Origin: an uncultured delta proteobacterium
GTDB taxonomy: Bacteria > Myxococcota_A > Polyangia > Polyangiales > Polyangiaceae
Length of the DNA stretch: 64,000 nt
NCBI GenBank assembly: GCA_963782055.1
Contig: CAWAIF010000003.1
Coordinates: 6,880,001 to 6,944,000 of the forward strand
Direction: 5' to 3'
Position numbers and translations under genes: made by a program. Position 1 is the stretch's first letter; every line of letters starts with the position of its first letter. A model generated the notes under the pieces. The model was not told where the DNA came from. It did no database searches and saw nothing but the letters and a program-made list of their open reading frames with translations. This document shows positions 1 to 64,000 of the stretch, piece after piece.

Positions 1-1
1 C

Positions 2-550
2 GACACCAAGGCCGAGACGGCCGAAGACGAAGCGAGCACCCCGGCCGATCCGGCCGAGGAGGAAGCCACCCCGGCCGACCCGCTGGAGGCTGCCCGCGCA
101 GAGGCCACCCGCCTCAAGGACGCGCTGATGCGCACCGCCGCGGACTTCGACAACTTCCGCAAGCGAAGCCGCCGTGAGGTGGAAGACGCCCGCCGCACCG
201 GCCGCGTGGACCTGCTCAAGGAGCTGCTCCCCGTCTTCGACAACCTGGAGCGCGGCGTCCAGAGCGCCCAGCGCGCGCAGGACGTCAAGGCCGTCGCCGA
301 CGGCCTGACGATGATCCTCAAGCAGTTCGAGGCGACGCTCGGGCGCGCCGGCATCACCCGCGTGCCGACCATCGGCAGCATCTTCAATCCCAGCGTGCAC
401 GAGGCCATCCAGCAGGTGGAGACGGCGGAGCACCCGCCCGGCACCGTCGTGGCGGAGGTCCAGCCCGGCTACCTCCACGGCGACCGACTCGTCCGCGCGG
501 CGATGGTCGTGGTCGCCAAGCCCAAGAGCGACGGCGAGAGCGCCTCGTAG
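2..550 (+). CDS. grpE: Nucleotide exchange factor GrpE (5' truncated by window)
   Basis: [43 protein letters not shown] motifs; directly upstream of dnaK. Confidence 0.95.
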
Positions 551-661
551 CCTCACCCCCCTCCGAAGAGGCGTGCTTGACGCGTCAACCTTTGGCGGGG
601 CAAAAGGGGTCTGTGCTCATGCCTGGCGCACGCAAACGGTGTATCGTCGGATTCCCTGACC

Positions 662-2527
<1,866 letters not shown>

Positions 2528-2586
2528 GTGGGGTCCGCGCGGCTTCGCCCGGGGTGCCCGGCGGTCATCCGCGCTATAGTTGGTGC

Positions 2587-3849
<1,263 letters not shown>

Positions 3850-3851
3850 TC

Positions 3852-4685
3852 ATGCCCCACGCGCGCGCCGGCGACGGCACCCGCATCCACTACGAGGTCC
3901 ACGAGGGCCGCGCGACCGGCGAGCGGCCGACGGTCGTGCTGGTGCAGGGGCTCGGCCTCTCCTCGCGCTTCTGGTTCGACCAGCCGAAGCTCGTCTCGGA
4001 GGACCGAGACGCGCCGCACCGCGTGGTGGTGCTGGACAACCGCGGCACCGGCCGCAGCGACAGGCCGCGCGGGCCGTACCGCATGGCGCGCATGGCCGAC
4101 GACGTGGCGGAGGTCATCGCGCTCACCGGCAGCGCCCCGGCGATCGTCGTCGGCATCTCCATGGGCGGGATGATCGCCCAGCGCCTCGCCATCCGGCACC
4201 CGGACAAGGTGCGCGGCCTGGTCCTGCTCGCCACCACGCCCGGCCTGCCCGCGGCGGTGCTCCCCGCCCCGCGGACCATCGCCACCCTGCTGAGCGCGCC
4301 GCTGCAGCGCAAGGGCGGCGGCGCGTCGCGCCGCTACAACCGGCTCCTCTTGCCGGAGGCCGAGCTCGACCGCGCGCACGTGCACTTCGCGCGATGGCCG
4401 GCGGCGCTCGCGCACGATCCGCTCCGCTTCTCCACCTTCCTCGCCCAGTTCTTCGCCGTCATGACCCACTGGACCGGCGACGCCCTCCGGCGCATCGACT
4501 GCCCCGCGGTGGTGGTGCACGGCGCCGAGGACATCCTCGTCCCGCCGCGCAACGGCGAGCGCATCGCGCGGCGCATCCCCAACGCCTCGCTGGAGATCCT
4601 GCCCGCCGTCGCGCACGCAGTGCCCATGCTGGACAGCGCGGTGGTGCAGCGTTCGCTGCGCAAGCTGGCGGAGATGGGGGCGTGA
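3852..4685 (+). CDS. Alpha/beta fold hydrolase
   Basis: DNRGTGRS, GISMGG nucleophile elbow, HGAED, C-terminal His. Confidence 0.9.
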   Translation: MPHARAGDGTRIHYEVHEGRATGERPTVVLVQGLGLSSRFWFDQPKLVSEDRDAPHRVVVLDNRGTGRSDRPRGPYRMARMADDVAEVIALTGSAPAIVVGISMGGMIAQRLAIRHPDKVRGLVLLATTPGLPAAVLPAPRTIATLLSAPLQRKGGGASRRYNRLLLPEAELDRAHVHFARWPAALAHDPLRFSTFLAQFFAVMTHWTGDALRRIDCPAVVVHGAEDILVPPRNGERIARRIPNASLEILPAVAHAVPMLDSAVVQRSLRKLAEMGA

Positions 4686-5215
4686 GGCGCGCGGCGGCGG
4701 CGGCGATCGCCGCGGGGGCGATGGGGGCGGCGGCGATCGTGGCGTGCACCTCCTCGTCGCGCGTGGTGCAGGCGCCCATGCTCCCCGTCGGGTACGTCAT
4801 GCCGGTGGAGGACGCCGGCGCCGACGGCGACGCCGCGACAGGCCGCAAGGTGCTGGCGGGCACCTACAAGGGCGTGGGCATCCAGAGCAACGGCCCGGAG
4901 TGGCCGATGCTGGTGCACTTCGCCGCCGGCGGCGGCGCGGTGGTGCACGCCTCGGTGCGCTACCCCTCGCTCGGCTGCGTGGCGGAGTGGAAGCTGCAGC
5001 GGGAGGGCCGAGGCGGCCAGTGGACCGGCGTGGAGAACGTGGTGAGCGGCAAGCGCTGCATCGCCTTCGGAGTGATCCACGTGGAGTGGGTCGACGACGT
5101 CACGCTCAAGTGGGACTGGCACGACACGACCAAGAAGCTGGGCGCGCGGGCGACGCTGACGAAGGACGTGACCGGACGAAACCCGTTCCGCGATCGCGAG
5201 CCGGACTTCCCCTGA
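4682..5215 (+). CDS. Hypothetical lipoprotein
   Basis: GTG overlaps the previous stop; hydrophobic signal ending IVAC. Confidence 0.6.
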   Translation: MRRAAAAAIAAGAMGAAAIVACTSSSRVVQAPMLPVGYVMPVEDAGADGDAATGRKVLAGTYKGVGIQSNGPEWPMLVHFAAGGGAVVHASVRYPSLGCVAEWKLQREGRGGQWTGVENVVSGKRCIAFGVIHVEWVDDVTLKWDWHDTTKKLGARATLTKDVTGRNPFRDREPDFP

Positions 5216-5218
5216 CCC

Positions 5219-7147
5219 TCACCCGTCCAGCACCTCACGCACCTTCCGCAGCAGCCTGGAGTGAGTGATGGGCTTCGGGAGGAAGGGCACGCCCTCCTCC
5301 AGGATGGGCCGCCCGCCGACTGTGCCCGTGTACCCCGACATGAACAGCACCTTCGTGCCGGCGCGCGCGGCGGTGAGACGCTCCGCGAGCCGGTGGCCGT
5401 TCATCCCGGGCATCACCACGTCGGTCACCAGCAGGTGGATCTCGCCGCGGTGCTCCTCGCTCAGGCGGAGCGCCTCGGAAGGGTCCCCCGCCGCGAGCAC
5501 GGCGTAGCCCGTGCGCCGCAGGATCGCCACGAGCACCTTGCGAAGGTGCGCCTCGTCCTCCACGAGCAAGATGGTCTCGCCGGTCCGGTGTGCCGGGGCG
5601 AGCGACGGACGCGCTTCCGCCGCCACGCTGGTCGCCACCGCGCGGGGGAACAGCAGGCTGAACGTCGTCCCGGCGCCGGGGTCACTCTTGACGCGGATCG
5701 ACCCGCCGCTCTGCTCCACGATGCCGAGGACGGTGGCCAGACCGAGCCCGGTGCCCTTGCCCACCTCCTTGGTGGTGAAGAAGGGGTCGAAGATCCGACT
5801 CCGCGTCGCCTCGTCCATGCCCTCGCCCGTGTCCGCGACGGTCAGCCGCACGTGAGGCCCGTGCTTCACGCTCGAAGGCCCCTGCGCGCCGCCCGACGGC
5901 GGCTCCACGTTGGACGTCTCGATCGTCAGCGTCCCGCCGCCCGGCATCGCGTCGCGCGCGTTGACGGCGAGGTTCATCAGCACCTGCTCGATCTGTCCCG
6001 GGTCCACCTTCACCGTCCACAGCGAGGGGGCCGGGCGGATGATCAGCTCCACGTCCTCTCCGAGGAGGCGTCTCAACATTCGCTCGATGCCGGCGAGAGA
6101 CTGGTTGAGGTCGACGACGCGCGGCTGGAGAACCTGCCGGCGGCTGAAGGCGAGGAGCTGGCCGGTCAGCTCCGCGGCGCGGCGCCCTGCCTTCTCGATC
6201 TCCGAGAGGTCCTCGTAAAGCGGGTTGGAGGGGTCGAGGCTCTCGACGGCCATCGTCGCGTAGCTCAGGATGACGGAGAGGACGTTGTTGAAGTCGTGCG
6301 CGACACCCCCGGCGAGGCGACCGACAGCCTCCATCTTCTGGGCTTGACGGAGCTTGTCCTCCATCCGCCTCTGCTCGGTCACGTCCTTGGCGTAGACGAT
6401 CATGCACCGGCAATCCCGGACGAGCACCGTCTGCCCGGTGATCTGGGCATCGATCGGGGTGCCGTCCTTCTTCCTGTGCTTCCAGAGGCCGTAGTCGAGC
6501 ACCCCGGGCTGGGCGCTCCCCGCCAGCTCGATCAACCTGGGGGCCTCCTCCGGAGGGCGTATGTCGGTCACCCGCATCCGCAAGAACTCCTCCCGCGAGT
6601 ACCCGTAGTGCTTGATGGCCGCCTCGTTGACCGCGAGGAAGCGCATCGTCTCGATGTCGAAGACCCACGTCGGCATGGGGCTGTTGTCGAACAGCCCGCG
6701 GTACTCCGCCTCCGACTCGCGCAGCGCCTCCTCGCTCTCGCGAAGCCGCTGCTCGACCCGCGAGCGCTCGGTCACGTCGCGCTGGATCGCCAGGAAGCCG
6801 ATGATCTGGCCGCGCTCGTCCAGCATCGGGTTGGCGGTCGCCTCGATGTGCACGAGCCGGCCGTCCTTGGTCTTGTTGATGACCTCGACCGGGACGACCT
6901 CCTTGGAGAGGAGCCTGGCCCACAGGTCCTGGTAGAAGGTGGCGTCCTGCATGCCGGACTTCAGGATGCGCGGCGTGAACCCCACCGCCTCGGCGCGCGT
7001 GAAGCCGTAGAGCCTCTCGAACGCAGGGTTGACGTAGGTGATCGTGCCGTCGGGGGTGGTGGTGAAGATGATGTCGCTGGAGCGCTCCACCGCGAGCCTG
7101 AATGTCGGCTCCCCCTGCGCGTCGCTCCGGCGTGCTCGATCGTCCAT
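5219..7147 (-). CDS. PAS-PAS hybrid sensor histidine kinase/receiver
   Basis: Two PAS domains, AHDFNN H-box, DPFFTTK..GTGLGL, C-terminal receiver (LLVED, DVVMP). Confidence 0.95.
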   Translation of the reverse strand: MDDRARRSDAQGEPTFRLAVERSSDIIFTTTPDGTITYVNPAFERLYGFTRAEAVGFTPRILKSGMQDATFYQDLWARLLSKEVVPVEVINKTKDGRLVHIEATANPMLDERGQIIGFLAIQRDVTERSRVEQRLRESEEALRESEAEYRGLFDNSPMPTWVFDIETMRFLAVNEAAIKHYGYSREEFLRMRVTDIRPPEEAPRLIELAGSAQPGVLDYGLWKHRKKDGTPIDAQITGQTVLVRDCRCMIVYAKDVTEQRRMEDKLRQAQKMEAVGRLAGGVAHDFNNVLSVILSYATMAVESLDPSNPLYEDLSEIEKAGRRAAELTGQLLAFSRRQVLQPRVVDLNQSLAGIERMLRRLLGEDVELIIRPAPSLWTVKVDPGQIEQVLMNLAVNARDAMPGGGTLTIETSNVEPPSGGAQGPSSVKHGPHVRLTVADTGEGMDEATRSRIFDPFFTTKEVGKGTGLGLATVLGIVEQSGGSIRVKSDPGAGTTFSLLFPRAVATSVAAEARPSLAPAHRTGETILLVEDEAHLRKVLVAILRRTGYAVLAAGDPSEALRLSEEHRGEIHLLVTDVVMPGMNGHRLAERLTAARAGTKVLFMSGYTGTVGGRPILEEGVPFLPKPITHSRLLRKVREVLDG

Positions 7148-7231
7148 GTGACCAGCCTTCCAGCATACCGCCGGACCAGCCCTGGTGTCACCGGGGACCC
7201 AATGCTTGGAGCAGCTCTACCGCAGGGTCAG

Positions 7232-8117
7232 CTACTTTCCAGTCTTGGAGATCATCCCGCCGCCGGCGTTGATCCAGTAGACGCTGGTCGAATCCACCGC
7301 GATGCAGTTGGGGCCGTTCTGCTTCGTGGCGAGGGTCGCGTCGTTCTGGCCCGCCACCGTGGCGCGGTGGACCTCCCCGGTGCTGGGCTTGTAGGGCTGG
7401 ACGTTGGACTGCTCGGCGTACCAGAGGGAGGTGCCGTCGGTCTCCACGCCGTTGATGTAGGCCAGGCCGGAGGAGATCACGGGCGTCGGGGCGGCCGCGG
7501 TCGCGCCCAGGTCGATGGACAGGATGGCGGCTTTGTTCTGCGGGTACGCGCCGAAGTAGGCGTTCTTCGAGTCGATGGCGATGTAGCCCACGCCGCCCAC
7601 CTGGGTGGTCATCGTCGTCACGTTGCCGCCGGCGATGGGCACGCGCTTCACCAGGCCGGAGGTGTGGTCGGTGAAGTAGACGTTGGTCGCGTCGACGCGC
7701 AGGTGGGTGGCGTGGCCCTGGCCCGAGGGCCCGGCGAGCTTGATGGGGTTGGGCGTCGTCTTGTCGCTCTTCCAGACCGAGCCGTCGCCGGCGTTGGCCC
7801 AGTAGACGTTGTTGGCGTCCACGACGACGTCGACCGGAACCGACTGCCCGCTGGCGATGGGCGTGGCCGACCCGCCGCCCACCGGGATGCGCTGGACGGT
7901 GCCGTTGTTGACGCCGGCCCCCTCGTCGGCGAAGAAGAGGTCGGTCCCGTCGGAGGCCATCCCGTGCGGCAGCGCCTGGCCGCCGATGACGAGCATGGGG
8001 CAGCCCCCGCCGATCCAGACGCTCCCGTTGTTGAAGCCGGAGGCCCAGTAGACGTTCTTGGTGTCGATGGTGAGGCACGCGTTGTCGCCGACCGCACCGA
8101 CGCCGGCTGCACTGCCG
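7232..8117 (-). pseudogene. C-terminal beta-propeller half of a Cys-rich lipoprotein, apparently separated from its N-terminus by an inversion
   Basis: Repeated D..NVY(W/F) blades like those in 12752..14197; the frame stays open to ~8125 but has no signal peptide. Confidence 0.7.
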
Positions 8118-8147
8118 AGCCGGACCTACGCTTGGAGGAGGCTTACC

Positions 8148-8481
8148 ATGCGCACAATCGGGCTCATGTCGTGTGCTGTGTTCGGGGTGTTCGGCTTCGC
8201 CGTGGCGTGCGGCGGCTCGGACGGGACGGAATCTCACGGTGGACGGGGGCGACGACTCCGGCCAGGGGGTCGACTCGGGCAACCCGGGTGACTCCGGCGA
8301 CCCCGGAGACGCCGGCAACGACTCCGCGACGCCGGTGAGCTGCGACGGCGGCCTGATGGCGTGCGGCCAGCAGTGCGTCGACACCAGCACCGACACGCAG
8401 AACTGCGGCGGGTGCGGCGTGGTGTGCAACACGCAGTGCGTGGGCGGTGTCTGCCAGCTCCTAGGCAACCAGTGCGACGGC
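8148..8481 (+). pseudogene. N-terminal half (lipoprotein signal + Cys-rich repeat) of the same gene, inverted; +1 frameshift near 8229
   Basis: GGAGGAGG RBS, MRTIGLMSCAVFGVFGFAVAC signal, then CVDTSTDTQNCGGCG repeat in the next frame. Confidence 0.7.
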
Positions 8482-8592
8482 CGCATGCCGTGCGGGATTT
8501 TCGGTGGATCGCGCTCGCGGACGGGCACGCGGACCGCCAACCCGGTTGCCGGTCGATGAATCTCTTGCGGCCCTGGTGCTACGCTGGGGCCG

Positions 8593-10140
<1,548 letters not shown>

Positions 10141-10173
10141 CCGGCTTTGCGGAGACGGCGGGCGGCGCGCGGG

Positions 10174-11595
10174 TCAGAAGTCTTCCAGGTTCTCCCGCAG
10201 GAACTTCAGGATGATGCCGTTGTTGTCGTGGTAGCTGTCCGGGACGTCGTCCCACACCCACTCGTAGGCGCCGTCGACCCAGTCGGTGATCTCGGTGACG
10301 TTGCGCGTGAAGGGCGGGAAGCGCGCGTTCTGGGTGCCGGCGACGTCCACCCAGTAGCCGCTGAAGACCAGAAATGCGCGGTAGCGGTCGCGCCCCTCCG
10401 GGTCCTCCTTGATGCGGCTGGTGAGCTGGTCGAAGCCGAGCGAGCCGAGCTCGTACGTCGGCACCGCGCGGCTGCGCAGCGCCGGCGCCAGCAGGATCTG
10501 TTCGGGCCGGAGCGTGGGCGCGCCCGCGCCCTTCTTCTTCGCGCCGAGCACGCCGGGGTCGACGTAGCCGGCGATCTCGCGCAGCAGCGAGAGCTGGTAC
10601 TCCCCGCTCGTCGGGTAGAGCGCGTGCGATCCCTCACCCACCGCGATCACCGGGTGCCCGTCCAGCTTCAGCGTGCGCTCGTCGTCGAAGGGGACGCGGA
10701 TGCGTCCCTGCGACCAGCGCTTCAGCTTGTTCAGGAAGAAGATGGTCTGGTTCTCCAGGTGCCCGGAGATGATGATCGACGTCGGCCGCTCGTCGCCGTC
10801 GAACACCAGGATCATGCTCTCGCGGTCGAAGACGTGCGGGCCAATCTGCGTGATGCGCGCCAGCCCCGTCTTGGTGTCGAAGGCGTAGATCTGGTGGTAG
10901 CTGATGAAGAAGCGGTCGCTCCCCGGGGCCTCGATGTACGAGTAGTAGATGACGCTGGTGCGCGGGTCGCCGCCAAGCGAGGCGAACACCGAGCGGCGCA
11001 TGCTGAAGAGGTTGAAGTCCAGCAGGTAGTCGGCGTGGCCGTTGTAGCGCATGAACTCGCCGAGCTCGGCGAGCGGGACGCTCTCCTTGCCGAACACCGT
11101 CTTCAGACGCATCGCCTCCGTCGACTCGCGCACGAGCTTGTGGCGCAGCAGCGTCCGCAGCGACACCGGGAAGTACTTCTCCTTGCCGCTGAAGACGAAG
11201 ACCGGCGCGTGCCGCCGCGCGAGCTCCGCGATCTGGGCCTGCGTGCGCCGCAGCCCGCCCTGCACGAAGAGGAGCTGCTTCCACAGCTCGCGCCCCGCCT
11301 TGGAGGTGATGCGCAGCTCCCAGGCGCCGTCGGGGTCGACCCCGCGCGCGAAGCGCAGGCGGAAGCGGCCGGTCTCCGGGTCCACCTCCCCGCGCTTCAC
11401 CCGCTCGCCGTGGCGCACCTCGTAGCGCAGCTCGAACGGGCCGCTCTCGTGCAGCACCCGGCGCAGATCGTCGGGGTGCGTGGTGAGCGCGGGGATGGCC
11501 AGGTCGAGGACGCGGCCGCCCTTCGCGTCGAGCGTGCTCCGCCGGATGTCGAGCATCCGGCGCGCGGTGGCTGGCGATCGCTCCTCTCCGGGCAT
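10174..11595 (-). CDS. Hypothetical protein (possibly Vps62-like C-terminal domain)
   Basis: 473-aa ORF with normal composition; HAPVFVFSGKEKYFP and GSHALYP motifs. Confidence 0.7.
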   Translation of the reverse strand: MPGEERSPATARRMLDIRRSTLDAKGGRVLDLAIPALTTHPDDLRRVLHESGPFELRYEVRHGERVKRGEVDPETGRFRLRFARGVDPDGAWELRITSKAGRELWKQLLFVQGGLRRTQAQIAELARRHAPVFVFSGKEKYFPVSLRTLLRHKLVRESTEAMRLKTVFGKESVPLAELGEFMRYNGHADYLLDFNLFSMRRSVFASLGGDPRTSVIYYSYIEAPGSDRFFISYHQIYAFDTKTGLARITQIGPHVFDRESMILVFDGDERPTSIIISGHLENQTIFFLNKLKRWSQGRIRVPFDDERTLKLDGHPVIAVGEGSHALYPTSGEYQLSLLREIAGYVDPGVLGAKKKGAGAPTLRPEQILLAPALRSRAVPTYELGSLGFDQLTSRIKEDPEGRDRYRAFLVFSGYWVDVAGTQNARFPPFTRNVTEITDWVDGAYEWVWDDVPDSYHDNNGIILKFLRENLEDF

Positions 11596-11683
11596 GCGTG
11601 CTCTTCGATCAGGCTAGACCAACCGCAAGGGCGGCGGCGGGGAAACGGCGGCGCCCGGTGCTCGCGCCTGATAGGTTGAGGGT

Positions 11684-12697
11684 ATGCGCTGGCTCTGGCC
11701 CGTCCTGTTGTGCTGCGCGGCGTGCTCACTGGACCAGGCCGGACTGGGTCAGGCCGACGATGACGGGGGCCTCCTCCCCGACGTGACCCCGGGCGACGTC
11801 ACCGTGCCCGACGTGAACGTGCCCGACACGGGCGCGGCCGACGTGGGCCTGGACGTCGTGGAGGAGCCAGGCCCCCCGCTCCCCTGCACCACCGACGCCA
11901 GCGTCTGCAGCGGCACCGTCCCCCAAGGGTGGAGCCTCGTCGCCTACGAGGCCAACCGTTCGACCGCGTGCCCCGGCAACTTCACGACCACTGACGTCGT
12001 CGCGTCGCCGACGCTGCAGGCGGGCGCGTGCACCTGCTCCTGCAACGTCACCACGCAGCCCTCGTGCGCCCTCGGGACGGTGACGGTGGGCTACTCGGGC
12101 AACAACCAGTGCAACTTCACCCTGCCCCCGATGAACATCACGACCGAGGGGCAGTGCGTGGACTACGGCATCGGCACCTTCACCCCCTTCAGCTACAACT
12201 CGTACACCAAGCTCCCCCTCACGCCGGGCACGTGCACGACGGCGGCGGCCACCGACACGAGCAAGGTCGGCTCCACGCCCACGCGCACGTGCATCCCGCC
12301 GCAGACCTGCGCGGAGGACGTGTGCAACGGGGACGTGCCGCAGGGCATGCGGGCGTGCATCGTGGGGGCCGGCGACGTCGCGTGCCCCGCCGGGCCCTTC
12401 TCCGACAAGGCTGCGGTCGTCGGCAGCGACACCTCGCTCACCTGCGGCGCGTGCAGCGCGTGCAGCGTCACGGCGTCGGCGTGCGGCAACGGCACCGTGA
12501 AGTACTGGGGCGACTCCAGCTGCACGCAGGCCAAGGGGACCATCGCCGCCGACGGCAAGTGCAACGCGACGGGCACCCCCAGCGGCGTGAACCACTTCAC
12601 CTACGAGAACCCCGTCCAGAACGTGAAGTGCAACGCCGGCACCTCCACGCCGACCGCGGACCTGGCCGGCAAGCAGACGGTCTGCTGCCGGCCCTGA
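11684..12697 (+). CDS. Cys-rich lipoprotein
   Basis: Lipobox-like signal, D-rich linker, many Cys, ends TVCC. Confidence 0.85.
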   Translation: MRWLWPVLLCCAACSLDQAGLGQADDDGGLLPDVTPGDVTVPDVNVPDTGAADVGLDVVEEPGPPLPCTTDASVCSGTVPQGWSLVAYEANRSTACPGNFTTTDVVASPTLQAGACTCSCNVTTQPSCALGTVTVGYSGNNQCNFTLPPMNITTEGQCVDYGIGTFTPFSYNSYTKLPLTPGTCTTAAATDTSKVGSTPTRTCIPPQTCAEDVCNGDVPQGMRACIVGAGDVACPAGPFSDKAAVVGSDTSLTCGACSACSVTASACGNGTVKYWGDSSCTQAKGTIAADGKCNATGTPSGVNHFTYENPVQNVKCNAGTSTPTADLAGKQTVCCRP

Positions 12698-12751
12698 GCG
12701 GAGATCGGATCCCGCTGTCACACCGGACCGCGTTGGACGTAACATCGGGCC

Positions 12752-14197
12752 ATGAAGACCCGCTTCGTCCTCGTAGCCGCCCTGCTGGGCGGTGCCGTCG
12801 CCGTCGGCGCGTGCGTCAGCGACGCGCCGCCCGCCAACAGCTGCTCCGCCACGCAGAAGCTCTGCGCCGGCAAGTGCGTCGCCAGCGACGATCCCGCCAA
12901 CGGCTGCGGCAACGTCGACTGCACCCCGTGTGCGGCGCCGGGCGCGAACGCGACCAGCGCCTGCGTCTCGGGCGCCTGCAGCAACACGTGCGCCGCCGGG
13001 TTCGACGACTGCGACTCCAACCCGGCCAACGGCTGCGAGGCGAAGGTGGACAGCGACGTGGCGAACTGCGGCGCGTGCGGCAACGCGTGCGGCTCGGCGA
13101 ACACCGGCAGCGCCCCGACGTGCCAGGCGGGCAAGTGCGTCTTCTCCTGCAGCCAGGGCTTCGGGCACTGCGGACCCGACGCCGCCGGCTGCGACACCGA
13201 CCTGCAGACGAGCCCGGACAACTGCGGCGCCTGCGGTCACTCGTGCGGCGGCGCCACCTGCACCGGCGGCAAGTGCGATCCCATCCAGCTCACCACGGCC
13301 AACTTGCCGGAAGGCATCGCGGTGGACGCGACCGACGTCTATTACACGCTCCGCGCGGCCGACATGGTGATGCGCATCGGCAAGGACGGCACGTGCAAGC
13401 CCGCGTCGCCCTGCCCGCAGGTGATCGCCAGCGGGGCCGCCCCCGAGGTGCGAGGCCCGGAGGCCGTCATCAGCGACGGGACGAACGTCTACTGGACGGC
13501 CGCGGCCGCCGGGAAGATCGGGTGGGTGCCCGCCGCCGGCGGGACGGTGAACGGCATCGGCACCAACGGGATCACCGGGAACACCGAGCCCGGCGTGCTC
13601 GCCATCGCCGGCGGCAAGCTCTGGTGGACGAGCGGCGCTTCCTCCCTCAACCGCCTGCACCGCGCCGACCTGGACGGCAGCAACATCACCGTCGCCGCCA
13701 CCGGCAGCTTCGCGGGTCGTGGGGGCGTCACCGCGGACGCGAACAACGTCTTCTGGGTCAACGACCAGGGCTCGCTCTACAGCACGGGCTTCAACGACGC
13801 GCAGTGCGCGGAGACGACCTCGTGCAAGCACGTCGCCACCGCCGCCAACGCCGTCGGCATCGCCGTCGACGACACCTACGTCTACTGGACCTCACCCACC
13901 GGAGGCGTCGTGCAGCGCGCCCCCAAAACCGGCGGCTCCAATTCCGTCATCGCCAAGAACCAGGACATGCCGCAGTCCATCGTCGTCGACGGCAAGTACG
14001 TCTACTGGGGCAACATCGGCACCGGCCCGGTGGGCGCCAGCATCCGCCGCGCGCCGATCGCGGGCGGCACGTGCGACGGCGCGGCGTGCGAGGTCTTCGA
14101 GAAGGTCCCCGTCCCCAACGCCCTCGCGATCGACGCCGACGCCCTATACTGGGTGGACAAGAGCGCGAGCGGCGGCGTCTACAAGGTCGTGAAGTAG
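12752..14197 (+). CDS. Cys-rich repeat lipoprotein with C-terminal beta-propeller
   Basis: Signal VGAC; NCGACG repeats; D..VYW blades. Confidence 0.88.
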   Translation: MKTRFVLVAALLGGAVAVGACVSDAPPANSCSATQKLCAGKCVASDDPANGCGNVDCTPCAAPGANATSACVSGACSNTCAAGFDDCDSNPANGCEAKVDSDVANCGACGNACGSANTGSAPTCQAGKCVFSCSQGFGHCGPDAAGCDTDLQTSPDNCGACGHSCGGATCTGGKCDPIQLTTANLPEGIAVDATDVYYTLRAADMVMRIGKDGTCKPASPCPQVIASGAAPEVRGPEAVISDGTNVYWTAAAAGKIGWVPAAGGTVNGIGTNGITGNTEPGVLAIAGGKLWWTSGASSLNRLHRADLDGSNITVAATGSFAGRGGVTADANNVFWVNDQGSLYSTGFNDAQCAETTSCKHVATAANAVGIAVDDTYVYWTSPTGGVVQRAPKTGGSNSVIAKNQDMPQSIVVDGKYVYWGNIGTGPVGASIRRAPIAGGTCDGAACEVFEKVPVPNALAIDADALYWVDKSASGGVYKVVK

Positions 14198-14227
14198 CCG
14201 CCCTCGTTGTCGGGCCATCATCGCCAC

Positions 14228-14899
14228 GTGCGCAGGTCGTCGCTCATCGCGATCGGGGTGGGCGTGGGGCTCGCCGCGTGCCATGGCGCGGCCCAGCCGG
14301 CTGTCGTGCCGCCGGCGTCCTCCGTCGAGGTGCCGCCTCGCACGGCGAAGCCCAACGCCGCGCAGCCGTCGGCGCCCGTGCCGACGGCCATCGCGGGCTT
14401 TCGCTTCGGGATGACGGTGCCGGAGTTTTTGGCGCACTGCGCCGAGGTCGGGCAGCCCAACGCCACGGTCGACGACGACGGCGGCATCCTCCACCACGAG
14501 TGCGATCAGGTGGAGGTGGAGCCCGGGCTGCGCATGGATGTGCTGGTGGGCTTCTGCGGCGATGGCTCGCTGCTCTGCGAGATGGGCTACTTCGCGCAGA
14601 AGGACGCGATCGCCAGGCTCGCGACGCTCGACCGCAACCTGCGCGAGCGCTACGGGCCCGCGCACGACAGCAACACCACACTGCGCGACAGAAACGTCGC
14701 CGCGCAGTGTGCCGGGGATGGTGGAGCGCTCCGCCGCACGTGGTGGTGGGGTCACCCCGGCGCCTTCACCGGCCGCCTGCTCCTCACGTTCGACTGCAAG
14801 CCTAGCAACGATCCGCTCGTGTACGTCGTGTTCGACGACGCGGTCGGGACGGCGCACCAGATCCGCATCGCCCGGGCCGCCGGTGTGTGGCCGTTCTAG
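14228..14899 (+). CDS. Hypothetical lipoprotein
   Basis: VRRSSLIAIGVGVGLAAC signal; start uncertain. Confidence 0.7.
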   Translation: MRRSSLIAIGVGVGLAACHGAAQPAVVPPASSVEVPPRTAKPNAAQPSAPVPTAIAGFRFGMTVPEFLAHCAEVGQPNATVDDDGGILHHECDQVEVEPGLRMDVLVGFCGDGSLLCEMGYFAQKDAIARLATLDRNLRERYGPAHDSNTTLRDRNVAAQCAGDGGALRRTWWWGHPGAFTGRLLLTFDCKPSNDPLVYVVFDDAVGTAHQIRIARAAGVWPF

Positions 14900-15013
14900 A
14901 TGAACGAGCGCGATTCGCGATCGATCCCTGCAGGCCGGATCCAGGCGCCGTGCGTGACACAGAGTGCGCCACCTGTCCTTCTGCCCGGCCGCTCCTTCTC
15001 CGGGATCCCGCGC

Positions 15014-15029
15014 TGGCACCAGCCTTGCT
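15014..15029 (+). promoter_or_regulatory. sigma54 -24/-12 promoter
   Basis: TGGCACCAGCCTTGCT matches TGGCAC-N5-TTGC; ATG 12 nt downstream, suggesting a leaderless transcript. Confidence 0.75.
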
Positions 15030-15041
15030 ATCGGCGCGGGC

Positions 15042-15713
15042 ATGAACGCTTCGAGGCTCGGATGGGTGGCGGCGCTGCTGGCGGTCGCGGCGTGCGGTGG
15101 CAAGACGGACGACGCGGCGGGCGACGCCGGCAATGCGGGCGACGCCGCCGCCGATCACGCCACCCCGGCCGACGCCGCACCCCTGCCCGATCACGGCTGC
15201 CCCGGCGCCCAGCCGCAGGAGGGCACAGCCTGCGCGACGGAGACCCTGCAGTGCGAGTACGGCAACGATCCGCGCTGGACCTGCAACTGGGTCGCGACCT
15301 GCGCCAAGGGCCGCTGGTCGGTCGCGACGACGAACGACGCGTGGTGCCCGACGCCCGCCACCAACCCCGCAGCCTGCCCCGCCACCTTCACGGCGGCGTC
15401 GCAGGGCGGCGTGTGCCCGTCGGCGGGCGTACCGTGCGACTACGCGGAGGGCTTCTGCACGTGCCTGCACTACGGGGGACCGCCGTTCCCCGACGCGGGA
15501 CAGCCCGCCGATACGTGGGCCTGCAACTACATTCCGGGCACCGACTGCCCCGCGGCGCGCCCGCGCCTCGGCGAGCCCTGCGCGCCCGCTGGCACCGAGT
15601 GCGACTACGGCGTCTGTGATCTGCCGTCCGGCCTCTCGGTGCAGTGCGACCTGACCACGCACACCTGGCGCACGGGCTCCGGCTCCCCCTGCGCCCTCGG
15701 CGCGTCGAAGTGA
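15042..15713 (+). CDS. Cys-rich lipoprotein
   Basis: MNASRLGWVAALLAVAACGG signal; repeated CP..P..G..C..C.YG units. Confidence 0.85.
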   Translation: MNASRLGWVAALLAVAACGGKTDDAAGDAGNAGDAAADHATPADAAPLPDHGCPGAQPQEGTACATETLQCEYGNDPRWTCNWVATCAKGRWSVATTNDAWCPTPATNPAACPATFTAASQGGVCPSAGVPCDYAEGFCTCLHYGGPPFPDAGQPADTWACNYIPGTDCPAARPRLGEPCAPAGTECDYGVCDLPSGLSVQCDLTTHTWRTGSGSPCALGASK

Positions 15714-15724
15714 GGGAGGGTGAT

Positions 15725-15813
15725 GGCTTGGTCACCGCGCTCATGGTAACGCCTCACCGCCCGATGCGCCGCGCCGGGTTTGCATGGCGGGAAGGAGTGC
15801 AGCGCGTGTGCCC
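15725..15813 (-). repeat. Remnant of the Uma2 module (sigma54 box, leader, first ~7 codons)
   Basis: Near-identical to 17474..17562; the coding part stops after MSAVTKP. Confidence 0.9.
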
Positions 15814-15862
15814 GAAGCAGGACATGCTTGCGCCGCTCCCGACTCCGCAGTGTGATCAGGGG

Positions 15863-16680
15863 GTGAGCCACGATCTGATGCTCTGGCGGCCGCGTGCGGG
15901 AGCGCGGAGTGACCGGGCCATGGTCTACCTCGTGCTCGCGGGAGGCGCGCCGTGCGATGCCATCGAGCCGCTCGACTGCGCGGTCGTCGAGGAGGATCTC
16001 GACCGGCACTGTCCCGGGTGGCGCAGTGGCGAACGCGGAATGACCGTCGATCTCTGCGCGACGCACCTCGACGTCAGCCTCGCTGCCGGCGAGCGCGGCG
16101 GCGCGGCCCTCACCGCGATCCAGGCGCTGGCCGCCCGGCTTGGGCTCGAGCTCTTCGATCCCGGCGCGGCTCCGATCTCCCCGGCGGAGGACCGTGAGGC
16201 GGCGAGGACTCTCCGCGCGCACGATGCCGAGGCGACTCAGGAGCGCGTGCGCGTGTGGCAGCGCGAGGCCGAGAGCGGCGACGCCGCCGCGATGAACGAG
16301 CTCGGAAACGCCTACTCGATGGGCGAGGGCGTGCCGGAGGACGCCGCGCTCGCGGCGCAATGGTACGCGCGCGCTCGCCGCGCGCTGGCTCGAGCAGGCG
16401 GGCGCGCACGCAGGGCTACACCGAAGGGCTCGTGCGCCTCGCCGAGCTGTATCGGTCCGGCGACCGGATGCCGCGCGATCCCGCCCGCGCCCGGGCCATG
16501 CTGGAGCGTGCTCTCCCGCGAGACGGGCTGGTCGCCGCGTTCATGCTCGCGGAGATGATGGAAGCGGGTGAAGGCGGCGCCGCCGACGTCGAGCGGGCCA
16601 GGCAGCTCTATCGGGGCGCCCTCGAGCACCGCCACCCGGAGGCACGCCTCCGGCTCCGGCGGCTCGGGGAGGATGTGTGA
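15863..16680 (+). pseudogene. Sel1-like repeat protein, frameshifted near 16400
   Basis: AESGDAAAMNELGNAYSMGEGVPED.. in one frame; further SLR repeats in ORF 16255..16680. Confidence 0.75.
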
Positions 16681-16788
16681 GACCGGTAGCTCCCTGGGTG
16701 CGATGGACCAATCCCTGAACTCGGCGGGCAGGGCGAGGAGCATCAAGACCCGAGCCTCGGCATACGCATCACCGACGGGCCCGCCGCG

Positions 16789-17493
16789 TCACCTGCCGCC
16801 GCCGCGCTCCGCGAGCAGGGCGCGCAGCCGCGCAACCTCCTCCAGCGCTGCCTCCTTCGCGGCGCGCTCCGCTTCCTTCGCCGCGCGCTCCGCCTCCTCC
16901 GGCGTGGGGGCGAGCACGCCGTCGCGCGCGAGGCGCAGCGCAGCCGGCTCGCCTCTACCCGGTGCGATCACCCACGCGGCGCCCAGCGCGAGGCACGGCG
17001 TCGTGCCGCCGGAAACCGCGCGCTCGACCAGGTCGCCCTCGATGCGGTCCCACGCGCGGATGCGGAGCTCGTCCGCGTCGAAGCACACCACCTCCTGCGT
17101 GCCCAGCGCGCGGTAGCGCTCCAGCTTCTGCTCGAGGGGGATGGCCTCCCGCGTGTCGCTCGGGCTGAGGATCTCCACGCACAGCTCCGGCGTGCCGCGT
17201 TCCCACGTCTTCCACGATGGGAAGCTGTCTTGCGGCGTGCCCAGCTTGACGAAGCCGTCCGGCGCGAGGCACCGGCGAGGATCGCTCGCGTCGAAGTAGA
17301 CGAACTGATCGGCCCCCACCGTGTCCGCCTGCGTGACGGCCGCGAGCAGGATGGCGTGGAGGAGCTCGCACAGATAGAGGTGCCGCAGCGACTGACCCAA
17401 GGCCCACTCCTCCCTCGTGGACGGGAAGTCCACCGGCTGCACCGGACGGAGGTGGCGGAGGGAGGAGGCCTGCGGCTTGGTCACCGCGCTCAT
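16789..17493 (-). CDS. Uma2/DUF820 family PD-(D/E)XK endonuclease, copy 1
   Basis: APDGFV..PELCVEILSPSD..KLERY; coiled-coil tail. Confidence 0.9.
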   Translation of the reverse strand: MSAVTKPQASSLRHLRPVQPVDFPSTREEWALGQSLRHLYLCELLHAILLAAVTQADTVGADQFVYFDASDPRRCLAPDGFVKLGTPQDSFPSWKTWERGTPELCVEILSPSDTREAIPLEQKLERYRALGTQEVVCFDADELRIRAWDRIEGDLVERAVSGGTTPCLALGAAWVIAPGRGEPAALRLARDGVLAPTPEEAERAAKEAERAAKEAALEEVARLRALLAERGGGR

Positions 17494-17640
17494 GGTAACG
17501 CCTCGCCGCCCGATGCGCCGCGCCGGGTTTGCATGGCGGGAAGGAGTGCAGCGCGTGTGCCAGCGAGGGAGCGCAGGAATTCGCGGGGTTCGTGGCGGCG
17601 CGCGGGTGTCCGGGGACACCCGCGGGGGACAGGGCGGACA
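17490..17640 (-). promoter_or_regulatory. Uma2 leader: uORF 17490..17534, sigma54 box 17547..17562, palindrome 17601..17624, GGACA repeats
   Basis: TGGCACACGCGCTGCA (GG-N10-GC); CGCGGGTGTCC-GG-GGACACCCGCG. Confidence 0.75.
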
Positions 17641-17708
17641 GACGAGGACGCGCAGCCCGGCGACCAGACCGCGCGGTGCCGAAGCTCGAGTGCGGTCGCC
17701 GCCAGCGC

Positions 17709-18179
17709 TCACGGCACGGGCACGATGACGTCGAGCCCGTCGCCGCTCGGGTCCACCTCGCAAATGCCGCTGTGGTGATTGTCCATGCAGTCGCACGACA
17801 GGTCCTGAAGGCACTCGGGCGGCAGGTCGTAGCAGGAGGTCACCCCTGCGTCGGGCGACGGGCAGAGGGCCACTCCCCCGTCGGCGTCGAGGGGCATGGG
17901 CGGCGGCGCGCCCCCCGCGTGCTGGTAGACCACGCAGTAGTGATCCGCGCCTTCGCAGAGACAGTCACCGCAGAGGAAGGGGGCCCCCGCGTCGATGCGG
18001 CGCGGCGCCGGGGGCGAGGCGGCGTCGACCCTGGGCACGAAGTCGGGTCCGCCGTCCACGTCGGTGGGGGCGTCCGCCGTCGCGTCGCGCGTGACGTCGT
18101 CGTGCGCCGGCGCCGTGCCGCAGCCCGCCGCTACCATGCTGATCGCCGGGATGATCCAGGTGCGGAGCGCGCGGGTCAT
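17709..18179 (-). CDS. Cys-rich lipoprotein (cargo)
   Basis: MTRALRTWIIPAISMVAAGCG signal. Confidence 0.75.
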   Translation of the reverse strand: MTRALRTWIIPAISMVAAGCGTAPAHDDVTRDATADAPTDVDGGPDFVPRVDAASPPAPRRIDAGAPFLCGDCLCEGADHYCVVYQHAGGAPPPMPLDADGGVALCPSPDAGVTSCYDLPPECLQDLSCDCMDNHHSGICEVDPSGDGLDVIVPVP

Positions 18180-18199
18180 GGGCTCGAGGATAGCGCACT

Positions 18200-18378
18200 C
18201 GGGGGGGGCGCGGGGGGGCGCGGTGATGGCGACCGCGACGGTGCCGGACGTCAACAGCCCGATGCCCGTCCCGAGCATCGCCGGGCTGCGCACACCGTGA
18301 TCCTCCGCGCTCCGCGGAGGCCGCACCCGGGAGAAGGAGTCCGCCGGCGATGAGGCAGGCAACAAGCAGTCCGCGCAT
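18200..18378 (-). pseudogene. Fragment of a secreted/membrane protein gene
   Basis: Signal MRGLLVACLIAGGLLLPGAASAE, then a TM-like RSPAMLGTGIGLLTSG in another frame, then truncated. Confidence 0.35.
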
Positions 18379-18575
18379 TCGTCAACACTAGCAAGTACGG
18401 CGGCTGCTCGCCGGCCTCGCCCCGGTGCCGTGCGCGCGGCGCCGCGGATGGCTGCGAGGCCTCACGGGGCCGTCGGCGCGTGCGGTACCATCGATGCCGG
18501 GGGATCAGACCGACCCGAGGACGGCGCGGTGTGGAGCCGAGCCTCGGCATACGCATCACCGACGGGCCCGTCGCG

Positions 18576-19280
18576 TCACCTGCCGCCGCCGCGCTCCGTG
18601 AGCAGGGCGCGCAGCCGCGCAACCTCCTCCAGCGCTGCCTCCTTCGCCGCGCGCTCCGCTTCCTTCGCGGCGCGCTCCGCCTCTTCCGGCGTGGGGACGA
18701 GCACGCCGTCGCGCGCGAGGCGCAAGGCAGCCGGCTCGCCTCTACCCGGTGCGATCACCCACGCGGCGCCCAGCGCGAGGCACGGCGTCGTGCCGCCCGT
18801 GACCTCGCGCTCGACCAGATCGCCCTCGATGCGATCCCACGCGCGGATGAGGAGCTCGTCCGCGTCGAAGCACACCACCTCCTGCGCGCCGAGGGCGCGG
18901 TAGCGCTCCAGCTTCTGCTCGAGGGGGATCGCCTCCCGCGTGTCGCTCGGGCTGAGGATCTCCACGCACAGCTCCGGCGTGCCGCGCTCCCACGTCTTCC
19001 ACGAGCCGAAGCGATCCCGCGGATGGCCGAGCTTCACGAATCCGTCCGGCGCGAGGCAGCGCCGGGGATCGCTCGCGTCGAAGTAGATGAATGCGTCGGA
19101 CCCCACCGTGTCATCCGGCGTGACGGCAGCCGCGAGGATGGCGTAGAGCAGGACGCAGAGGTCCAGGTGGCGTGACGATTGACCCAAAGCCCACTCCTCC
19201 CTCGTGGACGGGAAGTCCACCGGCTGCACCGGGCGGAGGTGGCGGATGGAGGAGGCCTGCGGCTTGGTCACCGCGCTCAT
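18576..19280 (-). CDS. Uma2 family endonuclease, copy 2
   Basis: Paralogue of copy 1; most divergent N-terminal half. Confidence 0.9.
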   Translation of the reverse strand: MSAVTKPQASSIRHLRPVQPVDFPSTREEWALGQSSRHLDLCVLLYAILAAAVTPDDTVGSDAFIYFDASDPRRCLAPDGFVKLGHPRDRFGSWKTWERGTPELCVEILSPSDTREAIPLEQKLERYRALGAQEVVCFDADELLIRAWDRIEGDLVEREVTGGTTPCLALGAAWVIAPGRGEPAALRLARDGVLVPTPEEAERAAKEAERAAKEAALEEVARLRALLTERGGGR

Positions 19281-19430
19281 GGTAACGCCTCGCCGCCCGA
19301 TGCGCCGCGCCGGGTTTGCATGGCGGGGAGGAGTGCAGCGCGCGTGCCGGCGCGAGCGTGCGGGGTTTCTCGGGCTGCGAGGAGGTGGCGGGGTGTCCGG
19401 GGACACCCGAGATGGACAGGGGGGACACCC
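19277..19430 (-). promoter_or_regulatory. Uma2 leader with sigma54 box 19334..19349 and palindrome 19391..19408
   Basis: CGGCACGCGCGCTGCA; GGGTGTCC-GG-GGACACCC. Confidence 0.75.
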
Positions 19431-19444
19431 GGTCTGCGCCGCGA

Positions 19445-20497
19445 CTACCGATTGTAGGCCGGCTTCTCCAGCGGCAGCGGCTGCGGGTTGCGCAGCACCC
19501 AGGCGACCGCGAGCGCAGCCAGGCGATCGTTCCCGGCGCCCCCCCGCGCGTGCAGTGAACGCACGATCGACGCGATCTCGGCGATCTCCGACGGCCCGAG
19601 GGGCGTCCCGCGTTGCACGTAGCTCGCCAGGGCGGCCGCCATCTCGGTGTACGGGTCATCCCAGTTCGCCCCGCCGTTGCGCTCCCACTCGTCGGAGATG
19701 CGGCCCGTGATGCGGATGACCTCGCCCTGGACGGTGGCGGCAGGGCCGCGCGACGGCACCAGCAGATCCCACAGCTCCGCGTGCTGCTCCTGCCAGGTCG
19801 TCGTCTTCACGACGATGGGCGCGGCGCCCTCGTGCACGTGCCGGCGAGCCACCGGCGTGACCTCGAAGGTCGTGTAGAGGAAGTCGAGCGCGTCGCTGGC
19901 CGCCGCCACGCCCTCGCGGTTGAACCCCTCGCGATGAAACTCGAACGACTTGCCCGCCTGCGCGACGAAGCCCTTCATCGCCGGGGTGCGCTCGGCGCCG
20001 GCGTCCAGCATGACCTTCACGAAGGCCGGCATGCGATCGAGCTCGGCGTTGGTGCAGCCGCGCAGCGCGAGCTCGAGCGGGGTGAGCCCTTGCTTGTTGC
20101 GCGCATCGACCCGCGCGCCGTGCGCGAGCAAGAGCGCGGCGTTCTCGGTGTGCTTGCGGTCCGCCGCGGCGTGGAGCGGCGTGCCGATGGAGGCGGTGGC
20201 GGCGTTCACGTCGGCGCCGAGCTCCAGGAGCACCGGGATGTTGCCCCGCCAGCTCCGCGCCCGGGTGTGCAGCGGGGTGTTGCCCCAGGTGTCGACGGCG
20301 CCGAGGTCGGCTCCCCGCGCCACCAGCCATCGCGCGAGGGCGTCGGGACACCCGTCGAAGGCGAGGGCGGTCTGCTTCGCGTAGTCTCCGCGGGCATCGA
20401 CCTCGCAGGTCTCGAAGACCGCCTGGAGCGCGGCGAGATCCCCCGCCTCCAGCAGCTCGGCGAAGTTCTTCGGCAGGGTCTTGCGCTTGCTCGGCAC
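19445..20497 (-). CDS. Ankyrin repeat protein (cargo)
   Basis: GNTPLH, GTPLHAA, GLTPLELA repeats; TVQGEVIRI C-terminal domain. Confidence 0.9.
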   Translation of the reverse strand: MPSKRKTLPKNFAELLEAGDLAALQAVFETCEVDARGDYAKQTALAFDGCPDALARWLVARGADLGAVDTWGNTPLHTRARSWRGNIPVLLELGADVNAATASIGTPLHAAADRKHTENAALLLAHGARVDARNKQGLTPLELALRGCTNAELDRMPAFVKVMLDAGAERTPAMKGFVAQAGKSFEFHREGFNREGVAAASDALDFLYTTFEVTPVARRHVHEGAAPIVVKTTTWQEQHAELWDLLVPSRGPAATVQGEVIRITGRISDEWERNGGANWDDPYTEMAAALASYVQRGTPLGPSEIAEIASIVRSLHARGGAGNDRLAALAVAWVLRNPQPLPLEKPAYNR

Positions 20498-20640
20498 GCC
20501 GGCAGGCTACCACGCTCCGTGCGGGTCCCGCCGCCAGGGGCGGCGCTCCGGAACCACCCGTGCGGTCATGACGCGGTCGCGCTCGGAGGAACGGGAGCGT
20601 CACGGGACGCGCTCCGTCAGCGTGGGCCCCCTCGCCTTCA

Positions 20641-21345
20641 TCACGTGCCCCCGCCGCGCTCCGCGAGCAGGGCGCGCAGCCGCGCGAGCTCCTCGAGGGC
20701 CTTCGCCTCCCGCGCGAGCGCTGCTTCCTTCTCCGCGCGCTCTGCCTCCTCCGGCGTGGGGACGAGCACGCCGTCGCGCGCGAGGCGCAGCGCAGCCGGC
20801 TCGCCTCTACCCGGTGCGATCACCCACGCGGCGCCCAGCGCGAGGCACGGCGTGGTGCCGCCCGTGATCTCGCGCTCGACCAGATCGCCCTCGATGCGGT
20901 CCCACGCGCGGATGCGGAGCTCGTCCGCGTCGAAGCACACCACCTCCTGCACGCCGAGGGCGCGGTAGCGCTCCAGCTTCTGCTCGAGGGGGATCGCCTC
21001 CCGCGTGTCGCTCGGACTGAGGATCTCCACGCACAGCTCCGGCGTGCCGCGCTCCCACGTCTTCCACGATGGGAAGCTGTCTTGCGGCGTGCCCAGCTTG
21101 ACGAAGCCGTCCGGCGCGAGGCACCGGCGAGGATCGCTCGCGTCGAAGTAGACGAACTGATCGGCCCCGACCGTGTCCGCCGGCGTGACGGCGGCGCGAA
21201 GGATGGCGTGCAGGAGCTCGCAGAGATCCAGATGGCGCAGCGACTGACCCAAGGCCCACTCCTCCCTCGTGGACGGGAAGTCCACCGGCTGCACCGGACG
21301 GAGGTGGCGGAGGGAGGAGGCCTGCGGCTTGGTCACCGCGCTCAT
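20641..21345 (-). CDS. Uma2 family endonuclease, copy 3
   Basis: Paralogue of copy 1. Confidence 0.9.
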   Translation of the reverse strand: MSAVTKPQASSLRHLRPVQPVDFPSTREEWALGQSLRHLDLCELLHAILRAAVTPADTVGADQFVYFDASDPRRCLAPDGFVKLGTPQDSFPSWKTWERGTPELCVEILSPSDTREAIPLEQKLERYRALGVQEVVCFDADELRIRAWDRIEGDLVEREITGGTTPCLALGAAWVIAPGRGEPAALRLARDGVLVPTPEEAERAEKEAALAREAKALEELARLRALLAERGGGT

Positions 21346-21515
21346 GGTAACGCCTCGCCGCCCGATGCGCCGCGCCGGGTTTGCATGACGAGGAGGAGTG
21401 CAGCGCGTGTGCCAGCGAGCCGGTGCGGGATTTCGCGGCTGCGCGCGCGCGCGGGGTGTCCGGGGACACCCGCGGGGGACAGGGGGGACAGCCCGCGAGG
21501 AGCGGGGCTGTCCGC
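21342..21515 (-). promoter_or_regulatory. Uma2 leader with sigma54 box 21399..21414 and palindrome 21454..21471
   Basis: TGGCACACGCGCTGCA; GGGTGTCC-GG-GGACACCC; extra GGACAGCCC..GGGCTGTCC. Confidence 0.75.
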
Positions 21516-21580
21516 GTCGAGGTAGGCGGCGCGCTCCGCGGGCGCTGTCCGCTGCTCCCCACGCAGACTAGGATGCAGCC

Positions 21581-22510
21581 GTGGGACAGCGCAGCAACAC
21601 CGAGACCATCGTCGCGCTCCTCAAGGCGTTCCTGGATCAGCGCACATGGAAGCAGGCGGACCTGGCGCGCCACGTCGGCGTCCAGCCCGCCACCGTCCAC
21701 AAGCGCCTGGAGGAGCTGCGCGCCTGCGGCGTCCCCCTCGAGAGCGAGCGGGAGCACCCCCACGTCTTCTGGAGCGTGCCGCGGAGCTGGTACCCCGGCG
21801 GCGTGCTCTTCACCGGCGAGCAGGTGACGCAGATGTTCCGGCAGCTCTCCCGCCTGCCGAAGAGCAAGGCGCGCAACGCGCTCATCGAGACGGTGCTCCG
21901 GTACCTGCCCACGCGCCAGCCGGCGATCGCCATCGTCCCCGCGGAGACCACCGCGCGCGAGGAGCAGCACCTGCCCGTCATCGAGGACGCGGCGAACCAG
22001 AAGGTCGCCCTCCAGTTCCGCTACTTCACCGCCAACCGCGGCAGCGAGGGCAGGCGCCACGCGTCGGTGCACCGGGTGGTGCTCGGACCGCCCGCGCGCT
22101 TCGTCGCCACCTGCCACCGCACCGGCGGCCTCAAGTGGTTTCGCGTGGAGAACGTGTCCGACGCGAAGCTCGACGCCCGCGAGCCCTTCCGCGACGCCGA
22201 CGCGAAGACGGTGGACGCCCACCTGCGCGCCAGCCTGGACGGCTTCCACGAGGGCCGTCCCCCCGAGGCGCACGTCTTCTTCGTGAGCGATCCGGACGCG
22301 CGCTGGGTCGCCCGCAACCTCCTCGAGGAGATGCGCGCGGAGGAGGTCCCTGGCGGGATCCGCGTGACGCTGGAGACCTCCGCGCTCACCCGCCTCGCGC
22401 GGTTCGTGGTGGGCCTCGGCGCCGCGGCCAGACCGCTCACCCCCGCGCTGCGGGCGGAGGTGTCGGCGCTCGCGAAGGGTGCGCTGGAGTCGATCGCGCA
22501 GTCGAAGTAG
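21581..22510 (+). CDS. HTH-WYL domain transcriptional regulator
   Basis: N-terminal wHTH (QADLARHVGVQPATVHKRLEEL); WYL-like LQFRY..FVATCH..KWFRVENV. Confidence 0.85.
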   Translation: MGQRSNTETIVALLKAFLDQRTWKQADLARHVGVQPATVHKRLEELRACGVPLESEREHPHVFWSVPRSWYPGGVLFTGEQVTQMFRQLSRLPKSKARNALIETVLRYLPTRQPAIAIVPAETTAREEQHLPVIEDAANQKVALQFRYFTANRGSEGRRHASVHRVVLGPPARFVATCHRTGGLKWFRVENVSDAKLDAREPFRDADAKTVDAHLRASLDGFHEGRPPEAHVFFVSDPDARWVARNLLEEMRAEEVPGGIRVTLETSALTRLARFVVGLGAAARPLTPALRAEVSALAKGALESIAQSK

Positions 22511-22612
22511 GCCCTCCCGGCCGGGAGTGAACAAGCGGCCAGTCGTGGCTATCTGGTGCGCCCTTTCGGCGAAGGGGCAGTCGCACGGTGAGAGGTACCC
22601 GAGGAGGCCTCC

Positions 22613-22876
22613 ATGAGCGACTTCGATCCCACCGCCGCGCTGCTGCAGTTTCCGGATACGCCGCGCGTCCGGCGCGCGCGCACCCTCGACATCGCGGGCA
22701 GGGCGATCCCGCTCCTGCAGGCGGCGCTGGATGCGGGCAACGCGACGCTGCTCCGCGAGCTCTTCGCGGTGCTCGGGGACGTGGCCGCCGGCGAGGACGC
22801 GCTCGCCCGGTTCGTGGCTATCTCCGTCGCGGACGCGCAGGTCGTGGCGATCGCCGGAGAGGCGGCGGGATCATGA
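22613..22876 (+). CDS. Small hypothetical protein
   Basis: GAGGAGG RBS; stop overlaps the next ATG (ATGA). Confidence 0.65.
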   Translation: MSDFDPTAALLQFPDTPRVRRARTLDIAGRAIPLLQAALDAGNATLLRELFAVLGDVAAGEDALARFVAISVADAQVVAIAGEAAGS

Positions 22877-24267
22877 GCCGCGGCGCTCACCTGTCCAAGT
22901 CGCGGTACACCGCCGGTCTCCAGTGCCACCGCGCGCTGTGGTGGAGGGTCCACGACCCGGAGGCGCCGGAGCTCGTCAGCGGCCCGGAGCTGCAGGCGAT
23001 CTTCGACCGGGGCGCGCGCGTGGGCGAGCTCGCCCGGGAGTACCTCCCCGGCGGAGAGCTCATCCACTCTCCCTGCGAGGAGGTCGAGAGGAGCATCGAG
23101 GCGACGCGCGCAGCGATCGCCGCGGGCGCCAGGATCATCTACGAGGCCTCCTTCCGCGCCGACGACGTGTTCGTCGCGGTCGACATCCTGCACCGGCCTC
23201 CGCGCAGCCGCGGCTGGACCCTCTCGGAGGTGAAGTCGACGACGAAGGTGAAGCCGCACCACATCCCCGGCGCCGCGGTGCAGACGCACGTGCTCCGCCG
23301 CGCGGGGCTCCCCGTCACGCGGACCGAGGTGATGCACCTCGAGCGCGAGTGCCGCCACCCGGCCCTCTACAACCTCTTCACCCGCACCGACGTGAGCGAG
23401 GAGGTCGAGGAGTACCTGCCCGCCGTCCCGCGGGAGGTGAGGGCGCAGCTCCGGATGCTCGGGCGCGCGTCGCCGCCGGAGGTCCGGCCCGGCGCGCACT
23501 GCACCGCGCCGTACGTGTGTCCCTTCCTCGCGCGCTGCTGGGGGGAGGAGGAGGAGGTCGTACAAAAGGAGGCGGTCATCGTCGACGAGCGTCTGCGCGA
23601 CGTGCTCGCGGGGCTCGAGGGCCCGATCGCCCACCTCGACTTCGAGACCGTCAATCCGGCCGTGCCCGTCTGGCCAGGTTGCCGTCCGTACGATCCGGTT
23701 CCGGTGCAGTTCAGCGTCCACTTCGAGCCGGTGGGAGAGGGCGCTCCGAGGCACTTCGAGTGGCTCGCCAGCGGAGCGGGTGATCCTCGCACTGCGCTCG
23801 CGCGCGCCCTCGTCCGCGCCCTGCGGGGCGCGCGCACGGTCATCGTGTATCACCAGCCCTTCGAGCAGGGGCGGCTGCGCGATCTCCAGGAGGCGGTGCC
23901 GGACCTCGCCGGCGAGCTCGAGGACATCATCGCGCGCCTGGTGGACCTGCTGCCCATCGTGCGCAGGCACGTGGTGCACCCGGGGTTCGGGGGGCGCTAC
24001 AGCCTGAAGAAGGTGGCGCCCGCGCTGGTGCCCGGGCTGCGCTACGAGGAGATGGAGATCGGGGACGGCGCGGCGGCGAGCCGGGCGCTGGAGACTCTGC
24101 TGCTCGGGCCGGAGGTGAGCGCGGGGGAGCGGCGGAGGACGCGGGAGGCGCTGCTGGCGTACTGCGGGCAGGACACGCTGGCGACGATGGGGGTGCTCTC
24201 GTGGCTGCGAAGGGCGGTGGGATCGCGCGGGATGCGGACGGCGCGACGCGCAGGGCGCGGGGCCTGA
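22873..24267 (+). CDS. DUF2779-type nuclease (PD-(D/E)XK N-terminus + RNase H-like C-terminus)
   Basis: LSKSRY..GLQC, DIL..EVKS, HLDFET, PVQFSVH, YSLKKV, LLAYCGQDT. Confidence 0.85.
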   Translation: MSRGAHLSKSRYTAGLQCHRALWWRVHDPEAPELVSGPELQAIFDRGARVGELAREYLPGGELIHSPCEEVERSIEATRAAIAAGARIIYEASFRADDVFVAVDILHRPPRSRGWTLSEVKSTTKVKPHHIPGAAVQTHVLRRAGLPVTRTEVMHLERECRHPALYNLFTRTDVSEEVEEYLPAVPREVRAQLRMLGRASPPEVRPGAHCTAPYVCPFLARCWGEEEEVVQKEAVIVDERLRDVLAGLEGPIAHLDFETVNPAVPVWPGCRPYDPVPVQFSVHFEPVGEGAPRHFEWLASGAGDPRTALARALVRALRGARTVIVYHQPFEQGRLRDLQEAVPDLAGELEDIIARLVDLLPIVRRHVVHPGFGGRYSLKKVAPALVPGLRYEEMEIGDGAAASRALETLLLGPEVSAGERRRTREALLAYCGQDTLATMGVLSWLRRAVGSRGMRTARRAGRGA

Positions 24268-24360
24268 CGCGCGTGCCCCGCGTTGCCGCCGTCACGGGCC
24301 GAGGTACCGCGTACGTTCGCGCTTGCGGAACATCTGACCGGACGTATAGGTTCTTCCAGA

Positions 24361-25155
24361 ATGGTGCCAGGCGCCAGCGACGACGAGATCGTGTCGTTCA
24401 GCCGCCCGCCCGTGGTCGAGGTGGTGTACGGCGCGCAGTTTCACGCGCTCCCGCTGCAGACCGTCCACTACGGCAGGTTCTGGGACCGCATCCGCCAGAC
24501 GTATCAAAAGACGCTGGACGTGCCGCCGCTGCCCTCCATCCTGGAGACACCGGCCGGTCAATCCGCCGTCGGTATCTTCACCGTCTCGCCGCTACCCGAC
24601 CTCCGCCGCGTGTTCTTCGTCGACGAGGAGCACGGCCGGATGCTCCAGCTCCAGCCCAACCGTTTCCACCACAACTGGCGACGTCGAACGGACGTGGAGC
24701 CCTATCCTCGATTCCGTGAACTTCGCCCCCAGTTCGTCGACAGGTGGCGGGAGTTCCTCACGTTCCTCGAGGACGAAGGTCTACCTCCCCCTCATGTCAC
24801 TCAGGGGGAGATGACGTACATCAACCAGATGCCCTTCGGTGAGCTCTGGGACGACGCCGGGCTCGCCAGGCTATTCCCGTGGCTGACGCCCAGGAACCCT
24901 GCGCTACCGGCTGCGCCGGGCGTCGAGGTCGCGCTCCACTTCGAGGCACCGGAGCTGCACGGCAGAGTCCACATCACCATCGGTATGGCGACTCCGCCGA
25001 AGGACGGGCAGCGCGTGGTCCAGATGGAGCTCACCGCGCGCGGCGCGCCCGACAATCTGGAGCAGTGGCTCGTGGCAGCACGGAGCGCGATTGTTCGCAG
25101 CTTCGTCGAGCTCACGGGGGCGGACGCCCACGCACACTGGGGGAGGGTCACTTGA
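24361..25155 (+). CDS. TIGR04255-family protein
   Basis: FSRPPVVEVVYGAQF, LQLQPNRFHHNWRR..YPRF, YINQ, HAHWG. Confidence 0.8.
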   Translation: MVPGASDDEIVSFSRPPVVEVVYGAQFHALPLQTVHYGRFWDRIRQTYQKTLDVPPLPSILETPAGQSAVGIFTVSPLPDLRRVFFVDEEHGRMLQLQPNRFHHNWRRRTDVEPYPRFRELRPQFVDRWREFLTFLEDEGLPPPHVTQGEMTYINQMPFGELWDDAGLARLFPWLTPRNPALPAAPGVEVALHFEAPELHGRVHITIGMATPPKDGQRVVQMELTARGAPDNLEQWLVAARSAIVRSFVELTGADAHAHWGRVT

Positions 25156-25673
25156 GCGCCGCGAAGATGTTCGCGTACGGTGGCAGCGGGACATCGTCCA
25201 GCGTCCTGGAGTCCGGCACGGGTGCACCTACCCGTCCCCGGGGTTCGCTCGGGACGACGGTGGACCTTTCTGGGACGGCGAGGCAGGTCGAACGGGCGAG
25301 CGAGATCCTGGCGGCCGAGGAGAGCGCGCTCGGCCGGATCAAGGAGCTCGTCGGACAGACCGCCTCACGTGACTGGGACGGCGAGGGAGGGGAGCCGATC
25401 GAGCCGCGCCAGTGGGACGACGCGAGGGCGCTCGTGTCCCGTGCAGTCCGTGAGCTCCTCGGGCTCCCCCCGCCGTTCGTCAGCGCGTGCGGAGACGGCA
25501 CTGTGCACCTCCAGTGGACGACCCCGCACGGCGACCGTGGCATCATCGAGATCGGACGCGACGCGTACTGGTGGGACTACCTTCCGGCTCCGGATCGCGG
25601 AGAGCAGGACGAGGTGCTCGCACTCTCGAGCCCGGACCCGGCCTTCGAGAAGGTCCGCGCGCTCTTCGGTTGA
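25152..25673 (+). CDS. Hypothetical protein (DWDGEGGEP motif)
   Basis: Coupled to the previous gene (TTGA); WDG..G..GDG.VHLQW. Confidence 0.7.
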   Translation: MSAAKMFAYGGSGTSSSVLESGTGAPTRPRGSLGTTVDLSGTARQVERASEILAAEESALGRIKELVGQTASRDWDGEGGEPIEPRQWDDARALVSRAVRELLGLPPPFVSACGDGTVHLQWTTPHGDRGIIEIGRDAYWWDYLPAPDRGEQDEVLALSSPDPAFEKVRALFG

Positions 25674-25675
25674 CG

Positions 25676-26098
25676 ATGCCCGGAGACCGGCCGGACGTCA
25701 CCGAGCTCGAGGTCGCTCCGGACGACTCCATCCTGTTCCGGTTCGTGCAGCCGACTCACATCGACGCCAAGGCGCCGCCCGGCGCCCGGCTACAGACCGC
25801 CGCGCTTCCCACGAACGAGTTCACGCCCAACGAGCACGGCTACGGAGCGTCCGTGTACGTGAAGTCGCTGCTCGCCAACGGGCTTCGCGATCTCCACGAA
25901 GCGTGCCCCAAGTGGTGCGACTGGCGCGTCGCAGAAGTCCCGGTGCGGGAAATGCTCGAACTCGGCGTGGGGGTCCGCCTCTCGCCGCAAGACTGTCCGT
26001 TCGAGGCCATCCGCCACGCACACGCGTCCCTCATTGGCGTGACGAGGCAGAAGCGGAACCTCCTCATCCGCATCATCGAGCGGCGCCTGCTCCCCTGA
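25676..26098 (+). CDS. Small hypothetical protein, possible ADP-ribosyltransferase/RES-like fold
   Basis: LFR..GASVY..HAHASL pattern; operonic. Confidence 0.6.
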   Translation: MPGDRPDVTELEVAPDDSILFRFVQPTHIDAKAPPGARLQTAALPTNEFTPNEHGYGASVYVKSLLANGLRDLHEACPKWCDWRVAEVPVREMLELGVGVRLSPQDCPFEAIRHAHASLIGVTRQKRNLLIRIIERRLLP

Positions 26099-26271
26099 CG
26101 GAACGGATCACGCGTGCCATGCGCGAGGCGCTACGGATCCAGCGCGACTTCCGCGCGAACCTCGGCCATCCCCGGGGGAGGTCTCCACGCCGCGCCAGGC
26201 ATCGAGCTCCGCGATGCCCTCGTCGAGCGCGTCGCGCAGCGCCGAGCGCTTCTTCTCCTCGAGCACGAGCC

Positions 26272-27909
26272 CTACCGGTTCTTCTTGCGCGCCTTGCGCG
26301 CCGCCTTGCGCTTGTCCTTCTTCGCGCGCGCCGCCTTCGGCGCGGCCGACGGCGCCCGCCCGAGCGGAGGCGTCCCGATCGAGAGCGGCCTCTCCTGCAG
26401 GTCTCGCATCCAGGCCTCGATGCCCTCCTTCGTCTCGACGTCGAAGCCCGCGGCGCGCCCCGCCTGCACCACCGACTTCGCCGTTCCGAAGTTGCGCGGG
26501 TCGGAGAGCGCGGCCTCGAGCTTCTCCACCGCGTCGCCGCCGAGCACGCGCAGGCACGCGTCCGCCTGCGGCAGCCCGAACTCGCGCTTCAGGAAGGCGT
26601 AAAACGCCCGGTTCGTCTCGATGATCGCGCGCGCCTCGGCGGCGGCGATGGTCACCTTGGCCGGGAGGATCTCGAAGAGGAGCTCCCGCAGCTCCGCCGC
26701 CTGGAGGGTCGCGACGCTGGCGCCCATGAAGCTCGCCGCGAGATCGATCACGTAGTGGCAGTCGTCGACGTGCGTCAGCGCCGCGCCCTCGGGGGACTCC
26801 GCGAAGCGGCGCACCAGCTCCTCCTCCAGCTCGGTCTCCTCGTCCGGGTCCACGTCTTCTCCGGCGCTCGCGAGCTCGGTCAGGCGGCCGAGCACGTCGT
26901 AGGGTGGCCGGTAGCGCCCGGTGTCGTCGTACGGCGCGCCCACCGTGACCTCCACCTCCCCGGCGTGCGTCTGGACCCGGAGCGTGCGCCGGAAGCCGGC
27001 GCCCGCGCGCCACGCGTCGCGCACCGCGCGGCGGTCCGCCAGCGCCTCCGGCAGCGCCAGCGCGATCGCCTCGGCGAGGGTCAGCTCCTTCGCCTTCGGC
27101 GGCCGCCCGACCATGTCCTCGTCGACCACGACGACCCAGGGATAGGCGTCGGCGCCGGCGACCTCCCAGCCGTGCTCGGCGATCTCCTTGCGCAGCGCGT
27201 CCGGCAGCTCGGCGCCTCGCTGGAAGTTGATGGCGAAGTGCGCCGGCAGCTCCGGCTCCTCGCCGGCCTCCACGTCCGCGGCCGCCTCGAGGAACCTCTC
27301 GAGGTCATCGAGCCCGGAGAAGAGCAGGACCGCGCGGCTCTCGCCGAGCTGGCCGATCACGATCATCGCCGCGTCGCGCAGGCCCAGGCTCTCGATCGTC
27401 ACCGAGAGCACGCTCTCGTCGTCGGGCACGGCCTCCCAGGGCCGCGCGCGGAAGAGGCCGGCGGCGGCGCGAAAGAAGGACGCCACCGCCGCGGGGCCGA
27501 TGTCCGGCGCCAGGTACGACGGCTCCGCCCCCGTCCCGTGCTCGCCCATGTGCTCGCGCATCGAGCCGAGCATGCCGTCGACCTCCGGTGTCGGGGCGCA
27601 GACGAGCTCCACCGCGGGGGGCAGCGCCTCCCGCAGGGCGCGCGCGAGCTCCGGCGAGGCCACGCGGACGCGCGCGGGGGTGTGGGGACGTCCGACCGCC
27701 GGGTGAAGCGTCGTGCGGTGGAAGCTCGCGGCGGCGCCGGCGAGGATCTCGCCCGGCTTCGCGGTGTCGAAGCCCAGCACCGGACCGTCGGGGAGCATCC
27801 ACACCAGCAGCTCGGGCCGGTAGGGCTCGCCCTCGCCGGTGACGTACGCCGGCATCCGTCCCACCCCGCACACCCACTCGGTGCCCTTCGATCGTGCGCT
27901 CTTCTTCAT
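26272..27909 (-). CDS. Hypothetical protein with basic C-terminal tail
   Basis: 545-aa ORF, GGAG RBS; FRARPWE motif; KKDKRKAARKARKKNR end. Confidence 0.8.
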   Translation of the reverse strand: MKKSARSKGTEWVCGVGRMPAYVTGEGEPYRPELLVWMLPDGPVLGFDTAKPGEILAGAAASFHRTTLHPAVGRPHTPARVRVASPELARALREALPPAVELVCAPTPEVDGMLGSMREHMGEHGTGAEPSYLAPDIGPAAVASFFRAAAGLFRARPWEAVPDDESVLSVTIESLGLRDAAMIVIGQLGESRAVLLFSGLDDLERFLEAAADVEAGEEPELPAHFAINFQRGAELPDALRKEIAEHGWEVAGADAYPWVVVVDEDMVGRPPKAKELTLAEAIALALPEALADRRAVRDAWRAGAGFRRTLRVQTHAGEVEVTVGAPYDDTGRYRPPYDVLGRLTELASAGEDVDPDEETELEEELVRRFAESPEGAALTHVDDCHYVIDLAASFMGASVATLQAAELRELLFEILPAKVTIAAAEARAIIETNRAFYAFLKREFGLPQADACLRVLGGDAVEKLEAALSDPRNFGTAKSVVQAGRAAGFDVETKEGIEAWMRDLQERPLSIGTPPLGRAPSAAPKAARAKKDKRKAARKARKKNR

Positions 27910-27999
27910 GGCTGCTCCAGGGCGTGGAGCATAGCCCCGTTCGGGCCGCGATCATCGCGCCGTTCTTCCCCGCGCAGGCGAGGAAGAAGGGCTCGCTCG

Positions 28000-28707
28000 C
28001 TAGCGTTCGCCGTCGCCGTGCTTCGCCAGAAGCGCGCGCAGCCGGGCCACCTCCTCGAGCGCCTTCTCCTTCTCGGCGCGTTCCGCCTCCTTCGCGGCGC
28101 GCTCCGCCTCCTCCGGCGTGGGGACGAGCACGCCATCCCGCGCGAGGCGCAGCGCAGCCGGCTCGCCTCTACCCGGAGCGATCACCCACGCGGCGCCCAG
28201 CGCGAGGCACGGCGTGGTGCCGCCGGAGACTTCGCGCTCGACCAGATCGCCCTCGATGCGATCCCACGCGCGGATGCGGAGCTCGTCCGCGTCGAAGCAC
28301 ACCACCTCCCTCGTGCCGAGGGCGCGGTAGCGCTCCAGCTTCTGCTCGAGGGGGATCGCCTCGCGCGTGTCGCTCGGACTGAGGATCTCCACGCACAGCT
28401 CCGGCGTGCCACGCTCCCACGTCTTCCACGATGGGAAGCTGTCCTGCGAAGCGCCACGCTTGACGAAGCCGTCGGGCGCGAGGCAGCGGCGAGGATCGCT
28501 CGCGTCGAAGTAGACGAACTGATCGGACCCGACCGTGTCCGCCTGCGTGACGGCGGCGCGAAGGATGGCGTGAAGGAGCTCACAGAGATCCAGATGGCGC
28601 AGCGACTGACCCAAGGCCCACTCCTCCCTCGTGGACGGGAAGTCCACCGGCCGGACCGGGCGGAGGTGGCGGATGGAGGAGGTCTGCGGCTTGGTCACCG
28701 CGCTCAT
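28000..28707 (-). CDS. Uma2 family endonuclease, copy 4
   Basis: Paralogue of copy 1. Confidence 0.9.
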   Translation of the reverse strand: MSAVTKPQTSSIRHLRPVRPVDFPSTREEWALGQSLRHLDLCELLHAILRAAVTQADTVGSDQFVYFDASDPRRCLAPDGFVKRGASQDSFPSWKTWERGTPELCVEILSPSDTREAIPLEQKLERYRALGTREVVCFDADELRIRAWDRIEGDLVEREVSGGTTPCLALGAAWVIAPGRGEPAALRLARDGVLVPTPEEAERAAKEAERAEKEKALEEVARLRALLAKHGDGER

Positions 28708-28866
28708 GGTAACGCCTCACCGCCGGGTGCGCCGCGCCGGGTTTGCATGGCGGGGAGCAGAGCAGCGCGCGTGCCGGCGAGAGCGTGCGCTATTTCTCGG
28801 GCGAGGACACGCGCGCGGGCTGTCCGCGGACACCCCCGAGGGACAGGGCGACGACCTGGCGACAGG
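28704..28866 (-). promoter_or_regulatory. Uma2 leader with sigma54 box 28761..28776 and palindrome 28821..28832
   Basis: CGGCACGCGCGCTGCT; TGTCC-GC-GGACA. Confidence 0.7.
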
Positions 28867-28893
28867 CCACGCCGACGCCGACAATCCGAGGTG

Positions 28894-29493
28894 TCACGGA
28901 TCGCACTCCGTCAGCGTCGGACCGCCGTAGAGGCTCGGGTACGAGCGACACCGGGGGCCCTGGTAGACGACGTCGTCCGCGTCGCCGAGCATCGCCGCCG
29001 CCGTCTGCCGCGCGGCCGCCACGTCGGCGCGATGTTCGGCGGCGCGCCGGTCCTCGATCGCAATCTCGGTGCGGGCAGCGTGATCGAGCACGGCGGCATC
29101 ATGCGAGTCGAGCAGCGCCAGCTCGTAGACCCTCGGGGCCTCGCAGCGCCGAGGGTTCGCGTCGCACGCGAGCCTGACGGCGCTCCAGTCCGCGGCGAAG
29201 TAGCGCCTCGTCAACCACGCGTCGAGCGCGCGGGCGTACAGCCTCTCGCAGCGATCGCGGTCGATGCCCGCGCACTTCTTCTCCCGGAACATGGTGCGGA
29301 AGCGCGCGGTCGACGCGTATTCGAGGAGCAGGCCGCAACCCGGCCGGAGGCCGCCATCACGACACGTCGGGGAGATGACCCGATGCGCGGCGTCGGAGCG
29401 CACGCCGGCGATCTCCGTGTCGGCGCGATCGTCGATGGCCGCGGCGTTGCAGCCCGCGCAGGCCAGCGGTACCAGCAGGAGCCCCCATCGCAT
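28894..29493 (-). CDS. Hypothetical lipoprotein (cargo)
   Basis: MRWGLLLVPLACAGC signal. Confidence 0.75.
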   Translation of the reverse strand: MRWGLLLVPLACAGCNAAAIDDRADTEIAGVRSDAAHRVISPTCRDGGLRPGCGLLLEYASTARFRTMFREKKCAGIDRDRCERLYARALDAWLTRRYFAADWSAVRLACDANPRRCEAPRVYELALLDSHDAAVLDHAARTEIAIEDRRAAEHRADVAAARQTAAAMLGDADDVVYQGPRCRSYPSLYGGPTLTECDP

Positions 29494-29555
29494 GACTGAG
29501 GGATAGCACGCGGCTCGTGTGCGGCCACGGCTGGCCGCGCGCGGCCCTGGAGCGA

Positions 29556-30302
29556 CTACGTTCCCCCGCCGCGCTCCGCGAGCAGGGCGCGCAGCCGGGC
29601 CACCTCCTCGAGCGCCTTCTCCTTCTCGGCGCGCTCCGCCTCCTTCGCGGCGCGCTCCGCCTCCTTCGCGGCGCGCTCCGCCTCCTTCGCCGCGCGCTCC
29701 GCCTCCTCCGGCGTGGGGACGAGCACGCCATCCCGCGCGAGGCGCAGCGCAGCCGGCTCGCCTCTACCCGGAGCGATCACCCACGCGGCGCCCAGCGCGA
29801 GGCACGGCGTGGTGCCGCCCGAGACTTCGCGCTCCACCAGATCGCCCTCGATGCGGTCCCACGCGCGGATGCGGAGCTCGTCCGCGTCGAAGCACACCAC
29901 CTCCCGCGCGCCGAGGGCGCGGTAGCGCTCCAGCTTCTCCTCGAGGGGGATCGCCTCGCGCGTGTCGCTCGGACTGAGGATCTCCACGCACAGCTCCGGC
30001 GTGCCACGCTCCCACGTCTTCCACGATGGAAAGGTGTCCTGCGGCGTGCCCCGCTTCACGAACCCGTCCGGCGCGAGGCACCGGCGCGGATCGCCCGCGT
30101 CGAAGTAGACGAACTGATCGGACCCGACCGTGTCCGCCTGCGTGACGGCGGCGCGAAGGATGGCGTGAAGGAGCTCACAGAGATCCAGATGGCGCAGCGA
30201 CTGACCCAAGGCCCACTCCTCCCTCGTGGACGGGAAGTCCACCGGCCGGACCGGGCGGAGGTGGCGGATGGAGGAGGCCTGAGGCTTGGTCACCGCGCTC
30301 AT
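29556..30302 (-). CDS. Uma2 family endonuclease, copy 5 (expanded heptad tail)
   Basis: Paralogue with (EAERAAK)x3 + EAERAEK. Confidence 0.9.
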   Translation of the reverse strand: MSAVTKPQASSIRHLRPVRPVDFPSTREEWALGQSLRHLDLCELLHAILRAAVTQADTVGSDQFVYFDAGDPRRCLAPDGFVKRGTPQDTFPSWKTWERGTPELCVEILSPSDTREAIPLEEKLERYRALGAREVVCFDADELRIRAWDRIEGDLVEREVSGGTTPCLALGAAWVIAPGRGEPAALRLARDGVLVPTPEEAERAAKEAERAAKEAERAAKEAERAEKEKALEEVARLRALLAERGGGT

Positions 30303-30450
30303 GGTAACGCCTCGCCGCCGGATGCGCCGCGCCGGGTTTGCATGGCGGGGAGCAGAGCAGCGCGCGTGCCAGCGAGGGCGCGCGGGAATTCTCGGGTGCG
30401 CGCGCGGCGCGGGGTGTCCGGGGACAGGCAAGCCGGACAGTCAGGACACC
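30299..30450 (-). promoter_or_regulatory. Uma2 leader with sigma54 box 30356..30371 and palindrome 30415..30426
   Basis: TGGCACGCGCGCTGCT; TGTCC-GG-GGACA; GGACA repeats. Confidence 0.75.
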
Positions 30451-30577
30451 TCGAAGGCTCCGAGGACGTCACCGAGCGCGTGCGCGCCCGGTGAGCATGC
30501 CGGTCAGTCCGGCCGGGCGCCATGTGGCGTGTTGGCGAGACGAAGTGCCGCTGGACCGGCAGACCGCCGACGCTGTC

Positions 30578-30865
30578 TCACCGGACGTTCTGCTCGACCC
30601 GCCACTCGTCCCACAGGGCGAGCGCCGCACCGAGGAGCGCGCCGTACTCTGCGGAGGAGGGCCCGCCGGCGGCTTCCTGAAGGGGCCCGCGGGCCGCGTC
30701 GACCACGTCGAGCAGCCGCCTCTGGTCCTGCGCGTCCGCGTTGAAGATCTGGAGCGTGCGCTCGCGGCCATCGTAGTCGCCGACGAGCCGCTCCGAGGGA
30801 ATCCATCGCACGGGGCGACCGCCGACGAGCCGAGAGACCACGAAAGGGATCTGCTCGCGGTTCAT
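30578..30865 (-). CDS. HEPN partner, a deletion-fusion of the homologues of 54647..55012 and 54196..54645
   Basis: N-terminus matches MNREHVPFFVSRLV..; C-terminus AALALWDEWR matches AALRLWDEWR. Confidence 0.75.
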   Translation of the reverse strand: MNREQIPFVVSRLVGGRPVRWIPSERLVGDYDGRERTLQIFNADAQDQRRLLDVVDAARGPLQEAAGGPSSAEYGALLGAALALWDEWRVEQNVR

Positions 30866-31203
30866 CCGAGGAGTCCTCCCACCAGCTTTTCTGCCAGCGA
30901 AGCCGCCCTGTCGGCCTCCTCGGGCTCCACGGGTTCGTCGTGGTAGTCAGCCTTCAACCGCATCCCGTAGAGCTCCTTCAAGTCCTTGCGACCTTCTTCA
31001 TCAAGGATACCGATTCTCGCCGCGTCGTCCGGCAGCAGATCGTGTCGGTAGTACTGCTTGTCGGAGGTGAACTCGAGGTGGCGAGCCTGCGCGACGTGCG
31101 CGACCGCGTGGTAGGCCGCGTAGTACGCGCGGTTGGCGGCGGCGTTGGCGAGACAGGGTCGGACGCCGTCGTCGTCCGGGAGCAGCCGACCGCGGCGCGT
31201 CAA
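30862..31203 (-). CDS. HEPN domain protein, N-terminally shortened paralogue of 55012..55395
   Basis: ANRAYYAAYHA..R.KADY. Confidence 0.75.
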   Translation of the reverse strand: MTRRGRLLPDDDGVRPCLANAAANRAYYAAYHAVAHVAQARHLEFTSDKQYYRHDLLPDDAARIGILDEEGRKDLKELYGMRLKADYHDEPVEPEEADRAASLAEKLVGGLLG

Positions 31204-31212
31204 TCATCGCAG

Positions 31213-31307
31213 AGCAGAATGCATGCCGGGCGCGGGGACCGTGATTTCCCGCGCGAGGACGACGCCCGAGGTGTCCGGGGACAGCCGCCACCTGTCCCGG
31301 GGACACC
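31213..31307 (-). promoter_or_regulatory. sigma54 box (31213..31228) and two TGTCC..GGACA palindromes upstream of the HEPN gene
   Basis: CGGCATGCATTCTGCT; TGTCC-GG-GGACA at 31272, TGTCCC-G-GGGACA at 31293. Confidence 0.7.
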
Positions 31308-31487
31308 CGGCGTCGCAGGTCTCCCGCTCCGCGACCCGGGCACCGCGAGTGGTGCCGCTCGATCAGCCGCGCTGCTGCGCGTCCCACACGCATGCCGCCT
31401 TGACCCGCGCGCTCTCCACGAAGTGCGCCTCGAGGCGGATGCCGAGCTGCCCGGCGAGACGAGCGCGCGGCGGGAGCGTGACGCCCT

Positions 31488-31895
31488 TCAGATGCCACAT
31501 CCCCAGGACGGACCTCCGCCGTCGACGTTGGGATCGGACTGGCACCAACAAGATTGCGGTGTGCCTTCGTAGAAGCGATTGCAGTACGTCAGGTTCACGT
31601 AACAGCCGACCGGGAACGTCTCGCCAACTCCCGCGTCGTCTTCGAAGAAGCCCCCCACCGAGACGGAACACCTCGGCGCGTCGGCGGCAGCGTCCGTGGG
31701 GCAGATGAACTGGTTGTGCGCGGGCGCGCAGCACTTCGGGTCGGTGGTCGACGGGACCCATGCGTCGGAGCCCGCGAACTTCGGGTCGTCGGGGAACCCC
31801 GTGCACGTCCGCGGGTTGGCGTTCTCGGCGATCTGCCCGCACGACACGATCGCCAGCAGCGCGACCGCGCAACCCCAGGCATCCACGTTCGACAT
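31488..31895 (-). CDS. Cys-rich lipoprotein
   Basis: GGAGG RBS; AVALLAIVSCG signal. Confidence 0.75.
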   Translation of the reverse strand: MSNVDAWGCAVALLAIVSCGQIAENANPRTCTGFPDDPKFAGSDAWVPSTTDPKCCAPAHNQFICPTDAAADAPRCSVSVGGFFEDDAGVGETFPVGCYVNLTYCNRFYEGTPQSCWCQSDPNVDGGGPSWGCGI

Positions 31896-31980
31896 GAGGC
31901 GCCTCCGTAAGTTGCGTGGGAAGTGGGCGGGGGTCAAGGGACCGGTGAGCACGACGCGTGCCATCGCCACGGTGACGCGA

Positions 31981-32057
31981 TTGCTGGCCGCGCTGGACCA
32001 CGGGAGGTCGCGCGACCGCCACGCGATTCATACCGCCGTCGGCCAACTGAAGAGGCG
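31981..32057 (+). repeat. Degenerate copy of the response-regulator 3' region (~35890..35966)
   Basis: LLAALDHGRSRDRHAIHTAVGQLKR vs LLAALDHGRSHDHHAIHAAVGRLKR. Confidence 0.8.
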
Positions 32058-32200
32058 CCGTGCACTCCGCATGCCGCCGTGCTCATGTGCAGCGCCGGAT
32101 TCGCGCGGCCGCCGGTGCTGCGAGAGTCGACCGGTGGTCCTTCCGGCTGCGCCGCGGCCCGCCCGGCCTGCTGCGCGTGACCGACCGCTTATCGAGAGAC

Positions 32201-32839
32201 TCATCTCTTCTTCTGCAGGGCGTCGACGCGGGTGCGGAGGGCGTCAATCTCCTTCTGCTGCTGCTGCACGGTTGCAAGAAGCATGCTGGTGTAGCCGTAC
32301 TCGTCGACGTGCGTGCGGTCGGCCTGCACCGCCGGACTCGGATCAGGCTGGTCGTCGATGATGAATCCCAGGTGGCGCCTGGCGCTGGCGGGCTCCGCCT
32401 TGTAGCGATACTCCGCGAGGCGCGTCCGGAGGGCCTGCTGGGCAAGCGCCTCGCGCTCCTGGTCGTCGACATAGTCGATGTCGGTCTTGAACGCCCGACG
32501 GGAGATATAGCCCCCGCCGCTGCACTTGCTCGCGAGATCGCACTCACACTTGACGGTGGGTCCTCCGCAGCAGCAAACCTGGCCCGACGTGCACCACGGG
32601 CTGCACCCGGGCGCGCTGGGAGGCTGGCACGGCGGTGTTGCAGCGTCATCGACCTCGGACGCCGGAATCGAGCCGCGAACCCAATCACAGTAGTAGGCCT
32701 CACCGTCGCCCCCTGCGCCGCCGTCCGCGGAAGCTCCCCCCCCATCGGTCCCGTCTCTGCCTCCCCCCGGCGCTATCTTCCCGCACGCGGTAAAGAGCCC
32801 GATGAGGAGGACGATGACAGGACGTGAGGAGCGGCTCAT
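32201..32839 (-). CDS. Lipoprotein with C-terminal peptidase S74 / intramolecular chaperone domain
   Basis: Lipobox LFTAC; SRRAFKTDI..YRYK..LGFI..coiled coil. Confidence 0.8.
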   Translation of the reverse strand: MSRSSRPVIVLLIGLFTACGKIAPGGGRDGTDGGGASADGGAGGDGEAYYCDWVRGSIPASEVDDAATPPCQPPSAPGCSPWCTSGQVCCCGGPTVKCECDLASKCSGGGYISRRAFKTDIDYVDDQEREALAQQALRTRLAEYRYKAEPASARRHLGFIIDDQPDPSPAVQADRTHVDEYGYTSMLLATVQQQQKEIDALRTRVDALQKKR

Positions 32840-35139
32840 GGCAAGACCCATTGTGTCGCGAAGACTTGCGTGCGGCCAGCCCCACCGTCGGGTGGGTCGT
32901 TCCGGTTGTCTCCCCACGCCGGGATGAAGGCACCCGTGCCGTCCTGCGCGGCCGCCATCCCCTCGTAATCGCCCCAGGGAGTGAGGTTGCCGCTGTTCAC
33001 AGTGGCCGGATCCTTCCACGGCACGGCCGCCTGGTTCTGCAGGACGCTGACGTCGTCGACGAAGGCGTACGTCGCATCGCCCGGCCAGTTGTCGTCCTTG
33101 CTGGTGATCGCAACGACCACCGTCTGGCCGGCGTACGCACTGAGGTCCGCGCTGAGGTGCGCCCATCCGCCCGTGCTCGTGCACTCCTTGGGGAGAGGGG
33201 TGGTCAGGACGTTGTTCGATGTGTCCCGGATCTCCACGCGGAAGAAGTCGCAGTTGATGCCGCACGAGTCGGGGCAGGTCTCCCAGTAGTACATGCCGAG
33301 CGCCGCGCCCGCCGGACCTGTCGTGCTGTAGGTCGGGATGGTGACCGACTGCGTGATGGTGCTCTCGCCGTTGGTTGGGGAGGTCGACCCGAGCATGGCG
33401 GCGTAGGTCCCGGCGTGGACGGTCGACGTGGAGACGGAGACGGCGGGCCCGGAGGTGCTCCAAGACGAGAAGCCGCCGGTCTCGAAGTCGCCGTTGGTGA
33501 GCAGGACCGCCGGAGAATACGGCTGCGAGAGCAGCCGGCACGCGCCGTTGGTGGGCCACGAGGACCCCGCCCCGTTCAGTGCGGCGCTCCCGAAGAAGGC
33601 CTCGGTCCCGTCGCCCGCGTCGCCGAGCCGGCTGTCGTGCCATGCCGCAGCGACCTGGCTCCCTCCATCGGCGAGCTGCGCGACCGCGAGCTCCGGCGCC
33701 CACTGGTTGAGGAAGCACTCGGCGCTGTGATCGGTGTCGGAGCAGTACTGCATGTAGGAGCTTCCCGGCGTCATCGTCACGCGGCAGGCCTCCGCGCTAT
33801 GCGTCGAGAAGGATCCGGTGATCCCGCTGAGGTCATCGCTGGAGTCCCAGACGTGGTAGATGCGCTGCCCGCTGTCTCCGCCGTCGGCACCGGCGTGCGA
33901 TCCGGCGTTGATGAGCACGTGCCACTCGCCCAGGGCGTCGTCGTGAGCGAGGGCCATCTTGCCGCGGTTGTTGCCGCCCGTGTTCGTCCCCGCGTCCGAT
34001 CCCCGAAGATGCACTGCGCTCGGCATGATGCAGTTGGGCCACTGCGTGTCCTCCATCACGCTGATGGACCCGTCGGAGTTACCCACGCCCTGCGTCCACG
34101 TCTGGCCGCCGTCGACCGACGTGGCGAGGCGGAACTGGACGTCGAGCGTGCTGGTGCAGCTCGTGACCGTCTGGTTGCAGTTGAGGCTCGTGTTCTGGTA
34201 CGAGCACGCGCTCGCGCCGTTGTTGACTCGGGGGAAGCCCATCATCAGGGTCTCGGTGCCATTGTTGCACCCGTCCTGGCTCGGCGTGCTGCAGTAGGCG
34301 GCCAGGTTGGCCTGGGTGAACTTGACGCAACTCAGGCCACAGTCGATCCGCACCTCCTGCGGCGTGGAGGTCGTGATGCTGCCGTCGCTCCCGATGTGCA
34401 CCTTCTCCACCCAGTTGCGCGGGCCGCCGTCGTTGAAGACGGAGTTCTTGTTGTTCCAGTTGGTCCAGATGACGTGGGTTTGGCCGCCCTCGTAGTAGGC
34501 GACGGGCTGGTCCACGTAGCCGTTCGTCACGTTGGAGTCGCTGGCGGAGGACTGGAGGGTCGAGATGACCCGATAGCTGCCGCCGTTCGCTGGCCCCCAC
34601 GTCCGTCCGCCGTCGGTCGACGTGAACATCACGACGTCCTCGGGCAGCGTCGTGCCGGAGGTCGTGCTCTGGGCGAGGACGAGGTACGCCGCTATGCCCG
34701 CGTAGCCGGTCTGGACCACCACGGGATCTCCCAGCGTGTTCTTGTAGGGAGAGCCATCGTGGAGGTTCGTCGGCGAGCTGCTGAAGAAGCTGCTGTACCC
34801 CGCGGCGTTGTTCTGCTCGACGCCGGTGGTCAGGAAGGTCTGACCGTTGTCGGTGGACACCGCCCAGCCCATGACGCCGCTCCCGTTGCCGGTGCCGTCG
34901 TTGTAGCCCAACAGCACGGTGGGGCCAGCCGCGGCGTTGGGGATCCACGCGACGCTGGTCTCGCTCCCGAACGCCACCGACTTCTGCGTGGTCACGATGG
35001 TGTCCGGCTGCCTGGCCGTGCCGACCGACTCCGACGGGGCAGACGAGCACGCGGAGAGCGCTGCCGAGGATCCGGCGGCGATGAGGCCCGCGAGCACGAC
35101 GAGGATCCCGGCGCGCGACGAGGTGAACGTTCCCAACAT
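32836..35139 (-). CDS. Large secreted protein with Asp-box (BNR) repeats and an inserted jelly-roll/CBM-like domain
   Basis: STDNGQTF, STDGGRTW, SVDGGQTW; LTNGDFETG; WGDYEG. Confidence 0.85.
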   Translation of the reverse strand: MLGTFTSSRAGILVVLAGLIAAGSSAALSACSSAPSESVGTARQPDTIVTTQKSVAFGSETSVAWIPNAAAGPTVLLGYNDGTGNGSGVMGWAVSTDNGQTFLTTGVEQNNAAGYSSFFSSSPTNLHDGSPYKNTLGDPVVVQTGYAGIAAYLVLAQSTTSGTTLPEDVVMFTSTDGGRTWGPANGGSYRVISTLQSSASDSNVTNGYVDQPVAYYEGGQTHVIWTNWNNKNSVFNDGGPRNWVEKVHIGSDGSITTSTPQEVRIDCGLSCVKFTQANLAAYCSTPSQDGCNNGTETLMMGFPRVNNGASACSYQNTSLNCNQTVTSCTSTLDVQFRLATSVDGGQTWTQGVGNSDGSISVMEDTQWPNCIMPSAVHLRGSDAGTNTGGNNRGKMALAHDDALGEWHVLINAGSHAGADGGDSGQRIYHVWDSSDDLSGITGSFSTHSAEACRVTMTPGSSYMQYCSDTDHSAECFLNQWAPELAVAQLADGGSQVAAAWHDSRLGDAGDGTEAFFGSAALNGAGSSWPTNGACRLLSQPYSPAVLLTNGDFETGGFSSWSTSGPAVSVSTSTVHAGTYAAMLGSTSPTNGESTITQSVTIPTYSTTGPAGAALGMYYWETCPDSCGINCDFFRVEIRDTSNNVLTTPLPKECTSTGGWAHLSADLSAYAGQTVVVAITSKDDNWPGDATYAFVDDVSVLQNQAAVPWKDPATVNSGNLTPWGDYEGMAAAQDGTGAFIPAWGDNRNDPPDGGAGRTQVFATQWVLP

Positions 35140-35328
35140 GACTCTGCCTCCCTGGGGACGAGACCCTCCCGTCCTCTTCGAGACCTTCGCGCGATCCGCG
35201 CTCACAGTGCGCGCACAAATGCAGCCTCCGGCGTCACACTGCCGTCACCGGCGACAGGTGGCACTCGTAGCTTGCAAAGCTCCGGGGGGGGGGGGAGATA
35301 CTCTGTGGCTTCGAGGAGGGCGCCATCC

Positions 35329-36039
35329 ATGGAGCCGGCGACATGCGTCTTGCTGGTCGACGACGACTCACTGGTGCGCTCGGCGCTCCGGCGAGAGATC
35401 CGCCGGCGCACCGGCGGATGGGACTGGGTGCTGACGGCCTCGGCACCAGAGGCGCTCGGGCGGATCGTGCGCGAGCGCTTCCACGTGATGGTGACCGATC
35501 TGAACCTTGGCCCCGGGAAGATGAACGGGCTGGAGCTGACGCGCGCGGTGCGCGCCCTGCCGGATGCCACGCCCGTCCTCCTCTACACCGGCCAGGACTG
35601 GACCGAGGCCGAGCGCGTCGCGGCACTGTGGGCGGGCGCGGACGTGACGATGTCCCGTCCGCTGGAGCGCCTGCAGGAGCTGTTCGCCCAGGTGAGGGCG
35701 CTCGGGAGGATGGTGCGCCGCGTGTCCGGAGAGCGGCCGGCGGCGCGGCCGCTCATCGAGGGGCTGCACCTGGACGGCCGGCGCGGCGCGGTGAGCGTCC
35801 ACGGGCAGGAACTGCCCGTCACCCCGAACGAGGCGAGGCTGCTCGCCGTGCTCCTCGCCGCGCACCCGCGCGAGGCGACCTTCGCCGAGCTGCTCGCCGC
35901 GCTGGACCACGGGAGGTCGCACGACCACCACGCGATCCACGCGGCCGTCGGGCGCCTGAAGAGGCTTGAGCGCGCGGGTGTGCTGATCGAGGCCGTGCCG
36001 GGGCTCGGGTACCGCGTCCGGGTGCGGAAGGGGGGCTGA
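35329..36039 (+). CDS. OmpR-type response regulator
   Basis: VLLVDDD, TDLNL..MNGLEL, wHTH ending AVPGLGYR; GAGGAGG RBS. Confidence 0.85.
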   Translation: MEPATCVLLVDDDSLVRSALRREIRRRTGGWDWVLTASAPEALGRIVRERFHVMVTDLNLGPGKMNGLELTRAVRALPDATPVLLYTGQDWTEAERVAALWAGADVTMSRPLERLQELFAQVRALGRMVRRVSGERPAARPLIEGLHLDGRRGAVSVHGQELPVTPNEARLLAVLLAAHPREATFAELLAALDHGRSHDHHAIHAAVGRLKRLERAGVLIEAVPGLGYRVRVRKGG

Positions 36040-36067
36040 GCCCGCCGACGGAACGACGCTGAGCATC

Positions 36068-36590
36068 ATGGCGAGCATGCGTGGTTGCTGGCGGCAGGAG
36101 AACGGCTTCAAGCACGGGGTGGAGCGCTGGGGCATCAACCAGCTCGACCGGCGCGAGACCATCGCGTACGATCGTGCCCAACCCGGCGCGGCGCCGACTG
36201 GATCGCGCGATGCGCGTCGCACAGCATGCATCCGCGAGGGAGACGCGCGGCGGATGCTCGGGCAGCTCCCCGACGAGGACCGGCGTCGGGCGCGAATCGA
36301 GCGCGACCTCGAGGATGCCATCGCGTTGCAGCGCCAGCTCGAAGAGCAGCGGCCGACGACGCCCAAGCACGCGCCGCTGCGCGATACCGAGCTCGCCGGA
36401 AAGCTCCGGCGTCACGAGAGCGGGAGCAAGACTGTGCTCGATACGCTGAGAATCGCGTGCGCGAACGCCGAGGCCGACCTCGCTGCGTTGCTGGCCTCGC
36501 GCCTGCCACGCGCGACCGAGGCGAAGAAGACGCTGGCCAACCTGCTTGCCGCGCCTGGCCGAGTACGCGTCGGACTACGGACTGACTCGG
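36068..36590 (+). mobile_element. Transposase C-terminal remnant
   Basis: WRQENGFKH resembles the DDE R-W-x-x-E-N-x-F-K catalytic Glu motif; no N-terminus or terminal repeats seen. Confidence 0.55.
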
Positions 36591-36686
36591 GCACCCGCGA
36601 CCTCCCCGCAGACTTCGGATCTTCGCAACCGGTGCCGCGGCGGCGGAGGGCGCTGGGAGGGATCGGATGACCGCTGAGCCCAGTGG

Positions 36687-38212
36687 CTATCGCAGCGCGG
36701 AAAGTCTCGCGTCCCCGGCGAGCTCCGCTTCCGTCGCGACGACCACGCACTCCACCGTCGCCCTCGTCAGCGCGATGTGCATCCGCACCTCGTACGCGGT
36801 CCGCGAGCGCGACAGCTCCGTCACCACCACGAAGGGCCGCTCCAGCCCCTTGAACCGCAGGAACGTGTCCACCACGAGGTGATCCCCCGCGTCGAGCGCG
36901 TCCGCCCGGCGCACGGGGATCGGCCCGAGCACGTCGCGCGCGGCGAGCACGGTCCGCGTCTGCCCGCCGAGGGAGAGCACCACCTGCTGATCCTCGGCGA
37001 GCCCCGCGCGCCGGGCGCCGTCAATCTCGCGCAGGACGGCCGCCTCGATCGCGTCCTCGCCGGCCACGACGACCAGCCGCAGGCCCTCGACGGGCGCGCG
37101 CAGCAGCGCCTCCGGATCGATCGCGGACCGGTACTGCGCGGCGAAGCGGTCCAGGCCGGAGGGCGTGCGGTACGGCCGGAGCAGGCTGAAGGTCGCGAAG
37201 CCGTCCGCCGGCCCGTCGAGGTGAAGGCGGTCGGGCCAGTAGGCCTGCCCCTCGTCCGTGAAGACCCACAGCGGGCGCTCGCCCGCGAGGGCGCGGACGA
37301 GGTTCCAGTCCTCGAGCGTGAAGTCCTGCGCCTCGTCGACGATCACGACGTCGACGTCCGGGAGGCCGCCGCCCGGGATCACGCCGTGCGCCTTCGTGCT
37401 GACCGCGTCCCAGATCTCCCCGGTCCAGTCCTCCCGCGGCTCCTCCGACAGCGCCCTGCCCGCCCGGTCCAGCAGGTCCGCGGCGAGCTCCCGGACGGTG
37501 CTCGCGTCGAACCCGTGGGCGCGCAGCTCCGCGCCGAGCGCCCGGGTGAAGCACACGATCTTCACGCCCTGCCCGCCGGCCGCGCGCCGCCGCGCCGCCT
37601 CCATCGCGAGCAGCGTCTTGCCGGTGCCCGGCCCGCCGCGGATGACCATGCGCGGGTTGTCCGCGAGGCCGTCGAGCAGCTCCTGCTGCCGCGCGTCGAG
37701 CTGCACCAGCTCCGCGGAGCGCAGCGCCTGACGGTCGCCCAGCCGGCTCGCCTTCACCCAGCTCTCTCCCCAGAGGCCGTGCAGCGCCTCGAGCCAGCGG
37801 TCCGACCGCGGGGGGAAGACGCGCTGCCCGCTGGGCGCGAGGAAGAGCCGCTCCGCGAGCGCCTTCAGCGCCTCGTCGAGGTACTCCAGATCGTGCTGCC
37901 CGAGCACCGCGTCGCGCACGTCGCCCTGCGGCGCCGGCTCGAAGAAGGGCGTCTCCGCCTCCCATTCTGCAGCCAGGTGCCGCCGGCGACGTCGATGGCG
38001 CCGCTCTTCACCTCGATGACGAGCGCGCCGCGGCCGGGCACGCCGAGCACGAAGTCGCCCTCCGCCTCGACGCCGCCTCGCGTCCGCAGGCGCATGGAGT
38101 GCCAGGCGTACCAGCCCGCGGGGAGGCGCTGGCTGAGCGCCGTCCAGAGCGCGCGCTCGCCGGTGGGGCAGCCGGGGCGGGGGCCGCTGCGAGCTGCGAG
38201 CAGCTCCAGCAC
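36687..38212 (-). pseudogene. NERD nuclease + SF1-type helicase/ATPase, frameshifted near 37968
   Basis: EGDFVL..IEVKSG (NERD); GGPGTGKT, DEAQDF, RFKGLE. Confidence 0.8.
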
Positions 38213-38218
38213 CAGCTC

Positions 38219-39234
38219 CTACAGTTTGCTCCTGACCAGGCGGAACCCACCACCCGGGCCCGCCATCGTCGGAAGGCTCACGTCCGGGGCAATGACTCTG
38301 TTTGCCGCGCGACACCCCGTCGGCGTGATGTTGTACCCACCCCCGCGGAAGACCTTCTCGGGACCATCGTCCACCATGCCGCCGGGGTCCTTCAGGGCCG
38401 CATCTCCCCACGCATAGCTCGTGAAGTCGCTGCCGGTCCACTCGTACGCGTTGCCCAGCATGTCGTAGAGCCCGAACGCGTTCGGGGCCTTCTTGGCCAC
38501 CGGGTGGGTCAGCAATCCGGCGTTCGCGCAGTACCACGCAATCGGGTCCAGGTTGGCGTCGTCGGGGCATGCCTCGTTCTGCGAGGAGACGATGTCGCCC
38601 CCGTAGAAGGCGGTCGAAGTGCCGGCGCGCGCCGCGTACTCCCACTCCACCTCCGTCGGGAGCCGGTAGCCCTCGCACTCGTACACGGTCGGCGCATTCG
38701 CCGTCACCCCCGTGCAGACGCGATGATGACCCATGGTGCCCGTGCAGCCCTGCAGCACGTAGCAGGGCTGCAGCGGCGGATCGTGCGCGGCGGAGAGCAT
38801 GTTCGCGAACTCGAGCGCCTGCCACCACGTCACGTCGCCGACCGGGCAATCGGAGGCGCTGCAGTCTCCCCGTCCCGTCCGGCATCAGCGAGCTCGGGTT
38901 GTCCAGGCACATGGAGGTCCACTCCGCCTGCGTCACCTCGGTGCGCTGCATCCAGAAGGCGTGGGTCAGGGTGACCGGGGCCTGATCCTCGTCGTGCAGG
39001 CCGCGACCCGGCTCCGTCGGAGGCGAGCCGATGACAAAGGATCCCGCGGGAACCTCGACCCACGCCCCAGGGGCGGTGACCGCCGTCGAAGCGGCGGTGC
39101 AGGTCGCGGCCTCATACGGCTGCGATATCACAAGTCCGGCATCCGCCCCGCCCTCACCGGACGGGGTGGCCGGCGCGGACGATTGGCAAGCTGCGGGCAA
39201 GCCGGCAGTCAGCAGGCGGGAGCACGCGGGGCAT
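38219..39234 (-). pseudogene. Formylglycine-generating enzyme (FGE-sulfatase) family lipoprotein, copy A, two +1 frameshifts
   Basis: RLPTEVEWEYAAR, PNAFGLYDMLGN, GFRLVR; extra C near 38870 and near 39216. Confidence 0.8.
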
Positions 39235-39339
39235 CGCTCGTCCAGCGTACTCCGTACGCGCGGCGGATGCTCGCTCCGCCCGATGACGGCTCCTCCCCGC
39301 CGGCGCGCCGCGGAACGTCTGCAGCTCCAGCACCGGCGT

Positions 39340-40368
39340 CTACAACTTGCTCCTGACCAGGCGGAACCCCCCTGCCGGTCCGGTACCTCCGAGGGGATTG
39401 GCGATGGGGGCCTGTTCCCGATTCGCCGCACGGCATCCGGTCGGCGTGATGTTGAATCCACCACCACGCTTGACCTTGTCCGTGCCGTTGTCCACGGTGC
39501 CGCCCGGGTCCGTCAGAGCCGCGCCGCCCCACGCGTAGCTCGTGAAGTCGCTGCCGGTCCACTCGTACGCGTTGCCCAGCATGTCGTAGAGCCCGAAGGC
39601 GTTCGGGGCCCTCTTGGCCACGGGGTGGGTCAGCGGTCCGGCGTTCGCGCAGTACCACGCGATCGGGTCCAGGTTGGTGTCGTCGGGGCACGCCTCGTTC
39701 TGCGACGAGACGATGTCGCCGCCGTAGAAGGCGGTCGTGGTGCCGGCGCGCGCCGCGTACTCCCACTCCACCTCCGTCGGCAGCCGGTAGCCCTCGCACT
39801 CGTAGACGGTGGACGCGCTGCTGGTGACGCCTGTGCAGACGCGGTGGTGCCCCATCGCGCCCGTGCAGCCCTGCAGCACGTAGCAGGGCTTCAGCGGCGG
39901 ATTGTGCGCGGCGGAGAGCATGTTCGCGAGTTCCAGCGCCTCCCACCACGTCACGTTGCCGACCGGGCAATCGGAGGCGCTGCAGTCTCCCGTCCCGTCC
40001 GGCATCAGCGTGCTGGGATTGTCCAGGCACATGGAGGTCCACTCCTCCTGCGTGACCTCGGTGCGCTGCATCCAGAAGGCATGCGTCAGGGTGACCGGGG
40101 CCTGGTCCTCGTCGTGGAGGCCGCGCTCGGGCTCGGAAGGCGGCGAGCCGATGACGAAGGAGCCCGCGGGGATCTCGACCCACCCTTCCGGCGCGGTGAC
40201 GGCGGTCGGATTGGGGACGCAGGCCGCCGCCTCGTGGGGCCGAGACACGACGGGGCCGCCGTCCGCCCCGCCCTCACCCGGCGGCGTGGCGGGTGCGGAC
40301 GACTGGCAAGCTGCCAGCAAGCCGGCAGTCAGGAGGAGCGGAACCACGCCGGGGACCACGCGGGCCAT
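39340..40368 (-). CDS. FGE-sulfatase family lipoprotein, copy B (intact)
   Basis: Same motifs; LLAAC signal. Confidence 0.92.
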   Translation of the reverse strand: MARVVPGVVPLLLTAGLLAACQSSAPATPPGEGGADGGPVVSRPHEAAACVPNPTAVTAPEGWVEIPAGSFVIGSPPSEPERGLHDEDQAPVTLTHAFWMQRTEVTQEEWTSMCLDNPSTLMPDGTGDCSASDCPVGNVTWWEALELANMLSAAHNPPLKPCYVLQGCTGAMGHHRVCTGVTSSASTVYECEGYRLPTEVEWEYAARAGTTTAFYGGDIVSSQNEACPDDTNLDPIAWYCANAGPLTHPVAKRAPNAFGLYDMLGNAYEWTGSDFTSYAWGGAALTDPGGTVDNGTDKVKRGGGFNITPTGCRAANREQAPIANPLGGTGPAGGFRLVRSKL

Positions 40369-40639
40369 CGCGCGTCCAGGGTATCATCGGGGTGCACCGC
40401 GCGCCGGGATCCGGGATCGCCGCGGAGTCGGGGCCAAGAGATCAGAATGGATGCGTGGGGCGAGCACCAGCCCGCGGGGAGGCGCTGCTGAGCGCCGCGC
40501 GGGCGCTGGTGGACGGTGCCGACTGGTCTGGTGACTGCCCGGGAATGCGCTCGGCGCCCGCAGGCGTTCTTGCGCGCAAGAGAACTTGTTGGCGGCGAGC
40601 TTGCGGGCAACCCAGATTGCCCGGCGCATGGAGGTTCCT

Positions 40640-42226
40640 ATGAGCGACGTATCGGAGGCGATCAAGGCGCGGTTGGCCCAGCTGGGCTGGGACCAGAAGC
40701 AGCTGGCGTACGAGTGGCAGCAGAAGGTGAACAAGGGCACGGTGAGCACGTTCGAGACGCATGGCGTCTCCAGGCTCGTCAACGACGATCCCGAAGGTTT
40801 CGCGTTCGTGCTCGACGGCAAGGACGCCAGCGCGCGGCTGCGCGCCCTGGCCGAGTGGCTCGGCTGGGAGCCGGAGACGCTGAAGGCTCGCTGCGAGGCC
40901 GCGCGCGTCCGTCCCGTGCTGGTGCTGCATCCGGACCTGCCGCAGGAGCAGGTGGCGTTCTTCCAGACGCGCGAGCGGATGGATTCCGGGCGGCTCCGCG
41001 TGGTCCCGTGGGAGGGCCCGGACCTGAACGGCAAGACGCGGGAGGCGTTGCGCGACACCGCGAAGCGTCACGGCGATGCCGCGGTCGTCGTGGTGCCGCA
41101 CGACAAGGATCGGGAGTTCTTCGACGGTGCCGACGTGCGCACGAGCCGGATCGAGGCAAGTCAGCCCGGGTTCAGGCTGGTGGTGTTCCCGGACCTCACG
41201 CCGCCGCTTCCACCCCGGACGAAGGATGTCGATGGCATGCCGATGGTGGCGTGGCCGCAGAAGGAGCGGGAGTACCGGAGTCGGATCAAGGCCGCGGCGC
41301 AGGGTCACTGGCGGGACCGCGAGCTGGAGAGAGCACCCGACAAGCAGTGGGTCGACCGGATCCGGGAGGCGGACGCGGAGGGGACGCCCGCCACCTTCCG
41401 GCTGGATTGGTTGCTCGAGACGCCCACGGAGGGGCAGGTGGAGCGTCTGGCCCTCCAACTGGCCGTGGCCGACATTCCAGGCTGGCCGAGCGATCAGTCG
41501 TCGCGGGCGACGCAGCGATCGTTCGAGTGCTTTCATGGCGGTCGCTTGCTCGCGATCCGAGCACCTGACGCAGACCGGCGTGAGTCGGTCGCCGAACATC
41601 TCGTCGAGGATGCGCTCTCCTTCGCGCCGCTCGTGGCGTCCCTCCGCGCTGCGTGCGAAGGTCTCAACCCGTACCTGGAAGGACCGAACGTCGATGTCAC
41701 CGAGCTCGGGATCTCCACGGCCGTTGACGCGTTCACCGCAGAGACCGGGCTTCCGTTGCACTTCGACGCGTCACGGTTCCGTCCGGCGGTGGGCCGGAGG
41801 AGGATCGACAGTTACCACCCGGAACCCGAGCCAGAGGAGTTCCACCTTCGAAAGTCCACGGACGCGGACGCCGCCGTGCGTGCCTTGCTCGATGACGTGC
41901 TCGCCCGCGAGTTCATCCTACCCACCGCCTCCGAGACCGCCGTCTTCCAGCTCGAGGTTGTGCGATCCGCGTCGCTGGTGCACCTCGAGTCGACCCCGAC
42001 GAGGAAGGCGGTGCTGGCCAACATCGGGGCCGGGCGGGTCATGCGCGTGGACATTTTGCGATACGTACACGAGAAGCCCGGCCCGGTCCGCCTGACGCGC
42101 GGCGGTCTCGACGGTGGTGACGTGCGGATGCGGTTGTCGTTCGATGAGCGAAAGGTGTTCCACGAGCTGGAGGGAACGAGCGTTCAGACCGTTCTCCGGC
42201 GCAGGCAAGCGGAGGACGACGACTGA
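40640..42226 (+). CDS. Hypothetical protein, possible N-terminal XRE-like HTH
   Basis: GGAGG RBS; IKARLAQLGWDQKQLA. Confidence 0.7.
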   Translation: MSDVSEAIKARLAQLGWDQKQLAYEWQQKVNKGTVSTFETHGVSRLVNDDPEGFAFVLDGKDASARLRALAEWLGWEPETLKARCEAARVRPVLVLHPDLPQEQVAFFQTRERMDSGRLRVVPWEGPDLNGKTREALRDTAKRHGDAAVVVVPHDKDREFFDGADVRTSRIEASQPGFRLVVFPDLTPPLPPRTKDVDGMPMVAWPQKEREYRSRIKAAAQGHWRDRELERAPDKQWVDRIREADAEGTPATFRLDWLLETPTEGQVERLALQLAVADIPGWPSDQSSRATQRSFECFHGGRLLAIRAPDADRRESVAEHLVEDALSFAPLVASLRAACEGLNPYLEGPNVDVTELGISTAVDAFTAETGLPLHFDASRFRPAVGRRRIDSYHPEPEPEEFHLRKSTDADAAVRALLDDVLAREFILPTASETAVFQLEVVRSASLVHLESTPTRKAVLANIGAGRVMRVDILRYVHEKPGPVRLTRGGLDGGDVRMRLSFDERKVFHELEGTSVQTVLRRRQAEDDD

Positions 42227-42311
42227 AGCGGGATCGGCACGCGATCGGCGGCCACCGAGGTGAGACGCGGGCGTATCCCGCCGGCTGCTCGCTGGATGTT
42301 ACGCTTTCGCC

Positions 42312-42773
42312 ATGACCGACTGGTTCTACAAGGCGACGAACAAGAAGCTCGACTACGTGGGAACCCTCCTGCTGGCGGAGCGCGGCTTCCTTTGCAGATC
42401 GGCGTACACCAAGGCGGAGCACTGGGCTGCCAACGTGCAGGCCGTCGAGTTCGGCGACCGCATCCACTTCTACTTCATCGGCCGCGAGCCGACGCCGCTC
42501 GGGGCGTTCGAGGTCATCCGGCGCGAGGACTTCAAGATCGCCAAGCCCACGCCGACCGCCGACGACTTCGCCGGGCCGGTGCCGGGGTGCGCTCTCTACG
42601 AGGTCGTGAACCCAGGCTTCATCGCGAAGCTCGACCCGGACGGCGGCTACGAACCCGACCTCAAGCTTGCCAGATACGCGGGCTCGTTGCTCCGAAAGGT
42701 AGGCCCTGCGGCGCCCGCGCCGCCGAAGTTCCTGGCGGAGCAGCCCACTCTGGTCCGCGCACCGGAGGCGTAG
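42312..42773 (+). CDS. Hypothetical protein, possible EVE/PUA-like fold
   Basis: VQAVEFGDRIHFYF..LGAFEV pattern. Confidence 0.6.
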   Translation: MTDWFYKATNKKLDYVGTLLLAERGFLCRSAYTKAEHWAANVQAVEFGDRIHFYFIGREPTPLGAFEVIRREDFKIAKPTPTADDFAGPVPGCALYEVVNPGFIAKLDPDGGYEPDLKLARYAGSLLRKVGPAAPAPPKFLAEQPTLVRAPEA

Positions 42774-42782
42774 AGTCGCACC

Positions 42783-43580
42783 ATGCCCACCATGACGATG
42801 TTCACCTTCGGGTACTGGGGTTGGGGCTCGTCGACGAAGCTCCTCTTGAAGGCCAGCTCCGCCGTCGAGCGGGCGCGCGGCTTCGCACGCCCGATGTTCG
42901 TCGACCTTCGCATCTCGCGAAGCGTCCGCGCCGCCGGGTTTCGTGACTCGGCGTTCGAGAAGCTTGCTGGGAGCGGCCGCTACATCTGGATGCCGGAGCT
43001 CGGAAACCGAGCCGTGCGCGACCGCCCGAAGCGCGGACCCAAGATCGTCATCGACGACCCGACAGCAGCTGGAACACTGCTCGATCAGCTCACCGCGAGC
43101 GCCGGCGACAAGCAGCGCGTGATCGCGTTCTGCGCCTGCGAGGTACCGGGGACGAGCGAGAAGCCCGTCTGTCATCGTCGTGTGGTAGCCGACCTGGTAC
43201 TGGCGGAGGCGAAGCGAAGGCGGCTCAAGCTCCACGTGATGGAGTGGCCCGGAGGCACCGCGACGCGCCGGGAGGTGCAGGTCACCACCAAGGAGCTGCG
43301 CGCGCTGGCAAGCCGAGCCGCTCTCAAGCCGAAGTGGCCCGAGGCAGAGATCGCGGCGATGCCGTGGGGCTCACGCATCACGGCGCGGGCGGGTGGGGAG
43401 TCCCTCACGTTTCTCGCCCGCGCACCCAAGCCTCGAGGCGGAAGCCTGGTCTTGCCACAGTGGGCGTGGGGCTGGGACGACTGGGATGAGGCGTACGAGG
43501 AGCACGTGGCTGCTTTGGGGCTTGGTGGGCAGCAAACCGGTGAGGAGCAGCGCTACGCTCGGCCGAGACCGCGCGCGTAA
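42783..43580 (+). CDS. DUF488-like protein
   Basis: FTFGY, VDLR, YIWMPELG, CACE..CHR..VAD. Confidence 0.7.
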   Translation: MPTMTMFTFGYWGWGSSTKLLLKASSAVERARGFARPMFVDLRISRSVRAAGFRDSAFEKLAGSGRYIWMPELGNRAVRDRPKRGPKIVIDDPTAAGTLLDQLTASAGDKQRVIAFCACEVPGTSEKPVCHRRVVADLVLAEAKRRRLKLHVMEWPGGTATRREVQVTTKELRALASRAALKPKWPEAEIAAMPWGSRITARAGGESLTFLARAPKPRGGSLVLPQWAWGWDDWDEAYEEHVAALGLGGQQTGEEQRYARPRPRA

Positions 43581-43613
43581 CCATCGAAGCGTACTGAAAC
43601 TGAGGTTGCCGCC

Positions 43614-44177
43614 ATGAAGAAGACCAAGGTGAGATGCAAGCCGTTGCAGAAAACCCATCGCACCTTCATCGCCACGGAGATTGCTCGCCTCCTTCCCGTC
43701 GCCGGAGACGAGAGCAACCCAATGCGGAAGGTAGCCCGCGACTTGGTCGATCGGCTGATCTGGCGGTGGACGGCGGACGGATACGATCCGAAGACAAACG
43801 CGGTTCTCTACGATGCCCGAAAGTACGACTGTGATGCCTACGCTCACACGCCCGCGGCGCGGAAGCGAGCACGCGCGGGGAAGCGCGGGATCAGGCATGA
43901 GCACGTGATACCGAAGCGGGCGCTCATCGAGCGGCTCCTTCGAGAGAGACCGGACGCGCAGGCCACTAGAAGGTTTCTGGATCGATTCTGCATCGTTGCC
44001 ATTGTGCTGAAGGAGGATGAGGAGCGCTACATCCCGAAGGCGCTCCGCAAGTCGATGCCCACCACATTCTCCTTCGATGACCCCTCAGCTGACCTCTGGG
44101 CGCGATATCGACCGCACTCCCGCGCCGCGAAGGGGCTATTCGCTCGCCTCCGGTTCCCCAAGGGCCCGAGGCGCTGA
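43614..44177 (+). CDS. Hypothetical protein, possible His-Me finger nuclease
   Basis: HEHVIP motif; WARY. Confidence 0.6.
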   Translation: MKKTKVRCKPLQKTHRTFIATEIARLLPVAGDESNPMRKVARDLVDRLIWRWTADGYDPKTNAVLYDARKYDCDAYAHTPAARKRARAGKRGIRHEHVIPKRALIERLLRERPDAQATRRFLDRFCIVAIVLKEDEERYIPKALRKSMPTTFSFDDPSADLWARYRPHSRAAKGLFARLRFPKGPRR

Positions 44178-44249
44178 CTCCGGGCCCCGGACGATCTCGG
44201 GTGCGTCCGAGGCTGCCTTTCCTGCCCCGTATTCCGGCTCGTGGGCGTT

Positions 44250-46346
44250 CTACCCCACCGCCCGCTTCGCCCCTTCCACATCCAGCAACTTCTCCGCCAG
44301 GAGGTCCCCCATCAGCGCCTCCGGCAGGCACGCCTGAAACTTGGACACCGGGGTCCGGGCCGCCGCCTCCGCGAACCTCCGCGCATCCGCCATCGTGGGG
44401 CGCCCCGCGTCCCGGAGCCCGGCGATCTCCTCGCGGATCGCGGCGATACTCTTCGCCGCTCCCTCCCGGAAGGTCACGTGGGTGTTCTGCGCGGTCACCC
44501 GCTCCCCGAGCTCCGCCTCGAGCACCTTGGCTAGCAGGGTGTTCGCGGCGCCGCCAGCGAAGGTCCACCACTCGACCTCCTTGCCCTTGTCGAGCAGGGG
44601 CGCGGGCTCGCCGGCCAGGAAGTCGTGCTCCGCGCGCATGAAGGCGATCCGCTTCTGCGCCCGCTGGGACCACGCGGGGTCCACCTCCGTGTCGCAGAGC
44701 ACCGCGCGCATCGCCTGGCAGAGGTCGTAGCCGAGGAAGCGCGCGCCGCCTGACCAGCGGGTGGACTTGCCCGCGGTCGCCGGGCGGACCTCGCACTGGC
44801 CTCGCTCCCAGTCGATCAGGGTGATCTGCCAGGCCTTGCCGCCGAGGATGAAGGTGCCGCGCTCCGCGTCGGAGTCGATGGTCGCCAGGAACTTGGCGTC
44901 GACCGTACCGATCTCGCGCGTGTTCCACCGCACGACGACGAGCTTCGGCGTGTCGAACACCGAGTAGAGCTTGCGGAAGTTCGCTCGGCCGTACTGCTTC
45001 TCGCCGGCGTCGCCGAGCCAGAGCTTCGCGTCCTGCACTGTGAGGATGTCCTCCCGCTGCATGTGCTCGACAATGCTCTGGCGCTCGCTCTCGCTAAGCC
45101 CCGCGAAGCTCGTCGCCCCCTTGAGCCAGCTCCACCAGTCACCCGGCTCGACGCCTCCGAGCTGGATCGCCAGCGCCATGAGCTGGTGGGCCAGGATGTG
45201 GCTCGCCCGGCGGCTCGGACGCACCGGCTCGACGAAGCCCTGCCGGTACAGCCGGAGCAAGGCGGCCGCCTGGAGGACGCCCTTGTCCTTGGTGGCGAGG
45301 AAGGTGAAGTTGGGGACCGAGCCGTCGCGCCGGCCGGTGCGCCCCATGCGCTGCAGAAAGCTCGCGACGCTGCCCGGGCTATCGATCTGCAGCACGTGAT
45401 CCAGGTCGCCCACGTCGATGCCGAGCTCGAGGGTGCTCGTCGCCACGATGACGCAGTCCTTGCCCGTGGCGAAGGCCTCCTCTGCGCTCTGCCGCTCTCC
45501 GAGCGAGAGTGAGCCGTGGGTGACGAACGTGCGGACCTTGTCCTGATCGAGGAGCTGCCCGAGCGTCTCCGCCTGCCGTCGCGCGTCGACGAAGACCAGC
45601 CGCTTGCGGCCCGGATGGAGCTCCTTGATCACCCGCGCGGCGTTCTCGATGCCCCCTACGAAGTCGAGCGCGACCTCCGGGGTCTTCTTCGCGCCGCCCG
45701 GGTCGATGACGCGACCGGGCCGTGTGGAGCTGCCGGCGACCCAGCGCAAGATCTCGTCCGGGTTGCCTACCGTCGCCGAGAGACCGATGCGCTGCACGTC
45801 GCGGCCCGCGTACCGCGTGAGGCGTTCGAGGACGGAGGCGAGGTGCGCCCCGCGATCGTCGTCTGCGAAGGCGTGGATCTCGTCGATGACCACCGCCCGC
45901 AGTCCCGCGAAGAGCTCACGCGCCGGGAAGCGCGTGCTCATCAGCATCGCCTCGAGCGACTCCGGGGTCGTGAGCATGAGGTCCGCCGGCTCACGGAGGA
46001 ATCTGGTTCGGGCGCTCGACGACACGTCGCCGTGCCACTTGAAGACTCGCCGGCCCACCAGGTCGGCGTACCGCGCGAGGCGATCCTCCTGGTTGTTGAG
46101 CAGCGCGCGGATGGGCGACATGTAGAGGCACGAGACGGGCTGCCACGCCTGCTCGTCCATCAGCGAAAAGATGGGGAAGAAGGCGGCCTCCGTCTTGCCA
46201 CCGGCCGTCGGCGCGAGCACCACGCAGTTGTCGCCCGCGAGGATGGCCTCGATGGCCCTCTCCTGCACCGGCCGGAGCGAGCGGAAGCCGAGGCGGCTGA
46301 CGATCTGGTGCTGCAGCGCCCCACTGAGACGATCGAACGCGGTCAT
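44250..46346 (-). CDS. brxHI: BREX type 2 Lhr-like DEAD/DEAH helicase
   Basis: APTAGGKTEAA, DEIH, GLSAT, STLELGID, QRMGRTGRR; last gene of the Pgl operon. Confidence 0.9.
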   Translation of the reverse strand: MTAFDRLSGALQHQIVSRLGFRSLRPVQERAIEAILAGDNCVVLAPTAGGKTEAAFFPIFSLMDEQAWQPVSCLYMSPIRALLNNQEDRLARYADLVGRRVFKWHGDVSSSARTRFLREPADLMLTTPESLEAMLMSTRFPARELFAGLRAVVIDEIHAFADDDRGAHLASVLERLTRYAGRDVQRIGLSATVGNPDEILRWVAGSSTRPGRVIDPGGAKKTPEVALDFVGGIENAARVIKELHPGRKRLVFVDARRQAETLGQLLDQDKVRTFVTHGSLSLGERQSAEEAFATGKDCVIVATSTLELGIDVGDLDHVLQIDSPGSVASFLQRMGRTGRRDGSVPNFTFLATKDKGVLQAAALLRLYRQGFVEPVRPSRRASHILAHQLMALAIQLGGVEPGDWWSWLKGATSFAGLSESERQSIVEHMQREDILTVQDAKLWLGDAGEKQYGRANFRKLYSVFDTPKLVVVRWNTREIGTVDAKFLATIDSDAERGTFILGGKAWQITLIDWERGQCEVRPATAGKSTRWSGGARFLGYDLCQAMRAVLCDTEVDPAWSQRAQKRIAFMRAEHDFLAGEPAPLLDKGKEVEWWTFAGGAANTLLAKVLEAELGERVTAQNTHVTFREGAAKSIAAIREEIAGLRDAGRPTMADARRFAEAAARTPVSKFQACLPEALMGDLLAEKLLDVEGAKRAVG

Positions 46347-47692
46347 TCGAGAGCCCCGCCGCCGCCACCGTCCTCCGTCAGGTCGAGGTCGATGTCGTCG
46401 ACCGAGCGCGCGATGCCGGCGGCGTACCGCTCTTCGGCCGTCATCTCGTTCGGCTGGATGGTGAAGTCCTCGTGCTCCGCCGGGTCGTACTCGGCGTGCT
46501 CGTCCACCTTGTCGAGCACGCTGACCAGGCGCTGCAGGAAGATTCGCGGCACCACGCCGATCTTCTTCCCGAGCTGCCCGGACACTCGCTCGACGATGGC
46601 GCCAAGGACCGCATCGTTCACGCGTGACTCGATGCGTTCCTTCTCGGGCGACGGGTAGAGCTCGCGGACGCGCGTTCCGACGCGCAGCAGCTTCTCACGG
46701 TCGAAGGGCGGGAGGCGGATCCGCACCGCACGCGCGCTGTCGAACCGGGAGTCCTTCCCGAAGTCGACGTGGAGCCGCTGGGCGAGCGGATCGAGGCCGC
46801 CAACCCCGCGGCTGCTCTCGAAGAAGGAGGGGGTGCCGGTGATGAGCAGGTACAGCCCTGGGAAACGCTGCGCCGCGACGTCGTCGATGAGCTGGCGGAG
46901 CGCGTTGAGGCTCTTCTCGCGGCTCTCCCGGCGGACGCGCTGGATGGTCTCCACCTCGTCGAGGACGAGCACCAGGCCCTTTCGCCCCGTCTGCTTCAGC
47001 ACCTCGAGCAGGCCCCGGATGAATCCGGCGGCGCCGAAGTGATCCACCTCGCCCTTCAGGTTGGCCGCGCGCTTGATGCCGGCGCCGACGTTGGGGTTTC
47101 CCATCAGCCAGGCGACGAGGCCGTCGGAGGTGGCGTGGTCGCCCCGGACCCTCGCGGTGTGGCATGCGCGGAGCGCCGCCGCGAAGTCGGGCTGCGTCGC
47201 GCTCACCTCGGCGAGCCGCCGCTCCAGCAGCTGGCCGACCGCCTGCGCCACGGCCTCCGGATCCTGCGCGTTGATCTCACCGGCCGCGAGCACCTCGTCT
47301 TCGAGGGAGAAGAACCAGCGGTCGACCAGCGCGTGGAACGCCCCGTCGCTCCACTCGCGCGTCTGCAAACCCTCTACGGCGCGGCGGTATACCGTCTCCA
47401 TCCGGTACAGCGGGGTCTCCGCCTCGGAGATCTGGACCTGCGCGGTGGCGAAGCCCTTCTCTCGGGCCCGGTGCTCCAGCCAGCGCGAGAAGAACGTCTT
47501 TCCCGCGCCATACTCGCCCTGCACCGCCTTGAACTTGCTGCCTCCGGCCGCGACGCTGTCGAGCTCCTCGTCGATGGCCTTCTCGAAGCGCTCCAGGCCC
47601 ACGGCGAAGAGCTCGAGGCCGCGCTTCGGGACCGTGCCGCTTCGCAGGGCGTCGATGATCTCCCGGCGCTTGAGGGGGCTCGGATCGCTCAC
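46343..47692 (-). CDS. brxD: BREX system ATP-binding protein BrxD
   Basis: IIDALRSGTVP, GEYGAGKT, LVLDEVE, ITGTP. Confidence 0.92.
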   Translation of the reverse strand: MSDPSPLKRREIIDALRSGTVPKRGLELFAVGLERFEKAIDEELDSVAAGGSKFKAVQGEYGAGKTFFSRWLEHRAREKGFATAQVQISEAETPLYRMETVYRRAVEGLQTREWSDGAFHALVDRWFFSLEDEVLAAGEINAQDPEAVAQAVGQLLERRLAEVSATQPDFAAALRACHTARVRGDHATSDGLVAWLMGNPNVGAGIKRAANLKGEVDHFGAAGFIRGLLEVLKQTGRKGLVLVLDEVETIQRVRRESREKSLNALRQLIDDVAAQRFPGLYLLITGTPSFFESSRGVGGLDPLAQRLHVDFGKDSRFDSARAVRIRLPPFDREKLLRVGTRVRELYPSPEKERIESRVNDAVLGAIVERVSGQLGKKIGVVPRIFLQRLVSVLDKVDEHAEYDPAEHEDFTIQPNEMTAEERYAAGIARSVDDIDLDLTEDGGGGGALE

Positions 47693-50520
47693 AGCTTCAC
47701 CCCGAACTGGGCCTCCAGCACGGCACGCTGGAGAACGACCTGCTTGGCTCTCAGATCGTGCGTGATCGCCTCGTAGCCGTCCACGTTGAGGACCTCCTGG
47801 AGCTTGCGAATGAGCCCGGTCGCCCGCCACGCAGGCTCGCCGAGGGCCGCGCAGAACGCGTCCAGATGCGCGTTGTCGCGCCGCTCGACCAGGTACTGCA
47901 CCGCGGCGATGACGCGGCGACGCTCCTCCGCGCTCGGGCATCGTGCTGCGAGGAGTTCGTTCTTCTCCAGCGGCGAGGGCGCGACGCTACGCATGGATCC
48001 GGACGCGGGTCTGCGCGGCGGGGGCGCCGCAGGTGGCGGCGCGGTCTCCGCCGGCGCCGGTGCCAGGCCCCCCAGCGGGAGCTGCTCTTTCGGAGGGCCC
48101 TTCGGCTTCTTCGGCGGCTTCCGCGGCAGCAGCGGGTCCGCCACGGGGCTCGCATCGACCGCGCGCTCCACGTCGAGGTGCCACCACGACGGCTCCAGCA
48201 GCGGCATCACCTTCTGATCCGCATCGTGCACGTGACGCCCGTCGTCCGGAGCGATGAGCAGGCAGGGCGCCACCACCTCGGCGAGGCTCGCGCCGCCGTG
48301 CTCGCCGGCGTGGGTGCCGCCGCCGTAACGCGTGCGGTCGTCCGCCAGGAGGACCACCCCATGCGCGCCCTTCGGTGCCCACACGCCCGTGCCGTGAAAC
48401 CCGACCTCGTCGTCGCTCACCGGGTCGGACGCCTCCGTCCACGGTCGCCAGCGCGCGCCGGCGCCCACGAAGTTCCCCTTCGACGCGAGCAGATCGCCCG
48501 GCACGTGCCCGTGGTCCGACGCGAGCAGCACCGCGCGCCCCGCCTCGCGCGCCGCATCGAGGAGCTGCGGGAGCGATCCGATGCTGTCGGCCGTCCACTC
48601 GTGCCGCTGTTGCGTATCGCCCTTCAGCGAGGCGTCGATGGCGTTGATGACGATGGCCACGAGGCGACGCCCCGGGTCCCGCACGAAGGTGAGCGCTTCC
48701 GTCGAAGCGACGCCGGAGCTCGTGTGGCCCTCGCCGCGCAACATCAGCCGCGGGTCGACCCCTTCGCGCTCCACCTTGCCCACGGCCCTGTTCGCGACCC
48801 AGCGCTTCGGATCGTCCGCCGTGGTCTGGGTCGCGCCGGCGGGCGTGGCCTTGCCCGCGAAGAAGGCCGCCCGGCTCACCTCGGTGACGGTCGGGAGCTG
48901 CGCGAACACCACCGGCCGCGCGCTTTGCCCGACCTGGCCATTCTTCGACGCGTGCCACGCCATCGGGCCCCACGGAACCGCCCAGTCGCCGAGGGACGCG
49001 AGGACCGTCACCGCCTGCGCCCACGCCATCCCGTCCATGAGCAGAACGAGCAGCTTGCGTGTCGGCTCCCCGGCGAGGAAGCGCAGCGCGATGCGCTCGA
49101 CGGCCATGTCGATGGGCAGGGCCTGAGCAGACGGCCGGCCCGCCTCGATCCAGCCCACCAGCGATCGGGCGAAGCGCCGGTCGAGCCCGCTGCGCGCCGC
49201 GTCGGCGGCCTGCACGACGGCCTGCACGCCGCGCCCGAAGGCGTCGACCGCGGGGCCCCGCGCGTCGCGCCGCGCGAGATCCACGAACCCGCCCTGTTCG
49301 GTGTACCAGCGACCGAGCACCTCGGCGTCGCGGTAGGGAGTGTCGGTGGCGGGATCGGGTCCGGGGCTGCTCAGCCAGGCGAGGAGCTGCACGGCACGCT
49401 CGGCCCGGCGCGTGACCGGCGCTTGCTCCGGGTCCAGGAAGAACACATGCGTCTCGAGTCGCGCCCGCGCGCTGACCGCGAGCTCCAGCGCCTCCGGACC
49501 AGGGCTCGCGGCGCCGCTCTCCAGCACCTTCCCGAGCGCGTCCAGGCGAAGCCTCCACGCGATGGGGAGGCGCTTGCTGTCGATCAGCAGCGCCTTGACG
49601 TCGCTCGCGGTCACCTTGGCCTCTGCCGAGGCCAGCACCGTCCGCACCAGCGCCGGCTGCCGCTCGCCGACCCAGCGCAGCGCGCGGCCCACCGCGTCGC
49701 CAAGCTGCCGCGCGACGCGATGCGCGACCTCTTCGTCCTTCACCCCGAGCTCCGACTGCTGCATCCCCCGCCACGTGTAGGCAGGACCATGCTCGTGCGT
49801 GGCGAGCGCCTCGAAGAGGACGGCGAGCTCCAGGATGGCGACGCCGCGCCTGGCGCGCGCCGACCGCCACACGACCACCCCCGCCTCCCCGAGGGTCCGG
49901 CGGAGGTGCGACTCGATCGCAGCGACGAGCGTGACGTGCCCCGCCTCCAGCGCCTCGATGTCGGCCACGCGGTTGTCGACCGCGGCCCAGCCAAGCAGGA
50001 GGTCCAGCGCCAGACCGTCGGCCGTGTCGATGCAGAAGCGTGCGCCGAGCCAGCGGTCGAAGAGCGCTTCCAGCGTGACCAGCCCACCGATCCCAGACGT
50101 CCCTTGCAGCTCGGAGGGGTGGGCCAGGAGGTGGTCGGCCAGCGGTGAGCCCAGGACGCCGTCGCCCAGATCCGTGGCGCCGAGGAGCCGCTTCAGTCGG
50201 GCCTCCTTGCCGATGCGCCGGATGTGCCCATTGCGCGAGAAGCGCCCGGCGAGATCGATCGGGATCTCGCCCGTCCACGGCACGATGAACGCTATCGGGA
50301 GGGAGACCGCGCCGAGCGTGGGCAGCCGGGCGCGCAAGTCGAGCTCGCTCTTCACCGGGACGATGCGGAAGCGCTCGCCGGTCGCGCTGGGGACCTCCTC
50401 CTCCGAGCCCGGCGCGTAGGACCCGTGGAACGCGAACAGACGACGGCCCCTCTGATCCGCCTTCCGGATTTGCTCCATGGCGTCTTCGACGTCCTTGCGG
50501 CTCAGCTCGGGCAGGTCCAT
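47689..50520 (-). CDS. pglZ: BREX-2 phosphatase PglZ
   Basis: LLMDGM, PTVTEVSRAA, ASDHGH, HGGAS..EV; LNVDGY tail. Confidence 0.92.
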   Translation of the reverse strand: MDLPELSRKDVEDAMEQIRKADQRGRRLFAFHGSYAPGSEEEVPSATGERFRIVPVKSELDLRARLPTLGAVSLPIAFIVPWTGEIPIDLAGRFSRNGHIRRIGKEARLKRLLGATDLGDGVLGSPLADHLLAHPSELQGTSGIGGLVTLEALFDRWLGARFCIDTADGLALDLLLGWAAVDNRVADIEALEAGHVTLVAAIESHLRRTLGEAGVVVWRSARARRGVAILELAVLFEALATHEHGPAYTWRGMQQSELGVKDEEVAHRVARQLGDAVGRALRWVGERQPALVRTVLASAEAKVTASDVKALLIDSKRLPIAWRLRLDALGKVLESGAASPGPEALELAVSARARLETHVFFLDPEQAPVTRRAERAVQLLAWLSSPGPDPATDTPYRDAEVLGRWYTEQGGFVDLARRDARGPAVDAFGRGVQAVVQAADAARSGLDRRFARSLVGWIEAGRPSAQALPIDMAVERIALRFLAGEPTRKLLVLLMDGMAWAQAVTVLASLGDWAVPWGPMAWHASKNGQVGQSARPVVFAQLPTVTEVSRAAFFAGKATPAGATQTTADDPKRWVANRAVGKVEREGVDPRLMLRGEGHTSSGVASTEALTFVRDPGRRLVAIVINAIDASLKGDTQQRHEWTADSIGSLPQLLDAAREAGRAVLLASDHGHVPGDLLASKGNFVGAGARWRPWTEASDPVSDDEVGFHGTGVWAPKGAHGVVLLADDRTRYGGGTHAGEHGGASLAEVVAPCLLIAPDDGRHVHDADQKVMPLLEPSWWHLDVERAVDASPVADPLLPRKPPKKPKGPPKEQLPLGGLAPAPAETAPPPAAPPPRRPASGSMRSVAPSPLEKNELLAARCPSAEERRRVIAAVQYLVERRDNAHLDAFCAALGEPAWRATGLIRKLQEVLNVDGYEAITHDLRAKQVVLQRAVLEAQFGVKL

Positions 50521-50531
50521 CTCCGCCCTCG

Positions 50532-53500
50532 TCAGGCCTTGTCGGTTTCCGGCTTGCCGCGAACCTCGACGCTCGCGGTCAGCTCCACCTCGTCCCCGGC
50601 CTCTTCGAGCGCCGCGCGAGCCTTCGCGATCAGCGCGTCGAGCTGCGTCCGTGCGGCGGCGCCGCCTTTCGCGCTCGCGCGTTCGGAGAGCACCACCTTC
50701 CACCCTTGGGGCGGCGGGGGCGGCGCCGGCCGCAGCGCGATGGCCTCCTGCGCGAGCTTCCGGAGCGTCTCCACGAGCGGCTCGTTGACCTCATCCTGCC
50801 GCAGCGCACGCACCACCTTCTCGACGACCTCGGTGGCGCCCTGCACGTCAGCGTGCTCGCTGAGCAGCGGCTCGAAGGCGTGAAAGAACACGTCGTCCGC
50901 GAGCTGCGCCGCGACCTTCTCCGCCGTCATCAGGCTCCGACCCAGGGCCTGCGCGCTCGTCTTCGGCTCGAAGCGCGCGAGCGCGGCGATCTGCTCCAGG
51001 GTGGAGGCGCCTGCCAGCGACTTACAGATGGCAGCGCCGCTCTTCGCCGTGGTGACGCGGTCCACCTTCGTCTCCGCGCCGAGCGCGGCGAGCCGTCGCT
51101 CGACGAGGGCGGGCAACGCCGCGGCCGCTCGCTCGACGCGCCCGAGCTCCTTCGCCAGCGCCACCTCGAAGCGCTTCAGGTTGTCGGCGTGGAGCGCCTT
51201 GCCCGGGAGGGTGAAGCCGAACAGGTACCCCGCGAGGCCGAGCGCCTTGTTCCACTGGTCCATCGGCGGAAGGGGCGGCTTCTCCAGGATCACGTCGTCC
51301 GCCAGCCGCGTCCTGGCCACCGGCTCCAGAGGCCGCCCCGCCTGCATGAAGGTGCGCGCGGCCCACCGCGCGTAGCAGCGGATGACGAGGTCCTCGGTCT
51401 CCGGGCTGAGCCCCCGCTTGCGCTGCGGGTCGAGCCAGCGGCGGAGCTCCACCACCTGCGGCTCCTGGCTCCCCGCCTTGGCCCGCTCCTGCTCGAGCGT
51501 CTGCAGCGTCTTGTCCTCCACGAGGTGCACCGCACCCTCGCTCGTCCGGACGAGGCCCAGTTCGCCGAGCGTGTCGCGCATCTCGTTGACCAGGGTCTTG
51601 TCGGCCGCCAGGCGTTTCTGGTCGCTGTCGACGAGCTCGCCGAACTTCTCCACCAGCCGCTCGACGCGCTGCGGAGTGAGTGGCTCGCGGAGCTCCGGGT
51701 TGCTCGGGTACCGCGCCTCGAGGAGCGCGCCGACGTAACGCTCGAGCGCCTCACTGAGGTTCGGCGCCATCAGAGGGGAGATCTTGGCGCCTGGCTTGAG
51801 GACCCGCAGGTTCTGCTCGACGATCGCCGACTCGTCGAGGTCGCCGTCCTTCGGGCGCGCGAGCCCGTAGGCCTGGTCGAGCACCCGCACGAGCCGGCCG
51901 CGCTTGGCGTGGCGCAGGTTGTCCAGATCGCTCTGCGCGCGCTGCTGATCGGCGACCCCGAGATGGCTCACCGCCTCGCGCTGCGTGTCCTTGGAGTCGA
52001 AGATGTACTCCAGGATCGTCAGCTCCCCGAGCAGATCGTTGACCTCCTTGGCGAAGAAGCTGGGCAGCCAGACGAGCGTCCAGCTTCCACCTTCCTCCAC
52101 GAAGCGGTCGCACACCTCCTCGTCGTCGACGGGGCCATGTCCCGCGTCGTCGAAGGGGTAGTCGACAATCATTCGCCACTCGTGCGCGTCGGCGCACCGG
52201 AGCTGCTCCGGGCCGAGCTTGCGGACGTTGGCGAAGCGAAGGTGGCCGGAGCGCTTGGTGTTGTGCCACACCACCACGCGGTCCTGGCCGGCGTCGCCCA
52301 CCTCCTCGATCCCCATGGCGCCGAAGAGCACGTTCCGGAGGACGCGCTGCCTGGCTCCGGGCGAGTCCTTGCCGCGGAACTTGTCGAGGATGGGGCCCAG
52401 GTCCACGCCCTCCAGCTGCAGCCGCACGCTCGGATCGGCGCCGTCGCCGATGCGAAGCTGCCCGAGGGAGCCCGCCCAGCGTCGCAGGCGCTGCGCGATC
52501 TCCGCCGCCTCACCGCCCGGGACGGGCACCTTCAGGCTCCCCTGATTGAGCTGCACCAGCTTGCTGCAGGTCAGGTCCTTGAGGGCGGGCACCTCCGGCA
52601 CCAGGGCGGCGACGAGCAGCGTCTTGGCGATGCGGTTGTCGGTGCGGCAGCCCTTCTCCGGGCAGCCCGCGCAGCCGAGGCGCGTGAGGTGCGACGGCCG
52701 CTCGCGCTGGCACCGGTCGGGCCCCGTCGTGCCGTGCGCCGCCCGGATGATGGGCAGCAGCTTGTGCTTGTACAGGCTCTTGGCCGACTCGAAGCGGTTC
52801 TTCATCATGCCGTCGACGGCGTCCTCGCCAGCGGCGAGCACGTCGAACAGATCGCCGACGCGGACGATCTCCCCGACGGCGAGGTCGGGCATGTACTCGA
52901 CCAGCATCTCCATCAGCATGCGGATGGCCGTGCGCTCGCGCTGCAGCGACGCCGAGAGCGCCACCAGCGCCTCGACGAGCGCCGGGCTGAACGGATACAG
53001 CCGCCGGAAGGCGCGCTCGTCCTCCTGCCCCAGCAGCGTGTACCAGGAGGCGCCGGCGCCCTTCTTGAAGCTGGCGAAGGCGTCGTCGATGGGCTTCGGA
53101 TCGCCGTTCTTCGGGCGGAGCACACGCCGCTCGATGATCTCCGGCAGGTTCTTGTCCTCCAGCATCACCTTCTCGTAGCGGCCCTCCCACCACCGGAGCG
53201 AGTCGCGGAGGCGCACGTGCTCGTCGCCCAGCATGTCCTCGCCCACCATCTCGGCGAGGTCACGCTGCCGCGCGATGAAGCTGATGATGGGGACGGGCCG
53301 GTCGGCCTCCTGGGCCTCGACCAGCTTCACCATCTTCTGCACCTCCCGGTGCAAGATCTCCGGCGTGGTGGCGAGGCTCCAGAGCCACAAGATCAGCTCG
53401 TCCAGGAAGAGGACCACGCCGTCGTAGCCGAGCTCCTTGGCGTGCCGCGACATCACGCTCAGGCCCGTGTCCAGATCGAGGTAGCTCCCGCCCTTCTCGG

Positions 53501-54182
53501 CGAAGGCGCCGAACCAGCTCTTGACGAGCGCGCTGAAGAGCTGCGCGCGCTCCGCCGGGTCGGTGGAGCCCGCGGCGGCGTCGAAGCGAGCCTTGTCCCA
53601 CGCCTGCGCGCGCTTGCCCCAGCCGGCGGCGGCCGGCACCTGGGCGTTCATCCGGGCGAAGAACTTCTCCTCGCCCAGCTCGGCGAGCATGCGCGCGGCA
53701 TCGACGAAGAGGGACTCGTCGGCGAAGAGGCCGGGCAGGTCGGCGTCGGGGTAGTGCTCGCGGACGAAGTGCAAGTACTGGTCGAAGATGGCGTCCTCGA
53801 TGCCGCGCTTGTCGACCATGTGGAAGTGAAGCTCCACCAGCTTCTTCTTCCCGACGAAGTCGTACTTGGGGCGAAGTGCGTGCAGCTCCTTGATGCGCCA
53901 CGCCTCCTCGTCGCCGCGAAGCAGCAGGCTTAGCAGCACCATGAAGTGGCTCTTGCCGCTGCCGAAGCTGCCGTGGATGTACGCGGCCTTCGACCGCCGG
54001 TCGCGCAGCGCGCTGCTGACGATGCCGAGCGCCCGATCGAAGGCGTCGGCTAGGCGCTCGGTGACGACGAAGGTGTGGGCGGCCTCGCCGGGCTTGCCGA
54101 CCGCGTCGGTCAGCTTGACGACGAAGTCGCTCTTGCCGACGTGGTCGGGCAGGTCGAAGAGATCGCGGACGAGTTCCGGCAT
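50532..54182 (-). CDS. pglY: BREX-2 ATPase PglY
   Basis: DFVVKL, HGSFGSGKSHFM, LFLDELIL, YPFSPAL. Confidence 0.93.
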   Translation of the reverse strand: MPELVRDLFDLPDHVGKSDFVVKLTDAVGKPGEAAHTFVVTERLADAFDRALGIVSSALRDRRSKAAYIHGSFGSGKSHFMVLLSLLLRGDEEAWRIKELHALRPKYDFVGKKKLVELHFHMVDKRGIEDAIFDQYLHFVREHYPDADLPGLFADESLFVDAARMLAELGEEKFFARMNAQVPAAAGWGKRAQAWDKARFDAAAGSTDPAERAQLFSALVKSWFGAFAEKGGSYLDLDTGLSVMSRHAKELGYDGVVLFLDELILWLWSLATTPEILHREVQKMVKLVEAQEADRPVPIISFIARQRDLAEMVGEDMLGDEHVRLRDSLRWWEGRYEKVMLEDKNLPEIIERRVLRPKNGDPKPIDDAFASFKKGAGASWYTLLGQEDERAFRRLYPFSPALVEALVALSASLQRERTAIRMLMEMLVEYMPDLAVGEIVRVGDLFDVLAAGEDAVDGMMKNRFESAKSLYKHKLLPIIRAAHGTTGPDRCQRERPSHLTRLGCAGCPEKGCRTDNRIAKTLLVAALVPEVPALKDLTCSKLVQLNQGSLKVPVPGGEAAEIAQRLRRWAGSLGQLRIGDGADPSVRLQLEGVDLGPILDKFRGKDSPGARQRVLRNVLFGAMGIEEVGDAGQDRVVVWHNTKRSGHLRFANVRKLGPEQLRCADAHEWRMIVDYPFDDAGHGPVDDEEVCDRFVEEGGSWTLVWLPSFFAKEVNDLLGELTILEYIFDSKDTQREAVSHLGVADQQRAQSDLDNLRHAKRGRLVRVLDQAYGLARPKDGDLDESAIVEQNLRVLKPGAKISPLMAPNLSEALERYVGALLEARYPSNPELREPLTPQRVERLVEKFGELVDSDQKRLAADKTLVNEMRDTLGELGLVRTSEGAVHLVEDKTLQTLEQERAKAGSQEPQVVELRRWLDPQRKRGLSPETEDLVIRCYARWAARTFMQAGRPLEPVARTRLADDVILEKPPLPPMDQWNKALGLAGYLFGFTLPGKALHADNLKRFEVALAKELGRVERAAAALPALVERRLAALGAETKVDRVTTAKSGAAICKSLAGASTLEQIAALARFEPKTSAQALGRSLMTAEKVAAQLADDVFFHAFEPLLSEHADVQGATEVVEKVVRALRQDEVNEPLVETLRKLAQEAIALRPAPPPPPQGWKVVLSERASAKGGAAARTQLDALIAKARAALEEAGDEVELTASVEVRGKPETDKA

Positions 54183-54195
54183 GAGGTGCGGCTTC

Positions 54196-54645
54196 TCAGG
54201 GGAGGTTTTGGAGGATCCGCCACTCGTCCCAGAGGCGGAGCGCCGCATTGACGAGATCGGCGTACTCGTGAGCGGAGTTGGCAGGCGACGCGTTGAAGAT
54301 CACAAGAACGTCGCCCGCCTTGACGACCCACGGTAGCGGACTGCGATACATGAGCGTCACGATTGGCTCCAACGTGTGCTGCCACCACTGCGTTGAGGTC
54401 CCGTCCAATCCCGTACCTGCCTGGACCGCCGTGGCATCGGGAGCCACGACGTCCAGATAGGAGAGAATGTTGTTGCCGCCTGGGGGGAGGCCGATATGCC
54501 GACGCACAACCCGACCCGGGCTATGCTGCGGGACGAGCATCGGATCGGACGGGAACGGCGCCCCAGGGATGTCGTGCATGTGCAGGTAGGCTTGGACGCC
54601 GTCCCGGCCCGTGCGGGCGCGTACATGCTGGGCCGTCAGGTACAT
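54196..54645 (-). CDS. Hypothetical protein, third gene of the HEPN module
   Basis: MYLTAQHV..SYLDVVAPD; ATG directly after the previous stop. Confidence 0.7.
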   Translation of the reverse strand: MYLTAQHVRARTGRDGVQAYLHMHDIPGAPFPSDPMLVPQHSPGRVVRRHIGLPPGGNNILSYLDVVAPDATAVQAGTGLDGTSTQWWQHTLEPIVTLMYRSPLPWVVKAGDVLVIFNASPANSAHEYADLVNAALRLWDEWRILQNLP

Positions 54646-54646
54646 C

Positions 54647-55012
54647 TCACGCCACTCTTCGGTGCGGTCCACTCTCGTCCGCCTCGTCGACGCACTCCTC
54701 GACGGGCGGGACGGTGGCATGGGGAGCGACAGGCGTCGGGAAGGCGCGGATGAACTCGCCATGCCGTTCGGCGGATTGCTTCCTCGAGTGAAATATGATC
54801 ACGAGCGGTCCCCCTGCCGCGCTCTGCAGCTCGGCGCGGTGCGCGGCGATCATGCGGCGGAGGCGTGACTGATCCGTCGGGTCGGCGTTGAAGACCTGGA
54901 GCGTGCGCTCCCGACCGTCATAGTCGCCGACGAGCCGTTCCGGAGGAACCCATCGCACCGGTCGGCCCTCGACGAGCCTGGAAACGAAGAAGGGCACGTG
55001 CTCGCGATTCAT
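54647..55012 (-). CDS. Hypothetical HEPN partner protein
   Basis: Coupled to HEPN (TGATG); paralogue at 30578..30865. Confidence 0.75.
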   Translation of the reverse strand: MNREHVPFFVSRLVEGRPVRWVPPERLVGDYDGRERTLQVFNADPTDQSRLRRMIAAHRAELQSAAGGPLVIIFHSRKQSAERHGEFIRAFPTPVAPHATVPPVEECVDEADESGPHRRVA

Positions 55013-55395
55013 CAGAGAAGCTCCTCCACAAGTGCCTTCGCGAGCCCGGCGGCACGATCGGCCTCCTCACGCTCCACCGGGTCGTCGTGGTAGTCCGCCT
55101 TGATCCGCAGCGCGTAAAGGTCTTCGAGGTCGAGAGCCCTGTCTTGCGTGAGGATGCGGGACCCCACGGCGTCGTCGGGCAACGTGTCGTGCCGGTAGTA
55201 GCCCTTCTCGGAGGTGAACGCGACATCCCGAGCCTGCGCGACGTGGGCGACCGCGTGGTACGCGGCGTAGTAGGCGCGGTTCGCCACCGCGTTCGCGAGA
55301 CAGTCGCGAACGCCATCGTCGTCGGGGAGCAGTCGGTCGACGGCCTCCAGGTTCTCCCGAGCCTTCTCGTCGAACTCCATCGGTGCCGCCGTCAT
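55012..55395 (-). CDS. HEPN domain protein
   Basis: KARENLEA..ANRAYYAAYHA..H..LRIKADY. Confidence 0.85.
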   Translation of the reverse strand: MTAAPMEFDEKARENLEAVDRLLPDDDGVRDCLANAVANRAYYAAYHAVAHVAQARDVAFTSEKGYYRHDTLPDDAVGSRILTQDRALDLEDLYALRIKADYHDDPVEREEADRAAGLAKALVEELL

Positions 55396-55426
55396 GGTCC
55401 CCCACATTCTAGCTCGGCGCGCAGCA

Positions 55427-58400
55427 TCAGGGTGCCTCCGCTTTCCTCGTGGACTTCTTGGTGCGAGACGACGCTCTCTTCGCTGGGCGAAAAGCGCGGA
55501 GGTCGTCCTCGGTGAGGCCGAGCTCGCGCATCTGGCCCTGGAGGAAGCCCTCGAAGTAGTCCCCGAGGCGGAGGCCGTCGAACTCGGCGTTCGGCTCATT
55601 GTGCCACTGCTTGATCCAGGGGAGCAGCTCCAGGATGCCGGCGAGCATCGGGAGCAGGCGCTCCTTGGTCCAGCCCTCGCAATCCTTGCGATCGTTGTAG
55701 AGCGCGGCGAGGGCCTGAGCCTGCTCCAGGTGGTTCCACCCGGCCCATCCGTAGACCGGCTCCTTGTCCTCGTCGCTCTCGCAGCCGGGGTAGCTGATGA
55801 AGCGCTCCTTCGGCACGTCCAGCTTGCCGCGGAGGCGCCAGCAGGTGGCGTCGCGGTAGTCCTTCTGGTCGTACTTGGGCGGGACGGGCATCTCGCCGAC
55901 CTTCTCGCCGGCGTCTTCGCGGCGCTGGAGCTCCCAGGTGTCCTGCCACTCCGCGTGCTTCTCTAACCCGGCGTCGGTGAAGCGGTAGGCGGCGAGGAAG
56001 GGAACGGCGTCGTCTTGAATCGAGGCGCGGAGGGCAACGCCAGGATCGGCAACGGGGAGGATGCTGGAACGACTGGCGTCGGCGAGAAACGTCCGTTCCA
56101 GGCCGCGTACGCTCTCGCAGGTGCCTCGCGCACGGCACGCTTCTTCGGCAAGACCAAGCACCGCCTCGCGACGTGCAGCGTCAACGGCGCCCGGCCAGTC
56201 GGTGATACCCCACCTTCTCTTGTAAGAGGGCTGCTCAACCAGCTGCACCTCCGGCGGCAGCGAGACTGGGGGCCGTTGTCCCTCCGATGGGGAAGGCATC
56301 GAGTAGCCCTGGCGCGCGAACCATGCCGTGCCGGGCCGCTCACGCGCTAGCTGCTGTTCGAACCAACGATGCCCTGGCTCGATCGCTGACGGCTGGGCTT
56401 CGGGAATAGCAGCGAGTCCGAACAAGGCATAGACCTCGAAGTCAATCCGTTCCTGGAGCGCCACCATGCGTCGCAGTACGATACCTTCCTGCGCCTGGGC
56501 TTGCGCCGCGCTCCCTTGGTCGCCGTCGTGCCGAGCATCTAGACGCCGTTCGAAGAGAGCGGACGGAGCCAACGCGGCGCGCTCCGACGCAAGAGCGAGC
56601 ATTTCGGAAGCGAGCGGAACGAGACGCGTCAGCCCGTTTGGAATCGGGATCGTCGCGAGCTTTGTCCCGTCGAACTCGAAGCGAGACTCCCAGCCCTCAT
56701 CTTGAATACCCCGCCCAATGCCGCTGCCGCCCTTGTTCATCATGACCTGCTTCATCCAGAAGCACGCGGTGGAGCTGTTGAGGTAGGCGAGGAGGGCCAG
56801 GTGGTCGTCTTCCGTCGCGCCCTCGGGCAGCTTGATGATCGGGGCCGACCGGTTGAACACCTTGCCGCCGCGGTCGAGCACGAAGTGGTTGTGCGTCGCG
56901 ACGAAGGCGAAGGTGATCGAGAGCGGTGTTCGCAGCTTGTTTGAGTACAGCTCCTGGAGTTCGTACCAGCTAAGTCCACGGACGAGCATCGGCACACCGA
57001 ATCTCTTCCTGCGAGAGATCAGCGCTCGGTACCGCCACAAGTACCTTAGTTCGCTGGTGAGCTTGTCCGGCGCGAGCAGCGTGAAGTCCTCCGAAAAAGG
57101 AAAGACACATTCGCCTGCGCTCGCCAGCGCCCAGTCGCGCACGAATTCGCCGGTTACCAGCGGCACCGTTCGACCAACGCGCAGACGGCGGGCAGCCTCA
57201 GCCGGCAACACATACACATCGTCCTCGCCGGTGACGCATGAGATGCCAACGCTGTCGGCAATGTCAGCTAGCGTCTTCTCTGCCCGCTCCTCCAGAAGCT
57301 CTTTGAGCTCGCTCGCCCCGCCGCCGCCGAGGCTCCACGGGTGCTTCGCCAGCGTGTCGCGATCGATCTCAGCGACGGTGATGTACTCGTTGTCGAAGCC
57401 GACCTCGTCACCGTGGTCGACGATGCTTCTCCAGACCAGCCCGCGCGCCGGCTCCTCCGGCGTGCTCGGTTCGCCTCGGTTCGCCAGGATCGCATGCACG
57501 GTCGTTGCCTGCGGCGCCTCCGTCGTACCGAAGAGCAGCACGGTGGGCGTGCCGTGCCCGGGGATGTAGGCGCCGGAGGTGTTCTCCACGCGGGTGAGGT
57601 TCCAGCCCGGGAGCACCTCCTCGATGAGCTTCTTGCCGAACTCCCTCTTCATGAAGGAGTTCGCAGTGATCATCCCTACGAAGGCTCCCTTCTTCCCGAG
57701 CTGAAAGAAGCGCTCGGTGAACGGGGCGGCGAGGGAGTACTTCCCCGCGGCGCTCGCGTACGCGACGCGGTACTTCTCTCGCAGCACGGGGTCCTTGCAG
57801 GTGATGTACGGCGGATTGCCTACGACGGCGGCGTACTGCCTCTGCAGCACCTCCCGCGCCGCTTTCGGATCCTCCAGCCGATAGAGGTGCCCATGCCACG
57901 CCTCCAGCTCCTGGCCTTCCTGGTGGGCGAGGTCGAGCTGCTTGGCCTGCGGGTTGTACAGAAGCGAGTCGGCGACGACGAGGTGCAGCGGGAGCGCCGG
58001 CGCCCCGGCGAGCCTGGAGAAGCCCGCCTTCTGGAGCGCCGCCAGGGTGAGCCGCAGGCGCGCGATGGCGACGGCGAAGGGGTTGATATCCGCGCCGGAC
58101 ACGGCGTCCAGCGCCTTGCGCACGGCCTCGCGCTCGCTCGTGTCCGGCTCCTGCCGGCGGCGGTGCTCGTAGAGCCGCTCGAAGGCGCCGAGCAGGAAGT
58201 GCCCGCTGCCGCAGGTCGGGTCGATGAGCGTGGTGTCGTCCAGGCCGAAGCGCGCGATCGCCGGCTCCAGGGTGCCGTCCAGGATGTAGCTCTCGACGAA
58301 CCCCGGCGTCTGGAGCAGGGCGAAGCGCTTGCGGACGGCCTCGTCCAGGTCCTGGTACAGATCGCCGAGGAAGCGGGTGTCCGGCTGGCCGAAGCGGAAG

Positions 58401-58951
58401 GCCGGCGCGTCGGCGCTCGGCGCGCGGAAGAGGGCGAGCAGCGCCTTGGCCGCGTCCGCGGAGGGCGCCAGCAGCCAGACGGGGTTGTGCGCGCCGTCGA
58501 AGAGGGCGCGGGTCGCGGGGAAGCGGGAGAGCTCCCGGAAGACGGTGAGCAGGTAGTCGCGCTCGGTGAGGGAGGGCGCGAGCTCGAAGAAGAGCCGCTG
58601 GCTATCCTGCGCGCCCGGGCCGGCGATGCGCGGGTGGCCGAGCAGGTTGCGGTCCTCCAGGGTGCGCACGAAGACGCAGGAGAGGAGCCACGCGGCGGCC
58701 ACCTGCTCGATGAAGTGCCCGCGCCACTCGGCGAAGCTGTCACCGGTGCGCCCGGCGTCCCGCTCGCGTGCGTGGGTCGTCGCGAGCGCCGCTCGCACTG
58801 CGGGCGACGCCTCGGAGCGATCGTGAAGGTCGGTCTTCAGCAGCGCGAGCACCGGCCGAGTCGCGGCGAGGAAGGCCGCGCTGTCGAGCGGAGCGTGGGG
58901 ATCGGCCTGCGCTGTGAGCTCCGTCGTCTTCGTCTTGCGCCTCGAGGCCAT
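55427..58951 (-). CDS. pglX: BREX-2 adenine DNA methyltransferase PglX
   Basis: [48 protein letters not shown]. Confidence 0.95.
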
Positions 58952-58975
58952 CAATCCTTCCGTCTCTCTTTCCGC

Positions 58976-61900
58976 TCAGCCGGCCGCGTCGTGCTTGCTC
59001 GCCGCGGTGACCCAGGTGTCGGGCATCCACATGGACTTGGCCCCCGCGACGGACCAGCCCGGCAGGTGCGGGACACCGCCAACGTCGCGGGAGGGGACGA
59101 CCACGAAGATCGCCGGGGCGTCCTCCTCGTCAGCGGCCGCGCGCAGCCGCTCGCTGAAGCTGTCGAGCTGGTAGCGGGCGAAGAGCCCCGGCTGCGCGAG
59201 CACGAGCGGGGTCCTGGGGGGAAGCAGCGCGTCGGCGACAAGGTCCGCCGCGTCTCTCGCCAGCTTCCGGAGCAGCGCCCACGTGTCGGGCGCGAGATCG
59301 GCCTCCGCGTCCGCCTTCTGGATCGCGGCGTCGTCGACCTCGTCCTTCGCCTGCAGGACGCGCATCTGCTCGATGAGCTCCCGGCTGATGTCGATGGGGG
59401 TCACCCCGAGCCTGGTGGCGAGGGCGAGGGTGGCTTCCTCCGCGCGGGCGGTGCGGACGCCCACTACGCGCAGGCCGCCGCGCTCCAGCGCGTTGCGCAG
59501 CCGGTCGTCGAAGTCGGCGGCGTGCTCGTCGATGCCCTTCGGTAACGAGGAAAAGCTCGTCCCGAAGGAGGTGCCGGGCTCACGCTCGTCGGGGCGATGA
59601 AAGACGAGACCGTCGAAGGCGAGGCCGTGGGGCTCCAGGAGCGCGTCCAGGGCGGGCCGGGGAGGTACGGGCTCCGCCTCGGGGTAGCGCGCCGCCACGC
59701 GGGCGGCGACGGCCTCCGGCGTGAGCTTGCCGCGGAGCAGCGGGGCGCAGAGGACGATGGCGCGCGCGGCGGGCAGTCCCTTCCGGTAGATCTCTTGCCG
59801 GGTCGAGCACGCCGCGTGCGCGCTCACGTCGGTTCCAAGGCGCGCGAGGACGTCGGCGCCCAGGCTCGCGAAGGGAGAGTCCTTCGCCGCTTCGACGAGG
59901 ACCCGCGCGACCTCCCCCCACGAGGCCAGCACATCGCGATCGGCGAGGGCGTCGCACGCGGTCCCGAGCGCGCGGAGCGCGGCGGCGTGCGCCTCGCTGG
60001 CGACAATCCACGGTCGATCGTGGATGCGCACGTAGAGCAGGCCCTCCGGCGCCTCCTTCTCGACCTCGGTGACGATGCGCACCAGCGCGGCGGCCCGCGC
60101 GAGGCTCAGCTCGGGCGGTGCGGCGCGGTCGTACGCGACACGCGCGAGGAGCGAGCTCGCGGCCTTCTCCAGCGTCAGCGCTCCCGCTCCTTCATCCAGC
60201 ACGCCCCGCACCAGGGCCCTGAGCTCGGCGATGGAAGCGTGCTTCTCCCAGAGGGGACGGTACTCGCTCAGAGCCAAGTAGACGTTGGCGCGGGTCACAT
60301 CGTGGTGGGTGGCGACCTCCGCGGCGCTCACGTCCAGTCGGCCCAGGAAGGGCTCGGCGAGACCGTAGACGGAGAGCACGTACTTCGCGCGCTTCTTCGC
60401 GGGCGAGAGCAGCACGTCCACCCAGCCCTCGATGGTGCTCGGGTGGGCGCGCTTGGCGGCGGCTCCGTTCTCCTTGGTGAGCAGCGCGTGCACGGCGGCG
60501 GCGTCGAACCCGTGACGCTCGGCGAGCTGCGTCACCGTCGCGGCGGGCGCGCCGGCAATCGCCCGGAGGGTACGGAGGCCCGCGTCGTTCAGCACGGTCG
60601 CCGCGAGGGGCTCGACGCCGAGCGTGCTGATGAGCAGGTCCTCGCCGCGGAAGCCCGCGAAGAAGGGCTCGACCGCCGCCGGCTCCAGCGGCGCGACCGC
60701 CGTCCAGACCGCCCGGAACTCCAAGATCTCCTTGGCGACGCGCGTCCCCACCCCGCGCACCGCAGAGAGGCGGTTGTCGGGCAGGGAAAGGAGGTCGCCG
60801 GCCACGGCGGCGCCGGCGCGGTCGAGGGCGTTGCGCGCGCGGGTGGAGAGAGGGAGCTGCTCGAGCGGTGCGGAAGGCCCGATCGCACGAAGCACCGCCT
60901 CGGACCACTCTTCGCGCGTGCCCGACTCGGTAGCGAGCACCTCCTCGGAGGTGGCGACCGCCGGGCGCGTCGCCGCGGGATGCTCCGACTCCGCACGGAA
61001 GACGCGTTCCCACGCCTGCCGCATCTGCTTCGCGCTCTCGAAGCGATGCTCGAGGTCGCGAGCGAGGGCTCGGGCGAAGAACCTGGAGAGGGGCTCGCGG
61101 CACGACGGGTCGAAGCGTTCCGCGGCGACGACGACCTCGGCGTCCGGATCCAGGTGGCTCTTGCCCTCGGCGAGGGTGGGCCGGACGCCGGTCAGCATCT
61201 CGTGGAGGGTGACCGCGGCGCTGTAGCGGTCTGCGGCGGGGTCCCACTTCCCGCGCAGGGAGAGGAAGGGATCGCGGTACGCGGTGGTCCCGACGTGAAG
61301 GTCCGAGGGCGCCGCGCGGACGAGGGAGAAGTCGAAGAGGGTGAGGCGGACGTCCTTCTTGGTCGTGGTCCCGACACCGAGGTTCGCCGGCTTGATGTCG
61401 CGGTGGACGATGCCCTCTTCCTGCAGGTACTCCAGCGCGCTGAGCAGGTCTTCCCCGAAGCGCGCCGCGTAGTCGAGGGACACCGGGCCCTCGGTGGCGA
61501 GGTAGGACTGCAGCGTCTTGGTGCCGGCGAGGGAGAGCAGCAGACACTCCCGCCCCCCGATGGTGCGCCGGTCCACGAGCTGCGTGATCCGCGGGTGCCG
61601 CAGCTTCGCGAGGGCCTCGCCTTCCTCGCGCAGGCGCTCGTCGTGCTCCTCGGAGAGGCTCACCTTGAGCGCGTAGGTCGCGGTGTCCTTCTCGCGCAGG
61701 ACCTGGAGGACGCGACTGGTCGCGCCGTGGCCGAGCACGCCCTCGACGAGCAGGTCGCCGCCCACCCATTCGTCCTTCCGGGCTTCCAGCGGGTCCACTT
61801 CGCTCGGCGGGGCAGCGGGCACGGGCTGGGCCTCGGTCGCGAGGAGCTCGACCCAAGTCACCAGATCGTCCGCGCGGAGCGCCGGCGTGCGGGCGGTGGC

Positions 61901-63274
61901 CTCGCGCACCAGCTCAGCGACGCCGTCGGGCAGGTAGTCGACCGCCGCGCTCGGATCGAGGTTGCCGTCACGCACCAGGCGCGCGTCCATCTCGGCGAGG
62001 GTCAATCCGGGGGCCCTCCCGGTGAGGGCGAAGTACGCGACGGCACCCAGGCTGAAGGTATCGGTGAGCTCGCTGCCGCGCGTCGGGTCCTCGCGAAGCT
62101 CGGGCGCCTGGTACAGCGACCAGAACTCGCCGGCGAGCTGGGACCAGTGCACGGTGGCGCTCGCCCGATCGCCCTCGGCGAGCTGGAAGTTGAAGAGCCG
62201 CGTGTCGATGCGCCCGTCGTCCGGATGACGGCGGACCAGGACGGCGTCGGGGCTCAGCGCGCGGTGCACCACGCCCTTGCCGTGGCAGAAGCAAAGCGCG
62301 CGACCCACCTGACACACGATGGCGGCGCGCTCCTCCACGCTCAGGCTCGCCTCCTGGCGCAGGAACGCCGGGAGGGGGATCCCGCCGGCGAAGTCGTCGA
62401 AGAGGACCGTGGGGCCCAGCGGCGCGTCGGTCTCGTGGTCGATGAAGGAGAGGATGTTCGGGTGCTCGCGCAGGCCGTAGAGGAGCTGCGCCTCGCGCTC
62501 GGCGGCGCGGCGAAGCTGCTGCCGGCGCTCCACGCTGGTCTGCTGCGGCACCAGGTAGACGCGCGCGCGCCGACGCATCCCTTCGAGGGTACGGTGCTCG
62601 GCCGCGCGATCCTGGAAGCCGGGCCCCTCGAGCAGCACCTGGCCGAGCGCGTACTGGCCGGCGTAGGTCTGGCCCTTGCGGCGCTGCAGGCCGATGGCCG
62701 CCATCGCCTGGACGATGTCGCGCATCTGCGGCGCGTTGATGCGAGGGGGCTTCTGGTTGGGGTTCGCGCCGACGAACTGGTGCTGCACGAGCGCGTCGCG
62801 CAACGTCGACCGGGTCACCACCCGCACCTCGCCACCGTCACGCAGATCGATCTGCAGCTCGTCCTCGGGCGCGCTCAGGAACACCAGCGCCTCGATCCAC
62901 GGCGCGCGGTGCGCCTGCATCTTCTTCTCGAGCCGGCTCTTGAGGACCTTCGCCTTGTGGTTGGTGAGGCGAAGCGGCGGATCCATGTAGCGAGGCTTGC
63001 CTCCGTCGGGAGGGAAGCGGTGCCAGTCGACGCTGTCCCCGGCGTAGCGGCCCGGGCCGCTCTTGACCTCGATCAGGTAGAGCGCCGAGTACCCGAGGAC
63101 GATGAGATCGATCTCGTAGAGGCGCCCCGTCGGAGGGTCGATAAGGTCGCACAGCGCCCACAGGTGATACGGATCGGTGTTCGGGAGCTGCTGGCCGACG
63201 AAGTCGATCGCCGCGCGCTCGTGGGCATGAGGGGTCTCGCCCTGCTCGACGATGCGTGACTTCTCCAGCGCCAT
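58976..63274 (-). CDS. pglW: BREX-2 PglW (NERD + pseudokinase + Ser/Thr kinase + RNAP alpha-CTD-like)
   Basis: EIDL..IEVKS; HRALSPDAV; HRDIKPAN, LFDFSL; LSTRARNALDRAG. Confidence 0.93.
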   Translation of the reverse strand: MALEKSRIVEQGETPHAHERAAIDFVGQQLPNTDPYHLWALCDLIDPPTGRLYEIDLIVLGYSALYLIEVKSGPGRYAGDSVDWHRFPPDGGKPRYMDPPLRLTNHKAKVLKSRLEKKMQAHRAPWIEALVFLSAPEDELQIDLRDGGEVRVVTRSTLRDALVQHQFVGANPNQKPPRINAPQMRDIVQAMAAIGLQRRKGQTYAGQYALGQVLLEGPGFQDRAAEHRTLEGMRRRARVYLVPQQTSVERRQQLRRAAEREAQLLYGLREHPNILSFIDHETDAPLGPTVLFDDFAGGIPLPAFLRQEASLSVEERAAIVCQVGRALCFCHGKGVVHRALSPDAVLVRRHPDDGRIDTRLFNFQLAEGDRASATVHWSQLAGEFWSLYQAPELREDPTRGSELTDTFSLGAVAYFALTGRAPGLTLAEMDARLVRDGNLDPSAAVDYLPDGVAELVREATARTPALRADDLVTWVELLATEAQPVPAAPPSEVDPLEARKDEWVGGDLLVEGVLGHGATSRVLQVLREKDTATYALKVSLSEEHDERLREEGEALAKLRHPRITQLVDRRTIGGRECLLLSLAGTKTLQSYLATEGPVSLDYAARFGEDLLSALEYLQEEGIVHRDIKPANLGVGTTTKKDVRLTLFDFSLVRAAPSDLHVGTTAYRDPFLSLRGKWDPAADRYSAAVTLHEMLTGVRPTLAEGKSHLDPDAEVVVAAERFDPSCREPLSRFFARALARDLEHRFESAKQMRQAWERVFRAESEHPAATRPAVATSEEVLATESGTREEWSEAVLRAIGPSAPLEQLPLSTRARNALDRAGAAVAGDLLSLPDNRLSAVRGVGTRVAKEILEFRAVWTAVAPLEPAAVEPFFAGFRGEDLLISTLGVEPLAATVLNDAGLRTLRAIAGAPAATVTQLAERHGFDAAAVHALLTKENGAAAKRAHPSTIEGWVDVLLSPAKKRAKYVLSVYGLAEPFLGRLDVSAAEVATHHDVTRANVYLALSEYRPLWEKHASIAELRALVRGVLDEGAGALTLEKAASSLLARVAYDRAAPPELSLARAAALVRIVTEVEKEAPEGLLYVRIHDRPWIVASEAHAAALRALGTACDALADRDVLASWGEVARVLVEAAKDSPFASLGADVLARLGTDVSAHAACSTRQEIYRKGLPAARAIVLCAPLLRGKLTPEAVAARVAARYPEAEPVPPRPALDALLEPHGLAFDGLVFHRPDEREPGTSFGTSFSSLPKGIDEHAADFDDRLRNALERGGLRVVGVRTARAEEATLALATRLGVTPIDISRELIEQMRVLQAKDEVDDAAIQKADAEADLAPDTWALLRKLARDAADLVADALLPPRTPLVLAQPGLFARYQLDSFSERLRAAADEEDAPAIFVVVPSRDVGGVPHLPGWSVAGAKSMWMPDTWVTAASKHDAAG

Positions 63275-63282
63275 CTCCTCCG

Positions 63283-63981
63283 TCAGGCTCCCTGCGCGAG
63301 CGCGAGCGCCCAGCGCCGATCGTCGGTGGACGCGTCGTCGGACACCAGGGCGCGCCGGGGGGCCAGCGTCTCGACGGCTTCGTCGGCGGCGAGGACCCGA
63401 ACCGGCTGGTTCACGTTGAGCCAGGCCGGGGCGAGCGCGACGAGCTGGCGTGCTGCCGGCGGCGTCGCGACGGCGTAGACCTGGCGAAGCCACCCGAGAT
63501 CGCTGCTCTCCCCGAACGCCGCGAGCGCGCTCGCGATCGCGCTGGGCCCGGCGACGAGCAGCCTGTCCGTCGGACCGAGCGATCCGACGGAGAACGGGCT
63601 CAGCTTCGTCTCCCAGGCGGCGGCGACCGCGTCGAGCGCCGCGCCGAGCGTGGTAGGCGCGGGTTCGGCGGCGGTGGCGCGCCAGACCTCCTCGCCGTCG
63701 ACAGGATCGAGCGGCGCCCACTCCGCACCGAAGGGATCGTCCTCCGCCACGTCGTCCAGCCGGAACACCGCCCGCGCGCCCAGCGCCCCGGGCCACTCCG
63801 CGTTCGCGTCACGGATGAGCAGATCGATGCGATCGGAGGTGATGAGGTCCCCTCGAAGTGCGGCCCAGCGCGCGTCGGCCTCGGTGCCGAAGCGGCGTCC
63901 GGTGGGGCGGCGCTGCTCGACGAAGCGAAGCGCGCGGAGCGCTGCCCGGTAGTAGGCGAGAGCGTCGGAGGGCGACACCAT
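63283..63981 (-). CDS. Hypothetical protein co-oriented immediately upstream of pglW
   Basis: 232-aa ORF ending 8 bp before the pglW start. Confidence 0.7.
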   Translation of the reverse strand: MVSPSDALAYYRAALRALRFVEQRRPTGRRFGTEADARWAALRGDLITSDRIDLLIRDANAEWPGALGARAVFRLDDVAEDDPFGAEWAPLDPVDGEEVWRATAAEPAPTTLGAALDAVAAAWETKLSPFSVGSLGPTDRLLVAGPSAIASALAAFGESSDLGWLRQVYAVATPPAARQLVALAPAWLNVNQPVRVLAADEAVETLAPRRALVSDDASTDDRRWALALAQGA

Positions 63982-64000
63982 TGGAGTGTCGGCCAGGGTA

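Follow-up and report, generated by a model that had tools for sequence, protein, structure and literature searches.

The 64,000-nt stretch of DNA analysed here (the window) belongs to the 7.6 Mb genome of a soil bacterium and raises the question of how one gene unit comes to alternate with unrelated genes. The unit encodes a putative nuclease of the Uma2 family. A sequence-only reading of the locus had offered two answers, namely that the module propagates itself locally or that it acts as a recombination anchor which captures and shuffles cargo. The layout of the array, its promoters, the variation among its copies and a comparison with relatives suggest which of these, or which other history, is the more probable.

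The module array and the genes between its copies

Five Uma2 modules of ~850-890 bp each and an 88-bp remnant lie on the minus strand with unrelated genes between them, in agreement with the sequence-only reading, and the coordinates of all pieces could be fixed, with module bounds given from the Uma2 stop codon to the first TGTCC. The remnant c0 (15725..15812) consists of the sigma-54 box, the upstream ORF and Uma2 codons 1-6; it is identical to c1 at 87 of 88 nt and lacks the enhancer and the rest of the gene. Module c1 (16789..17640) contains an enhancer, a sigma-54 box at 17561, a 14-codon upstream ORF and a Uma2 gene of 234 aa starting at the ATG at 17493. The other copies are c2 (18576..19427), with a divergent patch at codons ~31-94, c3 (20641..21490; Uma2 of 234 aa), c4 (28000..28845; 235 aa) and c5 (29556..30448; 248 aa), in which the C-terminal helix carries two extra 7-residue repeats. 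The claim that c1 and c2 have some 40 bp more in common past the stop codon was correct (~39 nt). The copies were also called near-identical; the similarity is real, but with 88-93% identity over the whole module "highly similar" is more apt. Over the first 600 coding nt the copies are 89.2-96.7% identical. A genome-wide search returned a single additional copy of the subfamily (C3:1711850-1712653, 75% identical). Five of the six copies fall within 14 kb, which none of 2,000,000 random placements reproduced.

All five gaps among the six pieces c0-c5 are filled by cargo and no direct tandem remains. A repeat search found the module to be the sole repeated element between cargos, which occur in both orientations and in three cases end 15-130 nt from the next enhancer. 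The Sel1-repeat gene (15920..16680, plus strand) is convergent with c1 and split over two frames by a frameshift, with Sel1 matches in both. It is followed by a Cys-rich lipoprotein-like gene of uncertain start (17709..18378, minus), which has no Pfam match and has paralogues at C3:2.16 Mb (tblastn), and by an ankyrin-repeat gene (19445..20497, minus; Pfam). The ankyrin gene is sporadic, being present in 10 of 382 other family genomes; on inspection it has a -10-like element of its own. The largest gap holds an opposite-strand block (21581..26098, plus) with a WYL regulator, an 87-aa ORF, a frameshifted DUF2779 gene, a TIGR04255 gene and two hypothetical ORFs, together with a 545-aa gene (26272..27909, minus) whose weak similarity to DUF6930/DUF7309 is below cut-off. 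Between c4 and c5 lies a 199-aa lipoprotein-like gene (28894..29493, minus) with no family match in Pfam or NCBIfam. A HEPN gene and its 95-aa partner (30578..31203, minus) are 72% identical to a pair at ~54.8-55.4 kb, relative to which the HEPN protein misses ~20 N-terminal residues. The enhancer and sigma-54 box (at 31227) that precede HEPN (31205..31307, minus) come without a Uma2 gene, and their sequence is closer to that of the promoters of comEA and comM. The gene labels proposed earlier were thus upheld by Pfam for Sel1, ankyrin, WYL, DUF2779 and HEPN, and TIGR04255 was recovered as well; the two lipoprotein-like genes are without a family match.

The region right of ~4.6 kb is non-syntenic and contains a BREX-type system; tRNA genes were not found within the window. 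Six same-genus genomes, only ~80% identical, were compared and all lack the array and its island. A dnaK block is common to four of them up to ~3.8-4.6 kb, and in the three that were followed further (G001, G004, G006) core genes come after it. Neighbouring co-oriented copies occur in nine relatives, of which five show cargo-free tandems and two show larger segmental duplications. Tandems free of cargo are no less common among relatives than module-cargo-module layouts, which occur in two to three of them, and some relatives carry the module alone. The cargo consists of MerR and DUF326 genes in G347, and of 13 kb of defence-like genes plus a 98-nt 3' remnant in G215. One G215 gene under the same promoter appeared Rpn-like by eye but gave no Pfam match, and it is not put forward as an Rpn gene.

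A putative sigma-54-type promoter shared with most DNA-uptake genes

What had been described simply as an upstream control region is laid out like a sigma-54 promoter and its enhancer, and its occurrence before DNA-uptake genes had been overlooked. TGTCC/GGACA repeats, which look like the enhancer, are followed by a sigma-54-type box. The GGACA repeats had been regarded as the upstream end of the module, but as element ends or recombination sites they were rejected because they occur genome-wide before sigma-54 boxes. There are 69 perfect GGACA dyads in the genome, and 102 of 1790 sigma-54-like sites have a dyad, against ~35 expected from a background of 1.96%. An enhancer with strict dyad plus a sigma-54 box precedes comM-recA, radC, ssb and an 89-aa gene with comEA; the same elements are present at comEC, with two mismatches in the dyad. 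The genome encodes comEC, comEA, dprA, comM, radC, yraN and two copies of recA. A search upstream of dprA did not detect the signal, nor did inspection upstream of yraN, and pilA has a sigma-54 box without enhancer repeats within 330 nt. The same promoter stands before ~55 dispersed copies of a MarR gene and before two IS91-type transposases. The 58 dispersed MarR modules have the promoter-to-stop anatomy of the Uma2 modules and are up to 99% identical.

In five relatives the signal is present at 7 of 14 assessable comM/comEC/radC loci, the other seven being without its strict form; in G371 it is missing at loci of this type and at the Uma2 copies too. On inspection, the spelling TGTCC or TGGCC tracks the host genome in both the Uma2 and the DNA-uptake gene sets. 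Within the Uma2 subfamily of other myxobacterial genomes, 46 of 73 copies have a sigma-54 box that is followed at 24-32 nt by a start codon, and 42 of those 46 (42/73) add the enhancer. None of the eight other Uma2-family genes in this genome has both elements. Scans for sigma-70 promoters and terminators remained at chance level.

Because this upstream signal is common to most DNA-uptake genes, the Uma2 copies are likely expressed during competence and DNA uptake. The promoter may instead mark a DNA-damage regulon, since ssb and recA belong to its set. Competence control is in any case not needed for clustering, because the Uma2 copies of G004 cluster without a sigma-54 box. A crude motif search gave at least 25 sigma-54 activators in the genome, none of them assigned to the promoter. 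PilR, considered as activator from its motif, was rejected: pilA is without such repeats within 330 nt and a literature search gave nothing relevant. The literature searches, judged from titles and the starts of abstracts, listed no paper that links Uma2 to competence.

The Uma2 proteins and the variation among copies

The array proteins belong to the Uma2 family, with a predicted nuclease fold and a conserved acidic motif. The c3 protein matches PF05685 with 45.3 bits (cut-off 27) and all five copies score above cut-off; Uma2 is the sole Pfam match, an Rpn/YhgA domain was not found and NCBIfam gave nothing. The structure model of c3 (pLDDT 89.5) shows a restriction-endonuclease-like fold, with 9y1l, 6okh, 3ot2 and 1wdj occupying the top seven Foldseek ranks. 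A single-sequence search of the PDB gave no match and a profile search found 9y1l at E 1e-4. P78, D79 and E107 are invariant in 56 sequences and S110 and K123 are at least 90% conserved; P78, D79, E107 and K123 presumably are the PD...E...K catalytic residues of the family. The C-terminal tail helix contains 7-residue repeats, the number of which varies among copies. Codons 175 and 193 are in-frame GTG triplets with, on inspection, no evident ribosome-binding site. The subfamily is accessory, occurring in 141 of 383 family genomes (E 1e-35).

The copies differ by 3-11% in coding sequence and have been under purifying selection (dN/dS 0.12-0.25). They are also mosaic, as indicated by runs shared between c1 and c3 (0 of 10,000 permutations) and between c4 and c5 (p 0.0001) and by breakpoint tests for c3/c4 (p 0.001) and c2/c3 (p 0.004). 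The c2 patch is 82-84% identical to every other copy, has a branch length of 0.27 as compared to 0.02 elsewhere in the gene, covers a predicted helix at 36-52 and contains 13 amino-acid-changing codons; a source for it was not found in this genome. Neighbouring copies are often most alike (c4/c5 96.7%), which plain duplication with gene conversion also explains.

That the array is an artefact of long-read metagenome assembly would agree with the frameshifts in two cargo genes. A public DNA run (share 0.05) that is a possible source sample yielded short contigs, none spanning the array; nor did they contain joints, which speaks neither for nor against excision. Mis-assembly is unlikely because the copies differ under purifying selection and these contigs show copy-specific letters, a 280-nt piece having 0 differences to c4 and 14 to c3; of all explanations it appears to us the least credible.

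Possible histories of the array and related systems

The explanation that we prefer, and to which we give about an even chance, is that a competence-induced nuclease unit was duplicated locally and then became a RecA anchor for gain and exchange of cargo, most likely during natural transformation. Tandem duplication would produce two adjoining units, as in relatives, after which a rare illegitimate event would insert a foreign gene between them. An incoming unit-cargo-unit could then recombine at both ends with a single resident unit, by which the cargo enters and the unit is doubled, and recombination between neighbouring units would delete cargo. Uma2 would, as we predict by analogy to YraN and CoiA, cleave branched or single-stranded DNA in competence, as an accessory or a selfish factor. 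The anchor proposed earlier fits the mosaic copies, the module-limited similarity and the layouts in two to three relatives. Several observations count against the preferred explanation: the missing signal at dprA, pilA and yraN and at half of the assessed loci in relatives, the possible DNA-damage role of the promoter, the cargo-free tandems and segmental duplications of relatives, the clustering in G004 without a sigma-54 box and the likeness of neighbouring copies. Homology-facilitated illegitimate recombination is reported to be rarer than homologous recombination by orders of magnitude (PMC5361080), and the ankyrin gene does not adjoin Uma2 (within 1.5 kb) in any of the ten other genomes that carry it. 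A bolder form of the model, which we consider doubtful, makes the array an integrase-free gene-capture system run by transformation. A nuclease made only in competence would cut recombination intermediates and so fix foreign genes beside its own copies. The array would then belong to a class of units, each a promoter plus its gene (Uma2, the 58 MarR modules, IS91-type transposases), that plug into a so far undescribed sigma-54 competence regulon to spread.

The array could also have a passive history, which we hold to be possible though not probable. A competence-regulated accessory gene would have been duplicated in a variable island, unrelated genes inserted where they did least damage, and gene conversion homogenised the copies, with neither a special capture site nor shuffling. 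The cargo-free tandems of relatives, the non-syntenic region with its BREX-type system, the two cargo orientations and the -10-like element of the ankyrin gene agree with this, and rpn arrays are described as tandem duplications (PMC10400941). It is less easily reconciled with cargo in every gap, with the three cargo ends close to an enhancer, with the sourceless c2 patch and with the recurrence of the layout around other cargo in G347 and G215. Unlikely in our view is an Rpn-like defence, in which toxic Uma2 nucleases are restrained by the variable C-terminal helix, the array is a store of variants that differ in specificity, and the competence promoter readies them against foreign DNA entering the cell or guards the island from curing. 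The variable tail repeats, the amino-acid changes in the c2 helix patch, the WYL, HEPN and BREX neighbours and the Rpn precedent (PMC10400941) are in its favour, as are weak PADLOC candidates (E 2e-4 to 3e-3). However, these matches span just ~35-50 residues, Pfam assigns Uma2 only, the internal GTG codons show no ribosome-binding site on inspection and the alternation with cargo is left unexplained. Self-propagation, with the nuclease moving its own module in local hops, is very improbable. Dispersed and mostly module-limited copies in G123 (78-89% identical) and the 58 MarR modules would be consistent with it, but this genome has just one distant dispersed copy, and the modules have neither defined ends nor transposon signatures: terminal inverted repeats and target-site duplications were not found (the longest common flank word is 5-6 nt), and the ends are ragged, with the 5' end the least conserved part. 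An autonomous transposase of this fold is not known (PMC10400941). It was correctly noted that no recombinase is visible in the window: of 23 tyrosine-recombinase matches (PF00589) in the genome none lies there, the nearest being a partial match 95 kb to its left, and a Pfam scan of 35 window ORFs gave no serine recombinase or DDE transposase. The IS91-type transposase was rejected as mobiliser, its 100-bp end repeat having no match in the window.

If the anchor model is true, the array is a cassette system driven by host recombination alone. For the large Uma2/DUF820 family, which has solved structures and no function assigned to it in the literature examined, the promoter in common with comEC, comEA, comM-recA, radC and ssb provides a testable context, namely the uptake of DNA and its recombination. 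In Polyangiaceae-type myxobacteria the motif marks out a candidate competence regulon under sigma-54, which could help to induce transformation of these bacteria, and several multiplying gene units use the promoter.

The proteins share fold, Pfam match and acidic active-site motif with Uma2/DUF820/COG4636 (PF05685; PDB 3ot2, 1wdj, 6okh, 9y1l), a family described as expanded in a lineage-specific way (PMC1274311, PMC9403480). The myxobacterial subfamily adds the 7-residue-repeat tail, the competence-type promoter and cargo between copies. YraN and CoiA are PD-(D/E)XK nucleases that act on transformation D-loops and are tied to competence, in which CoiA is expressed (PMC13663708). They are single-copy core genes, whereas Uma2 is accessory and its host has its own yraN. 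The rpn genes (PMC10400941) are likewise patchy, multi-copy PD-(D/E)XK genes that form arrays, with variable C-terminal helix repeats and variable ends lacking terminal repeats or target duplication. The Uma2 array differs in Pfam family, in that an internal antitoxin start was not detected, in its competence-type promoter and in the alternating unrelated genes. The earlier label of an integron without integrase holds for the alternation of single genes or small blocks with a repeated element and is otherwise an analogy: what repeats is a coding unit of 850 bp rather than an attC site, cargo has both orientations and an integrase is missing. Recombination-anchored arrays are the lpl cluster of Staphylococcus aureus (PMC2568036) and the T6SS immunity arrays of Vibrio (PMC5361080), where a conserved repeat serves as recombination anchor with variable DNA between copies, mosaics, remnants and no integrase. 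There the variable part is of the same gene family or toxin system; in the Uma2 array, which likewise has mosaic copies around a conserved anchor, the anchor would be an entire transcription unit for a nuclease, with cargo unrelated to it.

The array, its module and the protein encoded

The source genome (G000) comprises 7.58 Mb in three contigs with 72% GC, and the window covers C3:6,880,001-6,944,000. Five modules and a remnant had been noted in the sequence-only reading, and this layout is borne out: modules c1 (16789-17640), c2 (18576-19427), c3 (20641-21490), c4 (28000-28845) and c5 (29556-30448) and the remnant (88 bp; 15725-15812) all lie on the minus strand, separated by unrelated cargo genes. 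Over 600 nt of coding sequence the modules are 89.2-96.7% identical, and dN/dS is 0.12-0.25 across all 10 module pairs. The clustering also held in a genome-wide copy check. Of 14 Uma2-family matches six belong to this subfamily, five in the array and one solo copy elsewhere (75% identical), and random placement gave comparable clustering in 0 of 2,000,000 trials. Right of the window lie two ORFs that are transposase-like by eye (C3:6946843-6948174 and 6969401-6970750) and two more distant Uma2-family genes (at C3 6963352 and 6972449). The Sel1 (15920-16680) and DUF2779 (22873-24267) cargo genes are each split by one frameshift, reflecting either decay or long-read error.

The module gene is an Uma2 member: its protein matches Pfam Uma2 over the cut-off, and its predicted structure (pLDDT 89.5) ranks DUF820-type structures first in a fold search. 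P78, D79 and E107 are the same in all 56 sequences compared, and the C-terminal tail forms a long helix in which 7-residue repeats vary in number. Assemblies of Polyangiaceae and other myxobacteria supply most of the named relatives. Uma2 expansions are on record, with no function given in the accessible text of these reports (PMC1274311, PMC9403480, PMC4963859).

Other features accompany the array. A BREX-type block (44250-63981, minus strand), which we take from its gene content to be type 2, encodes kinase/NERD, methyltransferase, DUF6079, PglZ, BrxC/D and Lhr-type helicase proteins and is broken by a second HEPN pair at ~54.8-55.4 kb. A formylglycine-enzyme-like (FGE-sulfatase) gene is doubled in tandem (83-88%; 38219-40368, minus strand), and a gene for a 789-aa secreted protein with adjoining pieces (32200-35205) has 72-85% paralogues at C3:1.44, 2.41 and 3.91 Mb.

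A putative promoter shared with DNA-uptake genes

At its 5' start the module carries TGTCC half-sites and a TGTCC-NN-GGACA dyad, followed 43-45 nt downstream by a GG-N10-GC box. By the sigma-54 consensus, we take the box to be a putative -24/-12 promoter and the repeats an activator enhancer. The ATG that lies 27 nt after the GG of the box starts, in this genome, an ORF of 12-14 codons ending in a stop that overlaps with the ATG of Uma2; of 40 copies in other genomes, 38 have this ATG in the reading frame of the gene. Among 73 subfamily copies, which are mutually related and some possibly counted twice, 46 have the sigma-54 box and start codon, 42 of these the enhancer too, and 49 (raw count) a candidate second, leaderless-type -10 hexamer 7 nt ahead of an in-frame start.

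Similarity had been noted to end upstream of the GGACA repeats; these are no module end, the dyad being not module-specific, with 69 perfect copies genome-wide. Dyad and box occur together at 79 sites, 52 of them ahead of a dispersed MarR gene. The combination also precedes radC, ssb, comM, which has recA after it, and an 89-aa gene next to comEA, which lies behind it. The HEPN gene of the window has it as well, and so do all six Uma2 genes of the subfamily, and comEC has the same upstream motif with two mismatches. With a strict pattern the dyad is found at 102 of 1790 sigma-54-like boxes vs ~35 expected. In this genome no dyad with box was seen at dprA, at pilA, which has a sigma-54 box alone, at yraN by inspection, or at any of the 8 other Uma2-family genes; the recA surveyed was the copy behind comM, one of two recA genes. 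In five relatives the motif lies upstream of comM in three, of comEC in two and of radC in two of four assessable genomes; genome G371 lacks it both at this set and at its own Uma2 copies. The competence genes of Legionella include comEA, comEC, comM and radC, according to the available part of one report (PMC12378983). On sequence grounds, we read the shared motif as a putative competence-regulon promoter. For the module protein we settle on a predicted role as a nuclease that is induced in competence and would act on DNA being taken up or on recombination intermediates, in analogy to YraN and CoiA (PMC13663708, available in part).

The 89-aa gene (C3:966309-966575; locus L134:710-976, minus strand), without Pfam match, is a candidate unknown competence protein. 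The MarR units (enhancer, sigma-54 box and MarR gene) number 58 dispersed copies, e.g. C3:1345780-1346490 (locus L136), in which paired copies reach 99% identity, the 3' ends are ragged and terminal repeats are missing. The same enhancer and box precede two IS91-type transposase genes (family assigned by eye; C3:4409620-4411600 and 5265160-5267130), whose 3' end carries a 100-bp palindromic repeat arrayed at ~2.73, 4.41-4.49, 5.18-5.27 and 6.17-6.20 Mb. G371 has 15 RadC-domain matches (e.g. loci L104 and L109-L113) vs one each in four other genomes.

Mosaic copies and the layout in relatives

Common runs of polymorphic sites join c1 with c3 (28 sites; 0 of 10,000 permutations) and c4 with c5 (36 sites; p 0.0001), and breakpoints at p <0.005, uncorrected, were found in two of ten module pairs. 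Module c1 is a mosaic with a c3-like middle and a c2-like 3' end. In c2, nt 30-300 are 82-84% identical to every other copy vs 95-97% beyond, with a branch length of 0.27 against 0.02 in the rest. This patch, in which 17 codons differ silently and 13 by replacement, spans predicted helix 36-52; the solo copy is ruled out as its source. It is most simply explained as an imported allele, and an old version left unconverted is possible.

The subfamily is present (E 1e-35) in 141 of 383 family genomes, the present one included. Among the matches listed, beyond which lie 178 further ones, co-oriented neighbours within 20 kb occur in at least nine genomes, and all nine qualifying genomes were read; in none of these are five alternating module-cargo units seen. 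Cargo-free tandems occur in G100 (four copies, 94-96% identical, plus a second pair), G104, G212, G373 and G004, the last having no sigma-54 box at its copies and a fourth, module-limited copy set off by unrelated genes; G371 and G387 show larger segmental duplications, and four compared copies in G123 are scattered and 78-89% identical. Module-limited copies flank MerR and DUF326 genes in G347 (88%) and, 13 kb apart in G215 (86%, plus a 98-nt 3' remnant), helicase/PLD, ATPase, FtsK-nuclease and nucleotidyltransferase genes. Between two G215 modules a gene without Pfam match (L073:14473-15555, minus strand) has a third copy of enhancer and sigma-54 box upstream. The ankyrin gene, the one cargo gene surveyed across the family, was found in 10 of the 382 other genomes, each time more than 1.5 kb away from Uma2. 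The island is absent from all six same-genus genomes (~80% identical).

Origin of the array

The most likely origin, to which we give about an even chance, is tandem duplication of the unit followed by RecA-driven gain, loss and exchange of cargo. The unit would duplicate in tandem, a rare illegitimate event would place a foreign gene between two copies, and RecA recombination at the unit would then add, remove or exchange cargo. If incoming unit-cargo-unit DNA recombined through both of its ends with a single resident unit, the cargo would be inserted and the unit doubled. Under such anchoring the core should be homogenised and the 5' and 3' ends specific to the donor, and the observed pattern agrees. 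The route of entry is likely transformation, because the genome has uptake genes and the unit carries an uptake-gene promoter. Passive duplication and insertion is a rather unlikely alternative account of the same copies and cargo.

A self-mobile element is very improbable. Self-propagation had been suggested, and terminal inverted repeats and target-site duplications were sought at the modules with neither found; no recombinase had been visible in the sequence-only reading, and a search for tyrosine recombinases gave no hit in the window, the nearest being 95 kb left of it. Conservation is lowest in the enhancer region (65-84% in the first interval compared), and the 3' ends diverge within the last codons except in c1 and c2, whose extra shared stretch, seen earlier, runs ~39 nt past the general limit. 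Since MarR modules have the same enhancer-to-stop anatomy and likewise ragged 3' ends, and terminal inverted repeats and target duplications are lacking, the module limits look like limits of function and homology rather than transposon ends. That the array is an assembly artefact is hardly credible: short contigs of one public run, a possible source sample of which no piece spans the array, match c3, c4 and c5 at 0-1 differences, and the piece matching c4 differs from c3 at 14 places.

The array is neither an integron nor an insertion sequence. The main new element is the promoter common to its Uma2 genes and DNA-uptake genes; the literature searched, outside which most subscription papers lie, gave no Uma2-competence link and no description of this promoter. 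A defence repertoire of the Rpn type is improbable. As far as the accessible text goes (PMC10400941), rpn arrays resemble the Uma2 array in having no transposon ends, and their duplication types may include cargo-interspersed arrays. Judged from the portions available, the closest counterparts in the way the array works are the lpl cluster (PMC2568036) and the T6SS immunity arrays (PMC5361080).
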